From contig CM119371.1 in assembly GCA_051294905.1 (NCBI GenBank), forward strand, positions 9,116,001-9,180,000: a stretch of DNA of 64,000 nt, read 5' to 3'. Below, one piece after another: positions 1 to 64,000 of this stretch (its first letter is position 1; every line of letters starts with the position of its first letter). This DNA comes from Botryllus schlosseri. Lineage: Eukaryota. The notes beneath the pieces were generated by a model. The model was not told the DNA's origin. It ran no database searches and was given only the letters and a program-made list of their open reading frames with translations. A program made the position numbers and the translations under genes.

Positions 1-789
1 GGACAATTAAAACCTTTTCCAAATGAGATTCGAATCAGAATGATAGCTTCACAGTTTCATTCCAAATTGGATTAGAATCAGAATTACTGACTTCGCAAAA
101 ACTTCGAAATTAATTCAATTCCGAAAGAGAAAGAAAGAAACCCAACAATATCAAGTTCACTTTATATCAAATCAGAGTTATTTCTGAAAAGCGCGAGAAT
201 GGCCAATGTATGCACGCCGAGATCGGCTCGTTTCGCACGATATAGTTCTGCTGTAGCATTTTCAGAAAATCAGCGATGATAAGATAACTCGGTATTTTAC
301 AGATGATTTGAAGTTGAGAAAAGTATTACTGACATTACATACCTTTGAATAATACCTTATGGCTGAAAACTAGCTGGGAATATCAGTATTTGTTCACGAA
401 TTGCAGCCCAACGGCGCTTCTTCAATGTACGATCCAAAACAAGCCGATGTCAATGATGCAACCAATACATGATTCCCATGAGCATGATAGACAGGTTGTG
501 CAGAGTGAAATCGTTACGCATGTGGCCTTTATGGGACCGCAATTAAGTGCAATTTTGAAATCATGGCTATTTTATTGTAATATATCATCTCTACCCGGCC
601 GTTTTCAACTGATAACGTCACAAAAGCTATAAACCGGTGACGTGGTCAACATTGCATATCCAGTAGTAAGGAGAATTGCCCCGTAGATCTTTGTGGGTTT
701 TTCGGGGATAGAAGATCACGACGAAGATCACCAAAATTGCTCATAAAAGTGTTTTTATGCACTAAACCTTCATTTGGGTCACAAGCATC

Positions 790-1250
790 GAAGTTTCCTG
801 ACAATTTTTCAAATCTGAACAACCCTAGTGTACAGTACACTTAGTTATACAAGCGCTATTAATTATTCTGTATATGTAGTCCCGAACAGATTGCGAACTT
901 TACAATATTGTCCAATTTATTTGGGTCTGTTAGAACATCTTTCAAGTGCACATTTATCCGGTTCACTCGTACAGCATGAAGTAGGCCTACCTGACTTTGG
1001 TGTCAATATTTCACTCAATGTAGCAAAAAGTGTTTTACATATTTTTCTACATAGCACCTCTGAAATATTGGAGTGTCACCACAACCAATCTTATTCAAAT
1101 GTCGATCCAGCCTACAATGGCCGCGTCATAAAAGAATCACGTCTCTTCGACGTATATCCCATGTTTGCTATTTTGTCTGTGATTGATGGTCGTAGATACA
1201 TATATGTTCTTCCGTTCTCACTGCTTTGGCATAATAGTATTATAGTAGTA
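790..1250 (-). mobile_element. Decayed 3' end of a LINE ORF2 (I-group-like zinc-knuckle tail); paralogous copy about 33180..33600
   Basis: Minus strand reads LDRHLNKIGCGDTP..YVKHFLLH*VKY..LKDVLTDPNKLDNIVKFAICSGL, resembling the HLxxIG..C..ETxxHFLLxCxxY tail; contains stops. Confidence 0.5.
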
Positions 1251-1411
1251 GCTTCAGTGTAGTATAAACTATTAACTCATCAAAATTTAATGCTTTCAGC
1301 GAGAACCTATTTTCAGTATCCAATGCCATCCAATCCAATTCTTGTCTGATAGTCAATGACATGTCGTACCATTTTCTATTTCAGATCTTTCAGTGACGTT
1401 CCTATCCGGCG

Positions 1412-1593
1412 ATGAATTTCAGCCGGGTTTTGGGAGCGATCTTATCTAATTATATACTTTTTATAATGCTTTCTGGGACATCAGGCCAATCTGGACGGTC
1501 TTACGGCAACAGCGGGGAAGTGAATATCTTATTCGTAGAAGCGACTACGGTCGAAGTCGGGTTCAACTATGTTCAAGGAGTAACCAGATATTA
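1412..1593 (+). CDS. Gene A exon 1: signal peptide and FN3 start
   Basis: MNFSRVLGAILSNYILFIMLSGTSG|QS hydrophobic leader; donor TA|gtaagt removes the apparent TAG; acceptor tttctatttcag ends at 1384. Confidence 0.85.
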
Positions 1594-4500
1594 GTAAGTG
1601 AATCTGGTGGTCAAAGAAGACCCCCATCGATATCAAATACTTGAGCCGATACCGATATCCACGCTATGTATACATAGGGCCTATATTCGGCCGATATTCA
1701 CTAATGGCATTTCCACTGACTCTCATCAGTAGCGAACGTGTGTATTGCTGCAGAGTCTTACTTATTTCATTGAAATGGAAGTCTTATGTCGGTGCAAAAA
1801 TAAAGTTTTGATTGCTTCTTCATTGCACTTGAAGACGACATTAATTGAATTCACATTCAATATACCTTCCATCTACTTTCAATTACTGCTGTGCTACGAT
1901 CGTAACCTCGGGGGTACGTTGTAGCGCGAGCTTGCGGAGCGTATGTTCGCGTGATAATCGAGGTTGACATCACCATCTCGTGACCCTGAGAGGTCGCGTT
2001 TACGAGGTTTCTAACCGCCTTTTTTTAAGGCATACGCATGATTCGATGGAAGCGTCAAAGCATCAAAGTCTGAACTACAGACTTGTACAAAGTACCGGAC
2101 TTTCGAATGCGCAAACAGAATTAGAACAAGAACAAGTCACTTTTCAAAATGCGCAACTAGAACGATTCACTTTTCAAAATACGCAATTAGAACTGAAATT
2201 GCTCACTTTTCAAAACTAGCAGCTATAGAACTAGAGCAGTGGTTCCCAAACTCTTTTCGACTCATCGTACCCTTAGACAATACAGCTCGACATATATTTA
2301 TCGCCACCTTTTTTTTTATCTAAGAAATAGGAGATATATAAACAAGAATTTATACAGCTACCTCTAGTAGCCGGTAAATTGACTAAAAAAGTTATAACAG
2401 AAAAAGTCGACTTTCGCGGTGATCCCTTAAAATCCCGTTACCAGAGGATAGTTTGTACCGAGTTAACCTTATCTTAATCAACTTCCGCGTTAGTTCCATA
2501 ATAACCCGTTTTCACGTGTATTATGAGCCGGTATCCGATTGGCGGTTATTTAAATACATCTGACTAAACGTTCCAACATTGTCACCCCCTGTCGTCCCCC
2601 CCCCCCGCCTTCGTACGTTTACGTCCCCCAATCGCCCCGTTGCTATATCCGCCCACCCTGTTTCTTGAAATCGTCCACTGGGTGGCGATATCACCCACGT
2701 TGTGAACCACTGAGCTAGAGCTAGAGCTACTGACTTTTCGAAATCCGCAACTAGAACTAGAATTAGAGCTACTCACTTTTTCCAATCCGCAACTAGAACT
2801 AGGCACTTTAAAAACTCACAACTGGAACTAGAATTAAAACTACTGGAAAAAACAGTATAGTTAGTTGACCCTGTCGACTTGGCAGATTGGTAGTCTGTCC
2901 AGCTCTGCTGAACTGTGGCTCCTATTTTCCAGTGTTAACGCAAGAGAATGGGTGGACGGCAAGAAAGTTGGTAACGAAGCGTTCGAAACTTGGGTGCACA
3001 GCCGGAGAAGATCGACGAGATTGTACAATCTCAACCCAGGAGTGCGTTTGTAGACCTATTGCTTTTTTCGTCGCGTGTATACTACTATATTCTATCTGGA
3101 GATACCCGTAAGGCATAAAACTAGAACATGCAATTGAATAATATATTGGGATTGACATGAACCCGTATACATTTTCGGCTGCCATTCGTCAGGGGTAATC
3201 GTCAGCGACAGGTAGAGAATTGGAAATAACATTGTATGGATTACTCAATGGTGCATCTTATTTATATGTGTTTGAATCCATGTTATCGCATGTTGGCGTG
3301 AAACGGGACGCCACTTTCATATTTTTTAAGAGAGAATACCTCATACGGGTACAAACTTACGTGAGAGATCGTCCGATAGAGATAAGCGCGCTAAAAGTGG
3401 TCAGGACTACTCAGCAATGCTACACGTGCAACGCGAAGTCTGACAACGAACGTAAGTCCTATGGCTGATACGACATGAACTGATTCTACGCCTACGGTCT
3501 GAGTCTTTATTGATTATATTTTAGTTACAGTCGACCCCATTTAATTCGCACACTTTGGCCCCGTTCAATTTTAGCCGAACGAAGTACTGTTTATTGTCAC
3601 ATAACTAGGGCAAGATTTTGCAACTTTGCAATTTTTTTCACAGCTTCCGAACGCTTCCTTGATACTCAGAATCTATGTACTATGATGTTTCGAGCCGTTT
3701 GGAGGGATTTTATAGTGCAACTTTTTGCAACATTTCTGTATTTTTCATGCCAATTTTTACTGCAACTTTTATAAAATATTGCGTAAAAATGCATGGGAGT
3801 TATTTAAAAACATGCTATAAGCTATTTCTTGTATGCTTCTATTCTCTTTGATTTGCCTAACAAAGAGGTATTTGATGGGTTAGCTTCATCCCACTGTTAT
3901 CTATGACACAATGGCTTGCAAGCAAGAAGCTCAACTACCCCTGCCCAGCACGACCGTAACCGAACAACATGTAAATAGATCGCTTGGATTCCCGAGAGTG
4001 AGTTTTTCTGTAATGTCTTGGGTCAAGTTTGCAGACCTTTGGAGTTTGAGGTATGTTATTTGACTTGTTCTAGGAGGAAGGGTTATCGCTATACGCTGTT
4101 TGGCCTTTTGGGGAAAATTATCCCCGCAATGTTTAATTTTCTTGCTGTGTGCCGGAAAAAAATGTAATTTCTGCCAGTTTCGCCAGACCGTGCGTTAAAT
4201 GACAAAGTAACAAATTTGACAGCTCTGCAGGAGCCAGGCTATACAATGGAACCTTTTGAGTATCTCATACCTATTAATTAAAAAAATATATATAAATGCA
4301 ACTTTCGTTAAAATTGAATGCAACTTTGTCAAGATTTTAGTGCAACAAAAACTTGCCCTACTCATAACCTAATGAAACGAATTGCGAGCCTGTGTCTGAA
4401 TTACGAGGGGATTTGTCCGAATTTAAATTTTTTTTTTATGCGCGAGCACTCTTTCCGAATGAATCGGGTGTCCGGGTTATCCGGTGTCCGAATCAAGCGA

Positions 4501-7500
4501 ATTCGTCCGTGTGTTGTTCTGTTTCACGGGAAACGGTCCTAGTATTATTACATAGACGCATACCAGCTCAAGTAGCAGTAGAAGTAACGCCTTCAATGTC
4601 TATTCAATTATAGACGTAGAAGCAGCGATTTGCAAGTATGTCAAATTGTAAGTATTCTTGGCGTAGTCTACATCATAACCACTTGAGACAGTACTGCAAG
4701 TAGGCGAAATCTACTCGAAGTGTTTCGTTACTGACCACCTCTGGTGGTACTAAGAAGCTTTGTATGGAGAGATTGAGGTTTATTGCTTCATCAATCGGAA
4801 CATTAACAATAAACAAATTCGGTATGCAATAAATAGACGGGAAAATGCCGTTGTAATATTATTATTGTAAATGGCACATTTACATTGGCGCTTATCGAAT
4901 CCTGAGGACGACTTTCACTCTTTCTCTAACTCAAACGTCAGTCTCTCTCGCTCCCATGCATCTCCATTATGGTCTTTGCTGCCGACTTGTAGCACGTTCG
5001 GCTCATTTTCAGTCTGGGCTGGGCGTGGTTTGAAATTATAGTTTGGCGGATTGCCTTGAACCAGTTCAACTTCTGTGTCATATTTCATTTCTATCCATCG
5101 CTAGTTTCATAGGAATTCTTTAATGAGTACGTATTGACTCAATGTATATTTCGCAGGCTACACTAGAGACGAATCTGTTTGGTCAACGGCGAGTTTATTT
5201 ACAGAGTGCAAAGGGCCGCACATGGAGTACGAATGCCCCTCCAACATGGACGCGTGTCTCAACGAGTTGCGGTACTATAAGGGAACGCCGAAAATCACAA
5301 AACGCTGCGCGCAATGGCGACCCGAACTAGGAAGACAGATCCAGAACGGAAGGGACGTAACAGTTGCTTGCTACGAGCTGGGGAAGTGAGTGGAAGAGTG
5401 TGCTGATCCGTTCCAAGCGGACTTGGACAACTATCGATAAGTCCACTGTTAAATTAGAGTAATAAGAGCGAAATACCTGTAATATAATTTGTGAAATGTT
5501 TCCATGCTCTCAATTCAGTTCAAGTTTAATTCTTGGCTATCATGAATATGCTAACATATGAACTGTATAGTGCGAAACGACCAAAGTATACAAACACTTG
5601 ACATTCGCATTCTTACAAGAACGAACCATATGATTTGATATGAACTGAACGTGATTTTTGTTGTTTTTCTTTCAAATTCATAATTTTATTGAATTTTCAT
5701 TCTAGTAGTATTTATAATTCTAATTGTAATCTACTTTAGTAAAATCTGTAACTATAACTTTAATTCAAATCTAGTTTATAAAAAATTTGTATAACCTTAT
5801 TCTAATTCTAATTTAATTTGAAAAAATATGTAGCCATAATTTTAATTTTAATCTAATTAAAATATTGTTCAGCTATCTTCCAAATTTTACTCTAATTCGG
5901 CAAAACAATGTGTGACGATAACTCTAATTCTAATTTACTTTGGAAACATGCGTGGCATAATTCAAATTGTTATTTAATTTGAAAAAATTAAACAGTGTAA
6001 CAATAATTCTAAACAACCGTTCCATTCAGTATCAAAGACGTCTCGTGCAGATGCATGTGCAGAAGCAACCTATGCAACGACGCCGAAGTACCCTGTTTAT
6101 ACGGTAAGTGATTACTGGATTTTTCAGAACAATAAAAGCCGAGCTAAATCAATCTAGTAAAGTGTGAGTCCATTTCTTCTCAGAATGCTTCAAAGAACTT
6201 CAGTCGCCAGACAAGAGCTACATCAGATGTACCCAGGGAGAAAAGGTCGGCTCAGTATGCAGGTGGTTCTGTCTGCCGGGTTACAAAATCAAGGGCACGT
6301 CAATGTCAGAATGTAGGATGGATCGAACTTGGAGTGTCCTGAATCCACCCGAATGTATCGGTGAGTTGCATTGCTTTTTTACAAAGTCGCTAAGGAAAGG
6401 GCACTAGCAAAACTGGATAATTCATCGTCATTCATAATTGTGAACTTGTAGTTATTGCTGTGAAATTATGCGTATATTGTGCGCGAGTAGGTATAACTGC
6501 AATAAAATAATGAACTGCCGTGAAACTAAGTTGAATAAGTTATTCATTTCGAAATGAATTATTCAATTGTATACTGAAATTCTGTACCTCCAGGAGTTTC
6601 TTCAACCACTTCCTGAGGCCGAACTGTGCAATATATTTAAAATTTGATACCTCAGCCGCGAAATAATCCACTTTATGTTGCACATTTTGGTCCCCTCTGA
6701 GCTTGGAGTTCGGTATGGAAAATAAGTTGCCAGAAAGTTTGTATATACAACAAATTTATTTTTCTGGGTCGTGTTAATTTTTGGAAGATGCTTCGCGCTC
6801 CTAAAACGGTTTCGCGGACCAAAATTGATCACAAACCCCAATTTTAGAACCACTGTCATATACATCGCATTGTACATTTTGTGTCTTAAACAGAGAAAAT
6901 GTTAGCGCTTCTGAGTAACGGGAATCATTCTCTTTTCTAAGAGGACTTGACACTGAAGAATACAACTACAGAATGGAAGTGCTGGATTCTGGAGCCTGCC
7001 GAAAACGCTTTCATGTCCTGCACCAATGGATATCAGTTTGGTTCCGTCTGTTCTTTCAAATGCTATTCGTGAGTGATGTCATCACTAGAACAGAGCGAGA
7101 GAGAGAGAGAGATATAAACATGTTAATCGTCTCCATCATCGAAATGCTTTGACCACGGAGATGCGGATACGGACGCAGCGTCGCCGAGTCTGCAACCCCG
7201 TTTCTTCTCCTCCATGCCATCCGTGGATGCTGAGCGCCTAGCAGGATAGTCGCAGATGCCATTTTTCGAGTCATTGGTCTGATCGGGCCGGGGATCGAAT
7301 CCATGACCTACAGTTCGAGAAGCCGGACATGAATCGAATCGAATCGAACATGAATCGAGCAATAATTCTGATGCTTCGACTACTCGAACGTGAATCGAAC
7401 GTTTGGGATAAGGCTGCGTACGTTTCTGAAAATGACATATCAGTGAACTGGTGATCAAACCTCAGCGTTGTCATAAACTGCAATGAAATAGGTATAGGGT

Positions 7501-10500
7501 CGAATATAGAAAATAACCTGACAAATATTTTTTAATAGAATCGTGTTATATTATTTGTGGTCGTATGAGAGGTAGGCATTAGGGTGGAGTGAAAAATGGA
7601 AAATTTTGAATTTCGAAACAGACACTTGATATGTGGTGCCAAATTTCAAAAAAATATTTTCTACACTAATTTTGGGCTCTTGCATCCTCTAGTGGTCGTG
7701 CAATTTCACCGAACGAGCCAAAAATAGCTAATTTCGCTATATATTGATGACCGCTTATGCTAGAAAGCTGATTTTGGGCTTAAAAGATGCGGAAGCAACA
7801 AGTTTCTATCTCACTTCCACAGAAATTTGTCTTAAAAATGAGCAGAAAAAAAGATACAAGCAAATTATTGATTTTTTGCTGTTTTTAGGTAAATTTAGGC
7901 ACTACCGCAGTGTAGATGATGCCAAAAGTGTGTAGTGATTGATTCTATGACTGACAACTCCACATTGAAACCACATAAATTGCCAATCCATATTGAAAAC
8001 ACAAAAACATCAATTCTATATTGAAAAAAGATATATTTCGAAGATCGTTTCACTACCAGAGTATCAGTCTGCACAAACTTCAAAATCTCGTTTCGTATTA
8101 AAGGATGTCATCTGCTTTTGAGACTTCAGTTTTTGTCTGATGAGATCATCTCTACGTTTAAATCTCGACCCATGGGCAGATGCTTCGGTCACCATTTTAA
8201 CGTCTCTTTCCACTGCCTGGTTGTGCCAAGGATGATTGAGCCTTAATGGTGATGACCTTAGATTTTCCAGCTCGAGATCTGATAAGTTTTTGATTATGGG
8301 TGGCTGTTCCACATCTTTTAGATTCAAGTTGACAATTTGGTAGCATGATTTGGCCCGATGTTTATAATTGGGATTTTAAACAATCCGAATCTAGTACCAA
8401 CGTCGTTTTTAGGTTTCGGTTCATTATCATACCCTCCTTCAAAGTCGCCAATTCGAGTCTGGTATTCTGTTTGATCTGCTCATAGTTGTAATCTTGTTAA
8501 CTGTGAGTCTTCTGAGGCCTTCAACCATCAACAATGGATTTGTGCATTTTTATTTCAAATCATGACCGAAAATAAACCTCCATGCAGAATTGAGATATTT
8601 CATAGTTCTTAATAGATGACTCTGCCGCACATAGAACCTCAAAATTTGGCATGTTCTATGTGGGACCGAGTTATCCATAATTGTGCATTTTCATTTCAAA
8701 CCATGACAGAAAATAAACCTCCATGCAGAATTGAGCAAGATATTTCAGATTGCTTGATGGATGACTCTATCGCACATAGAACCTCAAAATTCTGCGTGGA
8801 GGTTTATTTTCCGACATGGTTTGAAACAAAAATGCACAATTCAATTGTTGATGGTGCTAAAAACTTCTACAACATAGTTTCCCATGTTACAAAGCTTTCT
8901 GATACACAATTTCGTAACTTTGCACTATCTTTGGTACAACGAAAGGCATATTTTGCACATCCGGAAAATGTTTTTTTTCTGTGAATGCTCAGTGATGATG
9001 ATGAAGGCCTCAGAAGACTTGCAGTTAACAAGATTACAACTATTAGAAGATCAAACAGAATACCAGACTCCAATTGGCGACTTTGAAGGAGGATATGTTA
9101 ATGAACCGAAACCTAAAAACACCGTTGACAATAGAATCAGATTGTTTAAATCCCAATTATAAACATCAAGGCCAAATCATATCACCAAATTGTCAACTTG
9201 AATCTAATAGATGTGGAACAGTCACCAGCAATAAAAAACTCTAAGGTCGTCACCATCAAGGCACAACCAGGCAGTGGAAAGTGACGTTAAAGCGGTGACC
9301 AAAGCATATGCTCATGGGTCAGGATATATAGCCTACGTAGCTAGAGATGGCTTAAACCGACATAAACTGAAGTCTCGAAAGCAGATGAAATCCTTTAATA
9401 CGAAATAAGATTTCAAAGTTTGTGAAGACTAATACTCGGGTAGTGAAACCATCTTCGAAATCCATCTTTATTCAATAAAAATTGATGTTTTTGTGTTTTC
9501 AATATGGATTTGCAATTTATGTGCTTTCAATATGGAGTTGTCAGTCTAAGATCAATCACTACATGCTTTTAGCCTCGTACGCACTGCTTCAGTGCCTAAT
9601 TTTACCGAAAAACGGTCTAAAAATCAATAATTTGCTTGTAACTTTTTTCCTGTTCGTTTTTAAGACAAAGTTCTATGGAGGTGAGATAGAAACTTGTTGC
9701 TTCTGCATCTTATAAGCCCAAAATCAGCTTTGTAGCGTAAGCGGTCATCATTATATAGCGAAATTGGCTATTTTTCGCTCGTTCGGTGAAAATGCACGGC
9801 CACTAGAGGGTGCACGAGCCAAAAATTAGTGTTGAAATTCAGAATTTTCCATTTTTCACTCCACCCTAGTAGGCATGCATGATTGAACTTTCCACGCCAT
9901 TCGTAATATTCTGACGTCATTGTGTATGATACTCTGTTATTCGACTCGAACCGTAATACTCGATTCAGATCGAATCTCTCGGGTAGGCCTACTCGATTGT
10001 TCTCAGTCCTATTATGATATGGATTACGATTATTAATTATCATCGCGGTGTTTAGAAACAACCACATACTTCGCGGCAGTGCTATGAGGACGTGCGACGG
10101 CTACACCAACGGATGGACCGGAATTGCCGCTACGTGTGAAGGTATACGTTTGGTTGAGAGGAATTTCTGTGCAGATACGAGATAGAGAGAGAGAGAGAGA
10201 GTCTTTATTTATATACAAATGAAATACAAAATAAGCTGACGGAAACAATTCTGATACAGAAAAAAATACCCATATATACAGACTTCGGCATGGGATAGGA
10301 ATTATCCACTCGTCTATAGATACGCCAACTAGTCTGATCACACCTGCCTTAAACAATTGGACCTGCACTGTCTCTACGTATACATGATCTGGCTCCGACC
10401 AATGTTAGTTGTGAGTTGAGTAAAAAGAAAAATTAAGTGATCAGTAGCAATAGCAAATGATAGAAGAAGTGTCAATGCAAGGTGGGGAAACAGCGAGGTT

Positions 10501-11696
10501 GCCATATTTTCCCCCTCTAGGAGGATTAGTACACGTTTTTCAGGAAATCAAAAAAGTTATCCACAGACACCTAAATGTCCTCCGTGTTGGGAATACGTGC
10601 TCTTTCATAACTTTGACAGCTAGGCTAATGGACACAGTCACAATTTAAAAACGCCACAAACGTCGCAAATCTGCAATGCTAGTGTTTGGGAGTAAGTTAG
10701 TCAACACCACAGCAGTATTGTAACAAATTGGGACAATCGATAGTCGGTAAGGAAAGTTGACCTTTTTATTAATCAACACTGCATGATTTCCCGTAAAAAT
10801 TATAGAATCGGCGCTCTTTGGTCCGGTAATCTAACTTTTTTAAATTGTAAAACGTGTCATCCTGTCCGGATCACAAAATATGGTAACCGTAGGCAATAGC
10901 GTTGATATGACGATAAGAAATAGTGAAATGAGTCTTTCAGATCTGCCTTATGAATTTGTCATACAATTCACGAATATGTTGTGGTAATGCATTCCAAATG
11001 ATGCGTCCTGAGCAGAATTGGAGGACTAGATAACTCTAGTTGCCTAATTAGACTAATTGGAGCGTAATGCCGGTAATCTAATTATTATCTAATTTTTGAA
11101 ACCTTTCAACGCTCTCATCTTATTTCTAATCTAATTTCTGGTTTGACTGAATATGCTACGGGAGAACTATACAGTGTGAAACGATCCATGCCTAGGGCAC
11201 AGACATTTATCATTCTTGTGCTTGAAAACGTTAACTCAGATTTGATATGAACTGATCTTGATTTTTCCTGTACTTATTTATGATTCAGAATATGATTCAA
11301 TTTTCAATTTTTTGCGAGTCCAGTAATTTTAATTATATCTAAATCTAAAACTGAGTAGATGTCATTTATTCACTGCGGTAATTGCTTCGAGACGAAAAAA
11401 CCTGAATGTTCAATAGATCTCTGCGGAGTTAAGTTGCTATCAGATGGGGGTAAGTAGATATTTCCCTCTGGCGATTCACTTGTATTATGAGAGTCAGCCA
11501 CCGCGTTTGTGTCCCCTAGAAATCACTTGCAGCGTGATAGAAGAAAGCAACGGATTGACTAAAGTGTGCACGGAAAATGAAACGATCGAATCGGTCTGCG
11601 ACTTCTCTTGCCCCGAAAACAGAAAGCTTCTGGGAAGTCGCAGACTGATATGTCAAGCGACAGGTAGCTGGTCCTCCCCCATTCCAAAATGTGAAG
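1412..11696 (+). CDS. Gene A: signal peptide-FN3-three-finger(LU-like)-3x sushi; join(1412..1593,2933..3041,3331..3451,5205..5385,6030..6103,6184..6360,6942..7068,10056..10141,11520..11696); 3' end unresolved
   Basis: Nine exons bounded by AG/GT with compatible phases give 411 uninterrupted codons; every exon has a colinear homologue in gene B. Confidence 0.85.
2237..2712. mobile_element. hAT MITE inside a CTAGAA-rich repeat tract (about 2100..2845)
   Basis: TIR cagtggttc(c)caa / ttg(t)gaaccactg; TSD aactagag/agctagag; absent from the paralogous tract at about 34470..34720. Confidence 0.8.
2933..3041 (+). CDS. Gene A exon 2: FN3 middle
   Basis: ttttccag|..YVNAREWVDGKKVGNEAFETWVHSRRRSTRLYNLNPG|gtgcgt; LxNLxPG followed by xxY in the next exon is the FN3 tyrosine corner. 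Confidence 0.85.
3331..3451 (+). CDS. Gene A exon 3: FN3 end and three-finger domain start
   Basis: ttttaag|REYLIRVQTYVRDRPIEISALKVVRTTQQCYTCNAKSDNE|gtaagt. Confidence 0.9.
3606..4360. mobile_element. Non-autonomous hAT-like element
   Basis: TIR tagggcaag/cttgcccta; TSD cacataac/ctcataac; empty site near 35820. Confidence 0.8.
5205..5385 (+). CDS. Gene A exon 4: three-finger domain core
   Basis: tttacag|QCKGPHMEYECPSNMDACLNELRYYKGTPKITKRCAQWRPELGRQIQNGRDVTVACYELG|gtgagt. Confidence 0.9.
6030..6103 (+). CDS. Gene A exon 5: three-finger domain end
   Basis: cattcag|NIKDVSCRCMCRSNLCNDAEVPCLY|gtaagt; terminal CxxxLCN motif. Confidence 0.9.
6184..6360 (+). CDS. Gene A exon 6: sushi 1
   Basis: ECFKELQSPDKSYIRCTQGEKVGSVCRWFCLPGYKIKGTSMSECRMDRTWSVLNPPECI; phase 1-1, 177 nt. 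Confidence 0.93.
6942..7068 (+). CDS. Gene A exon 7: linker and first half of sushi 2
   Basis: EDLTLKNTTTEWKCWILEPAENAFMSCTNGYQFGSVCSFKCYS|gtgagt; an alternative in-frame acceptor would start the exon at 6972. Confidence 0.85.
7092..7329 (-). mobile_element. tRNA-derived SINE with MetaSINE-like core and (TC)n tail, 5' truncated
   Basis: Minus strand: B-box-like GGATTCGATCCC, then CCAATGACTCGAAAAATGGCATCTGCGACTATCCTGCTAGGCGCTCAGCAT, ending in TC repeats; absent in copy 2. Confidence 0.7.
7580..9868. mobile_element. Fold-back DNA transposon (hAT/hATm-like) with decayed transposase C-terminus on both strands
   Basis: Termini tagggtggagtgaaaaatgg / ccatttttcactccacccta; perfect TSD gtaggcat; inverted arms about 0.9 kb; motifs AYFAHPENV and HNQAVERDVKMVTEAS. 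Confidence 0.85.
10056..10141 (+). CDS. Gene A exon 8: second half of sushi 2
   Basis: gtttag|NNHILRGSAMRTCDGYTNGWTGIAATCE|gtatac; phase 2-1. Confidence 0.9.
11520..11696 (+). CDS. Gene A exon 9: sushi 3
   Basis: EITCSVIEESNGLTKVCTENETIESVCDFSCPENRKLLGSRRLICQATGSWSSPIPKCE|gtgaga. Confidence 0.93.
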
Positions 11697-11944
11697 GTGA
11701 GATTTCGCGCAGACTTCCGTGTTCTCCAGCTACAGCTAAATATGAACTTAAATTTGAAATGAGCTTGACTCGATTTTTGTTACATTTCTTTCTGAATAGG
11801 AGTAGCAGAAATTGCGACATACAAATGTATTACTGTCGCAGAGAAGATGATACCAGAAACGCGCTTGGCCCCAGACGGTGGTTGCTATGCTGAAAAGTCA
11901 CCTGACTTTCGAGCCCAATAGTAGCAGCGCAATTCGTAAATAAA

Positions 11945-12130
11945 CAGTTACACGCACGAAACAACACGCACTAATGAGAGATTTGTAGGTTATAGAGGAA
12001 ATATTTTTGTCTATATGAAACAAGTTTGTTCAACTGAATAATAGTAGACTCAAGCACTTTTACTTTTACTGATTTGAGATTAAAATCAGGTAATGACTGA
12101 AATTTGACCACAAGTCGCGTGCAAATTAAG
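11945..12130 (-). mobile_element. Penelope-like fragment (ORF C-terminus)
   Basis: Aligns by eye to 22490..22600 (KVLESTIIQLNKL..YNLQISH vs KALESTIIQLTKP..YNLQISH). Confidence 0.65.
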
Positions 12131-12345
12131 AAGTTTTACAACTCATGTCCGACTCCAAATCCAGAATTAATTCATTCTTATATTTAAATTCAAGTCACAA
12201 TTTGAGTATCCGTGCTACAATTTCTTCGATAGTCGCCCAAATGAGATAGAAAAGCTACGGCAAATTCAATGCCAAGTCCAAATCCATCTTCAAAATAATC
12301 GTAAATCCATACCCTAATCGCATATCTGGAACATTTGCGTTCCAG

Positions 12346-12478
12346 ATACCAATTGACCGGGTTTCAAGGGAACGAGTTCGAAACCACCCTCGAATGTCAG
12401 ACTGGGGCGACTTGGGACAGAGAGAAACCGACCTGCATACGAAAACGATGCCTGCCTTCCTTTGAACAACTCGTTGGG
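12346..12478 (+). CDS. Orphan sushi exon (second half of one domain plus start of the next), out of phase with gene A exon 9
   Basis: ttccag|A-YQLTGFQGNEFETTLECQTGATWDREKPTCIRKRCLPSFEQLVG|gtatgc; needs a phase-2 upstream exon that I cannot find. Confidence 0.7.
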
Positions 12479-13184
12479 GTATGCTTTTTATGGCTGTTCA
12501 CGGATAATAATATTCAAACTTTGCTGGCTTGTTGAAGAATTTGTTAGCTTTGCTACAAAAAATGCTGCACACCGCATTTGGCTCGATTTCAACCTGTAGA
12601 ATAGAACCAATGACCGTAGAAACTTGAAGATTTACCATTAAATTAAAAAAAAGGACTGGAAGAATACTATTTTGGTTGGGTAATTCTATAATCCTAAATA
12701 CTATTTATTTTCATATTCAAAATTTTCCACCTCAAGAACTCTTCTAAGGTTGGGAATGAAGCAAAATTCCGTATACAGCGTTTCCAGACAAACTAACAAA
12801 TTCGTGAGGTAGATGAATATATAAAAATGGTGATACATATACCGATTTTTATTAATCACTGTGTTGCATGTTGTTATTTTTATACCTCCAATAAAGACTT
12901 TCGTTATAGAAAACATAAAATATTCCATTCTTTTGGCTCCGCTTATACGAGTTTCAATTGAGCCAAATTCGATGTGCATTGTTTTTAGATAACACAAGAA
13001 TGTCATGGGCTGTGTAAAATTTAAAAACAAGTTATTATAATGATTTATTATTTTCTATTATCATAGCTTCGCTTCTACAGTTTGCAATTGAGCCGAATCA
13101 ATAAGCCAGTGAAAAAATCAGTTATGTTTGAACCTTACTGCTTATTGTTGAATAAGTTTTTATTTTTAATTTTGTGTTGTTCAG

Positions 13185-13349
13185 CGTCGACCAAACGGCA
13201 CGATCTCGTGCTCGGAGGAAGACCTCCTCGGGTCGACTTGCTTGCTCCTGTGTGACGAAGGGTTCGAAGTACGAGGGGAATTCAGAACTCAGTGTGTTGG
13301 AGACGCGAAATGGAGCAAGAGCATCGGATTTTGCACCAGCGAATCTTGA
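13185..13349 (+). CDS. Orphan sushi exon in frame with 12346..12478; ends in a stop or a GC donor
   Basis: gttcag|RRPNGTISCSEEDLLGSTCLLLCDEGFEVRGEFRTQCVGDAKWSKSIGFCT; the expected phase-1 donor reads gcgaat and read-through gives SES-TGA. Confidence 0.7.
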   Translation, partial: RRPNGTISCSEEDLLGSTCLLLCDEGFEVRGEFRTQCVGDAKWSKSIGFCTSES

Positions 13350-14904
13350 GATCGCTCGAGTACATTTTTAACGCGACTTGACTCGATTCGGATGTGGTTT
13401 GACTCAAATTTGAATTTTTGAGGCGATTTCAAGGGGTCGAGTATCCAGTAATTGGACCTTCAAAATTGCGATTTAACTTTTAGTCTTATCGCACGCGGAG
13501 CGCTAAATTTTTTTCGAGCTCTTTAATGAATTTCGCCGACAATGTCGGTAGTGTCACGTATTACTGTCTAAATGTTCTGCATTCTCAGCCCACGTGATCC
13601 GATCAACTAGTAGAGCTGATGGAGGGGGTACAAAATGATGATGCATCTTCCGGTTGTTGTTATTAATCACTTCATTGCACGTTGTTATTTTTATACCTCT
13701 CATCAGGATTTTCGGTACAGTCAAATATATTCAGGTTGAATTAAAATCTCTCGAAGATTTGGAAACCAATTCTCAAAATCAAATAGCATATTGACGGTCG
13801 GAAACACATGCTAATATAATTATGTGTAGACTGCCGCATAGTTATTGTTTTGCGGCTGCGTGCGGCCGTACGTCCGTACAGGTTAGCCGCTTGGCTTGAT
13901 CGAAATGAGGATGAGCAAGGCTGCAACGTGCTATGTATACTAGTCAAGACTCGAGGCTACCGGACAACCATAACACAAACTCGACCCCCCTGACATCCTG
14001 GCTATGCCACTTCAATGATGTACACTGCGCCGTTCATGAGTTTGTCTCAGATAGTACCAATTCAAAATGTCTGAGCTTTCGCGACGGTTTCCTCGAGAAT
14101 CATTGTAGACAGATATTGCAAGCTGAACACACGTTACCTCCATCGTGTTCTAGTCCAAAAGGAACCGATACGTCCATGACCAACGGTTAAATGACGAGCA
14201 GGGAGATTTGCTTACGACATCACAAAAGGAATGTAATTTACAAGCTGCATATAGTTGATATGAACATTCTGCAATGTTGTAGGCCTACGTCCAATCAACC
14301 TGTTCTGAACCATAAACTCGGCTATTTATAGTGATAGCTAGTCATCGGCCCATTGTAATAACAATCTGGTACATCGCAGTACATCTACCTACACATCCAT
14401 CCCGTGGGCAGCATCTGGCTCGACAGGCGATTTCATCCGGTCCGCCAAGCCATTCTGAATACATTGAAAAAAGCTTGTAGATTGAAATAGTTCTAACAAA
14501 TGCACAGTTGCACAGTTCCACAGTTCTAACAAAGGTTGCGATCTTATATTAAGAAATACTTTCCACTATGCAGCAAATGTTAAAGTCATAGGCCACATTG
14601 TAACTATCCGACAGCGGTGCTGTGGCTTCACTCTAGTTACCATCAAAAACAAGTCGGTGACACTGACACGCAATTTCGAGAACGCAAAAGAGTGCACTCT
14701 GAGTTCCAATTTGAATAGAAAATGAACCAAAACTCAGTTATTCACAGAAGCGAAAAAGCCAAAGGTAAACCGTTATATGGAGATCACATGGAGAATACAA
14801 TACTTACACAAAAGTATAATTAAAATATACCGCGCACTGTGGTACCACTTCTGGCAAAAAAGATCCCCGGCCACCAGAGAAACACGAATCTCCATCAATA
14901 ATAA

Positions 14905-16506
14905 CACTGCGCAACAATTTTGAATGAAGAGTTTGTTGACTTTGCTTTTCCACTTGATTTATGCTAATTCTCGCGTGCTGATTCCAAAAAATGCCGCTGG
15001 TTTTCTTCTATCACGTCAAGTTTTTGCTCTACAAATTACGCCCAAAATATGCAAATTTTCACGAATTTAGCCATATTACTTTTCCATACCATATAGTAAT
15101 CCAAACTTTTATTTTATAACAAGTTATATAGACAAGGGGTCAATTGAATTCTTAAGAAAAAAGGTACTGCTATCGATCTAGGCCGATGCTTTCACCCATT
15201 TTTGGTTAGAGGATGAAATTATCCGAGGATAATTCAGAAACATATTTGATGCAAACTGCAAGTTAAAATATTTAGTATTTAGTATCAGTTAAAGGTCCAA
15301 TGCCATATTCATATTATCCAGTACAACTTGAAACTCCTATACGCCCCATAATTTGGATCAAGATGAAGATCTAGGGGATAGTAGGCCTAATGCTGAAGAT
15401 TTTTGAAATCTAAGATGATTCAAAACGTAGAGTAGTCCATCGACATAAGTTAAATGATCTGGCATAGGCTTTGTGACTAGGAATAGAAATATTCGGAACT
15501 TTTAGCATCCTTACGAATAGAGAAAAGATTACTTGGCAAGAGTGATAAGATATCTCACTTTCGATCGTCAGAAACGGCGTTTTCATCGTAGGGCTACTTT
15601 CGGTAGCTTTGTGTATTGCCGTGATACCGGGATTGGCATGATACTGTTACCATGGGTTGCTGCAGGAGTTGGGAATCTCGATTTACAACTCAAGTGATTG
15701 ACAAATGTCTATCGGTAGCTCAAAAGGATCCTAAAGTGTTGCATTCTTCAAAATGGCAACGTCTTAGGAGCAGTAACAATTGCACTCTCAGTTAGCCTTC
15801 GTAAATAATACAGAAACATTGATAATAATACAGAAAATTGAATTGTTGCAATATCACAAGAACGATTGGATCATATGTGTCAGCTTTGAAATATTGTGTT
15901 TTCTAAGTGGCCAGACAATAAGGATACACAATCGCATATGTAACCCTAATACACATGTGCCACTGTTATATGTTGTGTCGGAAAGCAGACATTCAAAAAA
16001 GCCTAAATATCCAAATAATTTCCCGGAAATCCTTGGCATATAGTCAGCGATGGACAAGGAGAAAATGCCCGCCAACATCTGAAGATGATGAGGGTAATAC
16101 CAGAGTAGATTTGAGCCTTTATATGTTAGCTGACTATTGCTCGAGTATCAAAAGAGACAATCCACATAATTATGAGTTATTAGCGAGAATTTAGACCCTG
16201 AAACTCGCACTTTATTTGCCCTGCAGAAGCAATATCAGTTTAAATCAACAAAATAAAGCAATACAAATGTTTATTTGAAGTCCATTGGTTTACTTTCGAC
16301 TGCATGTGGTTTTTGATACGTTTTATTCAAGAAACAAAAATATTAAATGTTGTACTTTTATGTGGGTCATGAGATAATGCGATGGGTGCCTAACCCAAAA
16401 ACGTGACGTGATTGAGAAGAACGGAAGTCATTTTTGAATTCAGCGCCTAAAAGTTAGTCACAATCAATTGTCTGATCAAAGTCAGCAACAATCGTGTTGA
16501 CCAGTG
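14905..16506 (+). mobile_element. Chapaev3-like DNA transposon relic
   Basis: CACTG..CAGTG termini flanked by taa/tag; decayed transposase text IQKIELLQYHKNDWIICVSFEILCFLSGQ and FPEILG..SDGQGE..MLADYCSSIKRD. Family name is from recalled motifs. Confidence 0.65.
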
Positions 16507-18584
16507 TAGTGTAGTGAACCAAATTCTAACGTCCGCGTTCACATTTAAATCTCTTGAATTCCTCATAACGCACCCGCAGAGCTATCGCATGATTGCGACT
16601 AAAACAAAGGAAGTGCTGACATATGCCAACCTATTTCGTCATAACAGTCACCGTTCTATCGGTATAATAATTGTATTCAACTGGCCAATCATCGAATCTT
16701 TGCCAATTCCATTGTTTGCGAAAAATCTAGTGCTAAAATTTAGTCCCTATGATCCGCAATGTGATATAATATACTGTTATGTATAGAGGATTGATAATTA
16801 AGTATTCAAGCGAAAAACAAGGTCGTGAATTTAGAGGGAGCATTTTCGAACCATTTGACTGGTGCGGCCCGTGAGTGATTTGAAGGTTGAAATCTGACAC
16901 CCCTGCCCTAGGGTGTACGATACATCCGGTTAAAGAGCCTTGGACTACGATGTCAGTTTATACATAATTTCCACATAACAAAACGCCACAATACTGTAAT
17001 ACAATGAAAATATATCAATTCGCCGTAACGACTTGAAGTAGTCTTTGAAATCAGCACCCCACCTGGAACTAGGCGATGCAAAGAAGAGACATGCACATTA
17101 GGGCTGTTCAAAAATAACCCTTTTTCCTGAATCTTGCTGGCTACGTGATTAAATCGTTAGGTTACCTTAAAAAACGACGCACACCAAATTTGAATTCATT
17201 CCAACCAATATTCGCGGTTTTCGTAGAGTTTGAAAATTTTGAATTTTCCCAAAATCGCAAAATTTTTTTTTTTTCAAATTTTTCTGCCAACCTCATGAAA
17301 TTGTTGGGCTGTCTCCAAAAACTATGCAAAACAAATTTGACTCGATTCCAAGCCGTAGAAGCGGAGTTATTTCAGTTTTTCTTTGATAATTCTGGGATTA
17401 TCCTTGATCGGTGGATATTGTAACGGGTGAATCACTGTAGTCGCGTGCAGGGGTTTTTCCTGCACATGTTTTGTTGTACAGTTCCCTCGGAATTGTTTTT
17501 TTTTTATTTTATTTTCGTATTTTTTTCATTTAGAGCGATTAAAATATAGGTGACCGTTTCCAATATATGCAGGAACTACTGGAAAAAACCAAAGTGTCGC
17601 GTGTTAGCATGAAGGCCGCTGATGCTTGCTTACATGAATGTAGCAATCTACTACCAACTTCAATCAGGAGTTTTCAACCTTATTTTGGCCGTGGCCCATT
17701 TTCTGGTTTGAAAATGTTATGTGGCCCACCTCTTATCCCACAGTCACAATACTGTTCAATGCGTGGTAATCACCGTTGCTGAAAATATGCCTGTTTTTAT
17801 AAAATGTGTGCATTTTTTTTTTCTTACCACTATATTTAAATCTAGGCCTCCAGGGAAATAACCCATTCCAAAGAATAATGTGCTGCGCTAGATCCTCAAT
17901 ACCATATAATTAGTTTCGTTGGTGCCGTATACTTCCACAGGAAGTTGATAATTGGCAGTAAATTGCAATTCTCACTATTTTCATGTTACAATAATACGAC
18001 CTACCGAGGCACGCGAAATTTTATTGAAAGCACAAGGGGTACGATCGCTAAAAAGGTCAAGAAACACTGCTATTACTATGGCACCATCATTCATTATATT
18101 TAAGTTGTTGTTAATCTGTTCCAGTGATCGAAGGCACATCTAACGCTGATTGAATTATCAGGATTAAACCAGAAACCTGGATTAGGCTATACACTGCGCA
18201 AATGCTCTGATATCAGATCAACCTTTGGTAAATTCTAAGATATTCTGCGTATAATTGTGGTAGTTCAAATGTCCGATAGCTGCAATATTATAACGCGACA
18301 GCTGTTACGATATCATGGTGCATTTTTAAGACGAATTATACCCTGCACAAAAATGTGATTCTATTTCGTGCAAAGCATGAATAGTACAATAGTAAATTAC
18401 ATTTTGACGATGCCTGTAGAATGCCAGCCTGCAAGGTTTCGTCAAATAAGGCTTACTTAATTATACATTGAATACGCCTATTATATTGATGGTGCGGCCC
18501 GCGGCGCCTTCAAAAACTAGGAAATTGGCCCGCGAGCACGTTTTAGTTTGAGACCCCTGGCCTAAAGCATGTAGATAGAATCAG

Positions 18585-19866
18585 CAGAGGTGGTCAGTAA
18601 CGAAGTACTTCTACTTTTGGGAAGTACTCAAGTAGTTTTCCTCTACTTCTGGTGCTTTCTCAAGTAGATCTGATTTTCTCTACTTCTACTTCTACTTCGT
18701 AATATTTTGTGATCTACTTACTTACTTTTCGCTATTTTCAGTTTGTCAAGTAGAGGTAGTTTAATCCGCCAATACGAAAGATAGCCTAAGGTATTTCGGG
18801 GCCGTTTTCACGGAGTACCAACATTTAGTATTCATAAAAGTCAAGTAAAGCCGAGAAATTTTGTTGCGCTTCGCGAACAGTAGTTATGGAGTGACAAATA
18901 TGTATTCGCGAAAGTATCAGTGAATATAATTTGGGGACTGGATTGCATGGTTCCGCTAACACCGCATTGTCGCCCATATCAAATATTTCATCACAGTAAA
19001 TAAGGCTCACCATAACGTTTGTAACTACCGTTTCGCAATCTAGCAATTATCTCTCGTATCGTAATCTAGCAGCCCATGACGTGTCCTGCTAATCTGGAAA
19101 ATCAGACTTTTTTGAACGTTTCACCTGTTTTAGTAGATCACCTTTGAAGCTTTATTGACAAAAGACATGAAATATATTTTCCGCTTTTTAGAAGTGGTAT
19201 TTGTATTTCACTTTCAATTCCGAGTATCAAACATTTAGTTCTAATTACTCTCAGTTCTTTTATCTGCAGAACATACATTTTGAAGCACAAAAGCAAGTGT
19301 AGTAGTGTCTCTATTTACGAAAATAAAGCTACAGTAAATATAAATTTTACTATCCACAATATTTGTTATTAACGAATACTAATCACGCAAAGTGTTGAAA
19401 CCGTATCCGATAATACTTTTCCGTGTTGCTCTTTGCCTAAATCTGGGGCCCTATAATATGGGGTAGGGCGCCATGCCATGATATTCTCTAGAACGGGGTA
19501 TTCTAGTAAAGAAAGGGTTAGTATCACATTTTCATATCAATACTATAATTTGCGTCCCATGATGCGGACAAATGTTTATTCTGTCGGAAATTGATACCTC
19601 CTTGGATGCATCAATACGAATCAAGCTCTCTGCACCGTCCACATAGCTCAATTTGCAGCTTTTGACATTCCATGCGAACGAATTAAGACTGTTTTCAAAA
19701 CTATTTACTTACTTGAGTAGATTTAAAGTCAGTCAATTCTATTTCTACTTCAAGTAGTTTTAGGTGGCTTATGGAAGAAGTACTTCGACTCGCACTTGAG
19801 TAGAATTTTTCGTCGCTACTTCTACTTCTAATTGAGTTGCTTTCTTGACTACTTTGACCACCTCTG
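18585..19866. mobile_element. Non-autonomous hAT-like element with CTACTT subterminal repeats
   Basis: TIR cagaggtggtca/tgaccacctctg; TSD agaatcag/gtaatcag; related fragments at about 4560..4743 and 36040..36240. Confidence 0.75.
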
Positions 19867-19989
19867 GTAATCAGTAGCGATTTATGTGAATTTCAAGGGA
19901 AACAGTACTTTATTACCGTTGATCACTACTCAGATTATTTTGAAGTAGATCGACTAACCTCGCAGATTCTACAGCAGTTATTCTCCGCT

Positions 19990-20375
19990 TAAAATCCCAT
20001 ATAGCAAATGAAATCAGGCTAGGTACTACAATCGTGGTGCAAAAGACCTCGCCCTGTTTCGTCCTGGTCAACAGTTTCTATTTAAAAGGAGAGAACATGA
20101 CTTCTGGCTCGAAGCAGTGGTGATTGAACAGCTGAATGACAGATCTTACATTGTCAAAGCGACGGATGGAATGACCTACCGACGTAATATAAAATTTATT
20201 CGAACTCTGTAACTCGCCCTGATGGTGCATTTGACTTTGACGACATTTCTATTGCCAGACCAACAGTAGTTGTGAACAGCGACGCGAATGGGTCATTATC
20301 TGGTTCAAGTCGCAGCAGGCCAAGCCGGACATTAATTTGGCCAGCATACTTGCAAGACTATATTACAACTTGATT
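19990..20375 (+). mobile_element. Gypsy LTR retrotransposon integrase C-terminal relic; putative PPT and 3' LTR at about 21933..22138
   Basis: QARYYNRGAKDLALFRPGQ..WLEAVVIEQLNDRSYIVKATDGMTYRRNIKFIR and ..PAYLQDY; purine tract gagaagtgga then TGTT lies beyond the nested hAT. Confidence 0.7.
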
Positions 20376-20400
20376 CGTTACTGTAATTTATGTTTTAGTG

Positions 20401-21894
20401 CAGTGATTCTCAAAGTGGGCGCCAGCACCCCTTGGGGCGTTCGCGAGTGCGATGAGGGCGCTGGCCATGAAATGGGCGATTGGGGGGGCGGTGGCTGTGA
20501 AATTAAACGGTAGAGGGGGCGCTGAGAGCAAGCGGGGGTATTGTAGGTTTAGAAGACAACGGCTGCGTGGTGTCGAAGCGATTGATGAATAATGCAGCTA
20601 AATACGCACTAAAATTGCAAAATCGATACAGTGAGGCAATTTAAGGTCGTCCGTCAATTTAATCAGCTGTACCAGAAAAGTCTATTGCTACTTGACAATG
20701 TTGATCCTGCTCATCAATGGACTAATTTATCAGTCGACTGAATTCCTTGACAGCGTAGTTCATTGTGCGCTATGAGAACTATAGTTACGAAGTATTTGAG
20801 CAGTTATTGCTCACTGCGAGGTGTGACGGCTTGCGTGATTTGAATCTCTGTTTCAAAGGAACGTGGATTTTCCACAATGCTGGAACCATGGCCTTCCACA
20901 CAGCGTTCTGGTTGCGAGAAACGATATCGCTTCTACTTGACGGACATATTCTTCAAAATTTATAAGCATAATATATCCGTTTTCAGTACTGATTAAACCT
21001 GAGCAAAGTGAAAATGGCACTACTCGCATTCAGTGACAAACCATAGTGATATATTACAGAAAGTTCGCGAGATGTGAACTGTTGTAATTCTCAAGCTTTC
21101 CCGAGATACTGGTCTAGCTCGCATACCCGATATTGATGGAAAATCACAAATCAATCATCTCAGAAAACTGCACAAGAATATGGCGATTTGATTCCAGGAT
21201 ATATTCCAATTAGAAATTCCTTACCGGATAATCAATCCATTCTGCAATGTTTTCGAGCACGACATGATTGGGGAGCTGGTTTCAATATAGAACAATTTTG
21301 AGTTCAAACCAAAGTTCAATATCTCCAATCAGTCCTTCTGGGTACACGAATAGATCAAATATAGGTAGCCAACTCTCACTGGAGTCGGGTTGACAATTTC
21401 ACCGTTGCCCCTGCCCGCTCATTTTTGATAGAACGTGTTTTCAGTACCGCAACAAAGTTTATGACCCACAGCAGAAACCGTTTTGACATTACGGGATTAT
21501 TATTATTACAACACATCACGGCGGTGCTTATAGCCTATTTTAAGGCTTTGTGCTCCACGACAGGATATATCTCACACGGTTCAATGCATTTCTTCATGTT
21601 CAATTTCTCTTGCACTCTCTCAGTCTCTGTATCTCCAGGCGTTCATCGGTTCTTTTGCCGTCATTTCTGGGATTGGAGATTTCAGAATGAGATTGTTCTT
21701 ATCAAATGTCAAGACTAATATAACGTGCATGATAGTAATAACTCACCAGCATTATCCGTTTCATTATTATAGCTGTCATAAATGCAGAACAAGTTTCGTT
21801 TTCTCATTTAGACGTGGGGAGGGGGTGTCGGGGGCTCTGACACTTTATTCGCTGTCCAGGGGGGCGGCAGCTCAAAAAAGTTTGGGAAACACTG
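20401..21894 (+). mobile_element. Buster/Charlie-type hAT with decayed transposase
   Basis: TIR cagtgattctcaaa/tttgggaaacactg; perfect TSD ttttagtg; remnants LLHCEV, FQDIFQLEIPYxIINPF, LIERVFS. Confidence 0.85.
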
Positions 21895-22199
21895 TTTTAG
21901 TGCAAGTTCGTTGTATCTGTTTTTTGATGTTTTGAGAAGTGGATGTTACGTAGATTATTGCATATTATGATGATGATTCTCAGCAGTGTAGTAAGATATG
22001 ACGTCATATCATGCCCAACTAAGCATGACCATATCACTCGTACTTTACCGCCTTTTTCGTTCACTCTTTTCTGGTTGCTCCGCTCGGATACGGTAATAAA
22101 TGCAGATGCAAAAACAATAAAGGACACTTTCGCAACCTAAAGCGCCGTGGGCCGCGGTATTACAATATGGTTACATAAATAAGCTACGCTTTAGCAATT

Positions 22200-23329
22200 A
22201 AACAGTTGGTTTGTGGTACAGAACTTGAAGATAGCTTTCAATACAACATCCATTGTAGTAAAATATTTATTCAACTCGAAGACTTTTCGGGTGCCTCTTT
22301 TCAAGAGTTATCGGCACACTGAAGGGATTTAAACAGAATGAAAAGCAAAACCAGAAAGGCGAAGTATGACGGAACGATCAGAAATTACATACCATGAAGT
22401 CCGCAATGGAACAATAGCAACAATAACAAACTTGAAGTGTACTGTACTGTAGTAACATAGTAATTTGAAACTAAACAATAACAAACACGAAATAGAACGC
22501 ACTAATGGGAAATTTGTAAGTTATACAGAAAAACTTTTTGTCTACATAAAATAGGCTTGGTCAATTGGATGATTGTTGATTCTAGGGCTTTCAAATCAAA
22601 CAAGGATCTGCCTCGCGCAATGACAGTAAACATTTGGTCATTATAGTTTTAAGCACAAGAAGGGTTCTCACTTAAATGTTGGCCAATTGCCCAAGCGTAT
22701 GCTTGGTAATCGTCGCAACAGTCGGTTTTGGCGGCTAATTTGCATTGTCGTGCGAACTCCGTACGGTCATTTGCGCAAGTTTTTGAGCGAACAATTTGGG
22801 AATGTGTTGCGTTATCCGTTCAAACAATCTTTGTGATGTACGTCCCACATACCTACTATCACAGTGGCACTTTAATTCGTAGACGACGTTACTTGCATTT
22901 AAAGCAGGAAGTACATCCTTTCGGAAGTTTGGCAGAAGTGGTTTGGTTGTATACACCAAATGCGCATTTACACTATAATAACAACGGTGCACCGCCGATT
23001 TGATCAACTTTACAAACCGATTGGACACATTGCCTAGCCAAGGTAGATGTAAAAATGCCGGGCATTTTTATGATCCATAATTGAGAGGTTGATCCGAACG
23101 TTTTAACACTCTTGCGAAGGAGCATTTCAATATATGCTCGGGATAGCCATTTTTTGATAGGATAGAATGGATCTCATCCAATTCACGTGGCAATTTTTCT
23201 GGCGAACAGATGCGCAAGGCTCGTTGAACCAGAGTTGATATTAGGTTGAGTTAACTCTTGAAAAGAGGCACCCGAAAAGTCTTCGAGTTGAATAAATATT
23301 TTACTACAATGGATGTTGTATTGAAAGCT
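22200..23329 (-). mobile_element. Penelope-like retroelement, 5' truncated, with inverted terminal segment
   Basis: GIY-YIG ORF NVVYELKCHCDSRYVGRTSQRLFERITQH (22735..23028); 78-bp inverted repeat 22233..22310 / 23252..23329; flanking direct repeat gctttagcaatt. Confidence 0.9.
23253..23289 (+). ncRNA. Minimal hammerhead ribozyme-like motif (U3-A8 variant); second copy 22273..22309 on minus
   Basis: AACTC-TTGAAAA-GAGGCACCC-GAAA-AGTCTT-C-GAGTT: stem I AACTC/GAGTT, core UUGAAAA..GAAA, UUC cleavage triplet. Confidence 0.6.
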
Positions 23330-26052
23330 TTAGCAATTGTTCTACGGTAATGTGTAATTCAATACACCGTATATTGCTATCGAACATGGGCGATATATAT
23401 AGGCCTACTTACTTGCTATATTGAAGAAAGTGGTTAAGAATCAAATAAAATAAGATATTATGATGATAACTAATGATAAAATTTTATATATGTATCACAT
23501 CCGATGTTTGCCAATGCTTAATGTTAACTATATACGGACTTCATATTGGGAAATGTTGTGGATTATCCTAAGATCGATTGCAAATGTTCGTTGGCCTGTG
23601 TTGAGACTAAGAGATTTATTGGTAGGCTATTCATTCTGTGACATCGTTGAAATTAAGGCGCAGCTGGCGCTGTTTATTCAAATATTTCCTGTGACGAAAG
23701 TTTTGTTCACTATATTTTTTCGAGTATTGTGTTTTTCCGAAAGCACAAACCAACCCCCGACAGCAGTATATGACCTCAAGGGCAACATGAGCCGTAAATA
23801 TAACATAAAACGGACCAGGGATAAAAATGAGGTGGCGCGTGGCGCAAAGCGAGGACGATATATCAGACCGTGGTCAAGTCATCTCTAGCTCTAGCTATGT
23901 GGACGTATCGTCACAATATGGCATTGCAATAAGTAGCTTGTGCGCCCACCTATTTCAGAAAGTTACGCAAAAACAGCTAAATAACTCCCTTGTTCTCGAA
24001 TAAGCGGTGGCGCTTCAGCTAATTATCGCAAACGATTACTCAGTCCTACAATGAATCAAAACAAATGAGCGCCCGCGGCTCATCTTGCAAACGCGACTAG
24101 GATAGCTGTCATTTATTCGACTATGAAACGAAATTGTCTAATTACTCGAGGTCGCTGCCTGTCGAAATCGCCGCAGTGGCGTCATAATCCTGCTGATTGA
24201 AACACACAAACATTGGATAGCAGAGTATGACATTTCAGGTTTTTATTTTGAGCTGCAAAACAGTTTCGAAATGTTTGTGGCTTTTTAAATATGCATGTTA
24301 AGATTATAATCGGAATTAGTCAAATCGGACTTATTTACATGACATTACAAAAGGCCGCCAGGTATTTTCACGACATATACCTATTTCATTACAGTTTGTG
24401 GCAATGCTGTGGGTCGATCACGACTTTACAGATATGATATATCCACTAAAGTGCGTAGCTTTGTAGCCAACTATACACTGCGATACAACTAATCGAGGTT
24501 TAAAGTGGAAAACATTATTAAAACTATAATTCTCGCTGATAAATTAACTCTTAACAACAAGGCCTGCATATTGTCAGTACTCTAAAGCCGTGATTCATCC
24601 CAAACTGTGTGCTGCCACAGATTCTCAGGTGTGCCGCGAATCTTTTCGTAATTTTGGATAAAAACTTATTATTATTTTTAAACTGAGGCATTCAGGCTAT
24701 CATATGCGACTTGAAAGCGCTGTAACTACTTCATTGGTGATGAATAGGCATATGTGGCGATTCAAAAGTAACCAATCCCGGTATTGCGGACGATTATTTA
24801 ATAACGTCATAATTAGGCTGCCATGTGCAAAAGAAAGTCTATAATTCGTTATACGCTCCTAATGAATCAACTTATAAACAGCAGATTACTCGGCAAAAGG
24901 TGAGCACACAGCCTGGACTTCAACTTGAAATGCAATATTACTCCTTGAGATTTGTTGTTCACAACTTTAGAGGGGTAGTTAGTCCATTTGGAAGCATTGA
25001 ATCAAGCAATATGTTTGTAAAAAGCAGGTCATTGATTTACGAAACGCTCCGCATCTTTAAAACGCAGTTTTCACAAACATTGTTGCGTTATGGCTGTCTC
25101 CTTTGAAAGAGTTTACCATGGGTCCAAAAGCAATCACAATTTGTTTGCCACGTTTTCCATGTCTATGTAAACATAGATTTTGACTGGAAATAAAAGCTGC
25201 ATGTATAAGACGATAAAGACTGCTTGGAATTGACGACAAAATGCAGGTATGTTTGTCAACAACGCAGCCTTGGTTCATTCGCTGTTCGGTCGTGTGTGTG
25301 CAAAAATAAGTATATAGCCGTTGCTTCACTACGTATTTCCTTCAAAGAGACACTTTCTTGAAAGTGTGCCGCGTGTTTTTATTTTTTTATTTTTTTTAGT
25401 ATGCCACAGTGTCTGGACCAAGTCACTACATTCTACTCACAATTCATCTCGAGTCATCGCTTATTTTGACTCGAGTCAAGTCAAGTCACTCGATTTTTTG
25501 AAGTAACTCGAGTCAAGTTAAATCACCCAATTTTTCGCGGTGACTCGAATCAAGTCAAGTCACGAGCTAAGTCAAGTCACGAGTCATGTCACAATTCAAG
25601 TCAAGTTGTCTTTTCGAAGTACGAGGCATGATTGATTCATCGCATTTTGCTAGCTGTTTCAAAGTCAGATTGAGTTGTCATTTATTTCAAATCGGGCAAT
25701 GAAGATGGAGTTAACCATAAGTGCAAAAAGGCGTAGTGTAGCTCACAAATGCGAAGTACTGCTAAACTACGTAACTGTTTTATACCCTCAGTCTTCAATT
25801 ACCCGTCAAAATAGATAATCGAATACGAAACCTCAGATAGGGGAAACGAATTGATATGATGCATTAACCCACTGCATATCCATGGGATACAATTTAGGCC
25901 TGCACCAATGCTTGGCTGGTAATATAAACTTGTAAACTACATTCGAATTCGATTAAGGTTATCACCTAGCACCAAAGACGAGTTTATAGATCAGAGATAT
26001 AGGTACCCTGTTATTATTTTACTTTACTACTGCGACAACGTACGCTGTGAGC

Positions 26053-27267
26053 CAAGGATCGGCAACCTACGGCCCTCGGGCCGGATCCAGCCCGCCACGC
26101 GAAGTCGTCCGGCCCACGGCATCATAACTAGTTGTCACAAGAATACGGCCCGCCGTTTCTTGTTGAGCTTCAAACATCAGTGCCAGCACTGTTTAGAAAA
26201 ATTGTGGCATTGCTAAGATATAAGTACGTTGTACTACTCTATTGTTACGACATAAAACTGATGCGTAAGCGGAATACTGGTATTATATCGTACTAAGCGT
26301 AGTGCAATATTATCTGCAGAGTTAACGATAGTTGCCAAGAACAGTGCTCTTCAACCGAGTGCGTACACGCAATAGTGTACCTACCATATATTTTAAAGGG
26401 TGTATCATGTGCCACTCTGATGGGTTGTACCAGATATCGCATTTTATTCGGCCGATGACTAGCTATCAATCACAACAATGAATTTTCTACAGGCTGATAT
26501 TTCAGAAGGGGTCGACTGGATGTAGAATACGGTTTAATGCTCCCAAGTGTGCGCACTACGCAGCTTGTAAATTACATACTATTAGGCATGTCATTAATGG
26601 CTCCACTTGTTTGTAGTATTTGTGGTGTTTTCCGACTGCAATAACATTTACACCAGGCCGATATTCCGTACTTTGATTCCGTAGATATGCCGATTTGTAG
26701 CACGGCCTACTAATTTAATTACTGAATTTTTTTCACGCTTTCCGAAATTCGTTCTCTTCGAAATAAATTCAGGCTATTCAGTACTCCGTTTGCTGTAAAA
26801 GTTAATAGCACACCCACAGAATTTCAAAATGATCTTATTGAAATGCAATTCAGTGACGAATTGAAGGATAAATTCCGTACAAAGAGCATATCGCTACTTG
26901 ACTTTTACAAAAAGTACCTCCTTGAAAGTGGTCTTTATCCCAGCTTGACCAGCCATGCAAAAGAAACGAAGAGCAAACAAAGATACCGCATTTCCGACGC
27001 CCATTTCGAAAATGTTCTGGTTCTTGCATCATCTGACTTGGTACCAGATGTTGAAAAAACGTTCAAAAAGCAAGCAGCATCAGCTTTCACGATAATGCTG
27101 TGTTGTTAAAGTGTGAATATACATTTGCTCTTTTTGTGATTGGTATGGTTGAGATTGAGCAATGTAGCGTAATATACTGAAGTGAGTATGAATTGTAGTA
27201 TGAGAAGTCCGGCCCGCCTATGAGTTGTGCATTTGATATTTGACCAGCAAAAGGTTGCCGATCCCTG
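26053..27267 (+). mobile_element. hAT (SPIN/GTF2IRD2-like) deletion derivative nested in a GACTCGAGTCAAGTCA element
   Basis: TIR caaggatcggcaacct/aggttgccgatccctg; TSD ctgtgagc/ctgtaagc; ORF 26843..27109 resembles a hAT C-terminus (KSKQRYRISDAHFENVLVLA). Confidence 0.85.
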
Positions 27268-28269
27268 CTGTAAGCGGTCAATGTATTTACGATAGAACAG
27301 GGGGGCTCGAGTAAAACGCAAAATCATTGGATGAATTAAATTTGTCGCTCTCACAATTCACACCAACGTATCGATAACAATCGGAACATTTGTAAAGTAT
27401 AGCAATTTTTATCGACACCGATTACTTGATGACTTGAAATTGACACAATACTGGTATTCCACTAGCCAAAACAGTTTCGGAACCACCACGCGACTCGAAT
27501 CATTAGAATTAACACTCGATTCGAATCGAATTCCTCCAATCAGTATTCCCAGCCCTAGTTTTGTAGAGCCACACAATCCTTCAAACGTTCGTCCCGTGTT
27601 TATATGATGATCCTATAACAATGGTTCTTAACCAGCATGCCATTGAATACTAGGGGTTCCTTGAGTCAGTCTCAGAGGTGCCGCGGGAGGTCAAGACACA
27701 CACTCGACTCATACATATGGTTTTTGATTTGACCACCATATGTTACTGGTAATAATCAGGGCCAATACGGCACTTTGCCAGTGCCCCCCAAAACGTTGGT
27801 TTTGGGCCCCCTCAGGGTGATAAACCAAACTTTTGGGGGGCTTCGCCCCAACCCCATTTACCCCGACCTGGATGTACGTTTTCACCGCTACTTTTGATCG
27901 AGATTTGTTAGCTCAATATTGAGTCTGTTGTGTTAGTCTAATAGCGTGAAGTGCGAAAACTTTTTTATATTTCGTGACTTAATCGGTCAATAATATCGGT
28001 AATTGCTTACATATTGGGAAAAATGCCATCCCGCAGAGAAAGATTATTTGTGTCGTGGGGTTCAGATTGCCAGGACAGGAACATTTGACGCCAGCAAAAT
28101 ATTAGTCGCCTATGGACAATTAAACACATATGCATATATATCGAAGTTTTCGATCAGGATAACGGCAGTCTTTTCGGCCAAGGTTTTCTCGCTGCCGATC
28201 GTACTGGCACACTTCTCGGAGTCTCATGTTACATGGCCTAAAACTTCATATGTCTTGGTGTGTCGTGGC

Positions 28270-28783
28270 TAGGGCTGGGCACAATGATTCGAGTACTCGA
28301 ATCTGAATCGAGTATCAATTTTAATGATTCGAGTCGAGTAGTAAAAGACGATATTTTCGAGTACTGAAATTACAAGCTCCTCGCCACTGAAAGTTAATTT
28401 ATCAACGATAATTATAGTTTTGATGCTAGTTTCCAATGTGGAAGGCTTAAACACTGATTGGCTGCATTGAAGCATACGAAACATAGTACAAAGCTACAAA
28501 GCGTACGTGAAATAATACATTTTCGAAGTCATAATCATCCCATAACCTTGTCACGAAGTGCAATGAAATCGGTATGGTCGAAAAAATATCAAAGCATCTT
28601 TAATGTGGTGGATAACAGGCATTATATTCTTTGCAGTGGCATAAAAGGTGCATATTTGAACTTTGACATATTACATTCTATTATGACGTCATAATGTGTG
28701 ATACTCGAATACTCGACTCGACTCGAAGCATAATACGTGATTCAGAATCGAATCACTCAGGTACTCGATTTTGCCCAGCCCTA
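28270..28783. mobile_element. hAT MITE, TAGGGCTGGGCA family
   Basis: TIR tagggctgggca/tgcccagcccta; perfect TSD gtcgtggc; related copies at 53511..54016 and about 39372..40490. Confidence 0.9.
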
Positions 28784-29189
28784 GTCGTGGCGCGGTAATG
28801 GCTGACGCCGGAAGGGCAGTCTCTCTTGAGGGGAGGGTACCCAAGGTTCAAGATATTTGGCAACATTAAATCGCGCATGACGCGAAAAAAAATAGAACAA
28901 AGTTGTAAAATTAAAAAAAAACTCCATAATTTATGTTCATTGACTAAATAATTATGCACCCCGCTCGTGCTCGCAGTTACGGGTGCGGCAGTTACGGTCC
29001 TGGTAATAATAGGCTCGACCAGTAGACGATTTGTGATTATTGCGGACTGTACGTCGTGTACGGTGGCGTACGCAGGGGAGTTTGGAGTTCGGATTTGAAT
29101 ATCCGTCCTTCTAAAATTACAATTCTGTCTGCAATCGTCGTAAGCTCATTTGTTATGTTAACTATCGGTATCATGCTGCAGTATTGAGA

Positions 29190-30130
29190 TGACTCTAGTT
29201 TACTATTTCGTATGACTTAACTTGACCCTAGTCACTTTGCAAAAAATTACTTGACCTGACTCGGCGCTGCAGAAATTCGGACTGACTCGTGACACGGGGA
29301 GAAATTTACAAGTCAATTTCAAATCATCAAGTGAACCAGTGTCGATTAAATCAACGTGTCTTATGTATGCTCGGATTGTTCGCGACACGCCGTTGTCACT
29401 TGTGGAAGCAACCAGTCATTCACTAATTGTATGTTTCGCTGATCCCCCATAGTTAGATCACAAATAAATTGACCGCAAACTAAATTATCACAGCTTACGT
29501 TGTCGTGGCAGTAGTAGTAGTAGTAGTAGATTAATGTAATAGCAACGGATCTCTGTTTCCTGGATGGTTCAGTGCATACATTGCGCAGTTCTCACCTTTT
29601 CAACCCCTCTTTAAATCGAATGAATATTGTTTATCCGTTTATATTCTCATGAATATGTAGATGGGTAGTGCGTTGCACCGTGTCAATTTGTTTTAACTTC
29701 TCGAGGCTTCGTATTCGATCCTCTCTATTTTGGCTGACAATAACCGACTCTATCATGTAGCTATACAGTTACTCATGTATTTTATTAGCAGTTCTAGGTA
29801 TGCGTGAGCAATACAAAGCCTGTATGCATGTATATTTAACTTTATATTCATTATTTGATTCAAGATAAATGGCCAATTAGTCACTTTCACACAGCTGGCA
29901 AAATGTAATGACTTTGAATCATCACTCATACTTCGAAAATTCAATTTGACTTGAATTGTGACTTGACTCGTGATTTGACTTGACTGGACTCGAGCCACCT
30001 CCAAAAACGAGTGACTTCACTTTACTCGAGTCACCTGCGAAAATCGATTGACTTGACTTGACTCCACTCGAAATGTACAATGACTCGAGATGACTCGTGA
30101 CTCGAAGGCAGTGACTTGATCCCAACACTG
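29190..30130 (-). mobile_element. GACTCGAGTCAAGTCA-family element, inverted relative to 57694..58668
   Basis: Ends gtgacttgatcccaacactg; internal similarity to the intact copy. Confidence 0.75.
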
Positions 30131-31281
30131 TCACGCTTTGCGAACAATACGATGACACTTTGCGAGGTGAAGGCTCCGGTTTCTGAACTGGTGTCTGAAA
30201 GGGAATAGCCGAATTCACAATAAATAGCAACAAATATTCATTATAATGTTTTCGTTGTGTTGAAAATTATACATTTAAGAACCACTGCCCTATAATAAGC
30301 GGGACGTTGCGGAGCGATAATTTAAGGAACCCTGACATTTCTCACAAGCCGTGCGGATAATAGAAGTGTAATTATTTTTGAGGTCATTGCTGCTTATTAC
30401 TAACTTAACAGGCAAATCGAAGCGAGTTTTATTGCTAATAATTTTCAATATGTGTATAGTGGTTGTCTAGTTGACCTGTTCAGTAATATCCTATGCAATC
30501 GTGATAAAATTGCATACATATTTTGATATCGTGGTTTTATCTGTACTCAAGCCAAATGTCCGAAACTTACTATATTTTGATTTGTTGAGTTGAGTTTGTT
30601 GTTTATAATTATATCCTTCGAAAACATCGCGTGATTGCGATGCAACTGAAAGTTAGGAACTTGATTTCACTGGAGCATTGTGTTTGAAATCAGACACGCG
30701 CCTGGGTCTATTCGATGTAATTAAGACGCATGCACAGTTGCACACTGAACGAAAAGCAGTGGAAGATGTAGCATAAAAAAGACAAGCGATAAAAACGAGT
30801 GGGTATATGGCAGTTGTAAAAATTTTCACATTTTCAAGAGATAGCCATTTTTCTTGGAAATTCAATTTTCAAACTTTTACGTAATCAAACTATAGAAACC
30901 TTTCATACTCGATGCATATGTGTAGAGGCGAAGTCGATATATCAGATCGTGATGGTGTAATCTCGGGTGCTGACTATAGTATTAGAGTGAGATTCTCAAC
31001 ATGATAAGTTTTACACACACAAAAATTTGGGACAAACATGTCATGTGTCCGACTGCCTTTCTGTCCGCATACAAAATATCCCGTCACGCAAAATCAACGG
31101 GAGATATAAACAATTCTTCCCACGTTATAATCGATCTGGCCGCAGTGTAGTGTCGAGGTTATTCCTAATATAATTATGCCCTCCAAGAAGCATTGAAAGA
31201 TTGCGATACATTGAAAAGATAGGAAAGCTTCGAAACGAATTCGAGTAGTCTTTGAAATGAGACACACACCTTGGCCTAGAG

Positions 31282-31733
31282 CAGTGGTATTCCAACTTAT
31301 TTCAATTGCATACCCTCTCTAATTATTTAAAAGTATGGCGTACCTCTTCAAAAATAATGGAAAGACAAAATGATACAAACTATATATAATTATGTATCAA
31401 TAGTTAAAGTAGTCTTTGATATCAGACAGCGACTGGACCTACATCAGTGTTTCTCAATCTTTAGCAACTTAACGATCCTCAAATACTATCCTAGTCACAC
31501 GAACAAAGACCTTCCCAATTACTTATCTAATATTACTACTATAGATGCCGGTGTACATAATGAACTTTGCATTAACACCAGTGTTAATGGTACGAAATCA
31601 TTAAAGTATGATAACGAATGTTTACTTCAAAGCAGTGTTACCTATACTACGTAGGATTAGAGTATGTGTCTTAACCTGTAGGAAACCATTGAAACTGGCT
31701 AAGGGTACCCCCTCCTCCGGTTGAGAACCATCG
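31282..31733. mobile_element. hAT MITE
   Basis: Degenerate TIR cagtggtattccaac/gttgagaaccatcg; perfect TSD gcctagag. Confidence 0.75.
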
Positions 31734-33728
31734 GCCTAGAGAGCATGCAACCGTGAAGATGAGACATTCGCAGTGAATGAAAAGTAATAGAAAAAAGGTG
31801 GCATATATGTCGGATGGTCGATATATGAGATATTGGTCCTGTAATATCGAACGTTGGCTAGTATTCATTGAGTAGAAGCTGCTTGTATATAGCAGGAAAA
31901 GTGAATGGATCTCAGAAATTACGGTAAAGTTTTAATTACAAGTTGGTCTGATCTTCGTGACGCGACAAACCACGGTTTAACATGCGGGAGATCTCTATAG
32001 CAACGTTCGTTACATAGGCTCAATCGCGAAGCGTATCACGAGACAATCACGCGAGGGTGTTTCCCATTCCGCAAAAAAAAAGTCACTGTTTTTGTATATT
32101 TTGGCTTTTGTATAAGAAGCCGCTAACAGTTGAGAAGTGAGATTCGTGCTGCGAACAGCGTTAGACAATCAGAGCTTTCCAAATTATATTCGAATTAGAA
32201 CTAGAGCTACACAGTTTCATTCCAAATTGGATTAGAATCAGAATTACTGAATTCGCAAAAACTTGGAAATTGAATTCCTATTCCGAATTAGAAAGAAAAA
32301 CAATAAAACCATGTTCCCTTTATATCAAATCGGAGCCCCTTCACAAAAGCGCGAGAATGGCAAATGTCTGCACGCCGAGCTTGGCTCGTTTCGCACGATA
32401 CAGTCGTCCTGTATCGCATAATCAGGAATATCAAACATTACATTAGAAATAATATGGGTGGATAGAAACATGTCATAAATTAGTCTAATGAGACAGCTAG
32501 AACTTGCCAACCACCTGTTCCGAATTGGAAGCCACGAAGACGGGTTATGTAGTACTTACAAGCGACAAAAAATGTGGAACATTTCCTCATTCATTGTTCA
32601 AAATATTCCTGCGAACGGGAGTACCTGGAAGGCGCAGCTTGGGAACACAGCGTGCCTTTCTTCATAGATAACATACTGACCCATCCCGCCACGACATATT
32701 ATAATTTGTTTTGTTTTCCGGAAGAGAGATTTAATGGAATGATATATAACTAATCGACCTGGTGCACAAGACCAGTGCTGCCGAGCACCAAAAATTCAAC
32801 AATAACCACAACAGCAATTATCCAATTGTCCTAGTCTGGTAGGCTAGAGTTGCAAGTCCGTTGAGTTGTTAGCCAGAGTTTTGATGATATCTTTACTAAC
32901 ACGTCGGCTATCTCCCCGTAAATGCATATAAATTCGTTGTTTTTCGCCAGTGTTCCTGAAAATGAAAGACGACCGATATTTTGATCGAGTGAGAACTTAT
33001 TTTTCGGCAGTCCACGAAAATATCGTGACTCGACAATTTATTAGTGCTCATCAAGAAAGGTGGTCGGTAACGAAGTGCTTTTCTCAATACTCATATGGTT
33101 GTGTTTTAACTGCGGCAGTCTGTGGTCAAAATAATCATCGTCGGTACTCAAGTATAGTAGCTGAAGTTACAACGTCAATTTGTACCCGAAACAGGAGTAT
33201 ACACATTTAGTTATACAAGCGCTATTAGCTATGCTATATAAGTTTACCTGAAGATATGACGAATTCAACGGCACCGTCCAATATCTTTGGGTCTGTGAGA
33301 TCATCTTTCACATTCAAATTTAACCAGTTCATGTAGCATTAAGTACTTGTCTCTCTTTGGTGTCGATACTTCACTCAATGTAGCAAAAAGTGTTTATCAG
33401 ATTCTTCTACCAACATTGCACTCCTGACATAGTAGAGTGTCAGACTGTTAGCACATCAAATCTCATTTAAATGTTGGTTCAGTCTACGTTCCACAATTTC
33501 CGCTTCTTAACCAAAGAAGAAACACTTCGCCGTGTCCCTATTTCGCTCTATTGTCCGTAAATGATGGTCAATGATACTTGCATGTTATTCCAGTTTCATA
33601 CCGCATCTAAATTCAATGCTTTTGACTACAACATATTTTTCAGCAATCTATGAAATCCTTAACTTGATAGTAAATGAGAGGTCGCACCCTTTTCTATTTC
33701 AGATCTTCTAGCGCGTTCCTAACCGACG

Positions 33729-33910
33729 ATGAATTTCGGCCGGATTTTGGGAGCCATCTTATCTATTTCTACATTTGTTATATTTCTTTCTGGGACATCA
33801 GGCCAATCTGGAAGGCCTTACGGCAACAGCGGTGAAGTGAATATCTTATTCGTAAGAGCGACTTCGGTCGAAGTCGGGTTCAACTATGTCCAAGGAGCAA
33901 CCATGTATTA
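33729..33910 (+). CDS. Gene B exon 1: signal peptide and FN3 start
   Basis: MNFGRILGAILSISTFVIFLSGTSGQSGRPYGNSGEVNILFVRATSVEVGFNYVQGATMY; donor TA|gtaagt. Confidence 0.85.
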
Positions 33911-36900
33911 GTAAGTGAATCTGGTGGTAACAGTAGACCCAGATCGATATCAAATATATGAGCCGATACCGATATCCACGCTATATATACAGATATTTGG
34001 CCAATATTCACTAATAATTTTTTGGCTAACTCTCATCAGAAACGAACGTGTGTATTGCTGTAAAGTGTTACTTATTTCATTGAAATGAAAGTCTATTGCA
34101 TGTGCGAATATCAAGCTTTGAATGCCTTTCCATTGCACTTGAAAGCAACTTTAAGTGAATCCACGTTCCATTTAACTTCCATATACTTTCAATTTGCCGT
34201 GCCAAGAACGTGACCGCAAATTCCTCGGGGCGCACGTTGCAGCGGAATCCCGCTGACAAGTAATTAACGCATGTTAGCGTGATAATCGAGGTTTACATCG
34301 TGTGACCTGAGAGGTCGAGTTCACGAGGTTTTTAACCGCCTTTGTTTATGGCCTACGCATGATACGATGGAAACACTCATAACGAACAGAAACAGGATCA
34401 TGGTATAGGACGTTGTGCACTCAAATCACCAAAGTCTGACATGAAGACGTGTACAAACTACTGGATTTTCAAATGTGCAACTAGAACTAGAATTAAAACT
34501 ACTCATTTTTCCGAATCCGCAACTAGAACTATTAGTACTGACTTGAAAAAAAATCGCAACTTGAACTAGAGCTAGAACTACTCACTTTTAAAAATCTGCA
34601 ACTACAACTAAAATAAGAGATCTTCATTTTTTGAATCTGCAACTAGAACTAGACACTTTCAGAACTATCAACTAATACTAGATCTAGAGCTACTCGCTTT
34701 TACTACTCCGCAACTAATAACTAAAATTTCTCGAAAAAACAGAAGTTAGTTTACCCTGTCAACTAACTATATTCGCAGTCGGTACAGCTTTGCTGAATTG
34801 CGGCTCCTATTTATCAGTGTAAACGCAAGAGAATGGGTGGACGGCAAGAAAGTTGGTAACCAAGCGATCGGAATTTGGTTGCACGGCCGGAAAAGATCGA
34901 CGACATTGGGCAATCTCAACCCAGGAGTGCGTTTGTAAACCTGTAACTTTTTTTCGTATGCAGACTAAAATATCCTATATAAATGGGCTATTAGAGGTAC
35001 AGAACAATTTACTGGAGTATACAATTGAATAATATGTTGGTATTGAAAGATACCCGAATATTTTCGGCTGACATCGACAGGGGTAATCGTCAGAAACTAG
35101 TAGAGAATCGGAAAAATACATTGTGTAGATTATTTAATTGTATATCTTACTTATAAGTGTTTGAATCCATGTTTTCGCATACTGGTGTGAAACGGAGCGT
35201 CACTTTCATATTTTTAAGAGAGAATACCTCATACGAATACAAGCTTACGCGAAAGATCGTCCGATAGGGTCACGCCCGCAAAAAGTGGTCAGGACTTCTC
35301 AACAATGCTACACGTGCAACGCGATGTCTGACAACGAACGTAAGTCATATGGTTGGAACGACGCTGATTGATTCTACGCCTGTGGTGTCTGAGTCTTCAT
35401 TTCGCCGTGGCGGAATCGAAGCAGCCTATGTCCATTTTTCAAATTTTGAGACCTATTTTTCAAATTTAATTGTTTGTAAACTTTTCATTTGTTTTTTCCT
35501 TTTCAAAATTGATCATTACCATTGATGATATGTCCGAAAGCGTATGAAAATTATACATAAAGTTAATTTTATCAAAATGTGTAAAATTGACAAGGATTAA
35601 AGCTACTTTGATTCCGCAGGGACAACATAATTTAGTTTAGTGGTTCCTAACGTGGGAGATATCGTATCCCAGTAGATGGTTTTTAAAAACAAGGGGACGT
35701 TTGGGGGCGATATGGGCGAAAATGTTTGGAACCACTATTTTAGTTAAAGTCGAAACCGTTTAATTCCGACACTTTGATTGCGCTCACTTCTAGCCGAACC
35801 AAGTACTGGTTATTGTGTCATAATCTAATGAAACGAATTGCGAGCCTGTGTCCGAATTCAGATAGGAATTGCCCGGAATAAAAGGAGATTTTTTATGAAC
35901 AAGCATTTCGGCCGAATGAAGTGGCTATGCGGGTTATCAGGCATCTGAATTAAGCGGACTCGTCCGGCTGTTGCTCTAGTTCACGGGAAACTGTCCTAGT
36001 AATATTGCATAAATGATAGCCAGCGTAGTAATGAGCAAAGTGGTCAGTATTGCCGTCTTAGGTACTCATGTAGCGGTAGAAGTAACGCCGTCCATGACTA
36101 TTCATGTGTAAGTAGACATAGCGAGTTACAAGTATGTCTAAATGTAAGTATTCTTGGCCTAGTCTACATCATAACCAATTGAGGCAGTAGTGCGAGTAGA
36201 CAAAATCTACATGAAGTATGCTCCGTTACTGACCATCTGTGGTAATAAGAAGCCTTGTGTGGAGAGATAGCGGTTTGTTGCTTCGTCAACTGGGAAATTA
36301 CCAACAAAGAAATTCGTTATAAAATAAATAGGCGGAAAATTCCCTCCGCGGTAATATTAATATTGGTAATAGCACATTTACAGAGGCACTGATCGCCCTT
36401 TTCAGGCTTTGTGCACTATGAGACGAATTTTCGTTATGTTTAGATGTTTTTGCCTTTCGTAATCCTGAGGACGTCTTTCACTTTTTCTCTCACTCAGACT
36501 TCAGTCTCTCTCGCTCCCAAGCGTCCCCATCGTGGTGATTGTTTTTTTTGTGGTATTCATGGTGTTTGTCAACTTATAGTATGGCCCATTTCGTGGCTTT
36601 TCTTTTTATAAGACACCGTTCTCACAGATAAGATGGCGAGGAAAAGCGTGGATAAACCTCTAACACTTAGGTACGAATTCTGTAGACGACCTCGGTCGGA
36701 CTCGAACCCACAATCCATTGGTGTTGCAGCTGTGGATTATACCACTACGATATCTCGCCACCGTGGTCTTTGCTGCCGCCTTGTATCACGGCATACCTTC
36801 AGTCTGGGTTTGGAGTGGTATGAAATTATCTTTTGGCGGATTGCCTTAAACAAGTTCAACTTTTGTGTCATTTTTCATTTCTATCCATCGTAACTTTCAT

Positions 36901-39900
36901 AGGAAATATTTGATGGGTCCGGAATAATGACTCAATATACAATAGGGGAGCTCCACCAGAGACGAATCTGTTGAGTTGTTTGTCAGAGTGCAAAGGGCCG
37001 GACAACGAGTTCGAATGTTCCTACGACAAGGACGCGTGTCTCAACGAGGTGCGGTACTCGAAGGGAGTGCCGAAAATCACGAAACGCTGCTCGCAATGGC
37101 GGCCCGAACTTGGAGGACAGATCCAGAACGGAAGTGACGTAACAGTTGCATGTTCCGGACGGGGGAAGTAAGTGGAAATCTCTTGCTTTACTGATCCGTT
37201 CCAAGCTGACTTGGACAGCAATCGAAAATTCCACTGTTAAATTAGACTACTGAGAGCGAAATACCTGTAATTTAATTTGTGAAATGTTTCTATTTCAATT
37301 CAAGCTTAATTCTTGGTTATCACGAATATGCCACAGAAGAACTGAATCGTTCGAAACGACCTAGGTGTACAAAAATTTGCCATTCTAATGCTTACGAGGA
37401 CGACCTAGGATTTGATATGAACTGAACATTAATTTTGTTGTATCTCTTTAACTTTGTAATTGAATTGAATTTTCATTCCAGCAATAATTAAAATTCCTAT
37501 TTAATTTGGAAAAAATGTGTAGCCATAATTCTCATTTTATTATAATCAAAACAAATGTTTAGCCATCATCCTAATTTTAGTCTAAATCGGTAAAAACCAT
37601 GTGGACATAACTCTTTCTAACTCTCTCTAATTTACTTCGAAAAAAAATCGGAAAATATATTTCTAATTGTAATCCAATCTGAAAAACAATGTAGCTATTG
37701 ATCTAAACAACCGTTTCATTCAGAATCACAGACGCGGCGTGCAGATGCATGTGCAGAAGCAACCTATGCAACGAAGTCGAAGTGCCCTGTTTGAACGGTA
37801 AGGGATTAGTCGTTTTTCCATACAAAAAACTATCTATATCTATCTAGTAAAGTGAGAGTCCATTTCTTCGCAGAATGCTTCAAGGAACTGCCGTCCCCAG
37901 AGAAGAGTTACATCAGATGTACCAATGGAGAAAAGGTGGGCTCGATGTGCTGGTGGTACTGTATGCCGGGTTACAAAATCAAGGGCACGTCAAGATCAGT
38001 ATGCAGAAGAGATCGAACGTGGAGTGTCCTGAATCCGCCCGAATGTGTCGGTGATGGTGAGTATCATTGCTTTCTCACAATGTCGCTGTGGAGAGTAGAT
38101 TTAATAAAACTTGCTAATCAATCGCCGAACATGATTGCAAACATAGTTGACTTGGTTCTGTGAAATTATTTATTGGTATTTTGTCCGAAAGTGGGTATAC
38201 CTACTAAATAATCAAGAAATGTCGGCAAACTTAATTGAATAATATGTTCCATTAAAATTGAAGTATAAAATTGTATACTAAAATTTTGTGCCTCCCAGAG
38301 TCAAGTCACAAGTCAAGTCACAAGTCAAGTTGATTTTTCGGAGTACGAGGCATAATTACGTTATTTCATTTTCATAACTGTCTGAAAGTAGCCTTTTATT
38401 TTCAATGGAGGGACCAATACAGAGGTAAATAAACATGCAAGAAGGCGTCGTGTCGCTAAGGCATACGAAGAACTTCGAAACTACCTATAAGTAACTGTAT
38501 AGCCTCAGTCCCAGCCAAAATATAGAGGATAGAATACGAAACCTCAGAAAGTTGAAACGAATCGATCTGATGCAATGCAGTAGCCACCTACACATCCGTG
38601 AAATACAATTTAAGCCTGCACCGATGGTCGACAAATAATATAAACTTATGATCTATAATAAAATTAGACTTAAATCATACAAGATGTTTGGTTGAATTGG
38701 GTACCAACCACAGTGAGCAGTATATAGAATAGAGATAGATGCTTTGCCATTAGATTATTTTATTACTAGTTTACGACAACGTAAGCTGTTAGCTCCGATC
38801 ACTTCGTTTGCGGTCAATTTATTTGTGATAGAACAATTGCGTGTCAGTCATACGCACAATCATTGAGTGAATGCTCACTGTCACGGGTCAAACCAACGTA
38901 TCGCGCACAATCCGAATATGCAAGATCAGTCATTTCTATGAACACCGTAACTTGATGACTTGAAATTGACTCGTAAATCCTGCACGAGTCAATCAACATT
39001 TCTGAAACGCTGAGTCAAGACAAGTCAAGTTATTTTTGCAAAGTGACTCGAGTCAAGTCAAATCATACGAAAAAAGTTACTCGAGTCTGACTCGCGTCAA
39101 GTTATGACTCGAGTCATTCCAACACTGCCTCACATCGCATTGTGCATTTTTTGTCTTGAACTGATAAAAAATGATAGTGCCTCTGATTGAGCGTCATTAA
39201 TATACGATTATCGACGACAATCTTGCTGTTTTTCAGACCACTTTCATCCCCCTTTTGAATCCAGATGCCCGTTTCTGGTACCTGACGAAAACGGTTTGAT
39301 CTCCTGCACCAAAGGAAACCGACCTGGTTCCGTCTGTACTTTCCGATGTTTGTCGTGAGTGATGTCATCACTAGGGCTGGGCACAATGATCAGAGTACTC
39401 ACATATGAATCAAGCATCAATTCTGATGATTCGAGACGATTGTTGAGAGTTGTTGTTTTTTCGAGTATTGATGTCATACGTTTCGTGCCACGAAGAGAAA
39501 ATTATATAAACGATGATTATAGTTTCGACACCACTATATTTTCAACTGTGTGTGGCTGCAAACCGCGATTGTTCGTATCGCAGCGTACGAAACATGTAGT
39601 ATAAAGCCACGTACGTTAGTGAAAATTACCTATCTTTAAAGTCGTGATCAACAAACTGCTCGGTCACAAAGCGACTGAAATAGGTAGGGTCGAATAAAAT
39701 ACCAAATATCAGAGTTGTATTGACTCGCGTCGTGAATTTTCGGTGACTCGACTTCACTCAAATCATTTTTTCAAATGCGTAAATCGAATCGACTAGACTC
39801 GAGAGTCAATCTCTGTAATGACTCGACTGGTACGTGGGTCATTGTGCATGACTCGAACCAAGTCACATGACTCGAGACTTGGACGGCCAAGACAAACATT

Positions 39901-42900
39901 TCGTTGCAACTTAGAAGAACAGTAAAGTCACCACATGTTTGGTATTTCGTCTATCATTCCTGATGCTTGGGAAATGGGGTCATATAGTGTTGGGACCGAG
40001 TAAAATTACGATATTAATAATGTGAGCCATTCTATATCACTCGAGCCGAGTTGAAAAAGTGAGTAGAACCGGATTGAAATGAAAACTGAACAGTGAACAT
40101 AATGACTTGGGCTCGGACTCAAGTCAAAACGCTGTGACTCGGACTCGATCCCCTACTAGATTACTTGGACTCAGACTCGACTCTGTGGTGAATGTAAAAT
40201 GACTCAACTCGAGTCGAATCAAAACTATAACAGAGTGGTTGACTTGTGACTCGAAACCTTGTAACTTGGTTACAACCCTGCGGATATACCAAATAAAATA
40301 CCAAATATTCTTCAATGTGATATAGATCTGGCGATATACAGTTTGTGGTCGCGTAAAATGTACATATTTGAACTTTCCATATCAATCGCAATGGTGTGAC
40401 GCCATAATATGAAATATTGGTCTAATTGACTCCAAGTCTATCACTCGATTCAGATTCGAATCACTCGCGTACTCGGTTTTGCCCAGCTCAATCACGAGGA
40501 ATTACGATTATGAATTATCATTTCGATGTTTAGAAACAGCAGACTTCACGGCAGTACTGTGAGGAAGTGCGACGGCGTCACCAGCAAATGGTCCGGAATT
40601 CCCGCTACGTGCGAAGGTAGGCTATGCGTTCAGCTGAGCAGAATTTTTGTGCAGATGAGAAAGAGAGAGAGAGAGAGAGGGGGTATTTATTTACATACAG
40701 CCGCAATACAACATTAGCAGACGGCAACATGATGACGTTGAAAAATACGCAAGTCCGGTATTCGGTATGGGATGGGAAATGCTACCGCGGTCTTAGGGGT
40801 CACCTAATCTGATCCCACCTGGATCAAACAGGTACACTGTCTCTATACCTACAGGATCTGGCTGTAACTAATGTTAGTTGAGAATAAAAGAAACATTTAG
40901 GTGGAGACCAAAAGTTTTACCTCAAATCAGACGCTGAACGCCCAAAACACGGTCACATAAATAAATATGAAGTACTTAGATCAGGGGTGGGCAAACATTT
41001 GAGCTCGCGGGCCGCATTCAACATCTGAATCCATTCGCGGGCCGCACTATATAAAATTGGGATTATAAACCCAAACGCAATATGGGTATTTGATGATATA
41101 GTGAGGACATGGAGATGATATATATGCTTATTTAAAACAATCCAAACATTGCTTTGATGATATCGTACAGAAACAGTGGCGAGATTTCATAGGCTGGTCG
41201 ACCTCAATAACCAATTAGTCAAAACTATAGAGATGAAAGTCAGTTGTCCACATTCTTAGAACAGGATTGAAATTTAAGTCTCTGCGGCGATCTGTTCATA
41301 GATTTACTAATTCCACTTTTGGATCAGTTCCCGGACGCACAATGCAGACAGCATCATAACCATGTTAGCTTCAAACACACTTCTACTATGTGTGGATAAA
41401 ATATAAATACCCAATTTCTACGCATACAGAAAACGAATCCAACTAACACACGCGCGAATTGTTTTTTATAAGCACATCACTGAAATAATTAAAACTGTAG
41501 TGGCCAATCCGAAATCACACTAATGATCCGTATTATGTCAATCTCGTTTAGGATTTCTGTGATGTTTAGCAATTGAAACCTCTCAAACTGCGTACATGGG
41601 CCTTGAGATGGGGCTGTCGCGCCAGAAATTAAACATAAAAAAAGATAGGAAGTATTTACCTCAGAATAGCGGTTCTCCAACTCCCCCCCCCTGTATAATG
41701 ATAAAAGAGTCTCCCCCCCTATCGTCATATAATAAAACGCCACCTAATGGATAGTTAGATGGCATGGTAGGTTACGACTGTGGATGAGACATTTTTCAAA
41801 ATGAAATTTAAAATAAATACAGAGCAATAATAATGAATTGTATGTAGATCGCGCGGAGCGCGAAAATTTTTTCCCGTTGAGCTCGGCTTCGCGCCCTCTT
41901 CAGATGCTTTCACGCCCCCAAGGTGAGTGCGCCCCCAGTTTGAGAACCACTGCCTTAGAATTATCATGGTGAATACCAAGAAAAAGTTTAACCAAGTCCC
42001 AGCATTAATTCGATTTTATCGTCCCACGATTTTATCAATACTTTTAATAAGTTTCTTTAGACTCTCGCGGGCCGCACCGAACGGTGTCGAGGGCCGCATG
42101 CGGCCCGCGGGCCGTAGTTTGCCCACCCCTGACTTAGATAAACGGTGTCCAATGTTGATTTCTGGGACTGGTTTAGCGGAGCCTGAAAATTGAAAAATTG
42201 TGCTGACCCATGAGTCCCCGCTCCTGCGCACTGCTTGAAATAAGTCATCAATCATGAAACGCCGTTGCCATGACGTCTGGCTTCGTGTTCGCCGGGAATG
42301 AACTGTACCTCGACGTTTACCCGAATCACGGTTTACTAAAGAAAAAATGTGCCACATGAAAGACTTTCTAAAGATATTAACATGCCATCTGTACGACTGT
42401 TGGATTGTGTACGAAAAAGACGCACGGTCGCCGGTATTCACGACTAGCTGATTCGACGAGATGTTTCCTTCTCACCTGATACTGGTGTTGACCACTACAT
42501 TTAGCAAGCATTACTTTGTCATAAGTCAACCCCCGCCTTAACACTTTCAAAAATATATTTTCACAACGGGCCTGACATCGCATATCGCAATGCATGTAAT
42601 TCAATCAAATTCAAGAACAATTAGAAATCAACAGTCATAAAAGTTAGGTTTACCATATTTTAGAAATCTGAAAAGAGGACACTTTTTCAGAAATTTGCAG
42701 CTTGCAAAACCGGAGTAGAATTCTCAAAAACCGGTGAATTTTTCCCACTTTGTGATCGGTTGACTAAAAAAAAGGTAAAAGGTTATCTTTCCCGCTCAGA
42801 GCTCAAAATGCCGTTTTTCTCTCGACATTGCCAGGTGGATGACTAAAAAAAAAGGTCATATTTTCGTTCAGAGCTAAAATCACCGTTTTTCACTCCGAAA

Positions 42901-45900
42901 TACCCGCCGGAGCTTCTCTTTTGTGCTAATTTGCGGCATATCACTCGCAATTTGCTCTAAATCTGACCTAAATTTTCAAAAAAGAGGACAAAATCTCAAA
43001 AAAGAGGACAAAAGGGCGTCCTCCGAGGACACTTTCAAAAAAGTCAAAAAAGAGGACAAATCCTCTTAAAAGAGGGCGTATGGTAAGCCTGTAGAAGTCA
43101 TATAATCAATTGACAAACTATAGAGAATTAGATTCTATTCCTATGGCTTAAATACAAGAACTATTTTATCCTATCATACTGCACCTCAAATTGGTGCAAT
43201 TCAGCTTTCCTCAAACTCAATTCTTCCTTGTGCCACATTCAGCGGTATTATACCAGCAAGGGTAGGTGCCAAGGTGGTTTAAAAATGCGAGGTTTATCGC
43301 CCGCAGATTTGATAAAAACACACGTTTGGTCTCCGGTATGTCTAGAATAACGTGCTAAGCAAGCATCCAACAGCCGCTGAGCCGGACTTTTGGTCTCCAC
43401 ACTTAGTGACAGAAGCAATTGCAAATGACAGTGATAGTAATGATAGTGAAGTAATGTCAGGACCAGTTGAGGCAACAGCGTTGCTATATGACGATAAGAA
43501 GTAGTCAAATGCGCCTTTTGAATCTGCCACAAGAATTCATCATACAACTAACGCATAAGTTGTGGTAATGCATTCCAAATGATAGGCCCTAGGCAAGGGT
43601 TGTAATGACTCGAGTCACGATTTTTGGTGGTTCAACTTGACTGCAGACATTATATAAAATATGGAATATGACTCGACTCGGCATTAGGCAATTTGTGTGT
43701 TGACTCGACTTGTAATCTAGTCATTCCACATGACTCGACCAAGCAATTTGACTCGAGACATGACCAGCCAAGACATGTATTTTGTTGTGACTTGAAAGAA
43801 TAGTGAGCTACTACATTATTGGTATTTCATGTGTCAGTACTGGTGCTTGCGAAATAGGGACATAAACTGTGTAAAGGGAGGAATATCAGTATGAATGCGC
43901 GGCCTTCAATATCACCCACGCAGAGTTGAACACGACAATGAACAGCTGCACACAACGACTTTGACTCGGACTCTATTAAAAAGACAATGACTCGGACTCA
44001 AACCTTCGAGAACTGACTGGGACTCGGACTTCACTCGGTGGTGAAGTGAAAATAAATCAGCATGAGTCAACTCAAAACGGCAAGGCAATATGCCCAGTCC
44101 ATTCATGTCAACTAATTCCCCCATCATAGAATACTATGATCTTCGCCGAAGCCGTATCAGCTATTGGTGAGGAATGGTAATCTTGGGCAACCAACAACCA
44201 CAATACTTTTAAACTGTCATCAATTTCATCAATCAAAATGCTTCAATAAGCGTTCTTACGAAATCTCAAATCAGGTCGCGGGCCGCAAAATATGACCTCG
44301 CGGGTGGTGTGTTGGTGGGTGACCCCTGTCCTAGGCACACTTGAACAACTAGATGGTTGTCTAATTAGAGCGTAATGCTAATAATCCTATTTTAATTCAT
44401 GGAATGTTTATATATGCACCCATTTGATTTCTAATCAAATTTTTGGTTTGACTGAAAATAGACAGGATAACTGTATAGTGCGAAACAAGCCATATGCCTG
44501 TGTACAAACATTGCTATTCTCGTGCTTGTGAGAGTCAACTCTCATTTGACATGAACTGAACTTGTTTTTCTTGTTGTTGTTTTTCTAATCAGGAATTTGA
44601 TTCCATTTCCAATTTTTGCGAGCTCAGTAATTTTAATCAAAGTCAATTTCGAAACAAGTTGTAGATATCATTCATTCATTGCGGCAATTTTTCCAAAGAA
44701 CAGATCCCGAGTATTGAATAGATCTGATTATTAAGTTGCTATCAGCTGGGGGTAGTAGACATTTCCTTTTTGCGAAGTAGCTTGTATTATGAGAGTTAGC
44801 CGCCGAGGTTTGTTTTCCTTAGACATCATTTGCAGCGTGATAGAAGAGCGGAACGGACTGACTAAAAAGTGCACGGACAATACAACGATCGGATCGGTCT
44901 GCGAGTTCTCTTGCCCAGAAAACAGAAAGCTTCTGGGAAGTCACAGAGTGATATGTCAAGTGACAGGTAGCTGGTCCTCCAGCATTCCAATATGTGGAGG
45001 TGAGACTTCGCGCAGACTTCTGAGCTCTCAAGCTACAGCTGCATATGACCTCAAATTTGAAATGAACTTGACTGATTAGTGCAGTGGTTCCCAACCTTTT
45101 TGACCTTGCGGCACACTTTGAAAATGAAAAAGATTTCGCGGCACACTAGCACAGTGGTTTTGAACTCTTTTGGCTTACGGCAAAAGCAAACTACCAGAAT
45201 GCGTATAGCAGCAACCGCAGTCTTATATAGGTGGTCACTGGTCAGTGGTCACTGACGAAGTAGCCTACTTCTGCCTTTTCGGTGCTCTTAAGTAGGCTTT
45301 TCGCTGCTTCAAAGAAGAAATTAAGTTTTCTTTTATCTCTGCGGACATTTCACAAATATACGTCTACGAATGGTATAATTTAACATGGGGATCGTTTTCA
45401 ATTCTTCTTTTTTTACAATTTTATTGCAGGCAAGAATAAGGACTTTCTCTCAATCCGTGTGAGGTTTTGAATTATCAACCATTACCTCTGTTGCCACATA
45501 ACTTGCTTGCTGAGATCTCGTTCAAACTTCAGGCTGAGGTTAATTTCATAAGACTGGCTTGACAACAAAGTCTGCCCACTACCTCGTTGCCGATGTAATT
45601 AACCGTCGCATGGAAGAGTCCAATCGCGATCGTCACTAACAAATACAGACGCGTATAGAGGTGTCTATACTTGGAAGCCAAACGCGTTTCCATGCAGATC
45701 GTGTAATAGCTTCTGCGAGGATAGCAATACCTCAGTCAAGAGTCGTACTGCATGGCAGCCAGCTGCTGGTCAATTGCAGTTCCAACAAACCGGGATGATA
45801 AACCGCAGGACCGGTGAAATTTGTTAACTGATATAATTTGATCAACATTACTTCTCAATTCTCAAATTTGTCGCCTGCAACATTACGTTGCGCCCTGAGC

Positions 45901-48900
45901 CTACATTTTACCTGCAATGCTGGCACGCTACCTAACAATCGCAATGTGAATGGCTATGTCGGCAATATCAATTTGTAAACGTGAACATCACTTCCAAATG
46001 AGTATACATTTCTCGATGATGGGAATGCCTTCCTAGGTGTTGGAGGTTTATATTGGCTCCTACTCGTCCTCGGATCTGCAAAAGCAATATCTTACAAAAA
46101 GTGGACCGTGCTATAAGTTGGCATCTCAGGAATCAAAATATGTTATATTGGCATGGTATAAAATTATCATCGATAACGAAGACATGGCAAGAATACGACT
46201 ACAAATAAAAACAGAAAAAGGTCATCAACTACGTCACGTCCCTGTTCGGCCTCCGGTTCTGATGGGGTGACAAGTAAAAGGTCACCTTCGGCCACACCTC
46301 AACATCACGGTCCAATAGCCCGAGTCTAGTTATCTATCTATCACCGTCTTAAATGCTACTATATGTGGGCAAACTAGCGTATCACACCCATTGACGATGG
46401 AGGCCCCAGTTTCATTCATGGCAGTGCAGTAGCAAGTTACGAAGCGTCGCAGATTTAAGATATTCTGCGACCCTATACGTTGCTGTGCTCAGAGCGTCTT
46501 TACAATAAAAAGCCAGAATAAAAAACCAATCCATGACCTGATGGGGATGCCTGATTGAGATAACGTTACTATGGCCGTCGCGACACCCTTAAATCTGTTC
46601 ACTGCATCGGATTGTACATCGCGTGTCTTGATATAGTAAATTCAATAGAAAATCCAACAATGACACACTCAAAGTTTGTTTTTTTGTTATACTTCGACCT
46701 AGTTTACCGCATTTGCTCGCGGCACACCTGAGCAGTCCAATTGGCACACTAGTGTGCCGCGGCACACCGGTTGGGAACCACTGGATTAGTGTTACATTTC
46801 TTTCTGATAAGGATTTTACTTCAATATCCATGTGTTTTTTTAATTTTAATTTTACAAAAGCGGAATATATTCTCGTTGTTCAACTTGGGTAGTAAAACGG
46901 TCCTATCTTGTGGGGCTAGGCTTCGATGACGCTGTTATATCGAGCCTCTCGTTTATGTCTCGCTTATCCGTACATCGTATGACACAGAATTGCATTTTTG
47001 TGTATGTTATTGATTTGCACGAATGACACACACAGTAACTTGTCGTTACAGAACCCGACTGCTCTATTTTCCCATCGCTGTTCGATAACGTTGTAATGGA
47101 GTGTTTGCGCATCCCGTATCGCGAGACCGGCAAGATGTGTATCTTCTCTTGCAAAGAAGGCTACGAAATTGTCGGCCCTAGCCGAACGTTTTGTTACAAT
47201 GGAAACAGTTGGACGGATGTATCGCCAACGTGCCGACGTGAGTACTATTTGAGCTCGCAAAACACTGAAGGCACAGATAGGCTACACATCACATGTCAAA
47301 ACTACTTCAGGTAGATAAGAAGGTATGAAAATGACACAGTGAAGTAGTTTGAAAAAGTATATCTGGCTTCTTGGTCGGTAGTTCGTGTATTCAATCCGTT
47401 TTTGTGATATTTATTCAAATATGTAGGCTATACATAAAATATCAATAATTTCATAAATGCAACTCTTTCGGTTTGATTCGTCCCCATCATCGGGTCATCT
47501 CATCGCAGTCGTTGTCGAAGGCGAATTTGTAGTTGAAGTAGTTGAAATGGTTGTAGTTGGTAGTTGAAATGGTTGGGTTTTGTGGGTCGATAAATACAAT
47601 TTATCACGCACTATCGGATAGCTTTCATTATTATGTGGTCCGTCATATACGTTGCGCATGATTTCGTCGGGTGTAGCGTCGATAGCCATTTGCAGGTCTG
47701 TATATAATGTTCCAGATCTTGTATTCTATTTGCTAATCCATTTACGTTAATCAACGTTAGTTTCCATAGATTCGTCATCGATTCTATTAGGAGAATTGTT
47801 ACGTTTGTTCTTCTTACTATTATTCGGCTTTTACGCTTGGCTGCTTGCAGTTCCTCTGGTAGTCATTCTATCGCTGTGTCCACGTTTCACCCTCTCCTCG
47901 CAGCTGTTTGTCTGTTTATGAGGTTTCGTATCCGACGGCTTTTTGATAGCTGGCTTTTGGGCCGTTTGTATTTCTCTTTGTTTGTCAGTATTCTAGTTTT
48001 CCAACACGGCTTGCGCTAGCTCCGTTTCTCCCCGTGTTGTGTCTGCATTTTCGAATGCGGCGTCAGTTGAGGAGTATGTTTTGATAATTGCCTGGCTTGC
48101 CTGCCTTGTTTCATTCCTCTTCATGTCGTCATTACTGGTTGTTTTCGGGTCAACCGTATACCTACCTACTGTTTCATTGTTGGCTATTTCAGGATTTTCA
48201 GGCTCGGTCATATACCCGGGTTTGTCTCGTCGAAGTTTGGACCTGCATTCGTCTACCTACACGATGACCCAGTCGTTTGCTCATCTTGCATTCCAATTTC
48301 GCATTCGGGCATTCCTTTACAATATGTCCAGTCATATTGCAGTTGTTACATCGCTTCTGAAAAGCGTCTTCAGCTGTTCTGATAAGGCTTTAATAAGGCA
48401 TTAATTTTTGTATGGTAGGGCATGTTTTCTTTTCTGAATTCATTCACCCAGATGTTAGTGAAACCATTGTACCAGTTCGTGTTTCTTCTGAAGACTCTGG
48501 TCAGGTTAATAGCCGTCCCAAAACCATATTCACTCAATTGTTCGGCTATAACCTCCTCTTTAGATTCGTATGGTATTCCTTTAACAATGAGGTATGTCGT
48601 TGGACGCCTTCGGAAGTCAACAGTTATAATGAGGAATTTTGCTTCATTGTGGTTTTGTCTCATCTGGTATTACAATCCATCTCTCAAGTTCTTTCCATTG
48701 GTTTCTGTGATCAAATTCATAATCCTTATTCCTTTCCTCAGCTCATATAAGCCTGCAATATATTTATAGTATTTACTTGTGATGCGGTTGCGTTGTAATT
48801 CTTCAATTATTGTAACGACCTGAATGTGTTCATTTTCTTTTATATAGAAGGTATTTGGCCTGGTATGGTTGAACATCGGTGTTTCCTGATTGGTTTTTCT

Positions 48901-51900
48901 CTGTACTGTTGTATTTTCTGCTCTTTCCGTTACTGTTGCATAAGATACCTGTGTCTCATTTCTTTGTGCATCGGTATCGTCAACTTTGTACGTCTCCATG
49001 GCCGTCGCCATTGTTAATCGGGTAGTTCCTGAATTGTTACGTCATATATCCAACTACCCAGTATATCCAATATCAAGTATATCCAGTATATATCGAGTAT
49101 ATCCAGTAATATATCGTCCTTTCCCGTAGTAAACGGGTCAAAAAGCTGGTTATATTGAACCAGGAACCTTCAGATCTTGAGTCTGACGCTCTCCCGACTG
49201 AGCTATCGCGGCGGCACCGAGGACAAAAAACCTACTACGTCTAGCCCTATCCTATAGATTTGGTTGATGTGTCCCATACGTTTGGCAGATCGCCTGGGGT
49301 GGCTACTTTCAAAATCGAGGAATAATTATTGATGTCACAAACAGGTACAATTTTGAAAATACCTTTTCCGGTTACTCTGATGGATCTTTTCTTTGTTATG
49401 CCAATTTCACTCATAAACATTGAGGCGAACCTATTCCAAAACTACTTCTTACTTTCTAAATTTAAAGTGCCAAGAGTACGGTGATATTTATACAAACTGT
49501 CTAGTAACAGGGCAAGTATAGTGTGAATACAAACACACGAGTAGGTAGTGAATGTACTCGAATAATAAAGAAATACCTTGATACTGACCATCTTCGCTGC
49601 TTTAAGACACCAGATGTCAACCGCCAGCGTTTCCCCCGAGGAACGGTTTCATGCGGTGCTCCGAAAGGGACTACTACGGCTCTGTCTGCGCATTTTCCTG
49701 CAAGAGCGGCTACATGCTGCTCGGGTCTAGGAAAAGCACCTGCGGATTATGGGGCTGGTCCGAGGAATCCCCGATTTGCAAAAGTAAGAAAAATCTTTAT
49801 TTATGTTTTGGACTGTGCAAAATCGAGTTCCCGTGCAATTCGGATCTGAAGTATTAGACGTCGAGTCAGGTATTCGAACATCACAAATTATGACGTTATA
49901 ACAGTGTACAAGATGTGGAAAGATCAAATATGTACTTTCATGTGACCACAGAGAATCTAATGTCAGTTTTACATCATAATAATGACACTCCGGTATTTTT
50001 TCGAGCAGACCAATTTCATTGTACTTTGTGATTGTGCCGTAAGTTGGTCACGACCTCACACATATGCTATTGCCAGTAACGCGCGTACCTTGGTACTACA
50101 CTTTGCGCATGCTGCTTCCACAGGGGATAATAGTCCCGAAACCATATTTCTCGTTGAAAAATTTGCTGCTAGTGGCATGTTGCGTGTATTTAAGCATTAG
50201 AAAAAATCAGTCCTCGTTACTCGACTGTAATCGCTATAATTAACACCAGATTTAGATTCCAGTACCAGCATCAATTTTCCCTGAGTGGTACTTGAGAAAA
50301 TTCATTCCATTCTCAGCAATCCGATGTCAGTCCATCCTAAATTTCAACGGTCACTACTCTTGCAACCGGGGGTATAATTTCGGAAGTATGTGTCGTTTTT
50401 CTTGCCTGTATGGGTTTGGGTTTGAGAAAGGAATGAAGACGAGGCTAAAATGTCTGCGCAAGTCACAGGAAGAGCTCGAGGTCGGGCGGGTATACTCGAT
50501 TCTCGGCCGTTGGAGTTCGAGAGTACCGCATTGCGTGGGTGAGTCGCGGGGATTTGCGGGTTTATTATTTTAAAATCGAAATCATGAATGAATTTGTTAT
50601 CATGTCCGCATCCAAGTTCGAATCCGGTAATGCCTGGAGTTTGTTCAAAAGTTGCACCGAAATTGAAGATGATTTGAAAGTTCATATCGGCTACCGATTC
50701 AGATTAATTGCTAAATTCCGTCCTGTCAGCGATCGGTTGTTCGCAACTGGGTGCAGTTCCAGACAACTCCGGGAGAAAATGTACCTCCGTTTCTAACACT
50801 TTTGGCACTATCTGTACGTATCAGTGCGATAGCGGTTACGGAATGATCGGCCCCTCCAGAACTACATGCGTCGCGAGTTTGGATGGCGAATCAAGAGGAG
50901 AGTGGAGCCATCCACAACCGTTCTGCCAGAGTAAGTAATTTGGAGTAAGCGGGGTCAAGTTTTCATCAAAATCTAGAGCGATTTTCTCTGAATGACTTGA
51001 CTGCAGTCTCAATTTTCCAATGACTTGCCTTGAGTCACATGTCCAAATGCCTTAACTTGAATAATATTTATGAACGACTTGACTCGAATGATAATTATGA
51101 ATTGCTCGACTTGAGTCACCGCCTTCAAATGACTTGACTTGACTTGGGTCACACTTTCTGAAAAGCTTGACTCGAATGCCTTAATGACTATGTCCGAGTT
51201 TTCGACCTGAAATTGGATAAGTTGAGTTAAATTTTCTAAATAACTTGAATCGAGTCATCGACCTCAAATGACTTGACTTCCACGAAGTGATTTTCCGCAG
51301 GAGTCACCTGTGGACCTTTACCACTCGTGGACAATGGTGACGTTAAATGCACGGATGGGGACTATGAAGGTACTGCTTGCTCAGTTTCTTGTCGATACGG
51401 ATACAATTTTCGAGGAAGAAATCCAGTTCGATGTTCTATCGAAGGCCTGTGGTCGCGTAGCTTCGGTCGCTGCACAGGTGAAATCATCGACAACTAATTT
51501 ACTTATAGAATGGTTATGCAAAACAAATGACTCCACGGTTAAATAACCGAATCCAGCTAGCAATTTCTGGCATAGATTGGATACAATTACGGCAATGTAA
51601 GAGCTTGTGACCCGATCGCTGAAATTATTGAAAGTTGTATTGAGCGAATGCTGCTCTCACTCTGAATCCGAAATTATAAATATTAATCCTGTGATAACAC
51701 TGCAACCAGGCGTGGACAAATAGATCATTCTAGCTGTCTAATTCTTGGGTCATCACCAGTTCGCCCGTACGGACCACATGAGTCGCTCTTGGTGACAGTA
51801 GCAACCATTCAAATGAGAGGCTTTTCAGGTCGAAGTAGAGAAGTTTTCCTTACAAACAGCAGTAAAACACAGGTCAGTCGACCCTAATGAACATGCTTAC

Positions 51901-54900
51901 GATCGTCTTCGCCCTCTCCCCCTCCCCCTCCCCACTGGCTACGGTAATGTTATGTGATCCGAGCGCGAACTTTATTAAAAGAAGTCTTGAGCAAACATTA
52001 GTCTTGCAATGAATCGGAATATATAAATCATAATTATGCGAAGACACTGCAACCTAATCATTCCAGCTGTCCAATTTTACTGATGAGAGCGAAGTACCTG
52101 TAATCTGATTTGTGGAATATTTCTGTGCTCACATTTTAATTCTGAACAAATTACTAGTTTTCTTGAAAATGTTATTTGAGAACTGTATCGTGCGAAACGA
52201 GCCAAGCTTGCTGTAGAAATACACATTATCATACTGACGAGAATGATCTCAGACTTGATATGAGCTGAACTTGATGTTTGTTATGATTCTTCGTAATACG
52301 GAATTGAATTCAATTTTCAAGTATTTCCAAAGTAAGCAATCCTATTTCTTATCAAATTTGGAAGAAACTGTGTTACGATCATTCTAATCATAATCGAAAT
52401 TGAAAAAGCTTAATATTTTCTAGTTGTCCAATTCTCACTGCAACGAATCCAAGATTCCTCGGGAAAGACGATAATTCACATTGTTTCGAACTCGCTAACA
52501 GTAAATACAATGAGAGACTTGTTGCGGCATTCCGATTGCTCGCCTCAATGCAGATTTCTAGCTTTGTCTGCTTGCAAGAGAAAAGCGGATCGAAAAATTC
52601 TCTGGTCCTAGTCCTATCCTGTTTTTAAAAGCTCTGCTCCGACTCCTAGGCCGGATTCTAGAAATTAGCGTGATCCCGTCCAAAAAAACTCCGATAATAA
52701 TTATCTACTCGTAGGATGGTTGTCCTGACTTAGACCCGACATCCAATGACCAGGAACGCAGAACGCCGAATCCAATACTTCTATAATATTAGCGAGACTT
52801 ACAACTTAACAGCAAGTCGACAAATAAGGAATGACCATACTCACGACAGCGGGTGCAATATAAAGCAGCGTAATAACTACATAAACAATGATTACTAACA
52901 CCACAATGGTATTGAATATTGATTGAGACGATGCAAATAAGAAAAAAACTCGAAGATCAAGACCCACCCTTATCTTAAGTAATAAAACCAACTTGGACTT
53001 AGCATGTGTTTCATTTCCATGGACGTTTCACTTTAACTGTTGATTCGAGAGTGGAAAAGAGTAAGACTATCCTATTCCTAATAAAAGTGCTGATCCGGGT
53101 CCTATCCGGCCCAAAATGAGAAAATCAGTCTCCTGTCCATGACCGGCGCTACTGGTGGCCTGACCGTGCAGTGGCGTGTTGCGCATCTATCTATAGTGAA
53201 TTCAAAGCAAAAACGAAACCCCTATTTTTGTCCGCCAGTTGTGATATGCCTCGGGGTCCCTACGCTGATCAACGGACGCTATATATGTGGCAGGGCCTTC
53301 AGATACAAGTTCAATCACAAGTGTGAGGCGGCATGCAAGTGAGTTTTGCAATTTAACTTCATCTGTTGAATCTGTCAACGTTTTGATTTAAGCACTGGTT
53401 TCAAGTTATCCGCGCCGGGAGAGGCCGTTTGTGATGTGAAAGGGAATTGGTTGACGTCTGAAGATGTTAAATGTCAAGGTATTGTATCGCGGACTTGTCG
53501 GTGTAATCTGTAGGGCTGGGCAAAATCGAGTACTTTACTGATTCGATTCTGAATCACGTATTTTGCTTCGAGTCGATTCGAGTATTCGAGTATAACTCAT
53601 TGTGACGTAATATCAAATGCCAAGGTTCAAATATGTAGCTTTATGCCACCACAAAGAATATAATGCCTGTTATCCATCACATTAATGATACTTTGATATT
53701 ATTTTGACCCTACCGATTTCATTTCACTTTCTGACAATGTTGTGGGAGGATCAGGACTTCGGAAATGTGTTATTTCCAGTAACGTTCGTAGCTTTGTACC
53801 ATGTGTCGTATGCTGCGACACGGCCAATCAAGGTTTCATGGCTTCCACAGTGGAAAATGGTATCAAAACCCTAATTCTCGTCGTTAAAATAACTTTCAGT
53901 GGCGAGGAACGTATAATTTCAGTACTCGAAAAAATCGTGTCTTGCTACTCGACTCGAATCATTGGAATAAATACTCGATTCAGATTCGAGTACTCGAATC
54001 ATTGTGCCCAGCCCTAGTAATCTGTAACGGAAGACGAGGTAACCACATGTAGGCTACTTACTCATCAGAGTTCTTTAGTCCAGATATTATTCAATGCATA
54101 CAGAGTTTATTCAGGCGTTTGCAAATAGCGTTAACAAACGTATGTGAGAATTAGGCCTACATACTCGGACTATTTTAGACAAGATATACCACTCATGCGT
54201 GATCAGTTTTCTATGGTACGGCGCTATACACACGCGTGATATAAACTTTCATGGTGGACAATCTTGGATTGCAGCTGGGGTTGCATTTAAAACAAAAATC
54301 AATTTACAACAAACATGTTTAAGACATGGCCCTTGTTTAGAACATGCTTTTATTGTTGTTGTTTTTTTAGCCATGGCGTCACGAATCTTTTATTGTGATG
54401 TCATAGTGGATCGATATTGACAATTGAAAATATAGGGTAAATATGGATCCTTTGACGAAATAGGCTTACGACCAATGTTCCCTCTAAGCTGTGCACGTGC
54501 GCTAATGCGCAGTACTGACACGGTCTCTGCGCACGGAATATCTAAGTTGCGCACAAAAAATCAGAAGTGCTGACCTTTTTTAGTCGTTACGCACTGTTGT
54601 CCAAGGGTCTGCGCAGTGAGTTGGTGAGCGTGCGCAGTCTCGTCAAAAATTAGAGGGCACATTGCTTACGACCCCTGTCATAAACTATAGATTACTAACC
54701 TACGGATAGATACCAGAGATGAGCGGATTTGAAATTTCTATGTCCTAATCCAATCCAAATCCGAACCTTCAAATCCAAATCCTAGTCCATACCTTTTTCA
54801 TATTTAAGTCCATGACCAATCCTAATCCGATTCCAACTGGAAATTCAGAAGAAAAAAAACTATTTTATGCAATTGATGGATTCGAAAATTTTCTTCACAA

Positions 54901-57900
54901 CCAACGATTCACTTGATTCAAGATAACTTAGTAACCATAAGTACATTAATAACTGATCTGAATACAGTTTGTCGCCATTCGCCACACGACATTTCAATCT
55001 CCCAGAAAATAGGTAAATCCAATTCAAATCCTAATCCGTTCTGAAAAAAATGTCTAATCCAAATGCAATCCAAATCCGACAAAATTTCACAAATCCTGTT
55101 TTTTTAAAACCTAATCCTAATCCATGCTCATCTCTGATAGATACCAGAGATGAGCGGATTTGGAATTTACTTGTCCAAATCCAAATCCTAATCCAGAACT
55201 TTTGTATATTCAAATCCGTGTCCAATCTTAATCCCATTCTAACTTGAGATTCAGAAAAAAATGCTAACTTATGCTAGGGAGGAATTGGAAATTTTTTTTC
55301 ACAACCAACAATTCTCTTGATTTAAGAAAGCTTAGAATAGGGATGCACCTCTCATGTTCATTGTCACCGAGTGCACCATAGCGTAGGCTAGTGCAGTGAT
55401 CTTCAACCTTTTTAGTCCTGGTACACCCTTTTAACATTTACTCGAAACTCGCACACCCTTGAGCACATAGTACACCGACTCCGTTCAGTAAGCGCACAGG
55501 GGTGTTCAACCTTTTTGCTATTCACGGCCGCGTTTCGATTACATAGATGATATAGGGCCGCATTCCGGCGAAGAGACGTCATGGCCCATCTGGACGTCAT
55601 ATACCCATGTTAAATTGGCTACTGGGAACTTCGAACAGCGAAGAGCCCTTGTGGTGTCTCGTGCTCTCCCTGATTTTCTGAGATAAACCTTGCGTATGAA
55701 AGTTTCTAATTGCAGAAACAGAACCCACCAACAGGGTTACTATACACCAAAATCGCGAGTGTATATGCTAGGAAAAGTTATCCGGATTCCTTTGCTAGAC
55801 GAATTCCAAAATTTTGGGCACAGAATTGATGATTATGCATCTTTTGGTTTTTACTGATCACTTTGTTGCATGCTATTATTTTTGCCCCACTATCAGGGTC
55901 GTAGGCATAGTCGTAATATATATTGGAATTGCTCAAACGTACCAGATAAACCTTCATTTCGTGAGACGCACACGATTCTGACTTGGTATTCCTTTATTTT
56001 ATGGGGTGCGTTATTTTCCTATGCGGTTGGCATTTGTACGAGGGGGGGGACTCAGATTTTACTATTATATTAAAAACGAAAAATCCAAGTCATCCTTAAT
56101 CGCGCCAAGCGTGAAACAAAAATTTTTAAGTTCAGTTAAGATCTCACAAAGATTTGGGAACCAATTCGTTAGTTGAAATTGCATATTGACGGCCGCTAAC
56201 ACACTCTAATTTAATTATGTGTTGAGGGTCACATATTCATCGTTTTGTGCTTCTTAGGATCGTGTGTCTGCAGGTTGGCCACCTCGGGCATGTAGAAACA
56301 AGGATGAGAAAGGCTGCAAAATACTGGAAATGTTAAATAATAATCAGGGCTCGAGGTTACCGGACCACCATCTAACTAAGTGTGGTTTTCAAACTCGACC
56401 CCCCTTGAGACTCCCTGGCTATGCCACTGCAATTAAGTACACTGCTACATTTATAAGCATCTCGCAGGAAGTACCAACTCAAAATGTCTAAGCCCCCGTG
56501 ACGGTTTCCTCGGGAATGCTTAAAGACAGATATCGCGAAGTGAACACATGTTAATTCTTCCCTGTTCTAGGCTACTCCAAAAAGAACCGATAATTTCATT
56601 ACCAAAGATGAAATGATGAGGAGAAACTTTTGGTTACGACATCACAAAAGGAATGTAATATACAAGCTGGGTACAGCTGATATGAACATTGTACGATATT
56701 GCACACCCGGTCTACATTTTAATGCGGATCTGGTACACCCCAGTACACCCCATCTGAGTGGTACACCCGTTTAAAATTTTGGCACACCCTTGGGTGTACG
56801 AAACACCCAGTTAAAGAGCCCCATATATAATTGTTTTTTTTAAAACTGTATTCTGTAACCCAACCCATAGGTAAATGATATCGTGTATTTTCAATTACAT
56901 GAGCCATAATTACCTATCATACCACACACACGTGTATTACGCAGTGGCGGCTCGTGACAATATCGGGTGGTGGGGCGAGGGCTGCGAAAGCGACTTTCTA
57001 TCAACATGACGTCACAATGGCGTTTTCCAACGTAAAAAAGGAACTTGATGTTGGTCACATGAATTTCCCGACAACAGTGATTTTTAACGTCGGTGCCGCG
57101 AGAGGTTTGCCGTGAAGCCGTGACTTGAAGTGTGGTAACAAATTTCTTATTCATTTTATTTTTATTCAAATGATTATTTTACAAAATGTACGCGAACTAA
57201 GAACCGTCCCTATGCCACGAATCAATCATCAGGGCATCCTTAGTAGCCTGTGTTATGATTTCGTGATAGAGATTACGCAAGCGCCGAGTAAGACTATACC
57301 TACACATACACAGACTAACTACCTACAAAGAGCATTTGCATGACACTTTGTGACCTTTTAATTGTACCACGCTCGGCAATTCTGTGAAGTGTTGACGCGC
57401 CTCCGATCCGATTTGTATGGTAGGATTCGCGTCTCGAAAGCCAGGCAAATCGATTGGCCCTAATCTTTCTAAGCTTATCCGAAAGTGTTTCGTACACGAT
57501 CCTGGTGTGTTACTACCAGGTGATAGGCAGCCAAAGCGGTGGCACCCGTAAACGTAAAACTGCGTAAACGACGTACGGAGCAAAGATTTAACACGATTCA
57601 TGTTCGGACTTGACCAGACTAGTGACTAATTATCTGCTGAATGACTAGAACTTGAGGGATTACGTAAGCCTAAAGGCCTAGCCAGACAGGACGCAGTGTT
57701 GGGATCAAGTCACCACCTTCGAGTCACGAGTCATCTCGAGTCATTGCAAATTTTGACTCGAGTCAAGTCAAGTCAATCGATTTTCAAAGGTGACTCGAGT
57801 CAAGTCAAGTCACTCGTTTTTTTAAGGTGACTCGAGTCAAGTCGAGTCAAGTCAAGTCAAGTCACGAGTCAAGTCACAATTCAAGTCAAATTGAATTTTC

Positions 57901-60900
57901 GAAGTATGAGTGATGATTCAAAGTCATTTCATTTTGCTAGCTGTGTGAAAGACAGATTAATTAATCATTTATCCTGATCAAATACCGAATATCTAGTTAA
58001 ATATACATGCAAAAAGACGGTGTATCCGTCATGCACACGTAGAACTGCTAATAAAGTATATGTGAGTAACTGTACACTGTACAGCTACATACTATACAGT
58101 CAGTTCTTATCAGCCAAAATATAGGACCTAATACGAAGCTTCGAGAAGTTGAAACAAATTGATATGGTACAATAGCCTACACTACCCATCTACACATCCG
58201 TGAGAATATAAACGCACACAATGCATTCGTTCGATTTAAATCATACAAGAGGATTGGTAAATCTGAGCAATGGGCAACGTAAGCGTTGAGCAGTCTAAGA
58301 AACAGAGACACATTGCTATTTAGATTAATATTCTAATTTGCGGTCAATTTATTTGTGATCTAACACTGGAGGAACCTTGTAATGTACAATCAGTGAATGA
58401 CTGGTTGCTCTCACAAGTGACACCGGCGCATCTCGAACAATCCGAACATACACAAGATACAGTGATTTATTCGACCCCGCTTACTTAATGACTTGAAATT
58501 GACTCGTAAATTTTGCTCCGAGTCACGAGTCAATGCACATTTTTGAAGCTCCGAGTCAAGTCAAGTCAAGTCATTTTTCCAAAGTGACTCGAGTCAAGTC
58601 AAGTCATACGAAAAAGTTGACTCGAGTCTGACTCGAGTCAAGTCATGACTCGAGTCATCCCAACACTGACAGGACGCCGATAGCCGAAAACGTAATGGTT
58701 TGAGCCGAATGCCGAAAACGTATGCGATACAGGCAGGTCGCGTACGGAGAAGGGTTCTCTCGTTTTTCGCGAGCCTGGCCGCAAGCGTACGGGCGCGTAA
58801 CGAGTTAAAATATTTTCAACTTTGTACGCTATCGGCGCTGACGGCTGGTCGAGTGGTCGTTCATCGTGTGCCTCAGTCGTATTTGGCTTACTGGGCGATG
58901 TTTTGTTGAGTGTTGCGAATCGCTGGGAGAAGAGATGCGGTGGCAGTGGCGTTGTTGTTCGAAGTAGCAGTACTAATTTACATCAATTGTAGTGAAGTAT
59001 AGCGCCAGCCTATCTTTGGAATATTGTTTTCCGCACTGTATACTTGATGAGGACTAAGATGGTCGGCAATCACGACACCAGATATGTTGGTATATTGAGG
59101 AGGGTTGGTTCGATTTGTTTGAAATAAGGTCATATTTCGGCTTACCATACGTCCCGTTTTAGGCGGGATAGTCCCGCTTTTTAACGTCTTGTCCCGGCGT
59201 CCCGACCAGTCAGCCAAACGTCCCGCTTTTTAAGGCCGTAAGGTACAAGTCAGATTTAGAGCAAATTGTGAGTGATATGCTGTAAATTAGCACAGAAGTG
59301 ACGCTCCGGCGGTTATTTCGGAGTGAAAAACGGTGAATTTAGCTCTGAGCTAAAAGATGAACATTTTTTTATTATATTTTATTCATCCACCTAGCAATGC
59401 GGAGGGGAAAACGGTATTTTGAGCTCTGAGCGGAAAGATGACGTTTTTTTTTTTTTTTTTTTTTTAGTCAACCGATCATAAACTGGGAAAAATTCACCGG
59501 TTTTTGAGAATTCTTCTCCGGTTTTGCAAGTCTCAGATTTCTGAAAAAGTGTCCTCTTTTTAGATTTCCAAAATATGGTAAGTTGAAAATTGAAGGTAAA
59601 AACGAACAAAAATTTTTGGCCGCGGCCATTTCCTTCAGAACGCCACAGTAACGGAGCTGCAATTTATTGAAATTTCTACAAGACCAGCTGCCGCGGCTGC
59701 TTAACCCGTTACATGACACGATATCTTCACCGTCGCACTTGCTCGACGCGATTAGGCAGTCACGCAGAGAATGAATTTTAGATAGTTGTCAGCCGATGTT
59801 ATGAAGGAAATGTGTCTAAGATTCGTTCTCTGCGTGACTGCCTTATCGCGTCGAGCAAGTGCGACGATGAAGACATCGTACCATGTAACGGGTTAAGCAG
59901 CCGCGGCAGCTGGTCTTGTAGAAATTTCAATAAATTGCAGCTCCGTTACGGTGGCGTTCTGAAAGAAATGGCAGCGGCCAAAAATTTTTGTTCGTTTTTA
60001 CCTTAAATTTGAGACCACATCATTTTTAGAGCGCAGTGCCCCTTTAAGGGCAACTAGGCCTAGTTGCCCCACTTGCTCGATAATCTTATGAATAGGAGAG
60101 AGTAAATCACCGTTTCTTTATTGCGAGAACAGAGAAGAGAATTCGATTTTCGCAGAGACTTCGCCATATATGGGCTGGGCATTTACAAGCGAAAGCACAA
60201 GAAGAATGTGATTTTCGCTGTGATTTCGGTATATATTGATTGCTTTTCGTCTGTAAATGGTGAATAATTGTTATTGGACGGATTTTTAGCTGGGGCAATG
60301 ACGCAGTTGCCCTATAGGACGAGCCGCCACTGATATTACGTCACAATATGAAGTAGACTTGTCGCTAGCGACTACTACAAACTAAACACTTCCATATTCC
60401 AAACAGTCTTTGCTTGCATACAAATATATTCAAGGTACGAATTGTCAGTTTCCTCATGTTTCTTCCACCGTAATACCATCGAATGGATAAGGTCCGTATC
60501 AGCTATACTACTTAATGGTTCATACGTTCATTACTTTCGCTATTTCCGTTCAATTACCTACTTTAGTTTGCGCTCTTTACTCCTATACTATCTTCTGATT
60601 TTATTCTCCTCTTCGTAATATAGTATTAAAAACATGACTGCAAAACTTAAAAAAGATTCGCAACTGCTCTTTCGGGTCGTAAGCATTACAGGTATTCGCT
60701 AAAGAAAAGGATAGGCTAATGCCCTACCCACACCTTTACTACCCCTGACGACGTGAGGTGCTATGGTAGAGTTGCTTTGGACTGAGTCATATTCGTAGTA
60801 CTATATTACTTATCTCCGCTTACTTGTTTCGTAAACTTTTTTTCTATAAATATTAAGAATATTCCTTCAATCGCATCCAGAATATATTATAATTTATTTC

Positions 60901-61860
60901 GTTACTCTTAACATTCTATCTGCTACGTTTTCAGATTTCGTGTTACATGATATTTCTCTAATTACAATCAGTATATATTGAAATTTACTTCATTACTCTC
61001 AACATTCTATCGACTACGCTTCCAGATTTTATGTTACGTGATATCCACCAAAAACGTCCAATCTTTGAATTCTTGTCGGTAGGGTCAAGCCCGCCTATGA
61101 CATATCTTACCGAGGAAGATCCTATCGTAAAGCACGAGAATGTCTTGCTTACGAGATTGTTTTGCGACATATATGATACATTCTCTTTAAACTCCGACAA
61201 GGAATCTGGTGGATCCATTTGCGGAAGCCCTAGACTGCGCCCGCAAGGGCGCAGTGTTTTGTGTTTTCACCGTGTTTACACAATTATGGCATAATTATAC
61301 AACTTTTGGAATACAAATTTTGTTAGAGGCCGTGTTTTAAAGGCAACCCGTATTTGGACAGTACGCTCGTCTTGTTCATTCTTTCAATAATAACTCACTC
61401 AAGTACATGGACATGTGTAATTAAATCCAATTAAAATGTAGGAAATATTTTGTCCACGTGACATATCAACAAGTGATGAACTAATAGTAAAATCGAATCT
61501 CTGGGGTACCCAATTCCGGCTCAACCGTGTATACAATGTTCTTTTTCAAATCTCTACTAGTTGTTGAAGATCACCCTTGACGAGTATCTGCCGAAAATAT
61601 CGGAGTTAATTCAATGTGAGTTTAGTATTTAATTGCATACAGAAGTTATTGTTTCATGTAGCTCCATAGCTCTCTACCTTGGATGGTTTGTTTAAACTCG
61701 ATTTTGTGTCTGTCAGATGAGAACGAGTGCGAAGGATTGGACATGAATGGCAAACAAAGAAACGGATTCTGCGAACAGAAATGCGTCAACACAATCGGAT
61801 CCTATTATTGCGATTGCGAGGACGACTACAAACTGGACGAAGACGGACGAACATGCACAA
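33729..61860 (+). CDS. Gene B: signal peptide-FN3-three-finger(LU-like)-9x sushi-cbEGF; 17 exons, at least 840 aa, 3' incomplete
   Basis: join(33729..33910,34818..34926,35219..35339,36987..37167,37724..37797,37874..38056,39237..39354,40534..40616,44823..44999,47052..47237,49607..49783,50317..50538,50730..50930,51301..51477,53239..53338,53393..53478,61717..61860) = 2521 nt; all GT-AG, phases compatible, no stop. Confidence 0.9.
34818..34926 (+). CDS. Gene B exon 2: FN3 middle
   Basis: YVNAREWVDGKKVGNQAIGIWLHGRKRSTTLGNLNPG; same length as gene A exon 2. Confidence 0.88.
35219..35339 (+). CDS. Gene B exon 3: FN3 end and three-finger start
   Basis: REYLIRIQAYAKDRPIGSRPQKVVRTSQQCYTCNAMSDNE|gtaagt. 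Confidence 0.9.
36537..36759 (-). mobile_element. tRNA-derived SINE
   Basis: Minus strand A-box-like TCGTAGTGGTA, B-box GGTTCGAGTCC, A-rich tail; TSD ccatcgtggt/ccaccgtggt; empty site near 4965. Confidence 0.8.
36987..37167 (+). CDS. Gene B exon 4: three-finger core
   Basis: QCKGPDNEFECSYDKDACLNEVRYSKGVPKITKRCSQWRPELGGQIQNGSDVTVACSGRG|gtaagt. Confidence 0.9.
37724..37797 (+). CDS. Gene B exon 5: three-finger end
   Basis: KITDAACRCMCRSNLCNEVEVPCLN|gtaagg. Confidence 0.9.
37874..38056 (+). CDS. Gene B exon 6: sushi 1
   Basis: ECFKELPSPEKSYIRCTNGEKVGSMCWWYCMPGYKIKGTSRSVCRRDRTWSVLNPPECVGD|gtgagt; an alternative in-frame donor lies 6 nt earlier. Confidence 0.93.
39237..39354 (+). CDS. Gene B exon 7: linker and first half of sushi 2
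   Basis: ttttcag|DHFHPPFESRCPFLVPDENGLISCTKGNRPGSVCTFRCLS|gtgagt. Confidence 0.88.
40534..40616 (+). CDS. Gene B exon 8: second half of sushi 2
   Basis: NSRLHGSTVRKCDGVTSKWSGIPATCE|gtaggc. Confidence 0.9.
40982..42131. mobile_element. hAT MITE
   Basis: TIR caggggtgggcaaac/gtttgcccacccctg; perfect TSD acttagat. Confidence 0.9.
42645..43091. mobile_element. MITE with AAAAAGAGGACA subterminal repeats; related inverted copy about 59139..59582
   Basis: Ends taggtttaccata / tatggtaagcctg; body is the reverse complement of 59250..59582. Confidence 0.7.
44823..44999 (+). CDS. Gene B exon 9: sushi 3
   Basis: DIICSVIEERNGLTKKCTDNTTIGSVCEFSCPENRKLLGSHRVICQVTGSWSSSIPICG|gtgaga. Confidence 0.93.
45082..46783. 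mobile_element. Non-autonomous hAT element
   Basis: TIR cagtggttcccaacc/ggttgggaaccactg; perfect TSD gattagtg; empty site near 11775. Confidence 0.9.
47052..47237 (+). CDS. Gene B exon 10: sushi 4
   Basis: EPDCSIFPSLFDNVVMECLRIPYRETGKMCIFSCKEGYEIVGPSRTFCYNGNSWTDVSPTCR|gtgagt. Confidence 0.92.
47490..49153 (-). mobile_element. Decayed LINE (L1/Tx1-like) 5' UTR and ORF1
   Basis: ATG at 49011; RRM-like TYLIVKGIPYESKEEVIAEQLSEYG..NG; zinc knuckle CNNCNMTGHIVKEC near 48310..48350; GGATATACT repeats in the UTR; broken by stops and frameshifts; no ORF2 seen; left boundary approximate. Confidence 0.75.
49154..49212 (-). pseudogene. Truncated tRNA-Phe-like sequence (5' end through T-loop), anticodon reads CAA
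   Basis: GCCGCGATAGCTCAGTCGGGAGAGCGTCAGACTCAAGATCTGAAGGTTCCTGGTTCAAT; the 3' T-stem and acceptor strands are missing. Confidence 0.85.
49607..49783 (+). CDS. Gene B exon 11: sushi 5
   Basis: HTRCQPPAFPPRNGFMRCSERDYYGSVCAFSCKSGYMLLGSRKSTCGLWGWSEESPICK|gtaaga. Confidence 0.92.
50317..50538 (+). CDS. Gene B exon 12: sushi 6 with a long loop insertion
   Basis: TIRCQSILNFNGHYSCNRGYNFGSMCRFSCLYGFGFEKGMKTRLKCLRKSQEELEVGRVYSILGRWSSRVPHCV|gtgagt. Confidence 0.9.
50730..50930 (+). CDS. Gene B exon 13: sushi 7
   Basis: AIGCSQLGAVPDNSGRKCTSVSNTFGTICTYQCDSGYGMIGPSRTTCVASLDGESRGEWSHPQPFCQ|gtaagt. Confidence 0.93.
51301..51477 (+). CDS. Gene B exon 14: sushi 8
   Basis: RVTCGPLPLVDNGDVKCTDGDYEGTACSVSCRYGYNFRGRNPVRCSIEGLWSRSFGRCT|gtgaaa; this frame is missing from the ORF track. 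Confidence 0.92.
53239..53338 (+). CDS. Gene B exon 15: first half of sushi 9
   Basis: VVICLGVPTLINGRYICGRAFRYKFNHKCEAAC|gtgagt; phase 1-2. Confidence 0.88.
53393..53478 (+). CDS. Gene B exon 16: second half of sushi 9
   Basis: After a 54-nt intron: NTGFKLSAPGEAVCDVKGNWLTSEDVKCQ|gtattg. Confidence 0.88.
53511..54016. mobile_element. hAT MITE, TAGGGCTGGGCA family
   Basis: Perfect TIRs; TSD gtaatctg; reverse orientation to 28270..28783. Confidence 0.9.
54473..54664. mobile_element. 192-bp hAT MITE
   Basis: TIR caatgttccctctaa/ttagagggcacattg; perfect TSD cttacgac. Confidence 0.85.
54714..55136. mobile_element. hAT MITE with AATCC subterminal repeats, followed by a second partial copy from 55145
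   Basis: TIR cagagatgagc/gctcatctctg; perfect TSD atagatac. Confidence 0.85.
57694..58668 (+). mobile_element. Intact hAT MITE of the GACTCGAGTCAAGTCA family
   Basis: TIR cagtgttgggat/atcccaacactg; perfect TSD acaggacg; older or related copies near 25410, 29190, 38300, 39715, 43595, 50950. Confidence 0.9.
59595..60002. mobile_element. Palindromic (hairpin) MITE, possibly Kolobok-like
   Basis: About 190-bp near-identical inverted arms with a spacer of about 28 nt; termini GGTAA..TTACC flanked by tgaa/ttaa. Confidence 0.8.
61717..61860 (+). CDS. Gene B exon 17: calcium-binding EGF domain
   Basis: DENEC...FCEQKCVNTIGSYYCDCEDDYKLDEDGRTCT matches the cbEGF consensus (DxNEC, CxNxxGSYxCxC); phase 1-1. 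Confidence 0.92.
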
Positions 61861-64000
61861 GTAATTTCATTGCTTGCAACGTGCGGTCGAATATTTTAGA
61901 TTTAGTACACTTCGGTTCTACTCACTTGTGGCCGAATTCAGTGGAAAATAGATTGTTCTTTCCATGGGCACGCGTAAAGGTAGACAACGCATTAGAATAT
62001 ACTATTGTATTATAAATGAATTGCGGCTGCGCTATACTGCAGTGACTGGCAGTGATTGCATTTTACGATGTTTCGGTGCGAAACGATCCAATGAAAACTG
62101 TGTTACTCTGAAAAATACACATGCCGGATTAAAATAGTACTGTAATTTTTCCCCAATTCAGTACTAAGCCATGCAGAAAGGACTCAATCTGCATATTTTC
62201 AATTGTCGGAAGTACGCCACAATACAGTATAAATTACCAGCAAAAAGCTTTTAGCTGGACAAAACATCATTGACGGAAAAGCTAACTACGCTAACTGAAA
62301 GCTAAATCCACAAAACACAATTCTTCGGAGGGATCATCATCGTATACTCGAAGTTCTCCTCTTTTCTTTGGCCGTGACCCAATTTCCAGTTTGAAAATGT
62401 TCTGTGGCCCACCTCTTATCTTAGAGTAAAAGTCCTGTTCAATTCGTGGTAATCGAAGGCGCTGACATGCCTATTTTTTCTGAAATGTGCGCATTTTTTC
62501 TTTCTGGCCATATTTAAATGTAGACCTGTTGGGACATGAAATCGCGCGAAGCACGGTGAACATTTTCAAGTTTCATGAACGCCCAATGAAATAATTTTGG
62601 ACCCCTTAGAGCTCCCCCGATTGGGGTTTGGGTGCGGGAGTTACGGCCCTGGCAGATCGTAGGCTATAACTCTTGTGTACATTAGGATCGTCCGCTGCCC
62701 CACTCGCGTCGCGAAACACAATGATTTAGTCGCCCCATCCACTGTGTCATTAGGGTTTTAGTTCTACTATATATTGAGGGGAATATTAAAGTCATTCTAG
62801 GCAAGCTTCAAACAATGCTTTAGTGAATGGGGTACTACAAGAAAGTGGAGAAAGAATTTTTATTATGCAAGCTGCACAATGATCATTGTATGTCTTGCAC
62901 CTACTGAAGTCGCGATGTCAGAACATTTAATCCAATAATACAATCAGTTCTTGTGTACAATTATGTACGCGAGATGTGGTACCGATGAGACAATGGGACC
63001 GAAAATACTTGAAACATTCTCTGTGATAATTTCATGATCACAGTACGCGAATTTGTCTACAATTGCATGGTGGCAGAATCTTTCCTCGCAAGCAAAAAAC
63101 TTCGACCTGCGTGAGGTATGGGGCCTGTGACAGATGATTTATGTTTTGGGGGGTGTAAAATAAAATTGGATCGACGTATACATTTTTCTATATCACCTTC
63201 CACACTAACAAATCAGCCATAATTTTCAATGTGAAGTGTAGAGCTTGTATCAGGGTATATATTGCCACTTTTTTAAAATCCAATACCATCCCCGAGTGAA
63301 CTATTTTCAATTCAATTACAATATTTATATGGTGGTGGGGGGGGGGCTATGGTACCATAGCCAAATCAAGTAAATAGTAGGACCAACTAATCACTTAACT
63401 ACAAAAATACGCCTACATATATAGAGGCTGCAAATCAGAGTTACCTGTGGTGTTTTATCGCTATAACGAGGTATTTGAAAGTCAAAATGTCGTTTTACGG
63501 GTAATATGTATGTGTCATTAATTTTGTTAGTTTGGGCGTAAATCGATACGTGATTTTACGCCAACATTTGAGATGATATAATCTTTTTTTTTCTTGAAGG
63601 TAGCGACGAGACATTCTTCAATGGCTTGCTGTAGCTTAGATTATATTACCCCACAAAACAAGATGAAAAATTTGAGTTTCTGAGCGTATGTCGCATAGGT
63701 CCCATGGTCGTGCGCCTTTGGACCCACCGGGTGGGGACCGATGATACATTCGAGCAACAAATTTTGAACATTCATAAATATTTTTAAAAAGGCTGATATT
63801 CATGTAAATGTCCGCGATAGATAGAGCTTGGATCAAAGTGTTAAGCCAGCAAAAGATCTGCTATTCTCGGCTGAAGATTTGAGGGCCAGAGATCATTTTG
63901 ATATTTTTGATCCGTCGGTACCACATCTCGCCTACAATAATTTCAAAGCCGTTCATTTTAAACTGACTCCGAAGATTAATGCGGAGCGCAAATTATTCAA

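Follow-up and report, generated by a model that had tools for sequence, protein, structure and literature searches.

What kind of protein is encoded between positions 33729 and 61860 (+ strand) of the 64,000-nucleotide stretch of Botryllus schlosseri DNA analysed here (hereafter, the window)? A first-pass annotation had read this locus as 17 phase-compatible exons giving at least 840 codons of a mosaic extracellular protein. When we rebuilt the model from the sequence, we recovered the same 17 exons, henceforth gene B, with AG at 16/16 acceptors and GT at 17/17 donors (33/33 dinucleotides canonical). The phases fit throughout, and the spliced exons amount to 2509 nt, that is, 836 codons with 0 stops, slightly fewer than anticipated. 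The proposed module order was reproduced as well: a signal peptide, an FN3 module, a Ly6/uPAR-like (LU) module assigned from its sequence features, nine six-cysteine sushi (CCP) modules and one calcium-binding EGF. Gene B is a real animal protein-coding gene with a predicted secreted or cell-surface product, in which widespread extracellular modules follow one another in an uncommon order. In the reading that we favor and consider likely, FN3, LU and CCP1 form a binding head on a variable sushi stalk, in a gene whose product takes the secretory route and would serve in adhesion or ligand binding.

The head is encoded by the first six exons. Exon 1 (33729..33910) carries the ATG, the signal peptide (MNFGRILGAILSISTFVIFLSGTSG) and the first FN3 strands, and ends in phase 2 at the donor TTA/GTAAGT (the slash marks the exon border). 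Among 19-residue windows, strong hydrophobicity is confined to residues 2–24 of the product; after the signal peptide, no hydrophobic or transmembrane segment was found in the product (836 residues in all). The FN3 start in exon 1 is 40% identical to its Styela counterpart, and the exon 1/2 junction is covered by the alignment to the Styela protein P0004. Exon 2 (34818..34934) encodes the middle of the FN3 module (VNAREWVDGK...LGNLNPGVR); it is 47% identical to Styela and, searched alone, had no Pfam match. Exon 3 (36048..36107), with the last FN3 strands (IAVLGTHVAVEVTPSMTIH) behind a weak acceptor, is the least certain exon of the gene. Its start aligns with Styela VIQVQGT, and its frame is fixed by being entered and left in phase 2; another frame (YSCSGRSNAVHDYSC) was rejected, because its donor phases (0) match no exon-4 acceptor. 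Exon 4 (36946..37167; donor GAA/GTAAGT) encodes the first part of the LU module, with six cysteines. A conserved acceptor inside it, CAG/AGTGC, was rejected since it would need phase 1. Exon 5 (37724..37797) supplies the end of the LU module (CRCMCRSNLCN) and a linker, ending in phase 1, and exon 6 (37874..38056; phase 1-1, six cysteines, Pfam Sushi E 2.3e-6) encodes CCP1.

The stalk continues with CCP2, which is split between exon 7 (39237..39354, ending in phase 2 and collinear with the Styela CCP2) and exon 8 (40534..40616, spanned by the Styela alignment). CCP3, CCP4 and CCP5 each occupy one exon, namely exon 9 (44823..44999; Pfam Sushi E 2.9e-6), exon 10 (47052..47237; 2.6e-8) and exon 11 (49607..49783; 3.6e-6). 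CCP6, in exon 12 (50317..50538), contains a 14-residue insertion and scored 18.8 bits (E 0.0021), under the cut-off of 20.7. Exon 13 (50730..50930; 1e-7) and exon 14 (51301..51477; 1.2e-7) encode CCP7 and CCP8, and CCP9 is again divided, its first half lying in exon 15 (53239..53338, ending in phase 2) and its second in exon 16 (53393..53478). Thus all seven single-exon sushi ORFs matched Pfam Sushi (PF00084; E 2.6e-8 to 2.1e-3), six of them above the curated cut-off; the four half-sushi ORFs, searched singly, had no Pfam match, exon 15 being one of these. Six cysteines occur in each of the nine modules, so that 54/54 sushi cysteines are kept, and the alignment is invariant at C1, C15, G22, C25, C29, C43, W49 and C57. 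The modules are Sushi/CCP/SCR repeats, a class of roughly 60-residue modules marked by an invariant Trp and by conserved cysteine, Gly and Pro sites.

Exon 17 (61717..61860) encodes the EGF (DENEC...CVNTIGSYYCDC). It matched Pfam FXa_inhibition at 8.6e-11 (42.3 bits, above the cut-off of 33.4) and EGF_CA at 3.5e-5 (24.4 bits, under the cut-off of 27), and it has the calcium-binding pattern: the D-x-D/N-E-C start is present as DENEC, and C-x-N-x4-[FY]-x-C-x-C as CVNTIGSYYCDC. The exon is joined to CCP9 across an 8.2-kb intron by phase only, and module exons of phase 1-1 are compatible with nearly any neighbour; together with the exon 3 and exon 4 acceptors, which have poor pyrimidine tracts, this link is the weakest point of the model. 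Exon 17 itself ends in phase 1 at its donor, so that the gene must extend past it. Further coding exons in 53479–61716 or 61861–64000 were considered and rejected, as a Pfam search of 95 + strand ORFs of at least 33 aa in 53370–64000 returned no domain besides the EGF exon. Ninety other long ORFs, on both strands, matched no Pfam family; hence no rival gene overlaps gene B, and candidates on the minus strand were dismissed.

Four RNA-seq runs were aligned to positions 33600–53599, using 6–13% of each. Depth was 0 in the bins with exon 1, exons 5–6 and CCP5–7, which says nothing either way on expression. The reads that did align (X8, X10, X12 and X13) were mostly partial fits on repeats (511/517, 241/241, 1367/1379 and 966/998, respectively). 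None of the 15 joints listed (15 of 22) equalled an intron of the model, a result equally silent, in either direction, on expression.

Evidence for the joining of head and stalk came from homologues. The gene B product is collinear with Styela clava XP_039268327 (E 3e-75; 179/520 identical, 34% over residues 37–530), and this alignment crosses the junctions from 1/2 to 10/11, including those that connect exons 1–5 with the sushi exons. A second Styela protein, LOC120343256 (911 aa), matched at E 8e-60, with 39% identity over 318 aa. The Styela proteins are independent automatic RefSeq predictions and are uncharacterised. Identity between gene B and Styela is 39% in FN3, 43% in LU and 59% in CCP1, as against 31–35% in CCP2–5; the FN3-LU-CCP1 head is better conserved than the sushi stalk, a pattern that agrees with the earlier proposal of a head borne on a stalk.

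XP_039268326 and XP_039268327 (annotated as ‘P-selectin-like’ X1 and X2; 537 and 531 aa) have, like gene B, a signal peptide, FN3, LU and six-cysteine CCPs, and ‘uncharacterized protein LOC120343256 isoform X1’ has the same N-terminal order. Beyond this point the proteins diverge. The ‘P-selectin-like’ pair has five CCPs and ends just after the last one, with a short hydrophobic tail in X1, whereas gene B has nine CCPs and an EGF; LOC120343256 has only two CCPs, after which come some 500 residues rich in T, P and R, and its C-terminus, rich in cysteines, is PAN/apple-like by eye, an assignment not confirmed by Pfam. The EGF has no counterpart in the Styela proteins.

A literature search found no paper on these predicted proteins, and a wider one found nothing relevant in titles and the opening parts of abstracts. 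A protein search with Styela P0004 returned only P0004 itself, P0005 and one unrelated sushi protein. The family is probably restricted to the tunicate lineage. The first-pass annotation had not recognised the architecture as that of a named gene; it is not wholly new, as the predicted, uncharacterised Styela proteins share its N-terminal order.

The FN3 module, spread over exons 1–3, and the LU module, spread over exons 4–5, become visible only after splicing, as had been claimed: on unspliced pieces of gene B there was no Pfam fn3 match, and the one LU match stayed under threshold. Even on the Styela proteins P0004 and P0008, Pfam fn3 (PF00041) reached just E 0.0038 and 17.8 bits (cut-off 25), and every Pfam match to LU or fn3 was under its curated cut-off. 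An AlphaFold model was built of Styela residues 36–222, the window exons serving as alignment rows, and its FN3 part showed seven strands at pLDDT 72–84. A Foldseek search with this head model had 129 matches in the PDB at E<=1e-3; of the best 40 of these 129, 39 were FN3 entries (5dft_B among them, with TMt 0.82 and rmsd 2.6). In VIA-align, 50/50 rows among the matches listed were FN3 or FN3-derived by title (Z 12.4–10.3). The Styela head thus has a clear FN3 fold in this model, and at 39% identity the gene B module would by homology be expected to share it. The LU part of the Styela head was modelled at pLDDT 33–68 only, and FN3 matches filled both structure-match lists.

Assignment of exons 4–5 as an LU module relies on sequence comparison, and its three-finger-type fold is to be read as predicted. 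Exon 4 matched Pfam Toxin_TOLIP at E 0.0029 (18.7 bits; cut-off 21.2), and the Styela protein matched QVR at E 0.052 across the full profile. Among 1.84 billion proteins, phmmer with exon 4 found four matches, including P0001 (5.3e-17), P0003 (2e-4) and P0004 (7.4e-4). P0003 comes from a sea cucumber, and Pfam assigns its repeats to CD59/Toxin_TOLIP; in hhalign the family LU aligned with these repeats, cysteines in register (88% probability; E 2.9e-6). The exon 5 segment CRCMCRSNLCN aligns with Styela CKCMCRSNNCN; the C-terminal motif is C-x-C-x-C-x4-C-N, in which a single residue (CMC) separates the two cysteines that adjoin in the usual CCxxxxCN-type ending of LU domains. Other approaches were unproductive. 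Exon 4 folded alone by AlphaFold reached pLDDT 52.7, too low for a structure search, the ESM Atlas gave no usable match for the LU part, and a PDB sequence search with the single LU exon had 0 matches at E<=10. A three-sequence exon-4 profile drew only chance PDB matches (pectate lyase, Duffy binding protein), and the full-length family profile retrieved LYPD6 and LYPD6B at a non-significant E of about 6.

In gene B the putative LU module contains 11 cysteines, an odd count, where 8–10 in a set spacing are typical of LU domains; the tandem copy described below (copy A) has 10 and Styela 12. The gene B module also lacks the CYTC start present in Styela. The odd count could be a sign that gene B is a silent or decaying duplicate, the working copy lying elsewhere in the genome; the weak acceptors of exons 3 and 4 point the same way, as does a word-index search of a 5.8-billion protein set, in which the LU ORF and the CCP6 exon had no annotated match. 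Against this, 836 codons are open over 17 exons, every splice dinucleotide is canonical and every sushi cysteine is in place. Moreover, the related sequence P0001 has the same four-cysteine pattern in its first LU finger, which makes this a feature of the lineage and no sign of decay. Decay of gene B is, in our estimate, improbable.

Decay is easier to see in copy A, a tandem paralogue at 1412..13349 (+ strand) detected by blastn and tblastn. It is 71–78% identical to gene B, introns included (blastn). We placed its exon 1 at 1412–1593, exon 2 at 2933–3049, the LU exons at 5157–5385 and 6030–6103, CCP1 at 6184–6360, the CCP2 halves at about 6950–7068 and 10056–10140, CCP3 at about 11520–11696, and half a CCP with the start of the next at about 12345–12478, all on the + strand. 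The last CCP exon (Pfam Sushi 3.5e-8 on 13170–13346, + strand) runs into a stop at 13347. In copy A, exon 3 has no usable donor, the LU module is missing its first cysteine and the fourth CCP its first half; the copy looks degenerate. An EGF exon was looked for in copy A and none was found. The stalk varies from two or five CCPs in Styela, through at most five CCPs and then a stop in copy A, to nine CCPs and an EGF in gene B.

Between copy A and gene B, dN/dS is 0.79 overall, and 1.47 in exons 1–2, where only 5.5 synonymous differences stand against 25.5 non-synonymous ones. Ascidians are known to have recognition genes with sushi modules, and these ratios, along with a family so restricted that 1.84 billion representatives contained four matches to its LU exon, might suggest receptors for self/non-self or gamete recognition that evolve fast and multiplied by tandem duplication. 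Decay of copy A explains the high dN/dS as well, though, and the head, in which a receptor of this kind should vary, shows the highest conservation between genera; we consider this scenario very unlikely. The near-neutral divergence of the copies fits relaxed constraint in one of them.

A role in complement control deserves the same scrutiny, given that tunicates have C3. The sushi profile matched 114 PDB CCP sequences at E<=1e-3, led by CR1 (7.2e-123), CR2 (1.9e-75) and factor H (1.9e-47), and also including DAF, MCP and C4BP; exon 6 (CCP1) by itself retrieved CR1, pappalysin-1, CR2 and factor H in a PDB phmmer search. One could accordingly imagine a regulator whose sushi modules would bind C3b-like fragments in the manner of the regulators of complement activation (RCA), while its LU module would act like CD59, all in one molecule; the match of the LU relative P0003 to Pfam CD59 goes in the same direction. 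But any sushi profile matches RCA chains, which are rich in repeats and account for most CCP structures solved so far. RCA proteins bind C3b/C4b and show decay-accelerating or cofactor activity; the likeness of gene B to them is a generic CCP one. Their modules each contain four cysteines, as opposed to six in gene B, and the LU module of gene B is internal, not a GPI-anchored single domain. A complement regulator seems to us an improbable reading of this gene.

Returning to a binding head on a variable stalk, we envisage that an N-terminal signal peptide directs the product into the secretory pathway. The conserved FN3-LU-CCP1 unit would be a protein-binding head, which the sushi stalk may keep at some distance from the cell surface or the matrix. 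The length of the stalk and the C-terminal ending would differ between copies and species, and further C-terminal parts presumably lie beyond the window. If this is correct, distantly related species have retained the head while stalk and tail were freely changed, a clear natural case of exon shuffling among phase 1-1 modules. A bolder version, in which these are tunicate-restricted receptors that rebuilt the selectin plan on a six-cysteine sushi stalk with an FN3 and CD59-like three-finger head in place of the lectin, as a fast-evolving family that expands and decays through tandem duplication and serves blood-cell adhesion, complement control or allorecognition in the invertebrates closest to vertebrates, appears to us improbable. 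The innate-immune, complement or self/non-self role put forward in the first-pass annotation found no support here, and the gene does not so far tell us how complement regulation or allorecognition arose. It is, on the other hand, a concrete candidate to query in Botryllus schlosseri single-cell data sets. The family has also been mislabelled ‘P-selectin-like’ by automatic annotation, because neither FN3 nor LU reaches the Pfam thresholds.

Among known systems, the RCA proteins (CR1, CR2, factor H, DAF, MCP, C4BP) share tandem CCP arrays with gene B but have no FN3 or LU head. The putative LU module of gene B, which ends in C-x-C-x-C-x4-C-N, resembles CD59, LYPD6 and Quiver in being cysteine-rich over some 90 residues; they are, however, small GPI-anchored or secreted proteins, whereas the module predicted here is internal to a large mosaic. 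The sea-cucumber protein matched above, KAJ8019844 of Holothuria leucospilota, combines four LU repeats with mucin and an apple domain, and these repeats align with the predicted LU module of the gene B family. SNED1 and SVEP1 are mosaic matrix proteins of FN3, sushi and EGF modules on phase 1-1 exons; they have the module set of gene B in another order, are joined by NIDO, vWA and pentraxin instead, and lack an LU module.

The selectins (P-, E- and L-) have in common with gene B an N-terminal head, in gene B a putative binding one, that is borne on a stalk of six-cysteine CCPs, and also an EGF and the predicted secretory route. The six-cysteine CCP is the selectin type, and the count claimed for gene B was confirmed in 9/9 modules; the likeness is one of count only. 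The E-selectin CCPs matched the sushi profile at 6.6e-11, row 58 among the 60 matches listed and far below CR1, CR2, factor H and DAF, in a scoring that adds up over many repeats and so inflates multi-repeat chains. Selectins carry a C-type lectin head, gene B an FN3+LU head; their EGF sits between head and stalk, whereas the sole EGF exon of gene B follows CCP9. Selectins also end in one transmembrane helix with a cytoplasmic tail; the 836 residues of gene B that lie within the window contain no transmembrane segment. Pfam found no C-type lectin domain in the + strand pieces from 33723 onward, so gene B is not a selectin, and its head is not homologous to theirs. The resemblance would instead be one of analogy, gene B being probably an extracellular adhesion or ligand-binding molecule comparable in plan to selectins and other sushi-stalk proteins.

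Reading the plus strand frame by frame from 33.7 to 62 kb, in eukaryotic DNA of about 40% G+C (over the window) where long introns separate short coding pieces, we could assemble a 17-exon gene, here gene B, with exons at 33729–33910, 34818–34934, 36048–36107, 36946–37167, 37724–37797, 37874–38056, 39237–39354, 40534–40616, 44823–44999, 47052–47237, 49607–49783, 50317–50538, 50730–50930, 51301–51477, 53239–53338, 53393–53478 and 61717–61860 (+). All 16 acceptors carry AG and all 17 donors GT, many as GTAAGT or GTGAGT, and the joined product comprises 836 stop-free codons with compatible phases at every junction, nearly codon-exact with the first-pass annotation, which gave 17 exons and a minimum of 840 codons. 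The phase-1 end of exon 17 means that the coding sequence extends beyond it. In exon 1, the ATG is followed by a hydrophobic leader, the only strongly hydrophobic stretch in the model; the product is a mosaic protein predicted to enter the secretory pathway.

The protein is one of the sushi-repeat proteins. When 29 stop-to-stop pieces were scanned with Pfam, PF00084 matched all seven single-exon sushi pieces (E 2.6e-8 to 2.1e-3; six above the curated cut-off), and none of the four half-sushi pieces from the two split modules, scanned singly, gave a match. All nine sushi modules (CCP1–CCP9) have six cysteines; their exons are phase 1-1, and both split modules are interrupted at the same position, in phase 2. 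Exon 17 matched FXa_inhibition at 42.3 bits (cut-off 33.4) and EGF_CA at 24.4 bits, under its cut-off of 27, and contains the calcium-binding motifs DENEC and CVNTIGSYYCDC; this EGF exon aside, no recognisable feature was found between 53.4 and 64 kb. As had been claimed, the FN3 and Ly6/uPAR-like three-finger (LU) modules become visible only after splicing: the unspliced pieces gave no Pfam fn3 match, and Toxin_TOLIP in exon 4 was sub-threshold (E 0.0029, 18.7 bits, cut-off 21.2).

For exons 1–5, the decisive evidence lies beyond the window. Exon 4, run exhaustively with HMMER against 1.84 billion representative proteins, matched four of them. These were P0001, an unnamed fragment of 114 aa at 53% identity; P0002, a repeat protein set aside as meaningless here; P0003, a sea-cucumber protein (Holothuria leucospilota, 837 aa) with four LU repeats (Pfam CD59 1.2e-12, Toxin_TOLIP 1.1e-9); and P0004, the Styela clava "P-selectin-like isoform X2" (XP_039268327, 531 aa), which has a sister isoform X1 of 537 aa and a further form, "uncharacterized protein LOC120343256 isoform X1", of 911 aa. 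The spliced gene B product aligned with P0004 in a single collinear block (residues 37–530, 179/520 identical, E 3e-75), and with the 911-aa form at E 8e-60 (39% identity over 318 residues). The P0004 alignment runs uninterrupted across junctions 1/2, 2/3, 4/5, 5/6 and later ones, as in GATMYYVNAREWVDGK versus GASGFLVSAKEWIDGK, PGVRF-IAVLGT versus PGREYVIQVQGT, and CRCMCRSNLCN versus CKCMCRSNNCN; junction 3/4 falls in a weakly conserved linker and is supported by phase and open frame only. This collinear protein, predicted independently in another genus, therefore ties exons 1–5 to the sushi exons.

The stretch is present in DNA runs of the same species. Four bulk RNA-seq runs, chosen by species label, were mapped to 33600–53599, reading 6–13% of each run. 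In this sample the exon bins had zero depth, reads were only partial and repeat-like, and none of the 15 listed read joints (seven more lie beyond those listed) matched a gene B intron. By far the highest depth within the 20 kb mapped, up to ~59 per strand class in X12, was at 42650–43100, where reads run on into poly(A)/poly(T) tracts and into unrelated sequence; this looks like an expressed dispersed repeat within intron 8, outside the gene's exons.

For the first module, a structure was predicted for Styela residues 36–222, with the gene B and copy A exons (copy A being the upstream paralogue) as alignment rows. Mean pLDDT was 62.9, and the first 100 residues (pLDDT 72–84) form seven strands. 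A Foldseek search of the PDB returned 129 matches at E<=1e-3; among the 40 listed, 39 were FN3 domains or scaffolds (e.g., 5dft_B, TMt 0.82, rmsd 2.6; 6x39, TMt 0.76, rmsd 2.0), the sole other entry being a glycosidase. With VIA-align against 48,161 chains, all 50 matches listed were FN3 or FN3-derived by title (Z 12.4–10.3). The predicted structure thus shows an FN3 fold in the Styela homologue, and since exon 1 shares 40% and exon 2 47% identity with the modelled part, we infer an FN3 domain for the gene B protein as well.

The second module is very probably an LU domain, judging from sequence comparisons. Its Pfam matches are all under their cut-offs: the Toxin_TOLIP match in exon 4, and QVR (u-PAR/Ly-6-like) spanning the entire profile in the Styela protein at E 0.052. 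Exon 4 matched P0003 by phmmer at E 2e-4 among 1.84 billion proteins, and a profile of the family LU (gene B, copy A, Styela, P0001) matched the four P0003 repeats with 88% probability (E 2.9e-6) over 66 columns, cysteines in register; the module terminates in C-x-C-x-C-x4-C-N. PDB sequence searches with the LU part gave nothing significant (LYPD6 and LYPD6B at E ~6). In the Styela model this part had low pLDDT (33–68), and FN3 matches occupied both structure-search lists; exon 4 folded by itself reached a pLDDT of only 52.7. Gene B has 11 LU cysteines, Styela 12 and copy A 10, and gene B lacks the CYTC start present in Styela. P0001 has the same cysteine pattern as gene B, suggesting a trait of the lineage and not damage.

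Copy A (837–13349, +) is a tandem duplicate of the gene B 5' half: 837–11775 matches 33203–45077 at 71–78% nucleotide identity, introns included, and counterparts of exons 1, 2 and 4–9 are recognisable. Its 3' end is unlike that of gene B, with a last (fifth) CCP exon, a stop at 13347 and a poly(A) signal AATAAA at 13740; no EGF exon was found, the sole Pfam match among 131 ORFs scanned being Sushi at 13170–13346. A 41-column deletion takes out the counterpart of the gene B exon-3 donor, with a stop remaining in that frame. The first LU cysteine is lost, and the first half of the fourth CCP was looked for and not found. Copy A is probably degenerate and decaying; an alignment of 354 codons gives dN 0.146 and dS 0.185, a ratio (0.79) that fits decay of one copy and fast evolution equally well.

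Intron 1 of gene B and of copy A holds tandem-like degenerate repeats (34440–34720 and 2050–2860), translating as ...ELELELLTF.NPQLEL... and ~500 bases longer in copy A. One dispersed repeat family (38299–39072, 57694–58628, 25407–25956, 29191–30130) occurs in both orientations in introns of both genes and the intervening spacer, several copies being connected by chimeric RNA reads. Minus-strand ORFs in intron 10 (47700–49050), with a CCHC zinc-knuckle-like motif CNNCNMTGHIVKECPN, suggest a decayed retroelement gag and had no Pfam match at E<=0.001. The remaining 90 long ORFs, on both strands, matched no Pfam family.

Identity to Styela is 39% for FN3, 43% for LU, 59% for CCP1 and 31–35% for CCP2–5, the last being about the level seen between unrelated CCPs of one protein (26–30%), and CCP number and C-terminal end differ in every form examined. 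Our best reading is a conserved FN3–LU–CCP1 head, putatively for binding, on a sushi array that would act as a spacer of variable length, while the far end (EGF and beyond; in Styela a mucin-like stretch) may set the site of tethering. A role in complement or allorecognition is possible but improbable.

In both P0005, the 911-aa Styela clava form, and P0003, LU modules occur together with extended mucin-like, T-rich stretches and a C-terminus rich in cysteines. UniRef gives P0003 the name "Apple domain-containing", and the P0005 C-terminus is PAN/apple-like by eye, with no Pfam confirmation at E<=0.1. An older deuterostome LU–mucin–PAN arrangement is possible.

RefSeq holds predicted relatives, auto-named after their sushi repeats, for which pre-computed Pfam shows Sushi alone, and in titles and abstract openings we found no report on the Styela proteins or the FN3–LU–sushi order. 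The modules are familiar, their order apparently undescribed and lineage-restricted, and the source of the Styela homologue suggests a tunicate origin for the window. With a sushi profile, CR1, CR2, factor H, DAF and others in the PDB score far over E-selectin, because of repeat number and PDB composition, not function. The six-cysteine CCP is the selectin type, and the head-on-stalk plan is likewise common to selectins and gene B. The first-pass observation is upheld, and its interpretation in part. Gene B does not encode a selectin, since the defining lectin domain is missing and the EGF lies on the other side of the stalk.
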